In this document: in pieces, positions 1-64,000 of the stretch | Numbering within the stretch: position 1 is the stretch's first letter | How the letters are laid out: each line of letters opens with the position of its first letter | DNA from: Owenia fusiformis | Lineage: Eukaryota | Length of the DNA: 64,000 bases | Direction of reading: 5' to 3' | Assembly: GCA_903813345.2 (NCBI GenBank) | Contig: CAIIXF020000001.1 | Span: forward strand, 7,316,001 to 7,380,000 | The notes under the pieces: model-generated | Told to the model about the DNA's origin: nothing | The model's input: only the letters and a program-made list of their open reading frames with translations | Databases searched by the model: none | Translations under genes and position numbers: made by a program

Positions 1-1795
1 GCAATAGTAATTTTAGTATTGGCTATAATTTATTTATAGTAGTATCCTATATTGGTAGTTTGTACATCATAAAAAATGTTCAGAGAAATGATTTGAAAAT
101 CATGATGTAGATGTAGATTATTAAATAATGCAACATGGCAACATGATCCCTTTGAAGATAAAACACCATTGAGATGCTTGTCAAGTTGTTGGCTCCAGTG
201 AATATGAATGTAATTGAGGTGGTTTTATGTTTCATACTGTTTACTATGATCTTACTGTCATCATTTTAATATCATATTAACAATAAAAAGACACAAAATA
301 ACTTCTTTTTTTAATAATATGGTTTATTGTAAAGATAATGAATATAAAAGATATACAATTGGTCGGGTAGGAATGGATAACTGTACTTCATAATACAGGG
401 TTCTAGATTCAAAAATATGTTTTAATTTCATCTAAATTGAAAAGCTACAAGAACTTAGTTTTCAGTTTTAACACCTATCAAGTGAACTTTATGTTCAAAC
501 TTAAATTGCTCTTTTAAAATCTAAATTATACATTTTTACATTTTATATGAAGTACAGTGTAAATTTTGCATTTGCAAGCTTTGATGGGAATGGAGGTGAT
601 ACAAAAATAGCTGATATTATGGAACAATCAGACCAATTAATATGAGTGAAATAAGATAATAATTATCATTCACACATAAAATTATAATACCCATTTGTAT
701 ACCTTCCTCCCTCAATAAAATTATTATTTAATTAAGCAGTATTTAATTGATTAACATTCGGTTTTGTACAAAAGCTATGATGTACTATCATAAAAACCAC
801 AAAGAGGTGTCTATTTTCTACATCACCCTTTCTATATCAAGACTTATATACAAGTACAGATATACCTATATACAGTAAATCTTAACATATTACACTGCTG
901 GATTAAAGCATGCACTTTCAGTGGGATCACAAGAAAAATGCAGATTGCAAAAGTAATCTTGAATCTGATGAATGAAGCATTCGAGGAGTGCTATACACAG
1001 GTTAATGATAAGACCTACTAATAATTAGTTTATTTATCGCTCTTGCATTTCTCTTATCTACATGATGCACCTTGCTGAACTAATTAGTAATTTGATTATG
1101 CAAATGTTATGCAATACAAGCTTTATAGGAACTACAAGAAAGCGTAATATTCCATCCCGTAACCTAAAAGTATTAAACTAAATACACAAAGTACTGTTAT
1201 AGAGTACTCTCATAATATCAAGCCAATAAAGATAGGCCAATTTCACAGAATCAGAATGACTTGGACTTTGAAATCACAGCTTTGAATTAAGTGATTGTTT
1301 ATGATTCTGTATATTCTTTTCTCAGTGAGACGATGTCTATGTGTATTTCTCTCTCAGCAACTATGTCATTTTACATGCATTCCTAACTTTCTATATATAA
1401 ACCCTGTCAACTGATAGACATCTAGCCAAGTAAACAGGAGTAGTCATTGTAACATATCATATTTATACAGTATAGTACAATTACATGATTAATCTCAGTC
1501 AGTTGTGAATACTACCAGTACCAGAGTTCATGTATTCTCCATGCTCAGAAGGGGATCTATTTTTTCAGCACACTCTGAACTTATAATATGATTCTAAAAC
1601 ACTGTATAGTTATGTACAATGTTGGTTTTAGACCTGCCAAGAATTGCCAATAGCAGCTTGGTTGAACTAACTAAAAATAGACCCCGTAGCATGATGTTAT
1701 GCTCAGAAGCAATGTGATGCTTCAAGATATATTACTTGGCTATTGTCCAGGAGTTGAACATTCCTGTCATATCATTGCTACTATGTCCATGATTT

Positions 1796-8602
<6,807 letters not shown>

Positions 8603-10085
8603 TTTGATTTCTGGAAAAACAAGTATGCTTTGGTTAGGATTGTTAGAAACATATTTCAATTTAAACTGTCTTTAAATGAGTAAACAAGGCATTAACAGGA
8701 CAAAATGTCGCCGCCAATTATTGGAAGTTGCAAAAATTTGTTACAAACGCCATTTTTACAGAGGCAGACGCCCGAACACCAACCACTGATAACCATCTAT
8801 AAAAAAGTTGGAGACCATAACAATATGTCACCAATAATAACTTAAGTTCATTTATGTCACCACTTGAGGCGTTGAGATTGACATGAAAACTAAGTTAGAA
8901 ACCAATTCATACAAGTGCCCACTCATGCAAGTATGTAGTAACCAGTTTCACCACCTGGTGGCTGATTCGGGTTAATTAACATGGCAGGTATATAAGAAAG
9001 TTCCTTTGAATATCATCAGCTGAAGTAGATCAATTTTCATATAATCCTTATGTCCAGTAAAAGAAAGTACTTTTAGATATTTCACTTTTCAAAGTTGATA
9101 AATACTTTTTTAAACCACATTTCTCGAAGCAATTTACTATAGACTTCAAATATGATATTCATTTAACTAAATTTTGAATATTTAATGAAGTAAATCAAGA
9201 TTATTTCAACTACAATCTTGTATATTGCTCTGGGAATAATGCTTGTTGCATGGATTACAATAAGAAAACTGAGTTAAAAATATGACATAAGAAGAAACCG
9301 CGTTTGTTTTTTTGTTTTCGTTTTTAAAAAAGAAACCGCTTTTGCAAGAAATAAGCCTGTTATTCTTTTAAATAATAGTGCATGTAATTTCAAATGTTTA
9401 TTTGCTTTGAAATGACCATATTAGGAAACAATCCATTTGCACATATATCATTGAGTTTTATCTGAGGAACTATTATTTATATGCAATGTAACTCACTGAA
9501 ATAGAGAGGAAATGACTCCATATTTTGAACATGATTCAGAATGTACATATATACATATTTTTACACTGATTCTATTTTCAATATTGAAAAGTTTTTTCCT
9601 ATAGATTTTTTCATTTTCGCTAAACCCTGGGATGAATATTAGCGAACCATCCATAATGTTTTGATACCAAAGCTTAGTCCCTTGAAATGTAAACGTTTTT
9701 GGCAACCTTTTACACCAATGTATACACCTTGATTCTTACATATCGAGGATGGATTTGAAACTGCAGATTTGTACTCCGCGATTTGTAGCCTACAAATTGT
9801 ACCCAATTAAATTTTTTATATTGATAATGATATTTAGATGCAACAATGTATTATTAAACTGACAATCAAAAATGATAAGACCAGTATGAAAGGAAACGTC
9901 ATGACTCACTGGCTTTGGTATGCAAAAATCATGGCAAAAAATATGAAATAAAATGTCAATTACCATTCAACATGGATTCCTTCATCAGGTCTGGAAATAA
10001 TCGTTTTATGTTTTATTACATTGATGTATTTACACACGAAGAAGCCTTTAGTATATAATTTAACGATGTTAAGTAAGTGACTTAC

Positions 10086-10139
10086 CTGTTATTTGTACAA
10101 ACTTAACGAAATTTTTACTTCCTACTTTTTATGAACTGA
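10086..10139 (-). promoter_or_regulatory. Putative non-coding first exon and initiator of the MRLC gene
   Basis: Strong donor CAG|GTAAGT on the - strand at 10086/10085 and a TCAGTT Inr-like motif at 10139-10134. The ATG exon begins with an acceptor only 8 nt upstream of the ATG, so an upstream UTR exon is required. Confidence 0.6.
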
Positions 10140-10369
10140 AATAACCCGACATGCCCGGATGTTCAAACCGAGGCTTCGCAGTTATTTCGCTATAGCGGTT
10201 ATAAGTATAGCTTAGTAAAGTTCTAATCTGAAAACTATTGAAAGTTTGGGTAAGAGCGTTTTGTAAGCTCATGCGACCTCATTATGTCCAAGATGGCCGC
10301 TAATTACCCAAATGCTTTATAGGGAAATTCTCATGCATGTGCTGCACGACCATGTGAAAAAACATGTGT

Positions 10370-13300
10370 AGCAGCGTAGTATACGTAGCCTGTGCAATCC
10401 TAGCCTGAGATCACCCCAGCGTAGCAGCGTAGTAGACGTAGTATGTGTAGTAAGTGTAGTATGCTCCTAGCCTGACCCCTACCCCAGCGTAGTAGCGTAG
10501 TATGCGTAGTTAGTGTAGTAAGTGTAGTATGCTCCTAGCCTGACCCCTACCCAGGCGTAGTAGCGTAGTATACGTAGTAAGTGTAGTATGCTCCTAGCCT
10601 GCCCCTACCCTAGCGTAGTAGCGTAGTATACGTAGTATGCGTAGTAAGTGTAGTATGCTCCTAGCCTGACCCCACCCCAGCGTAGTACCGTAGTATGCGT
10701 AGTAAGTGTAGTAAGTGTAGTATGCTCCTAGCCCGACCCCACCCCAGCGTAGTAGCGTAGTACACGTAGTAAGTGTAGTATGTGTAGTACGTGTAACATG
10801 CTCCTAGCCTGGGCCTACCAGAGTGTAGTAGCGTAGTAAACGTAGTAAGTGTAGTATGCTCCTAGCCTGACCCTTCCCCAGCGTAGTAGCGTAGTATACG
10901 TAGTAAGTGTAGTAAGTGAAGCATATTCCTAGCCTGACCCTACCCCAGCGTAGTAACGTAGTATACGTAGTATGCGTAGTAAGTGTAGTAAGTGTAGTAT
11001 GCTCCTAGCCTGACCCCACCCCAGCGTAGTAGCGTAGTTTACGTAGTAAGTGTAGTAAGTGCAGTATGCTCCTTGCCTGACCCCACCCCAGCGTAGTAGC
11101 GTAGTATACGTAGTAAGTGTAGTAAGTGTAGTATGCTCCTAGCCTGACCCTATCCCAGTTAGTAGCGTAGTGTACGTAGTATGCGTAGTAAGTGTAGTAA
11201 GTGTAGGATGCTCCTAGCCTGACCCCACCCCAGCGTAGTAGCGTAGTATACGTAGTATGCGTAGTAAGTGAAGTAAGCTCCTAGCCTGATCCCACCCCAG
11301 CGTAGTAGCGTAGTATACGTAGTAAGTGTAGTAAGTGTAGTATGCTCCTAGCCTGACCCCACCCCAGCGTAGTAGCGTAGTAAACGTAGTAAGTGTAGTA
11401 AGTGTAGCATGCTCCTAGCCTGACCCTACCCCAGTGTAGTAGCGTAGTATACGTAGTAAGTGTAGTAAGTGTATTATGCTCCTAGCCTGGGCCTACCAGA
11501 GTGTAGTAGCGTAGTAAACGTAGTAAGTGTAGTGTGCTCCTAGCCTGACCCTTCCCCAGCGTAGTAGCGTAGTATACGTAGTAAGTGTAGTAAGTGTAGC
11601 ATATTCCTAGCCTGACCCTACCCCAGCGTAGTAACGTAGTATACGTAGTATGCGTAGTAAGTGTAGTAAGTGTAGTATGCTCCTAGCCTGACCCCACCCC
11701 AGCGTAGTAGCGTAGTTTACGTAGTAAGTGTAGTAAGTGTAGTATGCTCCTTGCCTGACCCCACCCTAGCGTAGTAGCGTAGTATACGTAGTAAGTGTAG
11801 TAAGTGTAGTATGCTCCTAGCCTGACCCTATCCCAGTTAGTAGCGTAGTATACGTAGTATGCGTAGTAAGTGTAGTAAGTGTAGGATGCTCCTAGCCTGA
11901 CCCCACCCCAGCGTAGTAGCGTAGTAAACGTAGTAAGTGTAGTAAGTGTAGCATGCTCCTAGCCTGACCCTACCCCAGTGTAGTAGCGTAGTATACGTAG
12001 TAAGTGTAGTAAGTGTAGTAGCTCCTAGCCTGACCCTACCCCAGCGTAGTAGTGTAGTATACGTAGTAAGTGTAGTAAGTGTAGTATGCTCCCATCCTCA
12101 CCCTACCCCAGCGTAGTAGCGTAGTATGCGTAGTAAGTGTAGTGAGTGTAGCATGCTCCTAGCCTGACCCTACCCCAGCGTAGTACCGTAGTATGCGTAG
12201 TAAGTGTAGTAAGTATAGTATGCTCCTAGCCTTACCCACCCCAGCGTAGTAGCGTAGTATACGTAGTAAGTGTAGTATGTGTAGCATGCTCCTAGCCTGA
12301 CCCTACCCCAGCGTAGTAGCGTAGTATACGTAGTAAGTGTAGTAAGTGTAGTATGCTCCTAGCCTGACCCTACCCCAGCGTAGTAGCGTAGTAAACGTAG
12401 TAAGTGTAGTAAGTGTAGCATGCTCCTAGCCTGACCCTACCCCAGCGTAGTAGCGTAGTATACGTAGTAAGTGTAGTAAGTGTAGCATGCTCATAGCCTG
12501 ACCCCACCCCAGCGTAGGAGCGTAGTATACGTAGTATGCGTAGTAAGTGTAGTAAGTGTAGTATGCTCCTAGCCTGACCCCACCCCAGCGTAGTAGCGTA
12601 GTAAACGTAGTAAGTGTAGTAAGTGTAGCATGCTCCTAGCCTGACCCTACCCCAGTGTAGTAGCGTAGTATACGTAGTAAGTGTAGTAAGTGTAGTAGCT
12701 CCTAGCCTGACCCTACCCCAGCGTAGTAGTGTAGTAAGTGTAGTAAGTGTAGTATGCTCCTAGCCTGACCCTACCCCAGCGTAGTAGCGTAGTAAACGTA
12801 GTAAGTGTAGTAAGTGTAGCATGCTCCTAGCCTGACCCTACCCCAGCGTAGTAGCGTAGTATACGTAGTAAGTGTAGTAAGTGTAGCATGCTCATAGCCT
12901 GACCCCACCCCAGCGTAGTAGCGTAGTATACGTAGTATGCGTAGTAAGTGTAGTATGCTCCTAGCCTGACCCCACCCCAGCGTAGTAGCGTAGTAAACGT
13001 AGTAAGTGTAGTAAGTGTAGCATGCTCCTAGCCTGACCCTACCCCAGTGTAGTAGCGTAGTATACGTAGTAAGTGTAGTAAGTGTAGTAGCTCCTAGCCT
13101 GACCCTACCCCAGCGTAGTAGTGTAGTATACGTAGTAAGTGTAGTAAGTGTAGTATGCTCCCATCCTCACCCTACCCCAGCGTAGTAGCGTAGTATCCGT
13201 AGTAAGTGTAGTAAGTGTAGTATGCTCCTAGCCTGACCCTACCCCAGCGTAGTAGCGTAGTATGCGTAGTAGTGTAGTAAGTGTAGCATGCTCATAGCCT

Positions 13301-15745
13301 GACCCCACCCCAGCGTAGTAGCGTAGTATACGTAGTATGCGTAGTAAGTGTAGTAAGTGTAGTATGCTCCTAGCCTGACCCTACCCAAGCGTAGTAGCGT
13401 AGTATGCGTAGTAAGTGTAGTAAGTGTAGTAAGTCTAGCATGCTCATAGCCTGACCCCACCCCAGCGTAGTAGCGTAGTATACGTAGTATGCGTAGTAAG
13501 TGTAGTAAGTGTAGTATGCTTCTAGCCTGACCCTCACCCCAGCGTAGTAGCGTAGTATACGTAGTAAGTGTAGTAAGCGTAGTATGCTCATAGCCTGACC
13601 CCACCCCAGCGTAGTAGCGTAGTATACGTAGTATGCGTAGTAAGTGTAGTAAGTGTAGTATGCTCCTAGCCTGACCCCACCCCAGCGTAATAGCGTAGTA
13701 TATGTAGTAAGTGTAGTAAGTGTAGCATGCTCCTAGCCTGACCCTACCCCAGCGTAGTAGCGTAGTATACGTAGTAAGTGAAGTAAGTGTAGCATGCTCA
13801 TAGCCTGACCCCACCCCAGCGTAGTAGCGTAGTATACGTAGTATGCGTAGTAAGTGTAGTAAGTGTAGTAGCTCCTAGCCTGACCCTTCCCCAGCGTAGT
13901 AGTGTAGTATACGTAGTAAGTGTAGTAAGTGTAGTATGCTCCCATCCTCACCCTACCCCAGCGTAGTAGCGTAGTATGCGTAGTAAGTGTAGTAAGTGTA
14001 GTATGCTCCTAGCCTGACCCTACCCCAGCGTAGTAGCGTAGTATGCGTAGTAAGTGTAGTAAGTGTAGTAAGTGTAGCATGCTCATAGCCTGACCCCACC
14101 CCAGCGTAGTAGCGTAGTATACGTAGTATGCGTAGTAAGTGTAGTAAGTGTAGTATGCTCCTAGCCTTACCCTACCCAAGCGTAGTAGCGTAGTATGCGT
14201 AGTAAGTGTAGTAAGTGTAGTAAGTGTAGCATGCTCATAGCCTGACCCCACCCCAGCGTAGTAGCGTAGTATACGTATTAGCGTAGTAAGTGTAGTATGC
14301 TTCTAGCCTGACCCTCACCCCAGCGTAGTAGCGTAGTATACGTAGTAAGTGTAGTAAGCGTAGTATGCTCATAGCCTGACCCCACCCCAGCGTAGTAGCG
14401 TAGTATACGTAGTATGCGTAGTAAGTGTAGTAAGTGTAGTATGCTCCTAGCCTGACCCCACCCCAGCGTAGTAGCGTAGTAAACGTAGTAAGTGTAGTAG
14501 TGTAGCATGCTCCTAGCCTGACCCTACCCCAGTGTAGTAGCGTAGTATACATAGTAAGTGTAGTAGCTCCTAGCCTGACCCTACCCCAGCGTAGTAGTGT
14601 AGTATACGTTGTAAGTGTAGTAAGTGTAGTATGCTCCCATCCTCATCCTACCCCAGTGTAGTAGCGTAGTATGCGTAGTAAGTGTAGTAAGTGTAGTATG
14701 CTCCTAGCCTGACCCTACCCTAGCGTAGTAGCGAAGTATGCGTAGTAAGTGTAGTAAGTGTAGCATGCTCATAGCCTGACCCCACCCCAGCGTAGTATAC
14801 GTAGTATGCGTAGTAAGTGTAGTAAGTGTAGTATGCTCCTAGCCTGACCCTACCCAAGCGTAGTAGCGTAGTATGCGTAGTAAGTGTAGTAAGTGTAGTA
14901 AGTGTAGCATGCTCATAGCCTGACCCCACCCCAGCGTAGTAGCGTAGTATACGTAGTATGCGTAGTAAGTGTAGTAAGTGTAGTATGCTCCTAGCCTGAC
15001 CCTCACCCCAGCGTAGTAGCGTAGTATACGTAGTAAGTGTAGTATGCTACTAGCCTGACCTTACCCCAGTGTAGTAGCGTAGTATGCGTAGTAAGTGTAG
15101 TAAGTGTAGCATGCTCCTAGCCTGACCCCACCCCAGCGTAGTAGCGTAGTATACGTAGTATGCGTAGTAAGTGTAGTAAGTGTAGTATGCTCCTAGCCTG
15201 ACCCCCACCCCAGCGTAGTAGCGTAGTATACGTAGTAAGTGTAGTAAGCGTAGTATGCTACTAGCCTGACCCTACCCCAGTGTAGTAGCGTAGTATGCGT
15301 AGTAAGTGTAGTAAGTGTAGCATGCTCCTAGCCTGACCCCACCCCAGCGTAGTAGCGTAGTATACGTAGTATGCGTAGTAAGTGTAGTAAGTGTAGTATG
15401 CTCCTAGCCTGACCCCACCCCAGCGTAATTGCGTAGTATATGTAGTAAGTGTAGTAAGTGTAGCATGCTCCTAGCCCGCCCCTACCCTAGCGTAGTAGCG
15501 TAGTATACGTAGTAAGTGTAGCATGCTCCTAGCCTGACCCTACCCCAGCGTAGTAGCGTAGTATACGTAGTAAGTGTAGTAAGTGTAGTATGCTCCCATC
15601 CTCATCCTACCCCAGCGTAGTAGCGTAGTATGCGTAGTAAGTGTAGTAAGTGTAGCATGCTCCTAGCCTGACCCCATCCCAGCGTAGTAGCGTAGTATAC
15701 GTAGTAAGTGTAGTAGTATACGTAGTAAGTGTAGTAAGTGTAGCA
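10370..15745 (+). repeat. Satellite arm (left): ~55-80 bp units ATGCTCCTAGCCTGACCC(T/C)ACCCCAGCGTAGTAGCGTAGTA(TACGTAGTA)(AGTGTAGTA)n
   Basis: Directly visible tandem array; unit length varies with the number of 8-9 bp GTAGTA sub-repeats. Confidence 0.97.
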
Positions 15746-15907
15746 TAATTAACACTTTTTGGGAAAAGGAAGATTAAAGACTAATAGCCGTTACACCGTG
15801 CCATTATTGGAGTCACTAAAATGTGTAAAGTCTATTTACATCGCAAGATGGGAACTTGTCAAATTATGTAATTCAATCATTTACAAATACGGTAGACTTT
15901 CCGAAAA

Positions 15908-16662
15908 TAGGGAGTTTAAGATTAGCGTAAATAACCCATTTACCTATACCTATACGTAGTTTGTTATTACACTAAGCGGTATTTTACCTAAGTTACAGGG
16001 TTTATGATACGTTATTACCTATAAATGGCCGAAGATAGGTAATTCGAAAACGTATGTTTTTATCCAACAAATTATGTCATTTCTAGATCAAATATCATCC
16101 ATTAAACTTTAAAATAGTAACAACAAACATTTCTCATTCGATCTGCATAGAAATTAAGTGGTCGAACACATTCATCGATGCGATAAACGATGCCATGTGA
16201 TGATGCATGGAATTGTTGAATTTAGTTTTTTCATTAGTTTTGCTTATTGTAAATGTATGAAATCAGCCATTTTCCCAGTTTGAATTGGTTAACTTTACTA
16301 TTTGGTCACTCTCATTGCTGGATCATGCTAGAAATTTAACATTTCGACTTAAGTCACTGCCCCATAAGCGGGCCCACAAGCAACGCCCCCTCCCAACTAC
16401 AGTAGCTACACCACACTCTCTCTCTGAAGTACATAACATTCTTGGAGGTGACATGTACTGGTATGTACCATATAAGCCATCGCATGGTTTTCATTCTATA
16501 ATTAGGATGTCATTTTTATCATAAATTGCAGCATACGGTTTCGTAGCTTTTTACGTTAATCTTAAACTCATTTTGCAATACGCATTACCTATACGCATCC
16601 GTAACAAACATACGACTAGGGATAGGTACACGTATATTTTTACGCTAATCTTAACCTCCCTA
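15908..16662. mobile_element. MITE with 24-bp TIRs
   Basis: TAGGGAGTTTAAGATTAGCGTAAA ... TTTACGCTAATCTTAACCTCCCTA (1 mismatch). Confidence 0.6.
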
Positions 16663-19600
16663 CTGATCAGTCCTTCAAAACGCAAGTGTAAATTATGTTA
16701 CACGATATGTTCTGTATGTTCTGTATTTCAATTCAAGATTTAAGTTCAAAAAGTAGGCTTAACAATGAGGAAGAAAATGTTTTTACAGAAAAAATTAATA
16801 ATGTTTCTCTTCACTCGGCTCCAGTCGCAGTGAAGACAGAGCGTGCGAAGATGAGATACAACAGTACTTGGAGAATAATCAAGAATAGATTATATTTAAT
16901 TTTAGTATTAGCGTCGCTATCATCTGTGTCACACGTTTCTTTAAAATAATACAAATACTTTTTTGAATTACTGAATTGAAAATATGACTCGCAAACATTT
17001 TCTTACAATAATTTTAGATTCTTTGGATTAAGTTGTATCATTAAATAAAACAACACATGGAATAATATCAGTTAGAACACATTGGTTGGGAAAGCAACTT
17101 TTAGTGCCTTCTGCAGATTTAAGGATTGAGCCAGGCTATTCTGATTTTTTGTTCATCTTTAAAAGCACAAAGAGAACTTTCAAATGAGCCATGGCTTGTG
17201 TCTTAACAATTTTTCCTTGCATATATAAACCAATAAGTCGGATTTGAATTTAGCACATTTCCTCTAAATCTTGGGCACATTTTTGGCTCTATAGCACAAT
17301 TTCAATTCTGTGATAAGACAGGTTTTCCTATGGCAAGGCTCAATTATCTATATATCATGGTAGACCATAATTTGTAATGAGGAGATGTTCAATTTCACAC
17401 TACTTGTCATGATCATACTAGTAAGTAAAAAATGCGGTACAGAATCATTATTCGCGAATGCATACTTTGCAGGCCCGTAGCAACTTTTTAAGAGATGTAC
17501 TGTCATACTTGGGATTGTAATGATGTCTTGCTGGGAGTTCTCTAAAAATAAAGCTGAAAAGTCGAGAGAAATGTTGAAAGGAGGATAAATTATTACGTTT
17601 AGTGAGCTCCTCCGCACCCAATATTTAGAGGGGGCTCATATCTGAAGAACATTTCCTAATTTTTATAAAATCACACAGATACTGCCTGGCTTCCAAAATG
17701 CAAAAATAATTTGTATGGATAGTGTATCTTGAACACCATTTTTTATAAATGCTGGGGACGCAGTATAAAAAGAATAATTTCAAAATATATAAGTCTGGGA
17801 AAGGTTTAAGGCATATTGCGTCGCTATAGAATGAATTGCACTACTATTTTCACAATTTTATTGATATTTGGTGTCAAATACACATATCTTGGTATATTTG
17901 AAGTCCCAAAACGGCTTAGTTTCAGAAATATCCCAAATTTAAATTAAAAAATGACCGTTCGCTCCGCACCCTCCGCTCATTTGCACCGCACCCAATATTT
18001 CCCACAGGCTCTGTCTGCAAAGGGTGTATCCGATCTTAATGTTTATTGAAGTACGTACCACATTCGTTTTTGTAAACATATGTAAAATATTGTAAATAGT
18101 GGGAGTGCCCTTTTTTAAAATAGAATACCGGTTTGGTGAGATATTTATTTTGATCTTTATTGATAACATGAATTTTGAACAATTGATTCAATCATGCATG
18201 ACAGTGAATGAGTGATTTGATCACTGTCTTGATACACGTACATGACGTATGATACATGAAACATGCGTTGACATTGGGTACACCCCAGTTGTCCGAAACC
18301 CAGTTGTTCGAAACACATTACTTCGAAAAAATAGTCATAATTTACCAGAGAAAGGGGGACGTACTTTTTAGGCCAGTTTCATGCCATGACGGGTTGCAAA
18401 AAGCTCGCGCACGCATTGTTACACATTTTGTGGCGTAATCCAGAGGATCCTCGCTTTTAACATGATAGAATGTGACGTTTTTGAGAAAAATGTACACACA
18501 TGAAAATCCTTTCGTCCTCCACATTTACCTCTATATCTCAAAACATTTTAGACGAATAACTCTGATATCATATATATATTGTTAATGGGCTAGGAGCATC
18601 ATAAAACACGAATCAATTGGCTTATGGGCCATGTAAACCAGGCTAGAATATGCAAATTAGATAGATACATATATGTATACATACATATATCTATGTATTC
18701 ATGCATATATATATTATATGCCAGCACAGAATATGCAAATTAGATAAATACATACATTATTATATGTATTCATATATATGTATGATATATATACAAGCAT
18801 GGAATATGTTAATTAGATAGACTAGATACATAACAATTAATTTATTAGTTGGCATAGTATATGTTAATTAAATAACAATAATTCATGAATATCTGAGATA
18901 TCTATGAATATGCTTTAATTTATGAGATATATGTGTATTGTATACATGTTATATATGTATGTATTTGTATATATCTTCTAAGCTGGTCCCCAGTCCCCAG
19001 TTCCCAGTTTGAGATATCTATATGCTATTTATAATATGTATGTATTTGTATGTATCTTTTAAGAAGGTCCCCAGTCCCCAGTTCCCAGTTTGAGATATTT
19101 ATATGCTATATATAATATGTATGTATTTGTATGTATCTTTTTAAGAAGGTCCCCAGTCCCCAGTTCCCAGTTTGAGATATCTATGTTTGTGTATATATGT
19201 ATTTGTATGTATCTTATAAGTTGGTCCCCAGTCCCCAGTTCCCATTTTGAGATATCTATGTCATATGTATGTATGTATCTTCTAAGCTGGTCCCCAGTCC
19301 CCAGTTCCCAGTTTGAGATATCTATATGTAGGTATTTGTATTAAACATTGACAGAATATGAAATGAATATAACTTCGTAACAAAAAAGTACAATTGTAAA
19401 TCTAATATGTACGTGTATTAAACATTGACGTCACAGAATATGAAATTAATATTCACCTTTCCACAAAGTAAAGAAAATCGATAATTTCCGGCGGGCTGAT
19501 TGGTTGTATGCAAATGAGTCAAATCAATGATGTCAATGCCTGAAAGTTTTGAAGAATTAGTACAGCCAGCATAGGAATATTTTGAATTAACTGCAATAAA

Positions 19601-20221
19601 AAGGATTCTATTTGCCCAATGCACTAATTATTTTTAGTCAAATATGAAATATGGACAGGGCACTTTCATTCCGAATCTTATGTAATTTAATTTAATCATT
19701 TTTTGACAGAGCTATTGTTTATTAAGACTTCTCAGATCAGCCTCACATACCCGGGCTCACATGTCTCGTGTGATTGTAAACAAAAAATGTAAATTGAGAA
19801 GTTAAAAACGACTCGGTTGAATTATTTGATAGTGGTCATACAATATCCTGTTAAATGTTACGTCGTAGTAAGAAATTCCATCAGAAATTCACATAACATT
19901 CGCACAAAGCGTTACCTTTTGGTACTTATTCGCCATCAGTCAATAATGATCAGCAATGTCAACATATCATCAATAAACATTGTATGATATACGCTCTTTC
20001 TCTGAAATCTTCCCAGTGATCATTATTCAAAACCGATCATCACATAACTAATTTATTCTATGAAAAGTGAGGTTTTACAAGTGAAGTTTTCAGGACACCC
20101 TGCATATCCAGGTTTTTTTTCATTGATTTCATTTCAATTGACTGTTTCTACACTGAATAAAAAACATTTTCCCGGGAATATTTGGATTGGGAGATACACA
20201 GCGGGAAATATACATTGGAAT

Positions 20222-22528
20222 ATATATAGAGATTATCCTATATGAGGTTCAGGATATTGGGATTATCCCGAGGCCAATATAATATATCTGCCCGAGGGCC
20301 GCAGGTCCCGTGGGAAGATATACGAGGGGTGATCAATAAGTAATGGACGCTTTTTTACACAGATGCTTTTTATAGACCAATCCCTTCGATTTTCTTACCA
20401 GTGATACATCATTCAATTATCTATCAACTCTGAAGATTTGAAAACAAAAAATGTAATATCTTTTGATATATCTTTATTTCCGTGTAGGATGTATAGGTAC
20501 CCCGGGACCGACATTTACGTCAAACATTCTGAAGCTATTTTAGCTTGTTTAACATGCACTGCAGTTGAATGCAGGCTGAACAAAACAAACCATTTTGATC
20601 ATGAATTACCCAATTTTGTTATGCCATAGTTCATTTTGAATATTTTATCATCACTATGTGGTATTCATGCCACATTCATTCCACAGGGCCCTCTACATAG
20701 GTTCCATCAAGTGCTACATGTACACAATTCCTCATCCTCTTAATTCAAGATTGTGAGAAAAGGCTGAATCCATTCTCCGACATGGTAGCAAGATGTAGTT
20801 GCACGGGTTGTTTTATTTCATTAATATCAATAAACATGCATCCTTTCTCTATAGAAATAAGTAGTATAGAAATAAATAAGTCACACGTGAGCAGATCTGG
20901 ACAAAATGGTGCATTGGCCAAGGGCTCAATTTTGAGGTCCAGGGATATTGTTTTCTGAACATTTTGAGATCTGTGGGCAGGTGCATTGTCCATATGGAGT
21001 AGGGTGTACCCTACCACCCCTTTCTTCAACAATGCTTTCTCAAATTGACCTGCAAACCCCTTCCAAACAACACTCTGACATCACAATACTTTCTGTTTAT
21101 GTGTTGACCAGTCAGCAAAGTATTTCAAACAACACAACACATGTTGCATATGAAAAGTTTAAATCTTACTGAAATTTTCCAAACTGGCTGAAAACTGAAT
21201 ATGTAACGTAAATGTCGGTCCCGGGGTACCTGTACCTCCTTCACGGAAATAAAGATATATCAACATGTATTTTATATTTTGTCTTCAAATCCTCAGAAAT
21301 GATAGTTAATTGAATGATGTATCACTGGTAGGAAAACCAAAGGGGCTGGTCTATAAAAAGTATCTGTGTAAAAAAGCGTCCATTACTTATTGATCACCCC
21401 TCGTATTATATTGGCCAAGATAATATGTTTATCCCATACTAATCTTGGTCATCTGGTTCACATTGTTCAACTGTGGAAATATTTTAGAATATTCATGTCC
21501 AGTTTTGTTTTCTTGGCCGTGATATTCCCATTTATTTTCCCGAATTTTTGATTGATTAAGTGGATGCACCTTCCCTTTTTTAAATCATCAAACAGATCCT
21601 GATTGTCTGTGTTTTCTCCATTGTCGTTTACAGCCATTACACGAACGTTACAAATTATGAACAAATGTGCGAGCGGCGATTATAACGTAGCGGGTAATCA
21701 ATCAAAAATTCGAGAAAATAGATGTGGGAATATTTGAAAGAACAGGAAAATCCACCCACGGCCAAGAAAACAAAACTGGACATGAATATTCTAAATATTT
21801 CCACGATTGAACAATGTGAACCAGATGACCAAGTTTGGTATGGGATAATCATATTATCCTATAGTCGGTTCAGGATATTGGGATTATCCTTGGCCAATAT
21901 AATATTTTCCCTCTAGAGCTAGCTGCGGCCCTCGGACAGATATATTATATTGGCCTCGGGATAATCCCAATATCCTGAACCGACTATAGGATAATATGTT
22001 TATCCCATACTAATCTTGGTCATCTGGTTCACATTGTTCAACTGTGGAAATATTTTAGAATATTCATGTCCAGTTTTGTTTTCTTGGCCGTGATATTCCC
22101 ACATTTATTTTCTCTAATTTTTTATTGATTAAGTGGATGCACCTTCCCTTTTTTAAATCATCAAACAGATCCTGATTGTCTGTGTTTTCTCCATTGTCGT
22201 TTACAGCCATTGCACGAACGTAACAAATTATGAACAGATGTGCGAGCGGCGATTATAACGTAGCGGGCAGATATACTATATCACTATATAAACTGGACAT
22301 GAATATTCTAAATATTTCCACGATTGAACAATGTGATCGAACCAGATGACCAAGATTGGTATGGGATAAACATATTATCCTATAGTCGGTTCAGGATATT
22401 GGGATTATCCTTGGCCAATATAATATATTTTCCCTCTGGAGCTAGCTGCGGCCCTCGGACAGATATATTATATTTACCTCGGGATAATCCCAATATCCTG
22501 AACCTCATATAGGATAATCTCTATATAT
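20222..22528. mobile_element. Palindromic, internally duplicated non-autonomous element (possibly Crypton-derived)
   Basis: Perfect 52-bp inverted termini ATATATAGAGATTATCCTATATGAGGTTCAGGATATTGGGATTATCCCGAGG (20222-20273 / 22477-22528); internal ~572 bp duplication (from 21421 and 21993); a further partial copy ends at ~23050. Confidence 0.65.
20323..21403 (-). mobile_element. Deleted mariner element with DD34D-type transposase remnant
   Basis: TA|CGAGGGGTGATCAATAAGTAATGGACGC ... GCGTCCATTACTTATTGATCACCCCTCG|TA; TIRs ~200 bp; ORF 21032-20745 LLHMDNAPAH...APFCPDLLTCDLF matches the mariner HDNAPAH...PPYSPDLAPCDF motifs. Confidence 0.9.
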
Positions 22529-25500
22529 GTCACGCTCCTCCAAGATATCAACTCTTTATCCCATACTTGGACGTGTTACGGGTACATAAAGCCGGTTTGT
22601 AAAAACTTATATTTTCATCAGCGGGCAGATATGGCTTTACGTCCCACTCCGAGCAGTCAGATATAGTATATCTGCCCGCTACGTCATAATCACTGTTCCC
22701 GTATTGGTTCCTTTTTGTAACGTTCGCATACTGTAAACCACAATGGAGAAAAACGCAGACAATTGCGATCTGTTTGATGCGTTAAAGAAGGGAAGGAGCA
22801 GTATACTCCATTAATAATCAAAGATTTGAACAGGAAAAGAAACAAGAATACAAAACTGGACATTTTAAAATAATTCTACGGTTGGTTGCAAAGTTTCTGA
22901 ACTTTGGCCAATTGAACAATGTGATTGGTATGGGATAAACAAATCATCCTATAGTCGGTTCAGGATATTTGGATTATCCCTTGGCCAATATAATATATCT
23001 GCCAGAGGGCCGTAATATCCTGAACCTCACATAGGATAATCTCTATATATCCCGATGTTTTCAAGTATGGTATTTTCAAGATATGATCTGATATGACTTG
23101 CAGAAATAAATAGGAAGTAATCGTTTAGTTGATTGAATCATTGAAGTAGTGAAGTCAAAGATTTAATGAATTAGAGCAAATGTTTTTCATTTGAACAGGT
23201 GATTCATCAAATGACAACTGAAGATTAACTTAAAATAGATTGTCTATCTATATATTTATATGCATGAGAGACATGTTATAATGTTAGTGAACTGATGATT
23301 ATGATAATTTCACCTGTTCACATCCAGTTCCTGTCATGATTGAAAACTGACCGGAGTAATTCTCTTCAAATTATTTACCCATTATGAACAGAAATTTAAT
23401 ATTTCAATCACTTAGAAGGCGCAAATAAATGCCAATTTGACTTTCAATAAAAATCCGTGAATGATTTACTGATTACTTGCACATTTGAAGAGGTAAAACT
23501 TACAGCAATCAAACGAGGATTTACATGTAAACTCAATTGCATTTGTTTTTCGCAGGAAAAAGTTTCTCTCATTGACGTCACAGATTTCTAAGCAGCTCAT
23601 TATAATATTCATTAGCTGACTTTGTGGAAAGGCGAATAACATTGTAACAAAAAAGTACAATTGTAAATCTAAGATTTATGTATTTAACAATTGTCTTCAA
23701 ATATCAAGGTAAAATAACCAAAATGTTATCTGAGTAGTATTACTCCAGTATATTGCATGTTTAAGTTATCTAATATTTATGAGCATTTTAAAACCTATTT
23801 TTTGGCATACAGCATCAATCAATTTGTACAGACTTTTATTCTTCTGTTTGGGTATGAGCTGCTAGTTCATAATGAAGGTGTTATATTTTTTTCTCTATCT
23901 GATCTAATACTGGCCACATGAGCACACCAGGTAGATATCAGTTACACAAACTTTAGAGCAACGTGGGGGGGGGGATCGCGATCGCCAAATTTTTGCTATA
24001 AGCTAGAAGCTTCCAACAAAATGCATTTTAAAGCTCTTATTTTTATTGGTCATCGCCCCTACCTCCTGACTACGCTTATGATAGGTATATAGGTCAAAAA
24101 TGGTAAGCGGCAATGGTCATAGTATGTCTAAAAATATAACTGATTCCAATGTAGATATTTTATACTCCATATTTCATTATAGAAATTTTAACTTTACTCC
24201 AGACTTAACAGAACTTTAACTTTTAAGAACTCTTTAAAATTGTCTTTGAATTATACATCGAATCAGCCTGAAACCTATCTTCTAGAGGAAAACAGTTAAT
24301 CCAGTCAAGACTACAGTAATGAGACAAACCCATAACTTACATAACTTAAATAATCTGTCTCCAGATTGGAAAAGAATTATACAGTTATATGAAGCACTAT
24401 AAAGCTGATAAGCTGTTAGTTATCCAAACATATGTGTCTACTTAAGATGGATCATTTTATGTCTTATCTTGATACTGATTTTAAATAGAGAGTCAATTTC
24501 AGAAGCTTTCAGTCTAATGTATTTCAATGTTTTATGAATTCTCTACCTTTTCAATATATTGAAGCAAAATTAGAAAAAAAGTAAAACAAAACCCCCCAAA
24601 AATAGATAAAAATCAACCAAAATTTCCTTTGTAGAGAGACTTAAACATGTTGTGTATGAGTCGTTTTGTTCAAAACAGGTTCGGAAAGATGTTTCATTTC
24701 ATTCTGAGCATATGAAACCAGAAGCAAAAGAAATGTTTGATGTGTTTTCTAAAACAATATAGAGAAAAGTATATACATTTTTTCAAATTATATTGTTACC
24801 ATTCAAAAGATGACCATTAAATTGACAATATGTAATTTTTAGAAATTTTTGATGACTGATTTAAGAGAAAAGAGTGTTCAAAAAGTTCACCATATCAATA
24901 CCAATACTTTACAGGTTCTCCTAAATATCCAGGATGTCAACTCTTCAGTCCATATGGAAAGGTTAAACTTGTGACTAGGATAACAAAAAGGTCAATCTTT
25001 CTATTTTCACATATTTTGTTATATATCAGATAGACATTGAAGTTCTGCCTAAATAAAATCTGGCTGTTCTTGGATTTTAAAGTGTTATGTAAAGATGATA
25101 ACTTAATGACTATTAGATGACTCTTCCACCTACACCAGTCCAGTCTATACCATTAAACATGTAATAAGAGAAGTTAATATACAGGGTGGTCCAAACAAGT
25201 GAACCCCTGCAACAGGCTATATTTTCCTTAATACTTGCATGAATAGACTCATATTATCACATGTTGTAGAAAAAGGTCTAAAACTTTGGTAGCTGCCATA
25301 ATCTATTCTCTGTCTTAAATTTTGAAGAAATCACAGCTAAATGAGGTTTTATATAGGATTCATCCTCAGTGTATATTGCTATCAACTCAAAAGAGAATGG
25401 ATCAAGATGAATCTTGAATGATTAAAAACTTTAAAATAGTTTATGTACTTTAACATAGAGATCTCGAAATGGGAACTGGGGACTGGGGACCAGCTTAGAA

Positions 25501-26097
25501 GATACATACAAATACAAATATACACAAACATAGATATCTCAAACTGGGAACTGGGGACTGGGGACCTTCTTAAAAGATACATACAGATACATACATACAT
25601 ATTATATATAGCATATAGATATCTCAAACTGGGAACCGGGGACTGGGGACCAGCTAAGAAGATACATACAAATACATACATATTATATATAACAATATAG
25701 ATATCTCAAACTGGGAATTGGGGACTGGGGACCTTCTTAAAAGATACATACAAATACATACATATTATATATAGCAATATCTCAAACTGGGAACTGGGGA
25801 CTGGGGACCTTCTTAAAAGATACATACAAATACATACATATTATATATAACAATATAGATATCTCAAACTGGGAACTGGGGACTGGGGACCAGCTTAGAA
25901 GATATATACAAATACATACATATATAACATGTATACAATACACACATATCTCATAAATTAAAGCATATTCATAGATATCTCAATGTAGGATATTCATGAA
26001 TTATTGTTATTTAATTAACATATTCTCTGCCAACTAATAAATTAATTGTTATGTATCTAGTCTATCTAATTAACATATTCCATGCTTGTATATATAT

Positions 26098-28496
26098 TGT
26101 GGGAAAATTTCATTTTTATATTGAGCCTTTTAAATTTTCCCATCTGTGCAGTTAGGGAAAGCCCTGTTTACTAGAGGGAATTCCAGGGTATTCCAACACA
26201 GGAAGGGGAATCCCCTCAATTGCTGCAATGCAGTGCCCCTGATTTCAAAATGTGGTCACCTGTGCCTGTATGACTCATGCCATCACGAGATGAGAACGAA
26301 GGTCGCCATCTTGAAGGAAGCAGCGTGAATCAAAGGTTGGGAGGAAATCCACATTTATCACACTTTAGAGTAGCCATCTGCCAAGGATTCGGGATTAATA
26401 ACGAATGATAAAGCGGGAAGACGCACCAGGAGGTTCTTGAAGGAGAAACAACAGAGAAAACCTGAATTTTTGGCAACTTAGAGAAAGAAGCATTTATTCG
26501 GGTGAGGTTTTTCCTTTTTGTAATTTGATTTTATGGCCAGCATGCTACTAGGTGCCTCTGACTGACTATAATTTTTAATTTCATGTGTACCAGAATTTGT
26601 AACTTTATGGCCAGCATGCTACTGGGATGCCTCTGACTGACTGTAGTTATAATTCAACGGGTATTGAGATTTATCGTGCGTCGCCATTTTGTGTCCCAGA
26701 CTTGCTAAAGTGAGATATTTGTCAGATTTAATGTAAAACAACACTGTGTCATTAATTGCCTAAAGTGTTGTCAAGAATTCTTCACAGTTCAGTGCTGTCC
26801 TAGGGGAAGCAGCAAGGAACAACCTGGAAGCAGCCTTGCATTATCGTTAGGTGAAATTGGGAAACTTCCCAAAACGGCGAACTAATTTTGTCAGTTGGTT
26901 TCACCGCTGACAGAAATAGTTCCAGGAAGACTTCCATCGCATCGGGCAGTGAGGAGCCTTCCCAGAAAACTCAAGAGCCATAGAGGCAGAGCAAGGCTAA
27001 AGAGCCAGAAGAGTCAAGTCAAGAGACAGCGTGAGCTTATTTTGTCAGTTGGTTTCACCGCTGACAGAAATAGTCCCAGGAAGACTTCAATCGCATCGGG
27101 CAGTGAGGAGCCTTCCCAGAAAACTCAAGAGCCATAGAGGCAGAGCAAGGCTAAAGAGCCAGAAGAGTCAAGTCAAGAGACAGCGTGAGATTATTTTGTC
27201 AGTTGGTTTCACCGCTGACAGAAATAGTCCCAGGAAGACTTCAATCGCATCGGGCAGTGAGGAGCCTTCCCAGAAAACTCAAGAGCCATAGAGGCAGAGC
27301 AAGGCTAAAGAGCCAGAAGAGTCAAGTCAAGAGACAGTGTGAGCTAATTTTGTCAGCTGGTTTCACCGCTGACAGAAATAGTTCCAGGAAGACTTCCATC
27401 GCATCGGGCAGTGAGGAGCCTTCCCAGAAAACTCAAGAGCCATAGAGGCAGAGCAAGGCTAAAGAGCCAGAAGAGTCAAGTCAAGAGTCACAGTGAACTA
27501 TTTTGTCAGTTGGTTTCACCGCTGACATAAATAGTTCCAGGAAGACTTCTAGAGCAACGAGCAGCTAGGAGCCTTCCCAGTAAGAAGAGGAACTAAGCTC
27601 AAGGGCCAGAGGAGCCAGGCTAAAGAGCTGAACGAGGAGCCAGAGGAGCCACGTTCGGGAGCCAGAGGAGCCAAGCTCAAGAGCCAGAGGGGCCGGGCTA
27701 AGGAGCCAAAGAGCTGGACGAGGAGCCAGAGGAGCCAAGTCCAGGAGCTAAAGGAGCCAAGCTCAAGAGCCAGAGGAGCCAGGCTAAAGAGCCAAAGAGC
27801 TGAACGAGGACCCAGAGGAGCCAAGTTCAGGAGCTCAAGGAGCCAAGCTTAGGAGCCAGAGGAGCCAGGCTAAGGAGCTAGAGGAGCCAGGCTAAAGAGC
27901 CAAAGAGCTGGACGAGGAGCCAGGCTAAGAGCCGAAGAGGAGCCAGAGGAGCCAGGCTAGGAGCCGAAGAGCCAAGTCCAGGAGCTAAAGGAGCCAAGCT
28001 CAAGAGCCAGAGGAGCCAGGCTAAGAGCCGAGGAGCCAGAGGAGCCAAGCTCAAGAGCCAGAGGAGCCAGGCTAGGAGCCGAAGAGCTGAACGAGGAGCC
28101 CGAGGAGCCAAGTTCAGGAGCCAGAGGAGCCAAGCTAAAGAGCCAAAGAGCTGGACGAAGAGCCAGAGGAGCCACGTTCAGGAGCCAGAGGAACCAAGTT
28201 CAAGAGCCAGAGGAGCCAGGCTACAGAGCCCAGGGAGCCAAGCAAAGAGCTAATAACGCAGCAACCGCCGACATCCATCCTACAAAGAGAATTATAGTGA
28301 CATTTTAGTTTATGAACATTAAAGTGTTATTTTCATGTGTTAATAGTTGTGTTAGAAATATATGTATTAAATTGGAAGCCATTTGTGACTGTCGTTTTAT
28401 CCAGTCCACCAAACCAGGACTGGGCCCACAGAGAAGTGTAAGGTGAAAAAGTTACTCATCGCTTCCAGACTATCAGCAAAAGTCTGGAACGCGACA
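26098..28496 (+). repeat. 5' LTR (2399 bp)
   Basis: Starts TGTGGGAAAA, ends GAACGCGACA; repeated at a constant offset of 6272. Confidence 0.95.
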
Positions 28497-28497
28497 T

Positions 28498-28515
28498 TGG
28501 TGTCAGAAGTGGGAT
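28498..28515 (+). promoter_or_regulatory. Primer binding site, tRNA-Leu
   Basis: TGGTGTCAGAAGTGGGAT, 1 nt after the 5' LTR, is complementary to the ...ATCCCACTTCTGACACCA 3' end of eukaryotic tRNA-Leu (CAA/CAG types). Confidence 0.85.
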
Positions 28516-28542
28516 AAGTAAAACGATAGTACCGAGCACAAT

Positions 28543-31500
28543 ATGGCAACATCAGACACAGATACAAGCCGAGCTATGGAGAGCAAGCTCCAAACAGATA
28601 GAGACATGGAGATGGACCTCCAATTAGATGGTGAAAAGACGGTGTTCTTCAAAGGACAACCAGGAGGTGATGACATGGTATTGGATGACACCATTCCTGT
28701 GGAAGATATGCCGTCACCAAACAGGCCAAAGAGGGCATTTCCGCTGCAGAGTACCGGATACTGGTCAGGAACAGAGCAGCGGGTGCTACCAAACTACGCG
28801 ACTCCACCAAGAGGAGCCCATGGTATTAATCAGCCAAGAACTTCTACTGAGGAGGTTCCAGTCAGCCGGATGAGTGAAGAATTGTTCACACTGCAGAGGG
28901 AGCTGGTGTCACAGCAGCTCCAAACAACTTTGCTGACGAGCAGTGTGAAAGAGCAGGGAGAATGTGTACATGAACTGAGGAGGGAGCAACAGACGTTAAG
29001 GGGAGACTTGAGCCAAGGCCTTAACACGTTTCAAAAGGATCTCTCCCTTGGGCTGAGTTCAGTGCATGGAGCCCTGCAATCCATTGCCCAGACTATAGAG
29101 CAGTCAAGATCCCCACCAGAGGAGATAAAGAGGACACATATTCGGGGGAGCAGTGTTAACCCAATGGCGAAGGAGTGGCAGGTATACCAGGATCCCAGCA
29201 CAGAGCACCAACTTAAGTCACGTTCAAGTTACAGAGGAATAAGTCCCCGTGAGTGTGGGCAAACGCAGTCAGAAGCTAACTTTCATAGAGAAGACACACC
29301 AATGATGTTTGAGCCAGTCCCCGGGGAGGCGGGAGGTTGGCTGCCTCCATATTTGGTTCAAGAGAGACGGGTAAAGCAGGAACAGGAAACTGCCTCTCAG
29401 CAAGATGACCCAGTACGCTCCACTTGGGAGAGGAGAACCACATATGGAGAGCCTCCACTACCTCCTCCTGGAATGAGATATCAAGCTCATCCGATGGAGG
29501 ATAGGTCACATCTGGAAGGGGGGAGTAATTGCTCTATAAAAGGAATGCAGAGAAATCCAGATCCCATGTTGTCATACGTTGAGGTTAGCAAAGAGTCGGG
29601 TGGTGCTGTGCCGAAACTTACTTCTTCGAGTAGAAGAGCAGAGAAAACAGCGGTGAAAGAAAGTCCTCAGCCAAGGTACAGACCTGAGTTGAAACAGGCC
29701 ACAATGATGGCGAACCCACACCTGGAACTACCATCTCGCAGTTCCCATAATGAGACAGCCCGAGTTACTCCAGAAGAGACAGCAACGGGAGCCACGGGGC
29801 AAGAACAAGACTGTGAGCCTGATGTGTCTCCAGGTAAGAAGAGTCGGAATAAAGAAGCTTCAAATGCCTCTGATACTTCGGCGCTAGATTCTGTTCTGCA
29901 AATGGCTCAGAAAGCTATCGAAATTTGTGGAAAGGCAGTCGAATCGTCAAATACCGGGAGAAATACAAGGATAAAGCCTACACAAACGTTCGATGGATCG
30001 AATCCCTGGCCAGATTACAAAGCATATTTTCAGACGTGTGTGGCAAATAATAACTGGACGGACAAAGAGAAGGCTCAGTATTTGGCCACCAACTTAAGAG
30101 GGGATGCCCAGCAGATTGTCCTGGAATTAGAGAGGGGCTACTCTTTTGAAGACCTACTGGAAGCCTTGGAGAAGAGGTTCGGCCCAGGCGGTAAGGCAGA
30201 TGTGTATGAGGCTGAGCTGTGCAGTCGAAAAAGAAAGCCCCGAGAATCTTTGCAAAGTCTAGGGCAACACATACGACGACTGACCTCCATGGCATACCCG
30301 GAAATGAGCCGGGATGTTCAAGATAGGCTCGCTCGCAGAAGCTTTGAACAAGCAATCCCAGATGAGGAGCTAAGGCGGGCCATACACAGTAAGGAGCCAT
30401 CCACACTAGACAAGAGCATTGAAATTGCTCTTAGAGAGGAGAGCTATCAAGAGTCTGAGAGAATAAGACAAGGGCTCAAAGGGAGGACTAAGGAGCAAAG
30501 AATCTCGACAGTGGAAGAAGACTCATCTGAATTTACCAAGCTGTTACATGGATTAAAAAGGGAATTGCTGACGGAAATAAAGAATCTTCAAAACAAGGAG
30601 GAGAGCCCCAAACCCCAGGGAAAGGCGGGAACGAGATATCCCTGCAAGAGCTGTGGGGAACGGGGACATTCAATGACCTCTTGCTCACAAACCAGGTGTT
30701 ACAACTGTGATGGGCTAGGTCATATTGCTTCCTCTTGTCCCGAGCCTCGGCGACACAGTAATGATTCAAGATTCAGCAACACCAGCCCTATTAGGTTTTT
30801 GTTCAATAACAATGTTGAGTTTCAGCCTGGTAGTAAGCGAGCAGTGCAGAAAATTCTTGCAGATGCAAAGTTTTGTGGAACTTCCATGCAGTTCCTCATT
30901 GATTCTGGGTCCATGCAGAACATGATCAGCATAGAAAGCTACCAGAAGATACCTCTTTGTCGACGACCCAGTTTGAAGCCTCCGTCTCAAGTATTTGTAC
31001 AAGCCGATGGATCTCCCCTTTCCATGTATGGTGAGATTACTGGAGAGATAAAGATAGAAGGGAGAACAACATTGACTACAGCTGTGGTAGCTGATATTGC
31101 TCAAGCTGGTATTCTTGGAGTAGAATACATGTCAACCAGTGGAGCTGTAATAAACTTCAACAAGTTGGAGATGTATTTTGATGACGGGGAAATGACAGAG
31201 CAACACCATGTGCAAGATGAGCAGACTCAAAGAACGAATATGACATCATTGAATGCCCTGAAGAAGCAGAAACAGCCATCCTCTGACCGAGCATTATTAC
31301 CACTACCCATGCGAAGATCTAAGAAAAACAAAAGGCGAGTTACATTTACCGAGGTTCTAAAGCAGAATAAGAAGACAACCTTTGATAAGAATGTTGATGC
31401 TGAGGATAGTGACCTGGAAGAAGAGAAAGCCGAACAACCAAGAGTTATGGCCAGTGATCGACACAAGGAAGAAAATTCTACTGGGTCTCATGCACCATAC

Positions 31501-32265
31501 CCATTTGCCCCTCGGGTTTGTCAACTAATGGCAGACGAGAACATTCCACCTTATTCAAGTAAGCTGTTAAAGGTCCACATTGCTCCTACAGAGGAGGCAA
31601 GTCAGATGGGGATCATCGAATCGGTGTTACCAGATGCTCTAGAATCTGATGAAGTGGTAGTAGTTACTTCCCTGACTGAGGCACGAGATGGGATTGCTCC
31701 AATCAAGCTGAGGAATTGTTCTGCGCATTCAGTTAGATTGGAGATGGGCACAATACTTGGTGTGTTTAGCTCAGTGGAGAATCTAGTGTCTCATTTAGAA
31801 GAGCCCCCAGAAGCAGTAAATCGAATCTCAGAGAAGAGAGAGCCAGTGGACAAAGAGCCGATGGCAGGACGGTTGAAAGATTGTCCACTGATAGAAGAAC
31901 AGGGGGAAAGAAATCCAGCCCTGTCAACTAAGCCCAGAAAAAGGAGGGGGAAGCATTCGAGGTCACAATTCAGGCCAAGGACCTGTGAGAGAAACAAACC
32001 TGCAAACGAGTATGCCAGAAAGAGGATTCTGCACAGGGAGGGTTATCTCAGGAGCTCCTCACACCAGTGGTACTATCCAGCTAAGAGCTCCCCTTGTAAG
32101 AGGAACTATCCTTCTAAGAATTCATCGTACAAGGAGCATCCTCCAAAGAGCTCAATGCATCAGAAAACAAGTCCAATTGGTGCCCCTCCATGGAGCATAC
32201 CTAAGTCAGCGAGCAAACATCAGAAAGACCAAGAGCCTTGGAGAGCTGATAAGCTTTTCCTTTAA
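28543..32265 (+). CDS. gag: Retrotransposon Gag-protease polyprotein, 1240 aa
   Basis: Capsid-type TFDGSNPWPDYKAYF...WTDKEKAQYLATNLRGDA; two CCHC knuckles (CKSCGERGHSMTSC, CYNCDGLGHIASSC); aspartic protease FLIDSGS...ILGVEY; no YxDD RT, RNase H or integrase motifs. Confidence 0.9.
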   Translation: MATSDTDTSRAMESKLQTDRDMEMDLQLDGEKTVFFKGQPGGDDMVLDDTIPVEDMPSPNRPKRAFPLQSTGYWSGTEQRVLPNYATPPRGAHGINQPRTSTEEVPVSRMSEELFTLQRELVSQQLQTTLLTSSVKEQGECVHELRREQQTLRGDLSQGLNTFQKDLSLGLSSVHGALQSIAQTIEQSRSPPEEIKRTHIRGSSVNPMAKEWQVYQDPSTEHQLKSRSSYRGISPRECGQTQSEANFHREDTPMMFEPVPGEAGGWLPPYLVQERRVKQEQETASQQDDPVRSTWERRTTYGEPPLPPPGMRYQAHPMEDRSHLEGGSNCSIKGMQRNPDPMLSYVEVSKESGGAVPKLTSSSRRAEKTAVKESPQPRYRPELKQATMMANPHLELPSRSSHNETARVTPEETATGATGQEQDCEPDVSPGKKSRNKEASNASDTSALDSVLQMAQKAIEICGKAVESSNTGRNTRIKPTQTFDGSNPWPDYKAYFQTCVANNNWTDKEKAQYLATNLRGDAQQIVLELERGYSFEDLLEALEKRFGPGGKADVYEAELCSRKRKPRESLQSLGQHIRRLTSMAYPEMSRDVQDRLARRSFEQAIPDEELRRAIHSKEPSTLDKSIEIALREESYQESERIRQGLKGRTKEQRISTVEEDSSEFTKLLHGLKRELLTEIKNLQNKEESPKPQGKAGTRYPCKSCGERGHSMTSCSQTRCYNCDGLGHIASSCPEPRRHSNDSRFSNTSPIRFLFNNNVEFQPGSKRAVQKILADAKFCGTSMQFLIDSGSMQNMISIESYQKIPLCRRPSLKPPSQVFVQADGSPLSMYGEITGEIKIEGRTTLTTAVVADIAQAGILGVEYMSTSGAVINFNKLEMYFDDGEMTEQHHVQDEQTQRTNMTSLNALKKQKQPSSDRALLPLPMRRSKKNKRRVTFTEVLKQNKKTTFDKNVDAEDSDLEEEKAEQPRVMASDRHKEENSTGSHAPYPFAPRVCQLMADENIPPYSSKLLKVHIAPTEEASQMGIIESVLPDALESDEVVVVTSLTEARDGIAPIKLRNCSAHSVRLEMGTILGVFSSVENLVSHLEEPPEAVNRISEKREPVDKEPMAGRLKDCPLIEEQGERNPALSTKPRKRRGKHSRSQFRPRTCERNKPANEYARKRILHREGYLRSSSHQWYYPAKSSPCKRNYPSKNSSYKEHPPKSSMHQKTSPIGAPPWSIPKSASKHQKDQEPWRADKLFL

Positions 32266-32357
32266 AGAAGGCACCAGGAGTCAGAGAGTGAAGACAGTTA
32301 TAGTACATTTGTTTTTATAGTTTGCATATTTTTTTTATGTGAGGGCACATAAAAGCT

Positions 32358-32367
32358 AGAAGGGGGG
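32358..32367 (+). promoter_or_regulatory. Polypurine tract
   Basis: AGAAGGGGGG, two nt before the 3' LTR. Confidence 0.8.
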
Positions 32368-32369
32368 TA

Positions 32370-34768
32370 TGTGGGAAAATTTCATTTTTATATTGAGCCT
32401 TTTAAATTTTCCCATCTGTGCAGTTAGGGAAAGCCCTGTTTACTAGAGGGAATTCCAGGGTATTCCAACACAGGAAGGGGAATCCCCTCAATTGCTGCAA
32501 TGCAGTGCCCCTGATTTCAAAATGTGGTCACCTGTGCCTGTATGACTCATGCCATCACGAGATGAGAACGAAGGTCGCCATCTTGAAGGAAGCAGCGTGA
32601 ATCAAAGGTTGGGAGGAAATCCACATTTATCACACTTTAGAGTAGCCATCTGCCAAGGATTCGGGATTAATAACGAATGATAAAGCGGGAAGACGCACCA
32701 GGAGGTTCTTGAAGGAGAAACAACAGAGAAAACCTGAATTTTTGGCAACTTAGAGAAAGAAGCATTTATTCGGGTGAGGTTTTTCCTTTTTGTAATTTGA
32801 TTTTATGGCCAGCATGCTACTAGGTGCCTCTGACTGACTATAATTTTTAATTTCATGTGTACCAGAATTTGTAACTTTATGGCCAGCATGCTACTGGGAT
32901 GCCTCTGACTGACTGTAGTTATAATTCAACGGGTATTGAGATTTATCGTGCGTCGCCATTTTGTGTCCCAGACTTGCTAAAGTGAGATATTTGTCAGATT
33001 TAATGTAAAACAACACTGTGTCATTAATTGCCTAAAGTGTTGTCAAGAATTCTTCACAGTTCAGTGCTGTCCTAGGGGAAGCAGCAAGGAACAACCTGGA
33101 AGCAGCCTTGCATTATCGTTAGGTGAAATTGGGAAACTTCCCAAAACGGCGAACTAATTTTGTCAGTTGGTTTCACCGCTGACAGAAATAGTTCCAGGAA
33201 GACTTCCATCGCATCGGGCAGTGAGGAGCCTTCCCAGAAAACTCAAGAGCCATAGAGGCAGAGCAAGGCTAAAGAGCCAGAAGAGTCAAGTCAAGAGACA
33301 GCGTGAGCTTATTTTGTCAGTTGGTTTCACCGCTGACAGAAATAGTCCCAGGAAGACTTCAATCGCATCGGGCAGTGAGGAGCCTTCCCAGAAAACTCAA
33401 GAGCCATAGAGGCAGAGCAAGGCTAAAGAGCCAGAAGAGTCAAGTCAAGAGACAGCGTGAGATTATTTTGTCAGTTGGTTTCACCGCTGACAGAAATAGT
33501 CCCAGGAAGACTTCAATCGCATCGGGCAGTGAGGAGCCTTCCCAGAAAACTCAAGAGCCATAGAGGCAGAGCAAGGCTAAAGAGCCAGAAGAGTCAAGTC
33601 AAGAGACAGTGTGAGCTAATTTTGTCAGCTGGTTTCACCGCTGACAGAAATAGTTCCAGGAAGACTTCCATCGCATCGGGCAGTGAGGAGCCTTCCCAGA
33701 AAACTCAAGAGCCATAGAGGCAGAGCAAGGCTAAAGAGCCAGAAGAGTCAAGTCAAGAGTCACAGTGAACTATTTTGTCAGTTGGTTTCACCGCTGACAT
33801 AAATAGTTCCAGGAAGACTTCTAGAGCAACGAGCAGCTAGGAGCCTTCCCAGTAAGAAGAGGAACTAAGCTCAAGGGCCAGAGGAGCCAGGCTAAAGAGC
33901 TGAACGAGGAGCCAGAGGAGCCACGTTCGGGAGCCAGAGGAGCCAAGCTCAAGAGCCAGAGGGGCCGGGCTAAGGAGCCAAAGAGCTGGACGAGGAGCCA
34001 GAGGAGCCAAGTCCAGGAGCTAAAGGAGCCAAGCTCAAGAGCCAGAGGAGCCAGGCTAAAGAGCCAAAGAGCTGAACGAGGACCCAGAGGAGCCAAGTTC
34101 AGGAGCTCAAGGAGCCAAGCTTAGGAGCCAGAGGAGCCAGGCTAAGGAGCTAGAGGAGCCAGGCTAAAGAGCCAAAGAGCTGGACGAGGAGCCAGGCTAA
34201 GAGCCGAAGAGGAGCCAGAGGAGCCAGGCTAGGAGCCGAAGAGCCAAGTCCAGGAGCTAAAGGAGCCAAGCTCAAGAGCCAGAGGAGCCAGGCTAAGAGC
34301 CGAGGAGCCAGAGGAGCCAAGCTCAAGAGCCAGAGGAGCCAGGCTAGGAGCCGAAGAGCTGAACGAGGAGCCCGAGGAGCCAAGTTCAGGAGCCAGAGGA
34401 GCCAAGCTAAAGAGCCAAAGAGCTGGACGAAGAGCCAGAGGAGCCACGTTCAGGAGCCAGAGGAACCAAGTTCAAGAGCCAGAGGAGCCAGGCTACAGAG
34501 CCCAGGGAGCCAAGCAAAGAGCTAATAACGCAGCAACCGCCGACATCCATCCTACAAAGAGAATTATAGTGACATTTTAGTTTATGAACATTAAAGTGTT
34601 ATTTTCATGTGTTAATAGTTGTGTTAGAAATATATGTATTAAATTGGAAGCCATTTGTGACTGTCGTTTTATCCAGTCCACCAAACCAGGACTGGGCCCA
34701 CAGAGAAGTGTAAGGTGAAAAAGTTACTCATCGCTTCCAGACTATCAGCAAAAGTCTGGAACGCGACA
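32370..34768 (+). repeat. 3' LTR (2399 bp)
   Basis: Same termini; ORF-track translations inside both LTRs are identical at offset 6272. Confidence 0.95.
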
Positions 34769-36169
34769 ATATCATACATATATATAAATACATATAATAA
34801 TAATGTATGTATCTATCTAATTTGCATATTCTGTGCTGGCATATATAGATATATGCATCTGTATATATATGCATATATGTATCTATCTAATTTGCATATT
34901 CTGTGCTGGTTTACATGGCCCATAAGCCAATCAATTGATATTTTAGGTGAAATAAATATACGTGTTGCTGTGCTTGAAAATAGGCGAATGGCGTAAATTA
35001 GTCCTATTTTAATGAATTTTGAAAACCTTTCGTCCTCCACTTTTCCACATACAACAGAAAACACATACTTTTGTGAACAAAATCAACTAATTATTAATAA
35101 ACTAGAGTTTAGGAGCAAAATAATCATGTATGATTTATTAAAAATTGATCTCGTATTTTTTGTTTAATGTACACCTGAAAAGTTGAAGGTACCAAAAAAT
35201 GAGCAAAAAAGGTCGCTGTCAACAGATTCTATTTTTCAGACTCTATGACGTCACAATATGGGACGCTTACTAAAATTCATCCTTTGAAATAAAACTTCCA
35301 TCTACCTTTATCAAGACGAAAAATAAGTATAATAGTCATATATTGTTTGAGTTATGAGCGTATAAAGACGAAAAATAATTCAAAATGTAACGTGTCAACA
35401 TGGGATATTTGCCAGATGTTTTGGTAAAAAACTCTTTTTTAAAAACGAACGCGCAAAAAATGTGAACGGAGTGTAGTTGATCTAAAATCTTCATCGAAAC
35501 AGCTTTAAAATGATATATAACTTTAATTAGAATATTATCTTATATTCCGGGGAATCAAAGTTACACAAAGAAATTAGCAGGTGTAAGTGTCTTTGGGTGG
35601 CTATTTTTCTTCAAATTCTTCATTTTTTTGCCAGCTGTCAACACATTCTGGCAATGCTTTAATTTTAATAGAATTATTTTAATATTTTACTAACTGTATA
35701 ATATGTAGTTTGCATTACTGTTGATACATAAATAAATGATTGCACTGTTCAGTAAAGAAATATACCAATTGTATTATTTAAACTGACTATACACTATAGA
35801 AATGATTTTCATTGAAAAATCAAATCAGTACCAAAATTATGGTTACCCTGTAGTGGTGAAAGGCAAATTAAAAATGAATATCACCCCCTTCAATCTATTT
35901 TTACAGGTTTTTATGATTATTTCAGATTTTCTATAGTTTGCGTAACCAGGACGGTGAATTTTCTTCATTTTTCATCAAACATTTTGTCTTACCAATATTT
36001 ATTATATCTGTCAATTTTATCAAAATCGCGCCGCTACGTTTGAAAATAATTCAAATTATGTAGTTTTTCCCATTGAGCTCCATTATAAAAATGGAATTTT
36101 CAAACTTAATATTTTAAAATTCTACGCGGTGAAAAGTTGCATATTGAGTAGTTAGTAAATGTTATGGTG

Positions 36170-36790
36170 TTAAAAATTCAAAACAAAAAGGAATAAAGAA
36201 AAAATGCCACAGAGATGTCTCAATAGAGTATCTTTAAAGCACATTTCAAAGATATGCAGGACTTCCTCAATATTTGATTTGTATGACATAATGTGTAGGA
36301 AATTGTTTTCCTCAGTCATGTTAGAAAAGTCCTTATTTGACGTTTGAATTTTATCCAATAATATAGTGCGCTTACGTTCGTAGATTTTGCATGTCACAAC
36401 AAAGTGCAGCTCATTTTCAACACGATTATCTGAACATTTTTGTACATTTGCGTTCGTTTACATTTTTATTTTGTAAATAGTTTCTTTCTTTCTTAAAAGA
36501 TATTTTCAGTAGTGACAAATTGTTCAAAATGTATATTACTTTTGAATTTAATATAGGTTCACATTTTAATATTATAAGATGGGGCCCTTATATGGTTTGC
36601 TACCAGAGCTTTTTTTCATCTTCCACTGGTCATTGCATTTAGTGATAAGTTTTTGGTTAACAGATTTTAAGATTGTATTTTTAAGGATGAGTCGCAGACT
36701 GTATTTTTTATATTTCATGTGTGAAAGTAATTTGCTTATTTGGGAAATCTTTGGCAGCATACTTATGTGTGTCCAGTATTTAATTGCAGG
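36170..36790 (-). pseudogene. Degenerate 3' fragment of a non-LTR retrotransposon ORF2
   Basis: - strand reads ...KCSDNRVENELHFVVTCKIYERKRTILLDKI, the C-terminal CCHC-type motif of LINE ORF2; frameshifts and stops upstream. Confidence 0.6.
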
Positions 36791-39700
36791 CTAAGAGCAT
36801 ACTACAAGTTCTACACTTACTACGTAAACTACGCCACTACGCTGAAGTTGGGTCAGGTTACGAGAATATTACACGTACTGAACTTACTACACTTACTACG
36901 TATACTACAGTACTACGCTGGGGTTGGGTCAGGCTAGGGGTATACTACACTTAATACACTAACTATGTATACTACGCTACTACACTCTGGTAAAAATGAT
37001 CTAGACAAGCTTGCTCTCTGGGCTGCCACCTGGAAGATGCAATTCAAAGCTCAAATAAGTGCAGATATGATTTTTTCTAGAAGGAACATTTTATCTCATC
37101 CACCACCTTTGAGATTAGGTGCTGATGTTATCCCTAGCTGTGAGAATCACAAACATCTTGGCCTTAATTTTGACAATCACCTTAACTTTAATTATCACAT
37201 TGACCAGATTATAAAAAGAGTAACTTCTTTTTTGAGACCGATGATGAAGCTGAGTAAAATTATAAATAGTCAGCACTTAGAGATATTATATAATACTTAC
37301 ATTATGCCTCATCTTGACTATTGTGATGTCATCTACAACAAGGCATCTAACATGAAATTACAAGCTCTTGAAAGACTTCACTACAGAGCAGCTTGCCTGG
37401 TTTCTGGGGCTATACACGCTACTACGCTGGGGTAGGGTCAGGCTAGGAGCATACTACACTTACTACGTTTACTACGCTACTACGCTTGGGTAGGGTCAGG
37501 CGAGGAGCATACTACACTTACTACACTTACTACGCTACTACGCTGGGGTGGGGTCAGGCTAGAAGCATGCTACACTTACTAAACTTACTACGTATACTAC
37601 GCTACTACGCTGGGGTAGGGTCAGGCTAGGAGCATAATACACTTACTACACTTACTACGTATACTACGCTACTACGCTGGGGTGGGGTCAGGCTAGGAGC
37701 ATACTACACTTACTACGTATACTACGCTACTACGCTGGGGAAGGGGCAGGCTAGGAGCATACTACACTTACTACACTTACTACGTATACTACGCTACTAC
37801 GCTGGGGTAGGGTCAGGCTAGGAGCATATTACACTTACTACGTATACTACGCTACTACGCTTGGGTAGGGTCAGGCGAGGAGCATACTACACTTACTACG
37901 TATACTACGCTACAACGCTGGGGTGGGGTCAGGCTAGAAGCTTGCTACACTTACTACACTTACTACGCATACTACGCTACTACGCTGGGGTAGGGTCAGG
38001 CTAGGAGCATGCTACACTTACTACACTTACTACGTATACTACGCTACTACTCTGGGGTAGGGTCAGGCTAGGAGCATAATACACTTACTACACTTACTAC
38101 GTATACTACGCTACTACGCTGGGGTGGGGTCAGGCTAGGAGCATACTACACTTACTACACTTACTACGTATACTACGCTACTACGCTGGGGTAGGGTCAG
38201 GGTAGGAGCATACTACACTTACTACGTATACTACGCTACTACGCTGGGGTAGGGTCAGGCTAGGAGCATACTACACTTACTACACTTACTACGTATACTA
38301 CGCTACTACGCTGGGGTAGGGTCAGGCGAGGAGCATACTACACTTACTACACTTACTACGTATACTACGCTTCTACGCTGGGGTGGGGTCAGGCTAGGAG
38401 CATGTTTCACTTACTACACTTACTACGCATACTACGTATACTACGCTACTACGCTGGGGTAGGGTCAGGCTAGGAGCATACTACACTTACTACACTTACT
38501 ACGTATACTACGCTACTACGCTGGGGTGGGGTCTGGCTAGGAGCATACTACACTTACTACATTTACTACGCATACTACGCTACTACGCTGGGGTAGGGTC
38601 AGGCTAGGAGCATGCTACACTTACTACACTTACTACACTAACTACGTATACTACGCTACTACGCTGGGGTAGGGTCAGGCTAGGAGCATACTACACTTAC
38701 TACACTTACTACGTATACTACGCTACTACGCTGGGGTAGGGTCAGGCTAGGAGCATACTACACTTACTACGTATACTACGCTACTACGCTTGGGTAGGGT
38801 CAGGCGAGGAGCATACTACACTTACTACGTATACTACGCTACAACGCTGGGGTGGGGTCAAGCTAGAAGCTTGCTACACTTACTACACTCACTACGCATA
38901 CTACGCTTCTACGCTGGGGTAGGGTCAGGCTAGGAGCATGCTACACTTACTACACTTACTACGTATACTACGCTACTACTCTGGGGTAGGGTCAGGCTAG
39001 GAGCATACTACACTTACTACACTTACTACGTATACTACGCTACTACGCTGGGGTAGGGTCAGGCTAGGAGCATACTACACTTACTACGTATACTACGCTA
39101 CTTCGTTACTACGCTGGGGTAGGGTCAGGCGAGGAGCATACTACACTTACTACACTTACTACGTATACTACGCTACTACGCTGGGGTGGGGTCAGACTAG
39201 AAGCATGCTACACTTACTACACTTACTACGCATACTACGCTACTACGCTGGGGTAGGGTCAGGCTAGGAGCATACTACACTAACTACACTTACTAAACTT
39301 ACTACGTATACTACGCTACTACGCTGGGGTAGGGCCAGGCTAGGAGCATAATACACTTACTACACTTACTACGTATACTACGCTACTACGCTGGGGTGGG
39401 GTCAGGCTAGGAGCATACTACACTTACTACACTTACTACGTATACTACGCTACTACGCTGGGGTAGGGTCAGGCTAGGAGCATACTACACTTACTACACT
39501 TACTGCGTATACTACGCTACTACGCTGGGGTAGGGTCAGGCTAGGAGCATACTACACTTACTACACTTACTACATATACTACGCTACTACGCTGGGGTAG
39601 GGTCAGGCGAGGAGCATACTACACTTACTACACTTACTACGTATACTACGCTACTACGCTGGGGTGGGGTCAGGCTAGGAGCATGCTACACTTACTACAC

Positions 39701-41170
39701 TTACTACGCATACTACGTATACTACGCTACTACGCTGGGGTAGGGTCAGGCTAGGAGCATACTACACTTACTACACTTACTACGTATACTACGCTACTAC
39801 GCTGGGGTGGGGTCTGGCTAGGAGCATACTACACTTACTACATTTACTACGCATACTACGTATACTACGCTACTACGCTGGGGTAGGGTCAGGCTAGGAG
39901 CATGCTACACTTACTACACTTACTATGTATACTACGCTACTACGCTGGGGTAGGGTCAGGCTAGGAGCATACTACACTCACTACACTTACTACGTATACT
40001 ACGCTACTACACTGGGGTAAGGTCAGGCTAGTAGCATACTACACTTACTACGTATACTACGCTACTACGCTGGGGTGAGGGTCAGGCTAGGAGCATACTA
40101 CACTTACTACACTTACTACGCATACTACGTATACTACGCTACTACGCTGGGGTGGGGTCAGGCTAGGAGCATGCTACACTCACTACACTTACTACGCATA
40201 CTACGCTACTACGCTGGGGTAGGGTCAGGCTAGGAGCATACTACACTTACTACACTTACTACGTATACTACGCTACTACGCTGGGGTGGGGTCAGGCTAG
40301 GAGCATGCTACACTTACTACACTTACTACGTATACTACGCTACTACGCTGGGGTGGGGTCAGGCTAGGAGCTCACTACACTTACTACGTATACTACGCTA
40401 CTACGCTTGGGTAGGGTCAGGCGAGGAGCATACTACACTTACTACGTATACTACGCTACTACGCTGGGGTGGGGTCAGGCTAGGAGCATGCTACACTTAC
40501 TACACTTACTACGCATACTACGTATACTACGCTACTACGCTGGGGTAGGGTCAGGCGAGGAGCATACTACACTTACTACACTTACTACGTATACTACGCT
40601 TCTACGCTGGGGTGGGGTCAGGCTAGGAGCATGCTACACTTACTACACTTACTACGCATACTACGTATACTACGCTACTACGCTGGGGTAGGGTCAGGCT
40701 AGGAGCATACTACACTTACTACACTTACTACGTATACTACGCTACTACGCTGGGGTGGGGTCTGGCTAGGAGCATACTACACTTACTACATTTACTACGC
40801 ATACTACGTATACTACGCTACTACGCTGGGGTAGGGTCAGGCTAGGAGCATGCTACACTCACTACACTTACTACGCATACTACGCTACTACGCTGGGGTA
40901 GGGTCAGGCTAGGAGCATACTACACTTACTACACTTACTACGTATACTACGCTACTACGCTGGGGTGGGGTCAGGCTAGGAGCATGCTACACTTACTACA
41001 CTTACTACGTATACTACGCTACTACGCTGGGGTGGGGTCAGGCTAGGAGCTCACTACACTCACTACACATACTACGCTACTACGATGGGGCAGGGGTCAG
41101 GCTAGGAGCATAGTACACTTACTACACATACTACGTATACTACGCAGCTAGGCTGGGGTGGTCTCAGGCT
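36790..41170 (-). repeat. Satellite arm (right), reverse complement of the left arm, interrupted by a LINE fragment
   Basis: TACTACGCTGGGGTAGGGTCAGGCTAGGAGCATACTACACTTAC... tandem units. Confidence 0.97.
36992..37413 (+). mobile_element. Internal fragment of a CR1/L2-group LINE reverse transcriptase embedded in the satellite
   Basis: NDLDKLALWAATWKMQF...HKHLGLNFDNHLNFNYHI...LYNTYIMPHLDYCDVIY...LERLHYRAACLVSG is the RT C-terminal/thumb region. Confidence 0.85.
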
Positions 41171-43889
41171 ATGACTGTTTTCACATGGTCGTGCGGCACA
41201 TGCATGAGAGTTTTCATATAGGGCATTCGGGTGATTAGCGGCCATGTTAGACCTAATGAGGTCGCATGAGCTTACAAAACGCTTCTTCCAAAGTTTGATT
41301 AAATTGCAGTTTGATTTGCAAGCCCACGTTTATAAACTTATTAGGCCTGATAGGATCTGAATTGACCGTTGATGAGTTACTAGATATTAATCAAATCGGA
41401 TGACACAGGAAGAACTACCTAGAGGCCAAAATTATATGAATTAAAGCACCAAAATTTCTATTTTTTTATTCTGCCACTCTGATTTAAAAGTTTCAAAATA
41501 TTGAGGTATGTTACCTTCTTCTTAGGCTACTATATTGGCTAGAGATTAAATTGTCTACATTGACTGCCGAAACTGGATAATCATGTTAACGATGCATAAT
41601 ATTTTTGGAAAAATATAAAAAGAAATTCTGAAATTACTTTTGCGACGTCTTGATCCTTGGCTCTGATGCCTTGTACAGTAACATTAATATCCAGTGGAGG
41701 TACCGTTTCCTCCTTTGTATAATAGCCTAGTGAATGGCAACAGACGCAGGCCTGTCAAGTGTCCCGCAATTTGTGTATTTGCTGAAGAAATTGAAGTCAC
41801 GCCAGTATTTTTGCGTGACAGAATATGTCACACTGACACAAATACACCTCCTCTGATTATTGTCGAGCAAAAATCTATCTGGAGAAGAACATCAAAAAAA
41901 TAAATCACAGAAAAAATGTCATGTGAATTGCGCATATGTCACACATTTGCTTCGAAATTTTTGTCTCCCTGCCTGAAAATCAAGATATTCATGTAATTAT
42001 TAAACTATACTTTAATGTTTAGATGGCACCACAATTCATATCAAAGCTCAGGTGAAATTGTGGTCTTTCACCCTTTCATATATATGGAAAAGGCAAAGTA
42101 TTTTATTGGTCATATTGCACAGTGGTACTATAGGGGGGCACTACCTCTTAAGTATGCATTCTGCAAAAATACTGTTCATTCTTTTAAATATGAAGTTATC
42201 CCTATTCAAATAATATTATATCTAGCTTTATATATTTGACAACAACCCTGATATATACATATTTATGAAGCATAATTACAATGTTTGTCATTAGTTATGC
42301 ACTGAAATGGATGTGATGTGTGACACAATCATTCAAGAGACATCCCAAACTATACATCTGACATATAAAGAACAATGGGCTGATAACTCAACAAGGCGCT
42401 TATAGTCTATTATGATAAATAAACTATACTACCTGTACATGTAGTAAGTATACTATTCTTATGTATTGCTCTCATGTACATTGGCACTAGCATTGTTACA
42501 TATCTTTCATATAGCACAACCACTCAAATGCATGATATGTGGCGCTGAATGGTCATCAGCACTATCTTTTTTCATAGGGTTAACCACATATCCAGAATAT
42601 GGTATGATATTGAAATAAGACCATTATGCACACACCGTACATCATATTTTAAGTTCAAGTTTGAAGTACATGTTAAAGTCTTATACACTACAATGTAATT
42701 GAGAAATGTGTAAATCTAGGTGACAATACATGTATGCCCCATTCAAGGAGGTCAAAAGTTTGGCATCACCTGTTGTCTAAGTTTGAGAGCACCTAAGCAT
42801 TTCACAATCATCATTTACATCTATTGTGCTCCCGGGGTTTTCTCAAAATATCATTTTGGGTCTGCCAAAGTTCTGATTCATAGAAATGATAATATCTCTG
42901 ATATCAAGTCGTCATGTGTATCAAAAAATGGCAAATGATTTTACATTGAAGAGAAGGATGAAAATGAGATTTGGGATTTATTGGAGAAAAATTCTCAAAA
43001 AAATTCAACTGAAAATACAGTTCATTGTATCTGTGATATTTGCTCTAAATACAATTTAAGTATAGGCCTAAGATATGATATAGATGATTGTTTTCTCTAT
43101 TTGTACATGTAAATGAAATAAGTTTTTTGATACAGTATTGTCTTTGCTGTAACTTCATCTTTATCAGCATCTTATAAAGTCGAAAAGAAATGCTATTTAT
43201 GCAGCTCCTCTCTATTCTATTGTTGGTCATTCACCAAATGGGCTTTTGGCATATTTTGAGATGTGTCCTTGAAATTTGTACATTATTAATCTATTTGGCA
43301 AACATTCTTATCATTTTACATGTGAGAGTCAGTGTCCATGTATTATTTCTTACATCTTGCATGTGGTAAATCATTACATTAGATAACATTATAGCCTACA
43401 ATTTATGAAGCTTTGCAGTTCATATACATTGTAAGTGAAAACCTGGCAACATCTTGGGAAATAGCCTCATCATATAATTTCTAATCAGGACACAGTGGAT
43501 ATATAAATTCAAAAGGACTAAAAGCAAAATCAAACACTTTTTCACCGTCAAAAAGCAATGGATTTTAGGAAAAAATCAAGGCATTATCACATTCAAAATA
43601 AAATCAAACATTTCTGACTTGTTGGAATCAAGAAATGACTAAAATCTACGTAGCACCTTTAAATTAATCATTCCCTATTAAATATTAATCTGTGTTCTCT
43701 ACTTTAGGACTGAGTGACCTGATCAAGGCCAGTTGAAGAAGTAAGATGGCCCTGATTGGTTGGAATAGTGTGAGAGGTATTGCAAAACACTTATCTAGGA
43801 ACAGATCAGCTGTTTGTAGCACATGCATAACCTGTAAGCCAGCATTGCAGAGCAAGTTACAGTCTGTTTATATTTTACAAACTGCCAGT

Positions 43890-43896
43890 ATGTCGG
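43890..43896 (+). CDS. GADL1: Decarboxylase putative start micro-exon portion (ATG TCG G)
   Basis: ccagtATGTCGG|gtaagt; phase 1 joins GC TCC of the next exon. Confidence 0.6.
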
Positions 43897-46800
43897 GTAA
43901 GTGGGATTTATTGTTACGCTACATTTATAGAGTTATATATGTTGCTTCATAATCTGAATGTAATGGGTATAAAGTCCAGTTCTGAATGTTCCACAGGTTT
44001 TTAACTGTACTGTGTCTGGTCCCTGCAGGGAGGGGTAGTAACATTTTCCTGAAACATGCAAATATTTTTGTATTTTTCAAGGGTTCATATACATTGTAAG
44101 TGAAAAGCTAGTAGCATCTTGAGAAATTGTCCCATCATATAATTTTTAATCAGGACACAATGGATATACATATGTATAAATTTAAAAGGACAAAATCCAA
44201 AATCAACCAAAATTTTCAATCAATGCCAAATTTTTCTGAGTTAAATACTTTTAAAAAGTCAAAAAATAAAAAAAAGTTCGAGTTTTCCATTTGAATTCAC
44301 CATAAATAGTAAAACAAAACTTATCGAGTATCATAATTATGAAATAAACCATTATAAAATTACTATAATATTATATTTTGAATGGTGCACACTGACATTG
44401 GTTGAATGTCTAGCTTAAATTAATGAAACTCAACTTTAAAAGTTATAAGGTGTTTTATTGTCTGCATGCAACATACTCCAGATCTTATTCAAGTTAAATA
44501 TAGTAAGTAAATCAACTATTCTAGAGGGCAAAATGCCATGTCATTGTTTGCAGTAAAGCTTTTACTCTCTATTGTATATGAAATTGTCGGCAAAGACTAC
44601 AGTTCAATTCAGCAGTAATGTCAATAAACCCTAAAAAATAAGCAATCAAAAGAACACAGGGCTATATGATATGAAAACACTCAAATTTTACATGAAAAAT
44701 GTTTTCATATGTTGGCTTGCATGACTTTGTCCTCTTATAAAATTAACATGACTGAAACTTCTATTTAATTACAAGATGTTTATTGGATATAAAGCTAGTT
44801 TATCTGAAATAAACAAATGTTTTAAATGTAAAATCTGAATGTATTTTCCCATATAACCATAAAAAACAAAGGATTAGACTGTAATAAAATCAGAATTGAT
44901 GACATAACTTGGCATGATGTCAGCAAATTCTTTGCTAAATTAGTACAACACATGAACAAGAAATGCTCTCCGGACTGGCCAAAACTGTTCCTTGTAGACA
45001 GGTGTTCCCTATAGAGAGGATTCAAGCTTTGGCCAACCAGAATTACCGACTAAGCATTTATAGATGAATTACTGATGGGATATGTCAGAGTTGTTGCTTA
45101 GAACGCTATTCAATTTTTGTCAAGTTTAGAGCATTTATAATCTGAAAATTTGGATCTTGGAAAATTTAGCTCAATATTTCACTAGTTGTTGTCTGCTGGT
45201 TCTTGATAAAGGTTTTCAAATTTTCTGAATAATTTTTTGACATTTTTGAAATCTCAAAGGAGTATCCATAACATTTTTCCTATGGGTTTCCATCAAAATA
45301 GTTTGGAATATTATTTTGAAATGTTTTGGGGGTTGTTCCTCTGTAAACTTTTGGGCATCAGGGTTGCCATTTGTCAGTAAAGTAATTTCTAAGATTTTAG
45401 AGCAATATACTGTTTCATAGATTGATTTATAATTTCTATGGATGTACGGATGTAACTGATAATTATTGGGAAAAATATTAAGGTAACCATTTCAGAATTA
45501 GCTTACTATTTAGTATTTAGATACTGGGTTATCTAGTTCCAATCCCATCTCTATGTTCTGAACCTGAGGGTCTTGGCATCAGATAAGCACTGGGTTGTAT
45601 AACTATTGATACATGACTCAACGGTCTGACAGTCTATGTTGTTCACACATGTTTATAACTATACTTTTATTTTTGGAATATTAGCATTAATACATTAACA
45701 TACAGTTTGTAGCATGGTATGGTATTTTGCAGGCTCCACCAATGACACATTATACACCAAAGAGGTGAAAGGCTTCCTGGATGACCTCTACAAACTTGTC
45801 ATGGATGAGGCCATGGTGAAGGGAACTGACAGAGCTGAGAAGGTTGTTGACTTCAAACACCCTGAAGAATTAAAAGTATGTTCATATATTTCTTCAGTAG
45901 GAGTGTCTACAGATACATCGATACAAGCATTCTCTATCTCATGTAACTGTATTCTCCATATCATAGCACTGTTATCTCTACCTCATGTTCTTTACCTCAT
46001 AGCAGTGAGCACTGTTTTCTCTACCTCATGTAACTGTATTTTCAACTTCATAGCACTGTTTCTCTACCTGATATAACTCTATTCTCAACTTCATAGCACT
46101 GTTTCTCTACCTCATATAACTGTATTTCCAACCTCATAGCACTGTTTTATCTACCTCATGTAACTGTATTCTCTATCTCATAGCACTGTTTTCTCTACCT
46201 CATGTAACTGTATTCTCAACTTCATAGCACTGTTTCTCTACCTCATGTAACTGTATTTTCAACCTCATAGGACTGTTTTCTCTAGCTCATGTAACTGTAT
46301 TTCCAACCTTACAGCAATGTTTTCTCTAGCTCATGTAACTGTTTTTTCAACTTCATAGCACTGTTTCTCTACCTCATGTAACTGTATTCTCAACTTCATA
46401 GCACTGTTTCTCTACCTCATGTAACTGTATTCTCAACTTCATAGCACTGTTTCTCTACCTCATGTCACTGTATTTTCAACCTCATAGCACTGTTTTCTCT
46501 ACCTCATGTAACTGTATTCTCAACTTCATAGCACTGTTTCTCTACCTCATGTCACTGTATTTTCAACCTCATAGCACTGTTTTCTCTACCTCATGTAACT
46601 GTATTCTCAACTTCATAGCACTGTTTCTCTACCTCATGTAACTGTATTTCCAACCTCATAGGACTGTTTTCTCTAGCTCATGTAACTGTATTTCCAACCT
46701 TATAGCAATGTTTTCTCTAGCTCATGTAACTGTATTTTCAACTTCATAGCACTGTTTCTCTACCTCATGTAACTGTATTCTCAACTTCATAGCACTGTTT

Positions 46801-49800
46801 CTCTACCTCATGTAACTGTATTCTCAACTTCATAGCACTGTTTCTCTACCTCATGTCACTGTATTTTCAACCTCATAGCACTGTTTTCTCTACCTCATGT
46901 AACTGTATTCTCAACTTCATAGCGCTATATTCTATACCTCATGTAACTGTATTCTCAACTTCATAGCACTGTTTCTCTACCTCATGTAACTGTATTCTCA
47001 ACTTCATAGCACTGTTTCTCTACCTCATGTCACTGTATTTTCAACCTCATAGCACTGTTTTCTCTACCTCATGTAACTGTATTCTCAACTTCATAGCGCT
47101 ATATTCTATACCTCATGGCACTGTACTTTCAACTTCATAGCACTGTTTCTCTACCTCATGTAACTGTACTTTCAACCTCAAAGCACTGTTTTCTGTACCT
47201 CATGTAACTGTACTTTCAACCTCATAGCACTGTTTCTCTACCTCATGTAACTGTATTCTCAACTTCATAGCACTGTTTCTCTACCTCATGTAACTGTACT
47301 TTCAACCTCATAGCACTGTTTCTCTACCTCGTGTAACTGTACTTTCAACCTCATAGCACTGTTTCTCTACCTCATGTAACTGTACTTTCAACTTCATAGC
47401 ACTGTTTCTCTACCTCGTGTAACTGTACTTTCAACCTCATAGCACTGTTTCTGTACCTCATGTAACTGTACTTTCAACGTCATAGTACTGTTTTTCTACC
47501 TCATGTAACTGTATTCTCAACTTCATAGCACTGTTTCTCTACCTCATGTAACTGTACTTTCAACCTCATAGCACTGTTTTCTGTACCTCATGTAACTGTA
47601 CTTTCAACCTCATAGCACTGTTTCTCTACCTCATGTAACTGTATTCTCAACTTCATAGCACTGTTTCTCTACCTCATGTAACTGTACTTTCAACCTCATA
47701 GCACTGTTTTCTGTACCTCATGTAACTGTATTCTATACCTCATGGCACTGTTTTTTCTCCCTTGTGCAGCTGTATTCTTTCCTTCAAGGACAGTATTTTC
47801 TACCTCATTGAACTGTTTTCAGTACCTCATCGGGCTGTATTTACGACCTCATCTGATGGTAATTTATTACATCATGTGACTGTTTAGACTAGTCACTACC
47901 TCATTGAAATGTACCTCTGTATACTGTACTTGAAATAATTTGAAATAATGACTGTGCCCCATCTATTTTCTATCCTTCCCAAGAATCATTCATTATTCAC
48001 ATGATTATGTGATTATTACATGATTATCTCCTCTGTGACAACTTGCCCTATAAATGTACAATATTTTTCATTTGTAGGCATTGTTGGGCTTAAGTATAGG
48101 GGAGACAGGGGCAACTAATGAGGAATTATTGGAGGCATGTCGAAAGGCTATAAAATACAGTGTACATACAGGTAAGTGGGATTTTAGAATACTTTATATT
48201 CTGTCCAAACCTCTTGTATGTTTGCTAGAGGAGAGTTTAAACAAGAAGGCCATTTTCCTCATTTGCCTCATTTACTTATATGGGAGGGGGTACATTATTA
48301 CCTAACAGGCCCGTAGCCAGGATTTGCCAAGGGGGGGTTCAATTTTCAAAAATTTAAAGGGGGGTTCACATTTGACAATTTTGGCCCAAATTAGGCTAAA
48401 ATCACTTGAGAAGTGCTCAAAATGGTCAAAAACTGCATGATTTTGAAAGAATTTTTGGCCAGGGGCGAACCCCCCCTGGCTACGGGCCTGCCTAACATAT
48501 AGCTTATCTAAGTGGTCCAGTGTCTTCACTGGGAGAGACAGTAGTGCACCTTCCATATACCGTATTAATGCTGTAATATCAAAAACGTATTGGAGGAAAA
48601 GAAATATTGAAGGCATTCAGTTAGAGTACATGTAGAAATGACATATTATGGCATTTTTAGCCTGTGGAGCTGAACATAACTGTTTGTGAATTTCAGGACA
48701 TCCTTTGTTTATAAACCAACTTTATTGTGGAGGTGATCCCTATGGAATAGCTGGATCATGGGTCGTTGAGGCTCTTAACACAAATCAGTGAGTATCTCAG
48801 CTATTCATTTGGTCATTTAAAGAAGTGCTTTGGAAACTGAACATGAAAAAGTAACAATGGAGAAATGTTTGGGGAAATGAATCTTTTTAATATGTACAGT
48901 ATAAGAAGGACAGCAACTGGAAAGCCAAAATAGTATGTGCTTGTACGTACTAATTTGTTGGTAAACACAATGTGATATGCTTATGTGTTGGTGATCTAGA
49001 ATAACACAAATGCTTGTACATGTATTTTGTTCATTTCAGACATACATATGAAGTTGCCCCAGCATTCATCCTCACAGAGGCATTCATTGTGGAGAAAATG
49101 AAAAGTTTTGTGGGATACAAAGGAGGAGATGGCATTTTCTCGCCAGGTGACAAAAACAGCATTTCTACCTAATAAACATCATTCAGCCAAGTCATATTGT
49201 TCATCAGATAGTAGAATTGAAACTTTATGAACAAAGCAAAAACAAAAGTGCCTCTGCATTGATTGCTTGATAGAATTAGAATTCAAAGCCATGATGACTG
49301 AACAATAATTCGATTAATTTTTGTAGAAAACATTAATCAGAAATCCTAAAAATGAAATTAACATTTTTCATGGCATTTTCAATGTTTACACATGTTGTTT
49401 CATATTAATGTACATTTATTTAATAGGTGGCTCCCTGGCTAATATGTTTGGTATACACCTTGCCCGATTTAGCCATGAAGAATCCCTCAACTCAACTGGT
49501 CTCTTCAACTCCAAGAGACTCATGTTATTCACTTCTGATGAGGTAAGTTACTACTATTTTCACAAATGTGTGTCAAATTTAACATTTTTCAAACAAAGCC
49601 ATTGTTTATCATTTCAAAAGAATTCACATTTCATTTCTTCATTTAAATTAAAAAAAAGTTTCACAAACCCTCCTTCATAGCATATGTTAATAATACAATA
49701 TTAGCTAAAGATGTTCAAATATGGAGCCTTTGAGGAGAAACTTGGTAGTCCTGCATTAAACCCTCATTCATGCTATCCACTCCTATTAAACATAGGCTGT

Positions 49801-52800
49801 TAATAAAGTTATAATAGGAGGTGATAGGGACTTGATATTAGACGGTAACATGATTTATTTTAAAAAACTTACTGTTGAAGCATTAGCAATTAAGCTAAAC
49901 TCATTCTAATTTGTGCAACAACAGAATGACTTAACATTGTGGAAGATCAAAGAGCATTACAAGCAATCAAGAAAGGAAATAACATAGAATACAACCGGAA
50001 ACATGAAAAACACACCCCAGTATCCCAAACTATTTTATTTTCAAGTTGTTTGAAATATTGTTAGCATAGTAAATATCAATGATCAATTCCACTTGTTTTC
50101 TTTGCATTCAGGCTCATTATTCAACAAGTAAAGGTAGTTCCTTCATGGGGTTCGGGCGGGACTCTGTTGTCTCAATTAAAACAGACAGCCAAGGTCGCAT
50201 GATGGCAAGTGATCTAGAGGAGAAGGTCAATGAATGTATAGCCAAGGTAAATAGATATTTCTTACAAATAGTACTACTGTATGTTGTAAAGCATACCTTT
50301 TGCCTTGGATATGAAGATTCGGCTACCAATTTCCGCTATTATAATGATGTTCATCATACATAGTATGTATTTTGTGGTGTCATTGTATATTACAGGACTG
50401 TATTCCCCTGTGTCCTGGCCACATATGTGGTACAATTGTATGATATATTATACATTATAGGACTGTATTCCTCTGTGGCATGGCCACATGCTGTACCATT
50501 GTATGACATCATTATATATTAACAGAACTGTATTCCTCGCTGTGTAGTGGCCACATGTGGTACCATTGTATGACATCATTATATATAACAGAACTGTATT
50601 CCTCTCTGTGTAGTGGCCACAGGTGGTACCATTGTATGACATCATTATATACATGTATTACAGGACTGTATTCCTCTCTGTGTAGTGGCCACATGTGGTA
50701 CAACAGTACTAGGTGCCTATGATGATCTTAATGCTATAGCAGATGTATGTGAAAAACACAAGATGTGGATGCACATTGATGTAAGTTGATTTCATGTACA
50801 TTTATTTTGCACAATTGTAAACCTGTCAAAAGATGAACAGGCTAACATGAGGATATGCAGTTCAATACAATTACCACAATTATTATGTCACCACTAGAAG
50901 GGGTGACATATTGTTGTAGTTTCCAATATTTTTGTGGATGGTGTTCAGTGGTTGGTGTGTGTCAGTTGGTGTTCGTTGACTGGTAGTCAGCATCTGTAAC
51001 AAATGGCAGGTGGTGGCATTTTGCATGTTAATGCTTTAACCTTGTTCCTTTCAAATATGATTCAGAACATGAGATTTGATATTTGGGGGGTCTTATTGCA
51101 AAACTGTAATGCTATCAACAAGATTGCTTTGACCCACCTCCTCCAATTAAAATTGATTGCATTTTTTGACAAACAGTTATATAATGCAACTTCCTAATCT
51201 ACATTGAATCTCTACTTTAGGCAGCCTGGGGTGGTAGTGCACTTCTGTCGAAGACTCATAGATCACTTATGAGTGGAGTTGAAAGGTACAGTACACAATA
51301 ATTCATAAAATGTGACTTAAATGTTACCTCTCTTACAACCATTACTTTGTTGGTATTCACATCTTTAGATAACCACAGAGACTCGACATCAATTGTATTT
51401 ATTTTGATATAATATGATATCCAATACTTGTGAAACCATGGGCTCTATCTAGAGCCCATGGTGAAACTAAAATAGATGTTTTATAAAACATTAACAATAA
51501 TATTAATAGATGGTATAAAATCATATATTAGATTGCAGACATTAATATTTTATTATTCCAAAAGTACAGTGACAATATCATTAATAGAAGATACCTAAAG
51601 GGGCATATACAATTGTACATGTAATCCACTGCGGTATTTATGAACAAATTTACAAGAAACAAAAACCATGTGTATGTGTATATATTGCAGAAGTGACTCT
51701 ATACTATGGAATGCTCACAAAATGATGAATGCCCAAGTCCAATGCTCAATGTTCCTTGTCAAGGAAAAGGTAATACATGTTGATTTCAATAACAATCATG
51801 CTTTAAAAAACCTTGAAGCTCAGACCAAGAATCAGGAATAAGACAAAAAATGTTTAAAATGCTGTCTAGTTAGCATCGTATCTTCCCCTAGGCCTAGTGT
51901 ACTGATGGGTATTTGTACATGTATATAAAACTGAAGACATACCAGGTTCACAACTAAGTATAAAAGCATGATTGTCACCGTTCAACATATTGGCATTCAG
52001 TCCATTGCCCAATAGCAACCAGTTTTTGTAAGCCCATTGGCAATAGTGAAAATTGGCAGTCAGGTAGTCGTGAATTTTGAACCATGAGACATCGCTACAC
52101 GTGAAGGAAGCCAGGAGCAATGGATGAATGAATGATATATTAACACATGTGATTTTATCAAACATTGCATTACTGCATGCCCATGCCTCAGCCAGTTTTT
52201 AACTCACTAAAGACAAGAAATAAAGGAGTAACATTGATTTTAATGATGTTTTTAACACTTTTATTTCATGACATCATGCAAACTTTTATTTGTTCCAGGG
52301 TCTGTTAGAGAGATGTAATTGTGGTAATGCCACGTACCTCTTCCAACAAGACAAGTTTTATGATGTGTCTTATGATACAGGTATGGGATGGGTCAATAAC
52401 TTTGTCTCTTTTGCCCATAAAGATTTTTAATTCTACATTTAGATTTTTATATCACCATCAAGAATTGGTGACATATTTTAGTAGGCACTACATGTACTCT
52501 CCTTTGTGACCAGCATTCCGTTTTGACATTTGGAATTTGTAACTTTCAGTTTTGTAACCAATTCCAGGTGGTATTATGTTTATGCCTTGTTTCAATTTAT
52601 TCGTTTTCATACTGATTGCATAGCTGACTGACCTATTTCATTGACATGAGTAAAAAAGAAAATCCACTTCTATCCAAATCTCTTTATATTTCAGGTGACA
52701 AGACCGTTCAGTGTGGCAGAAAAGCCGAAGCTTTTAAACTCTACCTAATGTGGAAGGCTAAGGGAGACAAAGGATTTGAGATGCAGATTGATAAAGCCTT

Positions 52801-53846
52801 TGATAATGCAAGGTAGATTTCTGATTGGTCAAACACAGCAAGGGGCAATTTTTGCAATAGTGGCAAAAGAAAAATAGCTCTGGTATTGACAAAGGGTCCC
52901 ACAATAATCCAGATTTTTAAAAAATACTCCCAACAGACCTGATATTTATAAAGCGAGGTGCATTTCTGGTTCTTGCTAGAGTCAGCTTTTACTTTCTAAT
53001 AAACGTTTATGATATAACTCGGGCTAGATTAAGGATAGCAGTAATGCTTTCAAGATTATTTCGATTTACAGGTACTTGACTGAGAAGGTCAGGGCAACAG
53101 AAGGCTTTAGGCCTGTATTACCAGAATTTCAGTGCACAAACATTTCATTCTGGTACATTCCCCCAAGTCTGAGAGGGCAGGAGGAGACACCAGAGTGGTG
53201 GGACAAAATCAGCAAGGTAAGCCTTCATAAAAAATATGTCTCCACCTTTGGAGACGATAACTATCAATTTGTAAACACCTGTGGTGGTGACGTAAAAACT
53301 CAATGTTGATAGTTCAATTGTAAATCTACTGCACATACTGTGTACCAGTGAAGTGAACTGTGTAAAGCTGAACATCCATTTACTATTCTGTTCAATTCAA
53401 TTCAGATTTGAAGAACTTTCCAGTGTTATCTGTGACTCACCTTTTAAAAGTAGTTTGTGCCGAATTACAGTAAAACCTGTCCAAGTGGAACACCTTTGGT
53501 ACCTCTAAAAAGTGTTCCACTTAAAAGGTGTTTATGTATCATTACGTCAATTGATCCCCTTAAAGGTGTTCCACTTCATAGGTTTCACTGTAGTTGCAAT
53601 TGACTGTTTTGAGTCTCCCTGAGAGACATTTTATAGAAATTAGCTTCATGCCTCATCCATTTCCAGGTTGCTCCCAAGATCAAAGAAAGGATGGTCATGA
53701 AGGGCAATATGATGATTGGCTATCAGCCTTTGAAATACAGAAATATGGTCAATTTCTTCCGAGTAATTATCCAAAGTCCAGCGTTGAACTACAAGGATAT
53801 GGACTTTATAGTTGAAGAAATTGACAGGCTTGGCCAGGACTTGTAA
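43890..53846 (+). CDS. GADL1: Group II PLP-dependent acidic amino-acid decarboxylase (CSAD/GADL1/ADC-like), 14 coding exons, 492 aa
   Basis: Exons 43890-43896, 45733-45875, 48078-48171, 48697-48787, 49040-49146, 49427-49542, 50112-50246, 50664-50780, 51221-51285, 51691-51769, 52299-52380, 52695-52812, 53072-53216, 53667-53846 (1479 nt, all GT-AG, phases consistent). Motifs [79 protein letters not shown] versus GADL1 orthology cannot be resolved by eye. Confidence 0.92.
45733..45875 (+). CDS. GADL1: Decarboxylase exon 2
   Basis: GSTNDTLY...[13 protein letters not shown]. Confidence 0.88.
45935..47760 (+). repeat. Intronic minisatellite, 43-44 bp unit (dimer of ~21-22 bp halves)
   Basis: CTACCTCATGTAACTGTATTCT-CAACTTCATAGCACTGTTTCT repeated about 40 times. 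Confidence 0.95.
48078..48171 (+). CDS. GADL1: Decarboxylase exon 3
   Basis: [31 protein letters not shown]. Confidence 0.9.
48306..48490. mobile_element. MITE with 16-bp perfect TIR
   Basis: CCTAA|CAGGCCCGTAGCCAGG ... CCTGGCTACGGGCCTG|CCTAA. Confidence 0.75.
48697..48787 (+). CDS. GADL1: Decarboxylase exon 4
   Basis: [30 protein letters not shown]. Confidence 0.9.
49040..49146 (+). CDS. GADL1: Decarboxylase exon 5
   Basis: [13 protein letters not shown]...GDGIFSP. Confidence 0.9.
49427..49542 (+). CDS. GADL1: Decarboxylase exon 6
   Basis: [15 protein letters not shown]...LMLFTSDE. Confidence 0.9.
50112..50246 (+). CDS. GADL1: Decarboxylase exon 7
   Basis: [15 protein letters not shown]...NECIAK. 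Confidence 0.9.
50380..50701 (+). repeat. ~65-72 bp minisatellite (5 copies) spanning the intron 7/exon 8 junction
   Basis: [acag|(g/a)actgtattcctctctgtgtagtggccacatgtggtac-cattgtatgacatcattatat] repeated; the last copy is the true exon start. Confidence 0.9.
50664..50780 (+). CDS. GADL1: Decarboxylase exon 8
   Basis: [39 protein letters not shown]. Confidence 0.9.
51221..51285 (+). CDS. GADL1: Decarboxylase exon 9
   Basis: [21 protein letters not shown]. Confidence 0.9.
51691..51769 (+). CDS. GADL1: Decarboxylase exon 10 (PLP lysine)
   Basis: [26 protein letters not shown]. Confidence 0.9.
52299..52380 (+). CDS. GADL1: Decarboxylase exon 11
   Basis: [27 protein letters not shown]. Confidence 0.9.
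52695..52812 (+). CDS. GADL1: Decarboxylase exon 12
   Basis: [24 protein letters not shown]...AFDNA. Confidence 0.9.
53072..53216 (+). CDS. GADL1: Decarboxylase exon 13
   Basis: YLTEKVR...[14 protein letters not shown]...ISK. Confidence 0.9.
53468..53590. mobile_element. Short TA-flanked MITE
   Basis: TA|CAGTAAAACCTGT ... ATAGGTTTCACTG|TA. Confidence 0.65.
53667..53846 (+). CDS. GADL1: Decarboxylase exon 14 (stop)
   Basis: [21 protein letters not shown]...NFFRVII...EIDRLGQDL*. Confidence 0.9.
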   Translation, partial: VAPKIKERMVMKGNMMIGYQPLKYRNMVNFFRVIIQSPALNYKDMDFIVEEIDRLGQDL

Positions 53847-54081
53847 GTGCTTTAGGGAGATAGACTTTGAACAGTAAATGTGTATACTATACATATAGTT
53901 ATGTACATGTATATACATTTAGGACATTAAAATGTACATTCATGTATGAATACACATATATTTTACTGATATTACAGCAGGGTATTCAGTATAGGAATCC
54001 TTTGTACAGTCTTATAAAAAACAGTTTATATAATTTATATATTGAATGATCAGACTTTATGTGTGCATGCTGCACCAATTA

Positions 54082-54177
54082 CATCCTCTGAACACAGGCT
54101 TCCAGAACTCGTACATCCTTCTTCCAAGAAGGAAGGAACTTCGTGGATGACGTCTGGAACCCTGTGATCAGAGGATG
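54082..54177. mobile_element. 96-bp hairpin MITE with 9-bp TSD
   Basis: CACCAATTA|CATCCTCTGAACACAGGCTTCCAGA ... TCTGGAACCCTGTGATCAGAGGATG|CACCAATTA. Confidence 0.75.
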
Positions 54178-56024
54178 CACCAATTAACTTATCTGTCAGT
54201 TTATAAATCTAAAGATTAGATACCATGTCTTATAATTTTAGTATTTAATTGATATGATTTTATACTCAACAGCTTTCTGACATGTGCAATATAGATTGAA
54301 TCAATTGTGATATTATTTTTACCACATTAATGTAGTCTGAAAGTGATATCTCACAACATGCTTGATTACTGGATAATAATAATATTGGTTGGAAAATCCA
54401 ACTTGTTGCTTGTAATTTTGTATACATCTGATTCTAGGTCAAAAAGCAACAATAAAATAAAGGGCTGGTGTAATAACTTTCCCAATGTGATTAGAATTAT
54501 TTTTGAATAAAATACAACATAACATTACAAGTTGATTTAATTATTATTACTTTATTGTAGAGTGGTTGTTTTGCATGATGTTTGTGTATGATAATACTAT
54601 ACACATTGAATTTGACAAAGCTTAAATTATTTGTACATTTTATAGAGCATTACATTATTGAACAGGTCTATTCTACACAAATGCACAACTGTAACATAAC
54701 AGCCATGTTGCATTAACCAACACCATGAATGTATTTTCTCAGATTAATTGTTGCATAAATATATGAGGCATTAACATGACAAAATGTCACCAACAGTTAT
54801 TAGAAGTTGCAAGAATTTGTTATAGACACCGAACGCCAACCACATTGGAAGTTGCAAGAATTTGTTATAGACACCGAACGCCAACCACAGTCCACAAAAA
54901 AGTTGGATATAATATCTGGTTTTGACATAGTAATCTATCAACTTAGCCATTTGGATTCACTAGAGTGAGCAGTAACACTGTAAAGATTTAGACCAAGAAA
55001 TGTATTCATGTGTCTAAGTGCCTCTAATTATGTGGAGTGGTCAATCCACTTCCTTAATTATTTTCATGAATTTTTCCCAATGGTTTACATACTTAGATAT
55101 GACATGTTGATGTCCTACGATTTAAGCTGACAAGCTCTGTTCAACATTGTGATCTAAAAATGTTTTGTCATGGAAAAAAGACCTCACCAAAACCTATGTG
55201 GTTTCCTTTCCTATGTGATTTCAATAAAATACTGTAAACAATATTGCCAAACATATAAATAAGCATGGAGTATTAAAAAATTGCACTTTCATTTGGCATG
55301 TAAATGGTTACAATGCATTCCAAACAATTACTTACATTCTCACAGTTTTGCTTTGTAACAATAATACAGAGTATTTACAAGGACATATCATGTATGTAAC
55401 AGATGCTGTTACTTAGAAGCAATCCATTATTGTCCATTATTGCATATTATAGTGTTCAATGTACATCGCACATTTCATATTATACATCTTACATTTTCCA
55501 CATAAGCAGTTAATTGCACAAAATTGTATTGTATTTTCACGCATGTAGCAGCTGGCTACATTGAGTGTGTGTAGCACATTTCATTTGTTTAAAGAAACAT
55601 GTATCCACAATATAATCAACATAAAGAATCATGAGAGTATTAGACTAGAAACAGTGCTAGACAGGAGGAATTCTAGTCCTTGTTCAAATGACCACTGTAT
55701 CAAATGACCACTCAAGAGTGAAATCCTTGATGTATTGTAACATATAGATATATTGCATATATCATACATTCATAATGGATGTGCTAAAATATTTATGGAC
55801 CACATCAGCCTTGTATGGCTTCAGTACAATCATAATCACATTTATACATTAAGTCTTAAAATGCAAAGCACTGTTATGGGACATAAACATTTTACAATGA
55901 GCCATGGATTTACTGTATGTGCGTATAAGGATCATATTTTGGCTTCTATGTCTAGCTCTTCCTTGGATTGATATAAAATCCAGCTAAATTCTGCCAAGAA
56001 ATGGGCAGGATATTATGCATGTCA

Positions 56025-56164
56025 TGCCTGGGTCACATTTGCTCCAATTCATCAGCCAGTGCCCAGCCGAGTGAGTATTCTGTTTGAAATTGTATTCAGT
56101 TTCGAATAAAATACTTAATTGGCTGGGCGCCAGCCAATGAATTGGAGTAAATTTGATCCAGGCA
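56025..56164. mobile_element. 140-bp hairpin MITE, PIF/Harbinger-like
   Basis: TCA|TGCCTGGGTCACATTTGCTCCAATTCAT ... ATGAATTGGAGTAAATTTGATCCAGGCA|TCA. Confidence 0.7.
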
Positions 56165-56302
56165 TCACTTGCTTAAGTTTCAGGTAGGTTGCCATAATCT
56201 CTCAAGGAGGCTTCCCCCATATGATACATTCACGTTTTAAATAATACATACATGTATTTGTCAATACTGGTAAAATCACAAGGAGAGCATGCATATGGAA
56301 TA

Positions 56303-56797
56303 CTAGGACTGTAACATACTAGGAGCATCCAACAACATGGAGAAGTCATCTCTAGGTTCATCTTCATGGAATGGATTATGTTCATCTGAGTTTTTTGCGA
56401 ATGGATTTAAACTAGCGTCGTATTCTCCTGAATCATCGTGGAATGGATTCATTTCTGAGTGATTCACCACATTTTTGTTGACATCCCCAAACTTGAGGGC
56501 TTCAGTATCAGTATGGAGGTCTTTAAAGTCTTTTAGTTCAGTTGGGGTGGGAATAGATGGCACTGGATCCTTAACAGGTTTAGGGGGCCTCTTAAGTGGT
56601 AGCTCTAGGGCTTCCTCTGGGGAGCTTATACTAGGGGTGTTATTGCCACTACTCATGTAAAACATCTGTGATTTCAGTTTGCTTGATTCTGTTGTTAGTC
56701 TTGGTTCTTGTTTGTAATGGTTATCACTTATTTCTAGCTCATCCAGATGTAGTAAATTCTGGGAAAATTTTAATGTTCCTTTCAGGATATCTCTAAC
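56303..56797 (-). CDS. TBC1D5: TBC1D5 last coding exon
   Basis: ttacag|GTT AGA GAT ... TAG. Confidence 0.85.
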   Translation of the reverse strand, partial: VRDILKGTLKFSQNLLHLDELEISDNHYKQEPRLTTESSKLKSQMFYMSSGNNTPSISSPEEALELPLKRPPKPVKDPVPSIPTPTELKDFKDLHTDTEALKFGDVNKNVVNHSEMNPFHDDSGEYDASLNPFAKNSDEHNPFHEDEPRDDFSMLLDAPSMLQS

Positions 56798-59518
56798 CTG
56801 TAAATAGAATAGGATACAATAAGATGAAACAATGTGGAAAAACAATGTGGAAATAAAGGATACAATACAAGAACTTAATGTTGAGAATCTAATCTGACAT
56901 TGAAATTTAAACTGTGTTTTGGCCTTGCATCAAGTTTTGCCCCCATTTAACATTTCTTTAACTAGGGGAAGGGATTTTAAAGGAGGAATGGAGGTAAAGC
57001 GGGGTGGGGCTAGCACAGACTTTGTGAGCTTTGTGATACTTGTATAAATTGAACACCTCTGGCAGTCAAATATAATATAACCTACCTGCTTAAGACCAGC
57101 TAAAGCAAGCAGTAACTCATCCTCATTCTTCAACTTCTGACTCAACAATGTTGTCTGAATTTTCCCTAAAATGTAACAATATTGTTAAAATCCGAAGATG
57201 AAGGAATATGACCCCAAAATAGATCAATCGATCAGACCTGATTTGTCTATTTCAATGAAATACAAGGCATTAACATGCAAAATGTCATCACCTGCTATTT
57301 CATACAGACTCTGACTGCAGAACCCTGACTGCCGAAAAACTAACCACTTTTGGTGGTTACATAAAAGTTAGTTTAATAGTTACTATTAAAGAATACAGTG
57401 AAATCTAGCTGTTCAAAGAAATGGGCTGAATATGTTTTCTAAACAAACCTATCTGTTCATCCATCTTTCCTGCGCAGTATGTACACATGGCCTGGGACTC
57501 ATTCAGCTGTCCCTGGACTAAGGCAAGGTTCTGCTGAAGTTCAACCTCCTGTAAAACATAGACAAGACCTCTTAATGAATGAAAATGTACAGGCTTTCTT
57601 TGAGGTATCATCTCTTCTTAATGTGAAGGGCAGAGATATTTTCGGGGAGCCTAATCCTAGTTAATTTATTAATAAATGTGATTTGCAGGAAATTATTTCC
57701 TTTAAATGTGAAAAGGCATAAATTCTCTTTACAAGCCTTGTCAATGAGTTTTTAGTAAGACTAATCAGGGTAAACAAGTAACTGCTTTAAATGGCTAAAT
57801 GATAGTCTTATAATTGTTTAGTAACCACCACAAGAACTGTACTGTAAATATGCATTAATTTCTTACCTCTTTGGATGATTTCTTTTTATTTATTTTTGCC
57901 CTAGAGGGTAATGTTGCATATTTAAAGGGGGAGCCACTGGGTGGTGGGTCCTCTGGAGTCATCTGATCCAGGTTTTGAAGACTACCACTAAGGGCTGGTG
58001 TCTTGGATTCCAAACGTGCCATACTTGATGCTGAAGGTCTCGCATGTTCATTCATGGAAGATTTTCTTTGAACACCATTTACTACAGTGTCTCCTGAAGC
58101 AATAATGTGCATATGTGTTAAATCGACTATATGCATTTAGTCGCTAGATTTACTCTTTTGAGTCTAATTAACATTTCTCCAGAGCTAACTTTTTAACATT
58201 AAACATTCACCAAAAGGTTGGGTAAAAGACACAAAATAAAGATATACTTTCCAGTGTCACATTAAATTACAAACTCAAATTAAACCAGGCACTAACATGA
58301 AATAACATCATCATTTGGTTGCAATTGCCAGACTGCAAAAGTGTAACAATATGTCACAAATATGTATGCTGAATTGCAGTCAGAGAAAAACAGTGGCTAT
58401 AGCAATATGTCCAAGAAGTGGCAAAATATGTCCAAGAAGTGGCAAAATACAAACTTTGAATAATGAAAATCACATCTTCTAACCTGACTCAGATTCTAAA
58501 TAAGGGGCACTAGAAGATTTGCCAATAGGTGACACTGCTGGTTCAGAGGCATTTTGTTTGTATGTTAGGTTAGCAGGACGAGTGCCGACTGCACTAATAC
58601 CAGTGTTCATCTTTTCAATGTTCTTAGTTAGAGAAGTTAAGCCAGATTTCATCATGTTAGCAGCAGGATTTAACATGTTAGCCCAACTACCTGCAGATGC
58701 ATCTGTGGAAACAAACACCATGCAGAAAATATTATGGGCTGAGTCAAAATATCATTATAAGACCCTTTATTGCTAATTCCTGTTTTTTTAGCTTAACAGA
58801 AGTGTCTTTAACCAGCTCCAAATGCATATGATATTTTAACTGGCCCCTTAGTACTAGTGTTAGTTCGAAACAGTGTGCCACACAGCCCCAATATGACACA
58901 GCCACTGCTTTATTTTAAAGCACAGGCAAATATGGGATATTTTTGAGCATGTGTGCTAAACCGAGAATGCAAAATAGAAAGGTTATGGCGATACTGCAAT
59001 TAAATCAAGATTAGTCTTACACGAAGCCCTCGTGGTAGCCTCCACCTCCCAGTCAATAATATACTGTGCATGAAAAAGGTGGGGGAGGTATATACAGGCT
59101 TCATGAAAGACTAAATCAAGACAAGGTAAATTAGTAAATTCAAATTTAAGTAAGATTATGAATTCCACTTGTAAGAAAACATGAATCAAGTTAGTACTAA
59201 ACCATTGCAAAGCACCCTTTTGCTATGTTAAGCCTCAGTCACATTTGCTCTATGGCAGCCGTAGCTTCACAAAATAGATATAGAAAATCCACATGGTACT
59301 GGCTATTCGTATATCTTATGCTGCATATTTCTATCGATTTTGGGAAGCTACGGCCTCCAAACATTTGCCATATAACAAATGAGACAGAGGCATTAATATT
59401 AAATGTATGCCTGAACAATTTGTGAAATTGTTACAATGAATTTCTCACCTTTTTGTTTACTCTGTTGCCTAACATGCTGCAGCTTCTGGTATGTGTAATT
59501 ATGAGGTTTGGGATATTG
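56303..59518 (-). CDS. TBC1D5: TBC1 domain family member 5, 3' coding exons (59518-59449, 58702-58484, 58093-57867, 57548-57449, 57165-57086, 56797-56303); 5' part not seen in the window
   Basis: In-phase GT-AG exons encoding ...VQGQLNESQAMCTYCAGKMDEQIG|KIQTTLLSQKLKNEDELLLALAGLKQ|VRDILKGTLKFSQ, which matches the conserved TBC1D5 C-terminal coiled-coil segment as I recall it (QGQLN..AMC.YCA..MD; LAGLKQIKDILKG.L.F). Confidence 0.85.
57086..57165 (-). CDS. TBC1D5: TBC1D5 exon
   Basis: GKIQTTLLSQKLKNEDELLLALAGLKQ. Confidence 0.85.
57449..57548 (-). CDS. TBC1D5: TBC1D5 exon
   Basis: EVELQQNLALVQGQLNESQAMCTYCAGKMDEQI. Confidence 0.85.
57867..58093 (-). CDS. TBC1D5: TBC1D5 exon
   Basis: GDTVVNG...KKKSSKE; splice sites and phase consistent. 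Confidence 0.75.
58484..58702 (-). CDS. TBC1D5: TBC1D5 exon
   Basis: DASAGSW...KSSSAPYLESES; splice sites and phase consistent. Confidence 0.75.
59449..59518 (-). CDS. TBC1D5: TBC1D5 exon
   Basis: ttccag|QYPKPHNYTYQKLQHVRQQSKQK G|gtgaga. Confidence 0.7.
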
Positions 59519-59709
59519 CTGGAAAATACAAGTAAGTATACAGGGATGACATATATCTTTTATTGACTCTCTGATGTCATTACAATGACATATTAGTCAC
59601 AAAGATACTTCTGAGAAAACACTGTCATTTTATGTTTTATGGCTACACAGTATACATGCTACATCACTGTTTGAAGATAAATCAAATTAACTCTAATACA
59701 AGATATCTA

Positions 59710-60704
59710 CAGTGCGCATCAAAAAAACGCAACAGATTGTTATCTCGGAAAAGCTCAAAACCAGTAATAACAGCATTGATTTCATTCAATGCACTATAAA
59801 GCCACGTGTCTCCTCTTTACAATGATATATCATTCATTGATATTTGGTCATGGTTGGGCGAGTAATCATTCCATTTGCAAAGTGGGCCAAAATTAGCTTT
59901 TGACCAAGTTATAAACATTGCAAAAGTCAGTGTACGGAGCCCGATGCAATTTTGCAAGAAAACATAAAACCAATGCTGACTGCATCCTTTTCAGTCAATG
60001 TATCAAAAAGCCAAATTACTCCTCTTTGCAATAGAATATCATTCATTCACAGGGAGTCATGACTGGCCGAATAATCATTAATTTTGCAAAGTGGGGCAAA
60101 ATTAAGCTCGGACCTAAGTTTTAAACATTGCAAAAGTCAGTACAAGGGGCATAGGGGCCATTGGATGAAGGTGTGACAGGTGTGGGATAGACTGTAAAGT
60201 GTTCATACTCATACTCTTGCAAGAATACATCATATAACCCCTCCAAATTGCCACCACTTCCTTGCACATAAAGATGCGCTCATCTGTCCATGTCATGCAT
60301 GGTTCAGCCCTGAGTCATCTGTGGGTTAAAGCAGAGAAAAGCAACCCATAAGCAATTCTTTCTCGAAGTTTTGCGATATCTGGTGGAGGAATGGTGAGCA
60401 CAGATGCTCCTGAGATAGCTCCAAAAGAAAAAGTTACAACAATTCAAGTCAGGGGAACTTCCATTGGCACTTAGTCCTTGTGCTGATTTTTGCAATATCT
60501 AAAACTTGGTCAAGAGCCGATTTTGACCCACTGGGCACATGGAAGGATTTCTCACCCAACCATCACCACATGTGAATGAATGACATATCATTGCAAAGAG
60601 GAGAGACGTGGCTTTATGGTACATTGAATTAAATTGATGTAGTCATCACTAGTTTTATGATTTTACGAGATAACTAATTGTTGCGTTTTTATTGATACGC
60701 CCTG
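59710..60704 (-). mobile_element. Degenerate Tc1/mariner-superfamily element
   Basis: TA|CAGTGCGCATCAAAAAAACGCAACA ... TGTTGCGTTTTTATTGATACGCCCTG|TA; long imperfect TIRs; remnant SSPDLNCCNFFFWSYLR. Confidence 0.75.
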
Positions 60705-60799
60705 TATAATATGACAAAATGTCATCACTTGTTGCAATTACAAAAGTGTAAACATTTGTTACAGATGATTAAATCCCAGTAACAAAAAATAGTGACTAT

Positions 60800-60940
60800 T
60801 GTAATGACCCTTGGGCACATCCATCGGGGAGCTGTAGTGTACCGAGCCAGATACTAGACTCGAAAGAGAGTGTGCTAAATTCAATGCCCCATAAAGGAAT
60901 CAAACCCAGGACCTTCCTCTCTCAAGTCAGACGCTCTATT
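60800..60940 (-). mobile_element. Possible degenerate tRNA-derived SINE
   Basis: - strand tagagcgtctgactt...gtcctgggtttgattcc resembles a tRNA D/anticodon arm and B box; no complete cloverleaf. Confidence 0.35.
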
Positions 60941-63381
60941 GTTATGATATCAAAACTTTGGGAAAAACTTGAATGGTCTTGATTATAATAGGGCTTTCCA
61001 GCATGACTAGATTCATTTGAATCGAATTTTCAAATTTCTGAAATGCCATAAATCTATGTGGTCAAATGAACTATAAATATATACCGAGAATGTGTTCACA
61101 TTTCTTTAGAATCCTAAATCTCGCGAATGAAAAATCCTCGAAATGTGAACACCTCCTAATCTGAACACTTTAATGGCATTCGGATTAGACAGGTTTTACC
61201 ATAGTTACATAATATGTGAGAATTGATTTATTCAAAAATCCATGTCAAAAAATCCAATATCAGAGGTGCGCAATGAAACCTTCATTGCGTTTGTTGCTGC
61301 TATCGGGTGATAGAATCTGTCAATCTGGTTTAGTCTCAAACACAGCTTGTCTGTATGTCAGGTTTATTATTTGTTTCCTCATTCTCTGTTTCTAAAATAC
61401 GCTCTGTCGAAATTTTCAGTTTTGAATTTCCAAGTTTTCAATGCTAAACAGCTCGCACAAAGGTTTTTCCATTTACAAACCATGATGTGAAAAGTTGAGG
61501 TGCAAGTTGTTTGTGACAGCCTATGTGAGCGGGAATCATCCTATGCAAGTTTGAACTCAATGTGTGTGTAAAATTGACACGTTCATTCGAAATTTACTTT
61601 GATCTGTGTGTAATTTTTCCAGGATTCTATGTTACTTATAACACAATCAGTGTGACATTTCAACATTCCTTTGGATTTTTGCAAAGTGATTCGAGTCACC
61701 TGTAACTCTTTGTGTGACACTTGATAGAACCGGTGAGTGTGTGAATGAAAATAAGTTATGTAAAAAAATTAACTGTTGGTATAACATAGATTGAAAATCG
61801 CATACAATGATGTGAGTTTTGAATCATACAGTTCGAGTGTTGCATCATATGGTTCGACTTTTCACATGGATCATGTATCGTCAAATTTTGATACAAAATA
61901 AATTCCATATTCATAGGTTGTCACAAGGATTGCCCAGAAAACAAGATTTAAAGGAAATTGGAATTTGTGACTTTATTTAACCTAAAACCATGTGTTACAA
62001 TTACGGAAAAATGATCACAAAATGATCCATATAAAAAGTTATGCCATATAAAAAGTTTTGTCTGGCGAATGTAAACAAAGGAGGTTACTTTGCTAAGGCT
62101 AGCCACGCTATCCACAGGTATACATTATTGTTGTATGTAGAAAGTGAAATCAATTCCAGAGACTGGGCGCTGTTTTATCGCACGCAGAGCTGGTAAGGTC
62201 ACCATTTTTACTGATATGATCAGTTATATTCCGTGGTAATGTTAACAAAGCTAGAGTTAACAAAGGTCGTGGTCATTTGATAGGGGTGTATAGGTCAAAC
62301 GTCAAATAACTGTGCTCTGGGGAGTTGCTGTATTTCTAGCTTTTGTTTTTTTAAACCTTGAAATGAAATACTGAAATTAACAATAAACATGATGATACTC
62401 TTGATTTAATATAAGTAAGAATATGTCCATTTACCAATACCTTTGATTCTGGTATATATAAGCAATGCTGTCAACTAATATCTTATATGATAATTACGAT
62501 GAGACAACACATACAACAATACTGCTTCTACATATTAGGTGCGCTTATAGTGCAAATTACGGTAAGATTTTCTTTCAGTGTCTTTTAAATATATTATAAA
62601 AGTCTCTTAAATTCAAAGCTTAAAAGATTTAAGTTTAAATGGCAATATTACTTTGGAAGCAGGCTTCCATGAGAACCATTGAAAATTTAGCAAAAATTAT
62701 TATTATCTATTCAGTTATGTATTTAGGTACAGTCCTATGTTAATTGGAAACTTTGTTATTAGGTTTTGTAAAATTGTTAAATAGAAAAACCTGTTGAAGT
62801 AATCAGGTACAAAAAAAGTATATAATCTAATTAATTTAAATTAATTTAATCTTACACTTACACTCTGTAACAAAATTTCTAGCTTTTGAACATTCATCAT
62901 CTATTTTTGTTTTATTGTACAATTGGATTTTATATTCCACTGTGTACTGCTGTATAATAAATTATAAGATAGGTTTCACACAATGAATTTTTAGCTCAAC
63001 TTATCTAAAACCTGTAACCAAAGCAAAACTTATGTGCATGACATCTCTCCTTTATGTGCAGTCAGTCTAAGTGAAACTCCACCACAACAAATACGATAAA
63101 GGGGTTTTGTATGGTGGTCCAATGGTACTTAACAGAAATCATATGTACATTATGTAAACTCTCGGTACTTAGGCAATCAAATATGGACTGCAGTTAATTT
63201 TTTGTACTTGTAGGAGTACTTTGCCAATATTTAGGAAATATCTAGCTTTAACTTAATTTAAATATCATTTAGATCAGATTTCAGAAATTATAATTCCATT
63301 GATATGAAAAATTTATAATCCTTATTATGCAATCAACAAGGTATCTACATGTAAGTCTATAGACAGGGTGCAATGGTAACC

Positions 63382-63538
63382 GGACAACTCATCCCCTAGA
63401 CAACTCATCCCTGGACAACTCATCCCCTAGACAACTCATCCCCTGGACAACTCATCCCCTAGACAACTCATCCCCTGGACAACTCATCCCCTAGACAACT
63501 CATCCCCTGGACAACTCATCCCATGGACAACTCATCCT
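63382..63538 (+). repeat. 16-bp tandem repeat (G/A)GACAACTCATCCCCT x10
   Basis: Directly visible; first base mostly alternates A/G. Confidence 0.95.
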
Positions 63539-64000
63539 TTGGCATGTTTGAGTAATTCAATGTAATATTATTAATTCGTATATTATACAAATGATTAACA
63601 AGATCCTCCATTTAATCACTTTTGTCACGTAAACAGAACTTCAAAAATGGTTAAGATCTGCACTTCTAACTCTTTCCATTTACATAACGATAGTAAGGTA
63701 TTAAAGCGATGATTCTGTTGTCCTCTGACTGACAAGTGAACAAAGACTTTCTTGAGGGGAAATCTGGAAAATTGTTTAAAAAACTATGATATACCATGGT
63801 ACTACAATGGTATTGTCAAGGAGATTATCAACCTATTAATCTGTAATTTGTTTTGTAAATATTTACCTTTGATTTTACTTTTAATATACAATTTCAATAT
63901 TATGTTAACATTGATTGAAGAAGCTCCTTTGATGTCATTATATGTGTGTTGTTCATATTAGTTCAAATATTCTTTAATCCAAAGATAATAATTCACAGAT

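Follow-up and report, generated by a model that had tools for sequence, protein, structure and literature searches.

The 64-kb window analysed here, which is the whole stretch of Owenia DNA under study, contains an element of ~31 kb that has an EF-hand exon on one side and a PLP-decarboxylase gene on the other. Read directly, its first letters are GG (10249-10250) and its last letters CC (41288-41289), and the two ends begin GGTAAG and GGAAGA when both termini are read inward. An exact 8-bp direct repeat, AAAGTTTG, abuts the GG...CC ends at 10241-10248 and 41290-41297, an arrangement with a chance, for fixed positions, of 1 in 65,536. The original prediction had described both of these features, and both are present as described. 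The element carries a unique terminus at each end, on the left at 10249-10369 (forward strand; blastn against the right end, alignment, and word depth) and on the right at 41172-41289 (reverse strand; direct reading, blastn, and alignment). In blastn against the window, the left terminus matches the inverted sequence of 41283-41178 with 89.6% identity over 106 nt (E 1e-36), in line with the proposal that the same unique sequence of ~115 bp caps each satellite block on its outer side, and all other matches to 10249-10369 in the window have E >= 0.24. As this terminus is present at the outer end only of each arm, neither arm represents a complete element on its own.

The two termini are ~10% divergent from each other, more than would be expected if the insertion is young. 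Other copies vary further at some of the same positions, however, so the divergence may predate the insertion. Exact-pattern scans of metagenome, prokaryote-genome, and viral contigs with a conserved 21-nt stretch of the terminus returned 0 matches, as did a scan of metagenome contigs with the commonest 22-nt word of the satellite, and five strings of 16-17 nt taken from the terminus and the satellite were absent from the literature in a full-text search.

The arms that lie inside these termini are arrays of a 67-bp satellite. The left arm (10370-15745, forward strand) is formed by ~78 units in the length classes 58, 67, and 76, while the inverted right arm is formed by a main array of ~56 units (37416-41171, reverse strand) and the three innermost units (36787-36992, reverse strand), which gives arm lengths of about 5.4-5.5 kb on the left and 4.4-4.5 kb on the right, with ~78 and ~59 units, respectively. 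TRF reports 75.4 copies of the 67-bp unit at 10555-15715 and 54.8 copies in the opposite orientation at 37510-41171, and 2545 inverted pairs link the arms, the 25 longest of which extend over 319-463 nt at 90-96%, which bears out the opposite orientation of the two blocks that had been predicted. The repeat is absent from the window outside the element. The right block, described originally as one array at 36790-41170, is indeed an array, but not a continuous one, given that an unrelated piece of 423 bp (36993-37415, forward strand) separates 36787-36992 from 37416-41171. This piece has no Pfam match and no second copy in the window, and all 30 of its nearest Atlas clusters (best scores 0.96, 0.95, and 0.94) are without a common Pfam family; in the nearest clusters that do bear a family, PF00078 (RVT_1) is found on 15% and 10% of the members, a lead that points to the piece as possibly coming from the tail of a retroelement reverse transcriptase.

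The comparison of the satellite units took those of exactly 67 nt (29 of the 72 left intervals and 33 of the 57 right intervals), and the mean identities were 92.9% within the left arm, 95.5% within the right arm, and 94.0% between the arms, with no arm-diagnostic position among the units compared. Judging from these sequences, the two arms appear to represent a single homogeneous pool, yet they are not mirror images, and mirror symmetry was rejected, with the best HSPs scattered over many diagonals. The arrays would expand and contract through slippage or unequal exchange, acting both on a 9-bp sub-repeat and on entire units. The derivation of the satellite unit from the terminus was also considered and rejected, with a score of 8 against a shuffle mean of 9.5, and 259 of the 300 shuffles reaching 8.

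The middle domain is formed by two unique parts, which share no inverted homology except satellite remnants, and the nested insertion between them. The left part (15746-18601) is non-coding, none of its ORFs matching a Pfam family at E <= 0.001, and the right part (34946-36786) is non-coding TE debris, in which the sole match is weak and below the cut-off. This match, of the ORF at 36173-36457 (reverse strand) to ARM_KNTC1_1st (E 6.8e-4; bit score 20, cut-off 27.3), was considered as a possible host exon inside the element and rejected as spurious, and there are no other KNTC1-like exons among the 79 ORFs of the flanks; the translation presumably resembles a C-terminal motif of the proteins of non-LTR retrotransposons.

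A single nested element of 16.3 kb had been predicted between these parts. The insertion is real, but it is made up of two elements, a long-TIR element (B) and an LTR element (C) within it. Element B (18602-34945; ~7.7 kb without C), delimited by its paired arms and by reading its ends, has arms of ~750 bp that contain 82-bp tandem repeats, and its arm at 18602-19342 pairs with 34945-34769 plus 26097-25511 at 83-89%. The ends, as read, present no clear target-site duplication, with a TA/TA pair possible by eye that may be due to chance. Element C (26098-34768, forward strand), which lies in the right arm of B, has LTRs of 2399 bp (26098-28496 and 32370-34768) that are 100% identical in blastn, together with TG...CA ends and a 4-bp ATAT duplication. 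Its open reading frame of 1247 aa (28522-32265, forward strand) is gag-like, with a Pfam match to zf-CCHC (E 7.6e-6), Ty3_capsid and DUF1759 under the cut-off, and no pol domains found by Pfam. In the Atlas it falls near gag/aspartic-protease clusters (0.83-0.87), a lead only. The middle domain would have been hit first by B and then by C. Without the nested 16.3 kb, the outer element measures 14,697 bp, which agrees with the ~14.7 kb estimated originally.

Among the 76 ORFs of at least 45 aa tested in the interior, none matched a transposase family of Pfam at E 0.05 or better, as anticipated from the lack of a visible transposase ORF, and none was found in the rest of the window among the 79 flank ORFs tested. 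The Rfam search at gathering scores and the tRNA scan of the window returned nothing.

Short-read contigs and reads of other conspecific samples were placed on the left junction (window 9400-10400), and the empty site was found in three of these samples (X1, X2, and X3), in the contigs of which the two flanks are joined directly through a single copy of AAAGTTTG. In X2, a contig of 533 nt lies on 10065-10248, and its overhang past 10248 matches window 41298-41327 at 29 of 30 positions; this empty form is the only contig of X2 seen across the site. One contig of X1 has the same right-flank overhang, and in X3 a contig of 228 nt lies on 10072-10246 and continues for 53 further letters, with 25 of the 28 shown past the duplication matching the right flank, so that this contig represents a diverged allele. 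As none of the contigs of the three samples has an excision footprint, they look like sites prior to the insertion rather than sites from which the element was excised. Given that these contigs join the two flanks directly, the whole unit is a single, polymorphic insertion, and the search for an empty site in other individuals, proposed originally as a check, has thus supported one element over two independent satellites. The empty-site contigs could in principle derive from a paralogous locus rather than from an allele, and a discrete insertion is shown in either case.

The filled left junction is also found in X1, in a contig of 58 nt that is exact over 10219-10276. Its depth is 36, where that of the flank contig is 66, and these depths fit a heterozygote. 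With 30 letters on one side of the junction and 28 on the other, the contig falls just short of the 31-letter bridging rule, although a junction unitig would be expected to have this length. The insertion is direct evidence of recent mobility, and is still segregating in the species.

The terminus is not restricted to this locus. Word depth at 10250-10283 reaches 1234 in X1, 2940 in X2, and 2058 in X3, against 59-66 in the flank (X1 and X2), that is, ~19-50 times the flank, although these are the word depths of contigs and not copy numbers. The depth drops to 472-722 at 10318-10351, and the outer ~68 nt (10249-10317), which are several-fold commoner than the inner part, are common to a larger family. 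Loose ends with differing sequences before 10249 were found in two contigs of X1, one of X2, and two of X3, and in three reads of a further sample, X8, and more lie at 10245-10248; at least eight groups of loose ends, from four runs, have different letters at 10245-10249. The terminus is therefore multi-copy, and ends at the exact base 10249 against several flanks. The 45 raw reads of X8 all lie only partly on the stretch, most of them less than 95% alike, so this sample is uninformative on the locus, beyond showing that it, too, contains repeated copies of the terminus. In 4-5 of seven loose-end flanks, the duplications of the other copies seemed by eye to favour a palindrome (A at position 2 and T at position 7), but these are too few for a claim.

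The passage from the terminus into the array (10275/6-10386) is covered by contigs of two variants, with a depth of 121-310, including an exact copy of the left type in X2 at a depth of 214. The depth of this terminus-array junction is 1.8 to 4.3 times the word depth of the flank, depending on the run, which is, again, not a copy number. The suggestion that the element acts as a vehicle for the spread of a satellite family is supported in part, as the junction is found in at least two sequence variants, also in X2, in which only the empty form is seen across the present site.

The inverted arrangement of the arms might also be explained without a single transposon. If two half elements or arrays had been inserted independently ~21 kb apart, in opposite orientation and with host DNA between them, the differences between the arms, which are not collinear mirror images and differ by ~1 kb in length, would be accommodated, as would the lack of inverted homology between the inner unique parts. 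The empty-site contigs of three samples contradict this scenario, however, as they lack all of 10249-41289 and keep one AAAGTTTG, and the identical 8-mer outside both outer ends, together with the terminus found only on the outward side of each arm, also stands against it, which makes independent insertions exceedingly improbable. Long inverted repeats can also be produced by fold-back repair, or by missed adapters in a long-read assembly, and the structure might thus be an inverted duplication, a repair palindrome, or a chimera of the assembly. This is hardly less improbable, since an 8-bp duplication and GG/CC ends delimit the structure at exact breakpoints and, unlike those of an artefactual palindrome, the arms differ in unit order and length. 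Independent short reads, furthermore, place the end of the terminus at the identical base against several other flanks, and one of the short-read contigs is an exact, independent match to the left junction in its filled form. Window 10249-41289 is thus, very probably, a single non-autonomous foldback-type class II (TIR) DNA transposon.

The superfamily is assigned by inference, because no transposase was found. The hAT elements have an 8-bp duplication with termini of the (C/T)A(A/G)NG type, and this assignment was rejected, since the duplication is 8 bp here but GGTAAG and GGAAGA do not fit the motif. Helitrons and Helentrons, which have neither TIRs nor a target-site duplication, are ruled out as satellite carriers here by the TIRs and the 8-bp duplication. 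The GG termini and the 8-bp duplication, as sequence features, appear to fit Merlin, and Mutator/Phantom less well. A conserved terminal 5'-GG with duplications of 8 or 9 bp is stated as the signature of Merlin (Feschotte 2004, as summarised in the available text of PMC8101967), and both traits are found here, with the other copies ending at the same base. This signature counts against a classical Foldback relative moved by a Mutator/Phantom (MULE-domain) transposase, an alternative that bears on the superfamily only, and in which the duplication is typically 9 bp, with a range of 8-10 (available text of PMC3169594 and PMC4079207), against exactly 8 bp in this copy, confirmed by the empty site, in the one duplication measured. 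The alternative gains, on the other hand, from the foldback elements with a known transposase, which, in the available text of the same two papers, are mostly Mutator/Phantom, and from the 8-10 bp duplications reported there for Tm1 and Tetris, a range that includes 8 bp. On balance, a Merlin-like affinity is plausible, but falls short of an even chance, and both Mutator/Phantom and some other or unknown superfamily are less probable still, at about the same level. During insertion, the target would be cut with a stagger of 8 bp and the whole unit pasted in, giving rise to the duplication of AAAGTTTG, and a transposase encoded elsewhere would bind the outer ~68 nt shared with the larger family of elements.

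The element has the traits of the foldback type, with a short unique terminus followed inward by long inverted arms made largely of tandem repeats; it behaves as one mobile unit (with a duplication and an empty site), and its terminus occurs in multiple copies with different flanks. Inverted arms of short tandem repeats are found in the FB and TU elements. Galileo (P superfamily, Drosophila) also has long, internally repetitive TIRs, and the tandem repeats in these TIRs, in the accounts available, carry extra transposase-binding sites, a possible model for the build-up of repeats in the Owenia arms. Galileo has 7-bp duplications, TIRs of ~1 kb, and termini that start with CA, not GG.

The nearest published analogue, by structure and in a different host, appears to be Tetris of Drosophila virilis (Dias et al. 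2014, PMC4079207). The available text of this paper describes Tetris, like the Owenia element, as non-autonomous and without an ORF, with no autonomous partner found there, and with a variable non-coding middle domain and duplications of 8-9 bp in the complete copies; the terminal part of its TIRs is common to a smaller family, DAIBAM, just as the outer ~68 nt are more abundant in Owenia. The TIRs of Tetris, however, reach up to 1,735 bp with 220-bp units, whereas the Owenia arms measure ~5.5 kb (~78 units of 67 bp) and ~4.5 kb (~59 units). The units of Tetris also have 37 bp in common with the domain that flanks them, while the similarity between unit and terminus in Owenia is not above that of shuffled sequences. 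FB of Drosophila, TU of the sea urchin, and Tm1 of root-knot nematodes (available text of PMC3169594 for Tm1), all of the Mutator/Phantom group, share with the Owenia element inverted arms made up mostly of short tandem repeats in variable number, as well as a predominance of non-autonomous copies, and the TIRs of Tm1 are imperfect (mean 93%), as are the Owenia termini. This group differs in its usual duplication of 9 bp, against 8 bp, and Tm1 in its 13-15 bp repeats and elements of 1-2.6 kb, against a 67-bp unit and ~31 kb; unlike in Mutator/Phantom, no MULE/FLYWCH transposase could be linked to the Owenia element. In Merlin, the TIR range of 24-462 bp covers the unique terminus of ~115 nt, and one family has an internal tandem repeat of 163 bp in 3-4 units, while tandem-repeat arms at the kb scale are not described in the available text of PMC8101967; no IS1595-type DDE of Merlin was found in the Owenia window. 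The element thus belongs to a known kind, in which the length of its arms and the direct evidence of its recent mobility are unusual.

It has long been asked how satellite repeats arrive at new sites on chromosomes, and transposons with tandem-repeat arms are one of the routes that have been proposed. Tetris is the published foldback example of this route, and in the present case, one segregating insertion has placed ~10 kb of satellite DNA (~78 + 59 units), which indicates that a single jump can bring this amount to a new site. It is conceivable, if rather doubtful, that a Merlin-type transposon (IS1595-like DDE) has here taken on the foldback form and is active at present, and its jumps would then deliver ~140 units (~10 kb) to gene-adjacent sites, directly seeding new satellite loci. 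The structure is also a warning for annotation, which might otherwise count the two arrays as satellites independent of each other. As the filled and empty states exist at one locus, the turnover of the arrays after insertion, the identity of the mobilising transposase, and the influence of an inverted repeat of 5 kb on the stability and chromatin of the surrounding DNA are directly measurable there.

The sequence from 10249 to 41289, hereafter the outer element, is shown to be a single, discrete and recently mobile insertion by its inverted termini, the exact 8-bp duplication at its borders, an empty site that three samples carry free of any footprint, and a constant terminal base, which adjoins several different flanks. 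The left boundary reads AAAGTTTG at 10241–10248, followed by GGTAAGAGCG from 10249, and the right boundary CGCTTCTTCC up to 41289, followed by AAAGTTTG at 41290–41297. In a blastn search of the window, the terminus (10249–10369) had one other significant match, in inverted orientation at 41283–41178 (89.6% over 106 nt, E 1e-36), and no further significant copy, the remaining matches all having E values of at least 0.24. The inverted satellite blocks, the inverted unique termini and the 8-bp direct repeat of the original prediction were all borne out. The window is AT-rich, eukaryote-like DNA, with a G+C content of approximately 31–38% outside the repeats, and two blocks of approximately 46–48%.

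Public runs containing 9400–10369 were sought, and the short-read contigs of three samples from one study (X1, X2, and X3) and the raw reads of a further run (X8) were aligned to 9400–10400. A 533-nt contig of X2 spans 10065–10248 and then continues into an overhang equal to window positions 41298–41327 at 29 of 30 positions, and one contig of X1 has the same overhang past 10248. In X3, a 228-nt contig spans 10072–10246, with 53 further letters; past the duplication, 25 of the 28 letters shown agree with the right flank, and this contig represents the same join in a diverged allele. The empty site, which had been proposed as a check on the prediction, was found in all three samples, as the left flank, a single AAAGTTTG and the right flank, with no footprint. 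The filled junction is represented in X1 by an exact 58-nt contig (10219–10276) with a depth of 36, versus 66 for the flank contig, which, beside the empty-site contig, is what a heterozygote would give. It extends 30 letters to one side of the junction and 28 to the other, just below the 31-letter bridging rule, and 58 nt is the length that a junction unitig should have. Among the pieces listed, none from X2 or X3 spans the filled junction, and the X8 reads provided only partial matches, on repeated parts.

Word depth at 10250–10283 reaches 1234, 2940, and 2058 in X1, X2, and X3, respectively, versus 59–66 in the flank in X1 and X2, and falls to 472–722 at 10318–10351; contig depths are not copy numbers, and these values are read qualitatively. 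Overhangs with differing letters before 10249 were found in two contigs of X1, one of X2, two of X3, and three X8 reads, with additional overhangs at 10245–10248, while those behind 10304–10337 represent copies that diverge within the terminus. The contigs running from the terminus into the first unit (10275/6–10386) form two variants, with depths of 121–310, one exactly of the left type and the other with six differences and one gap. The exact left-type variant is present in X2 at a depth of 214, and the sole X2 contig seen across the site is the empty form. Qualitatively, the outer ~68 nt are common to a many-copy family, of which a smaller subset runs on into the array.

The left arm (approximately 10370–15745) and the right arm (36787–41171) are formed by a 67-bp repeat that was not found elsewhere in the 64-kb window, and to which the unique terminus is no more similar than shuffled controls. 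TRF recovered 75.4 copies at 10555–15715 and 54.8 copies, in the opposite orientation, at 37510–41171. The blocks share 2545 inverted matching pairs, the 25 longest being 319–463 nt with 90–96% identity. Cutting at a 12-nt anchor yielded 72 left and 57 right intervals, in length classes of 58, 67, and 76 nt, with some doubles of 134, and the 9-nt step between classes equals the GTAGTA-type sub-repeat within the unit. Identity was compared for intervals of exactly 67 nt alone, 29 out of 72 on the left and 33 out of 57 on the right, and averaged 92.9% left–left, 95.5% right–right, and 94.0% left–right; no position distinguished the arms. The best HSPs between the arms (up to 752 nt, 94%) are scattered over many diagonals, so the arms are not mirror images. 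With neither arm-specific positions nor mirror symmetry, the arrays represent a single sequence pool, turned over independently within each arm. The most diverged units are the outermost left ones (identity to the consensus of 0.87 and 0.91). An unrelated 423-bp stretch splits the three innermost right-arm units (36787–36992) from the rest of that array, and its frame resembles atlas clusters with RVT_1 on a minority of their members, as a lead only.

The terminus is present in the window at the outer end only of each arm, so neither arm is a complete element. The contigs and reads over 9400–10400, together with the asymmetry of the arms, contradict the arrival of the arms as two independent insertions, and equally a palindrome made by repair or an artefact of the assembly. 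The empty-site contigs support the original interpretation of one element rather than two satellites. Structurally, this one element is a non-autonomous foldback-type TIR transposon, built of a unique flanking domain, a domain of tandem repeats, and a middle that is variable and non-coding. Its mobilization would involve a DDE transposase acting in trans, with 8-bp staggered cuts.

The middle domain consists of two unique non-coding parts (15746–18601 and 34946–36786), separated by a nested block, element B (18602–34945; 16,344 bp), without which the outer element measures 14,697 bp, as predicted. None of the 76 interior ORFs of at least 45 aa matched a transposase family at E ≤ 0.05; the one sub-threshold match, to KNTC1 ARM (20 bits, with the cut-off at 27.3), was judged spurious. 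Two short frames at 36173–36457 (−) and 36993–37415 (+), on opposite strands and without a threshold Pfam match, resemble tail fragments of non-LTR retrotransposon proteins, with an atlas lead in the same direction; one of the two interrupts the right arm.

Element B is itself foldback-like, with arms of approximately 750 bp (18602–19342 versus 34945–34769 plus 26097–25511; 83–89% identity) that contain 82-bp tandem repeats in 4–6 copies. None of its ORFs was found to match a Pfam family, and no target-site duplication was convincing, TA/TA being one possible reading. Within B, short repeats in direct and inverted orientation (78–300 nt, 62–100% identity) cluster at 20224–23012, spaced approximately 520–570 nt apart, and resemble tandem or inverted MITE-like units. 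The right arm of B is interrupted by an LTR element, element C (26098–34768), without which B is approximately 7.7 kb long. The LTRs of C are unusually long (2399 bp) and 100% identical, with TG...CA ends, a 4-bp ATAT duplication, and tandem repeats of 154 bp (4.5 copies) and 22/64/86 bp. A zinc knuckle (E 7.6e-6) was recognised in its sole long frame (28522–32265; 1247 aa), together with capsid-like profile matches below the cut-off, and in the atlas this frame neighbours clusters of gag or aspartic protease with scores below 0.9, a lead only. Protease, RT, and integrase were not detectable in C, which has the gag-like frame alone and looks like a non-autonomous retroelement that inserted very recently.

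Upstream of the outer element is an EF-hand exon (8351–8671, minus strand; E 5.5e-9), and downstream, two plus-strand frames match consecutive parts of a PLP-dependent decarboxylase domain (51644–51838, profile positions 256–287; 52628–52813, positions 307–346). The outer element therefore lies close to genes, either between host genes or in an intron. A separate satellite at 45930–47853 (43-bp units, ~42 copies, 89% matches), unrelated to the 67-bp repeat, is strongly asymmetric between strands (GC skew −0.435 over 46001–48000), and small arrays are found at 50380–50703 (66/138-bp units, 4.8 copies) and 63382–63537 (16-bp unit, 9.8 copies).

Following comparison with Tetris, Tm1/Foldback, Merlin, hAT, and P/Galileo, the outer element is filed under the structural class “foldback”, with the superfamily left unassigned and Merlin slightly favoured. 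The termini of hAT and P/Galileo are not known to begin with GG. Merlin is defined by a terminal 5'-GG and 8–9-bp duplications, both found here, and TIRs of 24–462 bp (PMC8101967). Tm1 and the classical Foldback are assigned to Mutator/Phantom, with mostly 9-bp duplications (PMC3169594). The nearest published analogue is Tetris of Drosophila virilis, which shares the foldback structure, TIRs composed of a flanking domain and tandem repeats, the lack of an ORF, a similar duplication (8–9 bp, against 8 bp here), and terminal TIR parts common to a MITE family, as the terminus here is to a larger family; neither has a known autonomous partner (PMC4079207). The TIRs of Tetris reach at most 1,735 bp, in contrast with arms of approximately 5.5 and 4.5 kb here (PMC4079207). 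Satellites derived from TIRs are a recognised category (PMC9659126), and a full-text search with partial literature coverage found no paper printing the terminus or satellite strings. The outer element is a further member of an already known kind, the foldback-type transposons, and is notable for the length of its arms, the amount of satellite per single event, and the direct evidence that the insertion is segregating.

Follow-up and report, generated by a model that had tools for sequence, protein, structure and literature searches.

The Ty3/Gypsy-type LTR retrotransposon that occupies 8,671 bp of the window, the 64-kb stretch of Owenia fusiformis DNA analysed here, belongs to a lineage that lacks RT, RNase H and integrase and has spread in that form. 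Judged from sequence comparisons, the element is a mosaic in which helper-like LTRs, PBS and gag surround an old core of 1.7 kb, comprising the protease, a dUTPase-like domain, the tail, the PPT and the start of U3. We consider it probable that the element is semi-autonomous and helper-dependent, and that its capsid and LTRs are kept matched to those of the helper through template switching in shared particles.

The Ty3/Gypsy hallmarks of TG..CA LTRs, PBS, PPT and a short TSD are all present (Table 1), in agreement with the intact cis signals reported in the original prediction. The PBS matches host tRNA-Leu(CAG) genes at their 3' end, and the ATAT TSD is set in AT-rich DNA within another repeat (about 18.8 kb), whose mirror arm supplies an empty site and thereby fixes the length of the target duplication at 4 bp. 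Pairwise alignment of the two LTRs over 2,399 bp returned no mismatches and no gaps, extending earlier spot checks that had found no differences. The 3,873-bp interior holds a single ORF, an ORF scan of this region having found no other frame above 150 aa. As predicted, this ORF encodes a capsid, two CCHC knuckles (aa 701 and 719) and a DSG protease (aa 787); in Pfam, zf-CCHC passes the cut-off, and the capsid (E 0.0016) and aspartyl protease (E 0.017) matches are weak and fall below it. The predicted absence of RT, RNase H and integrase also held, with no Pfam match to these families in the element and no tblastn match anywhere in the window to four Pol proteins of the same genome. Absent from the first reading were the dUTPase-like domain, the Pol-derived tail and the tandem arrays, which fill about 1.3 kb of each LTR; neither the arrays nor an overlapping 141-aa frame matched a Pfam family.

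Table 1. Features of the Pol-less element and its flanks, in window coordinates.
Feature	Position	Strand	Remarks
TSD, 5' copy	26094..26097	.	ATAT, 4 bp; empty-site mirror arm
5' LTR	26098..28496	+	2,399 bp, TG..CA
U3 5' end	26098..26220	+	Found in Pol-less loci; helper has a different ~620-bp segment there
Unique LTR segment	26229..26880	+	99% identity to helper LTR
154-bp tandem array in LTR	26885..27580	+	4.5 copies; copy number differs between element copies
LTR array, purine-rich	27635..28250	+	~22-bp units
PBS	28498..28515	+	tRNA-Leu(CAG); helper's identical; subgroup B has another variant
Single ORF	28543..32265	+	1,240 aa: Gag - protease - dUTPase-like - Pol-derived tail
Capsid domain	29950..30462	+	98% aa identity to helper capsid
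Two CCHC zinc knuckles	30643..30738	+	
Recombination breakpoint vs helper	30770..30785	+	Divergence 3.0% left, 22.9% right
Aspartic protease	30859..31182	+	DSG 30901-30909; 77% aa identity to helper protease
dUTPase-like domain	31510..31776	+	Degenerate; helper has one too, subgroup B none
Basic C-terminal tail	31915..32262	+	Homologue of helper post-integrase extension, same frame
Polypurine tract	32358..32367	+	
3' LTR	32370..34768	+	Identical to 5' LTR
TSD, 3' copy	34769..34772	.	ATAT

Beyond the protease, the reading frame of the protease-RT linker continues unbroken into the post-integrase tail. The intervening domain (aa ~990-1078) matches dUTPases by profile (E 0.002-0.009), and the top Foldseek rows for it are all dUTPases, with probability 1.0, TM about 0.6 and a best E of 0.002, none reaching 0.001 or below; in Pfam searches of alignment A1, only 2 of 23 members matched dUTPase (best E 0.035). 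Because the canonical catalytic motifs are unrecognisable in this alignment, the domain is probably not an enzyme. In the available text of PMC6431247, planarian, rotifer and fungal LTR elements have a dUTPase-like domain in the same position, between protease and RT, and with a fold that the Owenia domain may share; the Owenia domain differs from these in having no recognisable canonical motifs. Among 8,000 candidates no homologue of ORF aa 470-1240 was found at E ≤0.001, which does not in itself imply absence, and the ESM Atlas returned 30 unnamed clusters (up to 0.96) and no family for the post-protease domain.

The Pol-less 3' end recurs at 13 loci in the genome, each a separate insertion with a TSD of its own, indicating that the element moves in Pol-less form. 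Identical LTRs are found in 6 of the 9 siblings that have two full LTRs, and matching TSDs of 4 bp, with AT or AC as the last two bases, flank all 12 two-LTR copies for which both flanks were read, as well as 7 of 11 solo-LTR stretches. These copies support the original claim of recent retrotransposition without Pol; neither a pol in all siblings nor diverged LTRs were found. The loci include two subgroups, A and B, that have the tail, PPT context and U3 start in common at an interior identity of 59-79%. Between Pol-less copies dS reaches 0.3 at a dN/dS of about 0.15; over capsid and protease, dN/dS is 0.09-0.18 in subgroup A (10 pairs) and 0.12-0.27 in subgroup B (15 pairs). Low dN/dS in gag may come in from helpers. 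Over the 3' part that is not shared with the helper, dN/dS is 0.32 [0.23-0.49], a value indicating that this half of the ORF is under purifying selection. With such a 1,240-aa ORF, the element lies outside the definition of a LARD (>4 kb, without a coding region).

Selection of this kind might also be read as that on a domesticated host gene with an Arc/PNMA/Bik-like Gag function, a reading to which a weak PNMA Pfam match (E 0.02) and the host roles ascribed to zebrafish Bik Gag-only elements in the accessible part of PMC12067270 would lend themselves. The copies, however, are many, scattered and young, the ORF start or body is broken or shortened at 3 of the 13 loci, the insertion site lies inside another repeat, and RNA is very low; we regard domestication as the least probable of the readings considered here. 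Three runs (11-13 million records read each) yielded 28, 22 and 10 RNA reads for the element, counts that stand beside no silent control stretch, and the run index listed no RNA-labelled run as a holder of the element. A spliced-transcript origin of the Pol deletion was set aside, the junction regions being too diverged for placement; the RNA reads contained no joints, at a depth too low for judging such an origin.

The autonomous Gypsy partner that the original prediction had presupposed exists: an intact single-ORF gag-pol relative (G000:C7) has the same PBS, PPT and LTR ends as the Pol-less element, and on these resemblances it is the likely helper. Its 2,294-bp LTRs differ by 1 mismatch and are flanked by an ATAT TSD, its unique LTR is 99% identical to that of the element and its gag 97%, and its Pol has the order protease-RT-RNase H-integrase, with the RT motif YLDD. 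Three helper-type loci are present, one with an unbroken ORF, and RT homologues come from many animals at 41-58% identity, without clade names. The true helper may be an allele or an element absent from the assembly.

Comparison of element and helper revealed an abrupt change, from ~3% divergence up to the Gag/protease border (~30777) to ~23% beyond it. Mismatches number 69 of 2280 left of the breakpoint and 225 of 983 right of it, a split equalled in 0 of 200 permutations, and dS is 0.12 in the capsid as against 0.73 in the protease. Ordinary decay, in which an autonomous element recently suffered internal deletions again and again and the ORFs are intact only through youth, would explain the identical LTRs and the near-identity to helper gag. 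This account is largely refuted, and we judge it very improbable, since protease, linker and tail are at least 23% diverged from every helper-type copy found, and since both the 3' features common to A and B and the dS among Pol-less copies speak against it. The original prediction that the element keeps its own particle proteins applies to the protease and 3' end, which are old and lineage-specific, but not to gag, which has been exchanged with the helper.

Exchange is likewise evident elsewhere. Within gag, the sibling that matches the helper's states changes from one tract to the next (0 of 1000 permutations over 70 informative sites), and three further Pol-less/helper pairs, whose Pol-less members are LTR-bounded, have capsid identities of 96-98% and protease identities of 46-50%. 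The tree of the capsid disagrees with that of the protease (AU p 0.00005-0.047, using 19 of 27 rows; the domain trees omit L048-L050, in which the protease motif was not found, and L031a, whose ORF stops inside the protease). A count of at least four independent Pol losses, drawn from a joint capsid-protease tree, was dropped because the separate trees reveal recombination.

Ectopic gene conversion between integrated copies of the same helper-dependent, Pol-less element could yield such mosaics at the DNA level, the capsid match then being a by-product of homology. The tracts occur in patches, some of them short, as in L044 and L046, where about 200 bp of helper-like protease sequence takes exchange beyond gag, and pairing could be promoted by the long LTR arrays. 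Against this, the 7 loci of subgroup A lie on different contigs and all have the one main breakpoint, the helper-like block links U3 to U5-PBS-gag, as expected from two RNA switches, and four families lose identity close to the Gag/protease border; we consider conversion improbable. Somewhat less probable still is a reversed or mixed direction, in which autonomous elements took gag and LTR from the commoner Pol-less copies. The ratio of 13 Pol-less to 3 helper-type copies would fit that direction, and in a second system (L054/L057/L060/L065/L066 versus L056/L059-L063) two swaps either way fit the trees equally, although L065/L066 nest among helper capsids, with weak inner support. Between helper and subgroup B, dS is alike in capsid (0.67) and protease (0.78), whereas between A and B it rises from 0.45 [0.33-0.64] in the protease to 0.67 [0.49-0.89] in the capsid, with overlapping intervals. 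These values hint, weakly, that subgroup A was the recipient of helper gag; against this, A and B are not grouped in the protease amino-acid tree.

In the template-switching mechanism that we favour, Pol-less RNA would be translated into Gag-protease that co-assembles with helper Gag-Pol, and this RNA, primed by tRNA-Leu, would be copied and integrated by helper enzymes. Where both RNAs occupy one particle, reverse transcriptase could switch template, so that capsid and LTR keep in step with the helper. The core on the protease side is proposed to stay diverged because a crossover there leaves an element Pol-less only if it is joined by another in the 3' end, which is short and of poor homology. 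We infer co-packaging and trans-mobilisation, together with the direction of transfer and any gain for the helper. More speculatively, and as a possibility we consider rather unlikely, old Pol-less satellite lineages may persist throughout an entire Gypsy clade of this animal by following the capsid of any autonomous element active at the time, with selection for co-assembly fixing recombinants that carry helper gag while their own protease and 3' module are kept and helpers can be changed. As a single ORF of ~2,700 aa codes for both Gag and Pol in the helpers, without a Gag excess built into it, Pol-less partners may supply surplus Gag (and protease), which would make this a two-component, partly cooperative system rather than simple parasitism.

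Together, the element and its likely helper provide an example, worked out in an animal, of an LTR element that encodes only Gag and protease, with a common capsid and a private protease as a signature of dependants' compatibility. They make it testable from genomes whether helpers co-package non-autonomous LTR elements and whether retained Gag ORFs are of use to the helper or only to the elements themselves. Annotation based on RT and integrase overlooks most copies of such families (13 versus 3 here), and gag-based trees inflate the number of independent Pol losses. Literature searches found no earlier description of repeated capsid exchange between Pol-less elements and helpers. Gag-protease-only elements themselves are already known from plants, and Gag-only elements from zebrafish, in the portions of the literature available.

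The resemblance to plant TR-GAG elements drawn in the original prediction is apt as to how the element works: according to the accessible text of PMC4350172, these have LTRs, PBS, PPT, TSD and one ORF, and are expressed and trans-mobilised. It does not extend to their definition (<4 kb, Gag only), which excludes an element of 8.7 kb whose ORF extends beyond Gag to protease, dUTPase-like domain and Pol tail. Among animals, zebrafish BHIKHARI-2 and chicken ENS-1 are likewise non-autonomous LTR families, Bik-2 having kept gag intact but neither pol nor env, but they are described in the available part of PMC12067270 as endogenous retroviruses with host developmental roles, Bik-2 encoding Gag only. 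The Gag-protease elements known from Brassicaceae, sugar beet and wheat come closer. Gag-protease-only forms make up 934 of 2,322 ATHILA elements in Brassicaceae (bioRxiv 10.64898/2026.03.20.713144), and GAG/PROT forms 28 of 115 sugar beet families (PMC13570524); in both, as in the Owenia element, RT-RNase H-integrase has been lost repeatedly while Gag and protease remain, activity is recent and recombination frequent, and the accessible portions of these accounts describe neither systematic capsid exchange with a helper nor an in-frame Pol tail. In wheat, RLG_Sabrina_SA and RLG_WHAM retain an intact Gag-protease ORF without RT or integrase alongside the autonomous partner RLG_Wilma, with long co-evolution and a proposed supply of Gag, and for non-autonomous Angela elements LTR transfer either by gene conversion or through template switching has been proposed (PMC9744471, as far as its available text extends). 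As in Sabrina_SA and gag-protease ATHILA, the Owenia element combines an intact Gag-protease ORF lacking Pol, an amplified deleted form and an autonomous partner, with trans-mobilisation as the presumed route. In the same text, homology of Sabrina_SA and WHAM to their partner has dwindled to a few motifs, whereas in the Owenia element identity to the helper is 97-99% over gag and LTR and the protease is old, in an animal host and with 2.4-kb LTRs filled by arrays.

The two LTRs of the window element align over 2,399 bp each with no mismatches or gaps, and its 3,873-bp interior holds the single uninterrupted ORF of the original prediction, knuckles and protease motif included. Pfam placed the knuckle above cut-off, gave weak capsid and protease matches and detected no Pol family in the ORF; tblastn of the whole window with RT-RNase H-integrase queries from four same-genome elements was likewise negative, bearing out the predicted lack of these enzymes. 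Host tRNA-Leu(CAG) genes have the complement of the PBS. Because no differences occur in 2,399 bp, LTR divergence is below about 0.13%; such identity could also reflect gene conversion or assembly polishing. Each LTR carries one 154-bp and one purine-rich array, whose lengths differ among copies (LTRs of 1,674-2,685 bp). The insertion lies in one inverted-repeat arm, and the other arm (about 18.6-19.3 kb) keeps the empty site, defining a target duplication of exactly 4 bp. The inverted-repeat structure probably represents a non-autonomous DNA element, such as a foldback, with the LTR element inserted in its right arm; about 6 kb with ~520-570-bp repeats separates the arms. Two arrays built of the same 67-bp unit, in opposite orientation and spaced 22-29 kb, flank the whole region.

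Coordinates of features (window positions unless a contig or locus is named)
Feature	Position	Description
Pol-less element	26098-34768	LTR-bounded
ORF	28543-32265	1,240 aa; two CCHC knuckles, DSG protease motif
Old block	30777-32490	about 1.7 kb; protease, linker, tail, PPT, U3 start
Inverted-repeat arms	18602-19342; 25450-26097 + 34769-34945	long; 83-89% identical; ~81-bp subrepeats
67-bp unit arrays	10555-15715; 37510-41171	75 copies; 55 copies
43-bp tandem array	45930-47753	42 copies; strong strand skew
Helper L037/L067	G000:C7, about 2,026,100-2,038,970	12.9 kb; single ORF, about 2,681 aa
Helper Pol beyond integrase	L067:3750-5489	about 570 aa

Among the candidates scored (40 of 52 for an interior query, 40 of 41 for a 3'-end query), we found at least 13 Pol-less loci: seven of subgroup A (the window element and L031-L036; 90-97% identical) and six of subgroup B (L041-L046; about 75-83%). 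In 10 of 13, the frame stays open from the initial ATG to the end of the protease, the exceptions being L034 (later start), L031 (stop within the protease) and L035 (5'-truncated and broken). LTRs are identical in six of the nine siblings with two full LTRs, the others differing by 1 gap, 2 mismatches and 15 mismatches, and matching 4-bp TSDs (ATAT, ATAC, GTAT, CTAT) flank each of the 12 two-LTR copies for which both flanks were read, helper counted, and 7 of 11 solo-LTR stretches. Since tblastn detected no Pol in the 12 other loci, this combination of identical LTRs and TSDs indicates that the Pol-less form is itself the transposing form, as predicted; the deletion is not unique to this copy among pol-bearing members, nor are its LTRs diverged. 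In several related families, almost every TSD is ATAT, ATAC or GTAT, which suggests that the integrase has a strong preference for AT-rich targets of alternating purines and pyrimidines. About 10 kb of other sequence interrupts the 5' LTR of one subgroup B copy (L045/L068).

The autonomous Gypsy partner that the original prediction called for is present in the same genome. The single ORF of this likely helper starts with Gag and protease, continues with RT (YLDD), RNase H and integrase, and closes with a long tail that contains a C2H2 finger; its 2,294-bp LTRs differ by one mismatch, its TSD is ATAT, and it has in common with the Pol-less element the PBS, LTR termini, PPT core and 99% of unique LTR segments. 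By its RT, it is related to Gypsy polyproteins of animals. A pol search at >81% identity (40 of 58 candidates scored) returned only the helper and two broken tandem copies on contig C4. These copies (L038-L040, L069) apparently have LTRs in common, as does a Pol-less tandem on C12 (L057/L090). The post-integrase extension, with an Arg/Ser/His-rich stretch, the zinc finger and an acidic end, is possibly a targeting module. We conclude that the window element is a real and young insertion that lacks Pol and most likely depends on a helper.

Comparison of the interior with the helper revealed a mosaic. Up to about 30777, 69 of 2,280 sites differ; beyond it, 225 of 983 do, and none of 200 permutations gave as strong a breakpoint. 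The break falls after the second knuckle and ahead of the protease and is common to all seven subgroup A loci. The claim that the element keeps its own particle proteins thus holds for the protease and fails for gag, which is near the helper's. Once the LTR comparison is included, the old part is a single block with helper-like sequence on both sides. Within gag, the helper groups with different siblings by tract (70 informative sites; 0 of 1,000 permutations); exchange therefore happened repeatedly. Capsid dS is 0.12 for A-helper and 0.67 for both A-B and helper-B, and protease dS is 0.73, 0.45 and 0.78, respectively; these values fit subgroup A as recipient, although their intervals overlap and A and B do not come together in the protein tree of the protease. 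Contrary to a gag-only rule, L044 and L046 carry a helper-like tract within the protease. The PBS variant differs between A and B, the helper's being that of A, and the primer site seems to move together with the exchanged block.

A beta-rich domain 3' of the protease (structure model pLDDT 82) yields a profile that hits dUTPases (E 0.002-0.009), and Foldseek ranks only dUTPases at the top for it (TM about 0.6, best E 0.002); the dUTPase catalytic motifs are unrecognisable in it. Subgroup B lacks this domain; one of its kind is reported at the corresponding position in other LTR elements (PMC6431247). Over its final ~115 aa, the ORF is homologous to the extension that follows integrase in the helper (40% over 77 aa, composition-adjusted E 3e-9; DNA-level E 3e-7), which indicates that the lineage originated by an internal deletion joining the protease-RT linker to the Pol tail without breaking the frame. 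In another family, the ORF of L064 likewise terminates in an integrase C-terminal piece.

Subgroup A gives pairwise dN/dS values of 0.09-0.18 across capsid-protease (10 pairs) and subgroup B values of 0.12-0.27 (15 pairs), with less constraint on the N-terminal region (0.28-0.73). Because gag is importable from the helper, the 3' part is the cleaner test of selection, and among four A copies its dN/dS is 0.32 (0.23-0.49) as a whole and 0.23 (0.11-0.42) for the protease alone. The protein is therefore used during the Pol-less state, unless an unsampled autonomous element also donated this part.

Weaker matches (20 fetched) included several further Pol-less elements. Nine were checked. In seven, the two LTR ends and the PPT could be placed, the interior measures 3.0-4.4 kb and the TSDs match (that of L057, a tandem array, being unread); L065 and L066 were resolved only roughly. 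Capsid/protease amino acid identities are 98/46%, 96/46% and 96/50% for the Pol-less/helper pairs L051-L053, L057-L056 and L065-L061, 64/85% for the Pol-less pair L051-L064, and 68-81% (capsid) and 34-56% (protease) between helpers. The protease tree unites the Pol-less L054, L057, L060, L065 and L066 (bootstrap 91) apart from autonomous elements (90), and the capsid tree pairs each of the five with a helper (96-100). In AU tests (19 of 27 rows), the groups of the capsid tree were rejected for the protease and those of the protease tree for the capsid (p 0.00005, 0.047, 0.006, 0.002, 0.004), the groups having been picked after the other domain's tree was seen. Three Pol-less relatives, L048-L050, in which the protease motif was not found, apparently represent a further step, down to Gag only; their LTR arrays have long open frames on the opposite strand.

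The expression signal is weak: three runs gave 28, 22 and 10 RNA reads per 11-13 million records, counts with no silent control and not assignable to this locus. In one run, X11, most interior reads, the Pol-less-specific tail included, have the sense-RNA orientation of common stranded libraries. By general retrotransposon biology, the Pol-less product would co-assemble with helper Gag-Pol, tRNA-Leu would prime its RNA, helper enzymes would copy and integrate it, and templates could switch between RNAs packaged together. Other single-ORF elements need surplus Gag; we speculate that single-ORF helpers do so too and that Pol-less partners could supply it.

A Pol-less, helper-dependent way of life is already known: published reports describe Gag-protease-only elements in wheat (PMC9744471), Brassicaceae (10.64898/2026.03.20.713144) and sugar beet (PMC13570524), and Gag-only elements in coffee (PMC4350172) and zebrafish (PMC12067270; PMC13269885), whereas the mosquito non-autonomous elements of PMC3286476 are non-coding. 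These papers already propose that non-autonomous elements recombine with one another and that LTRs pass between partners. The literature searched, mostly non-subscription and without Repbase, yielded neither an invertebrate Gag-protease-only family with a helper nor systematic capsid exchange. What the present case adds is the identified partner, together with a recurring mosaic of shared capsid and private protease.
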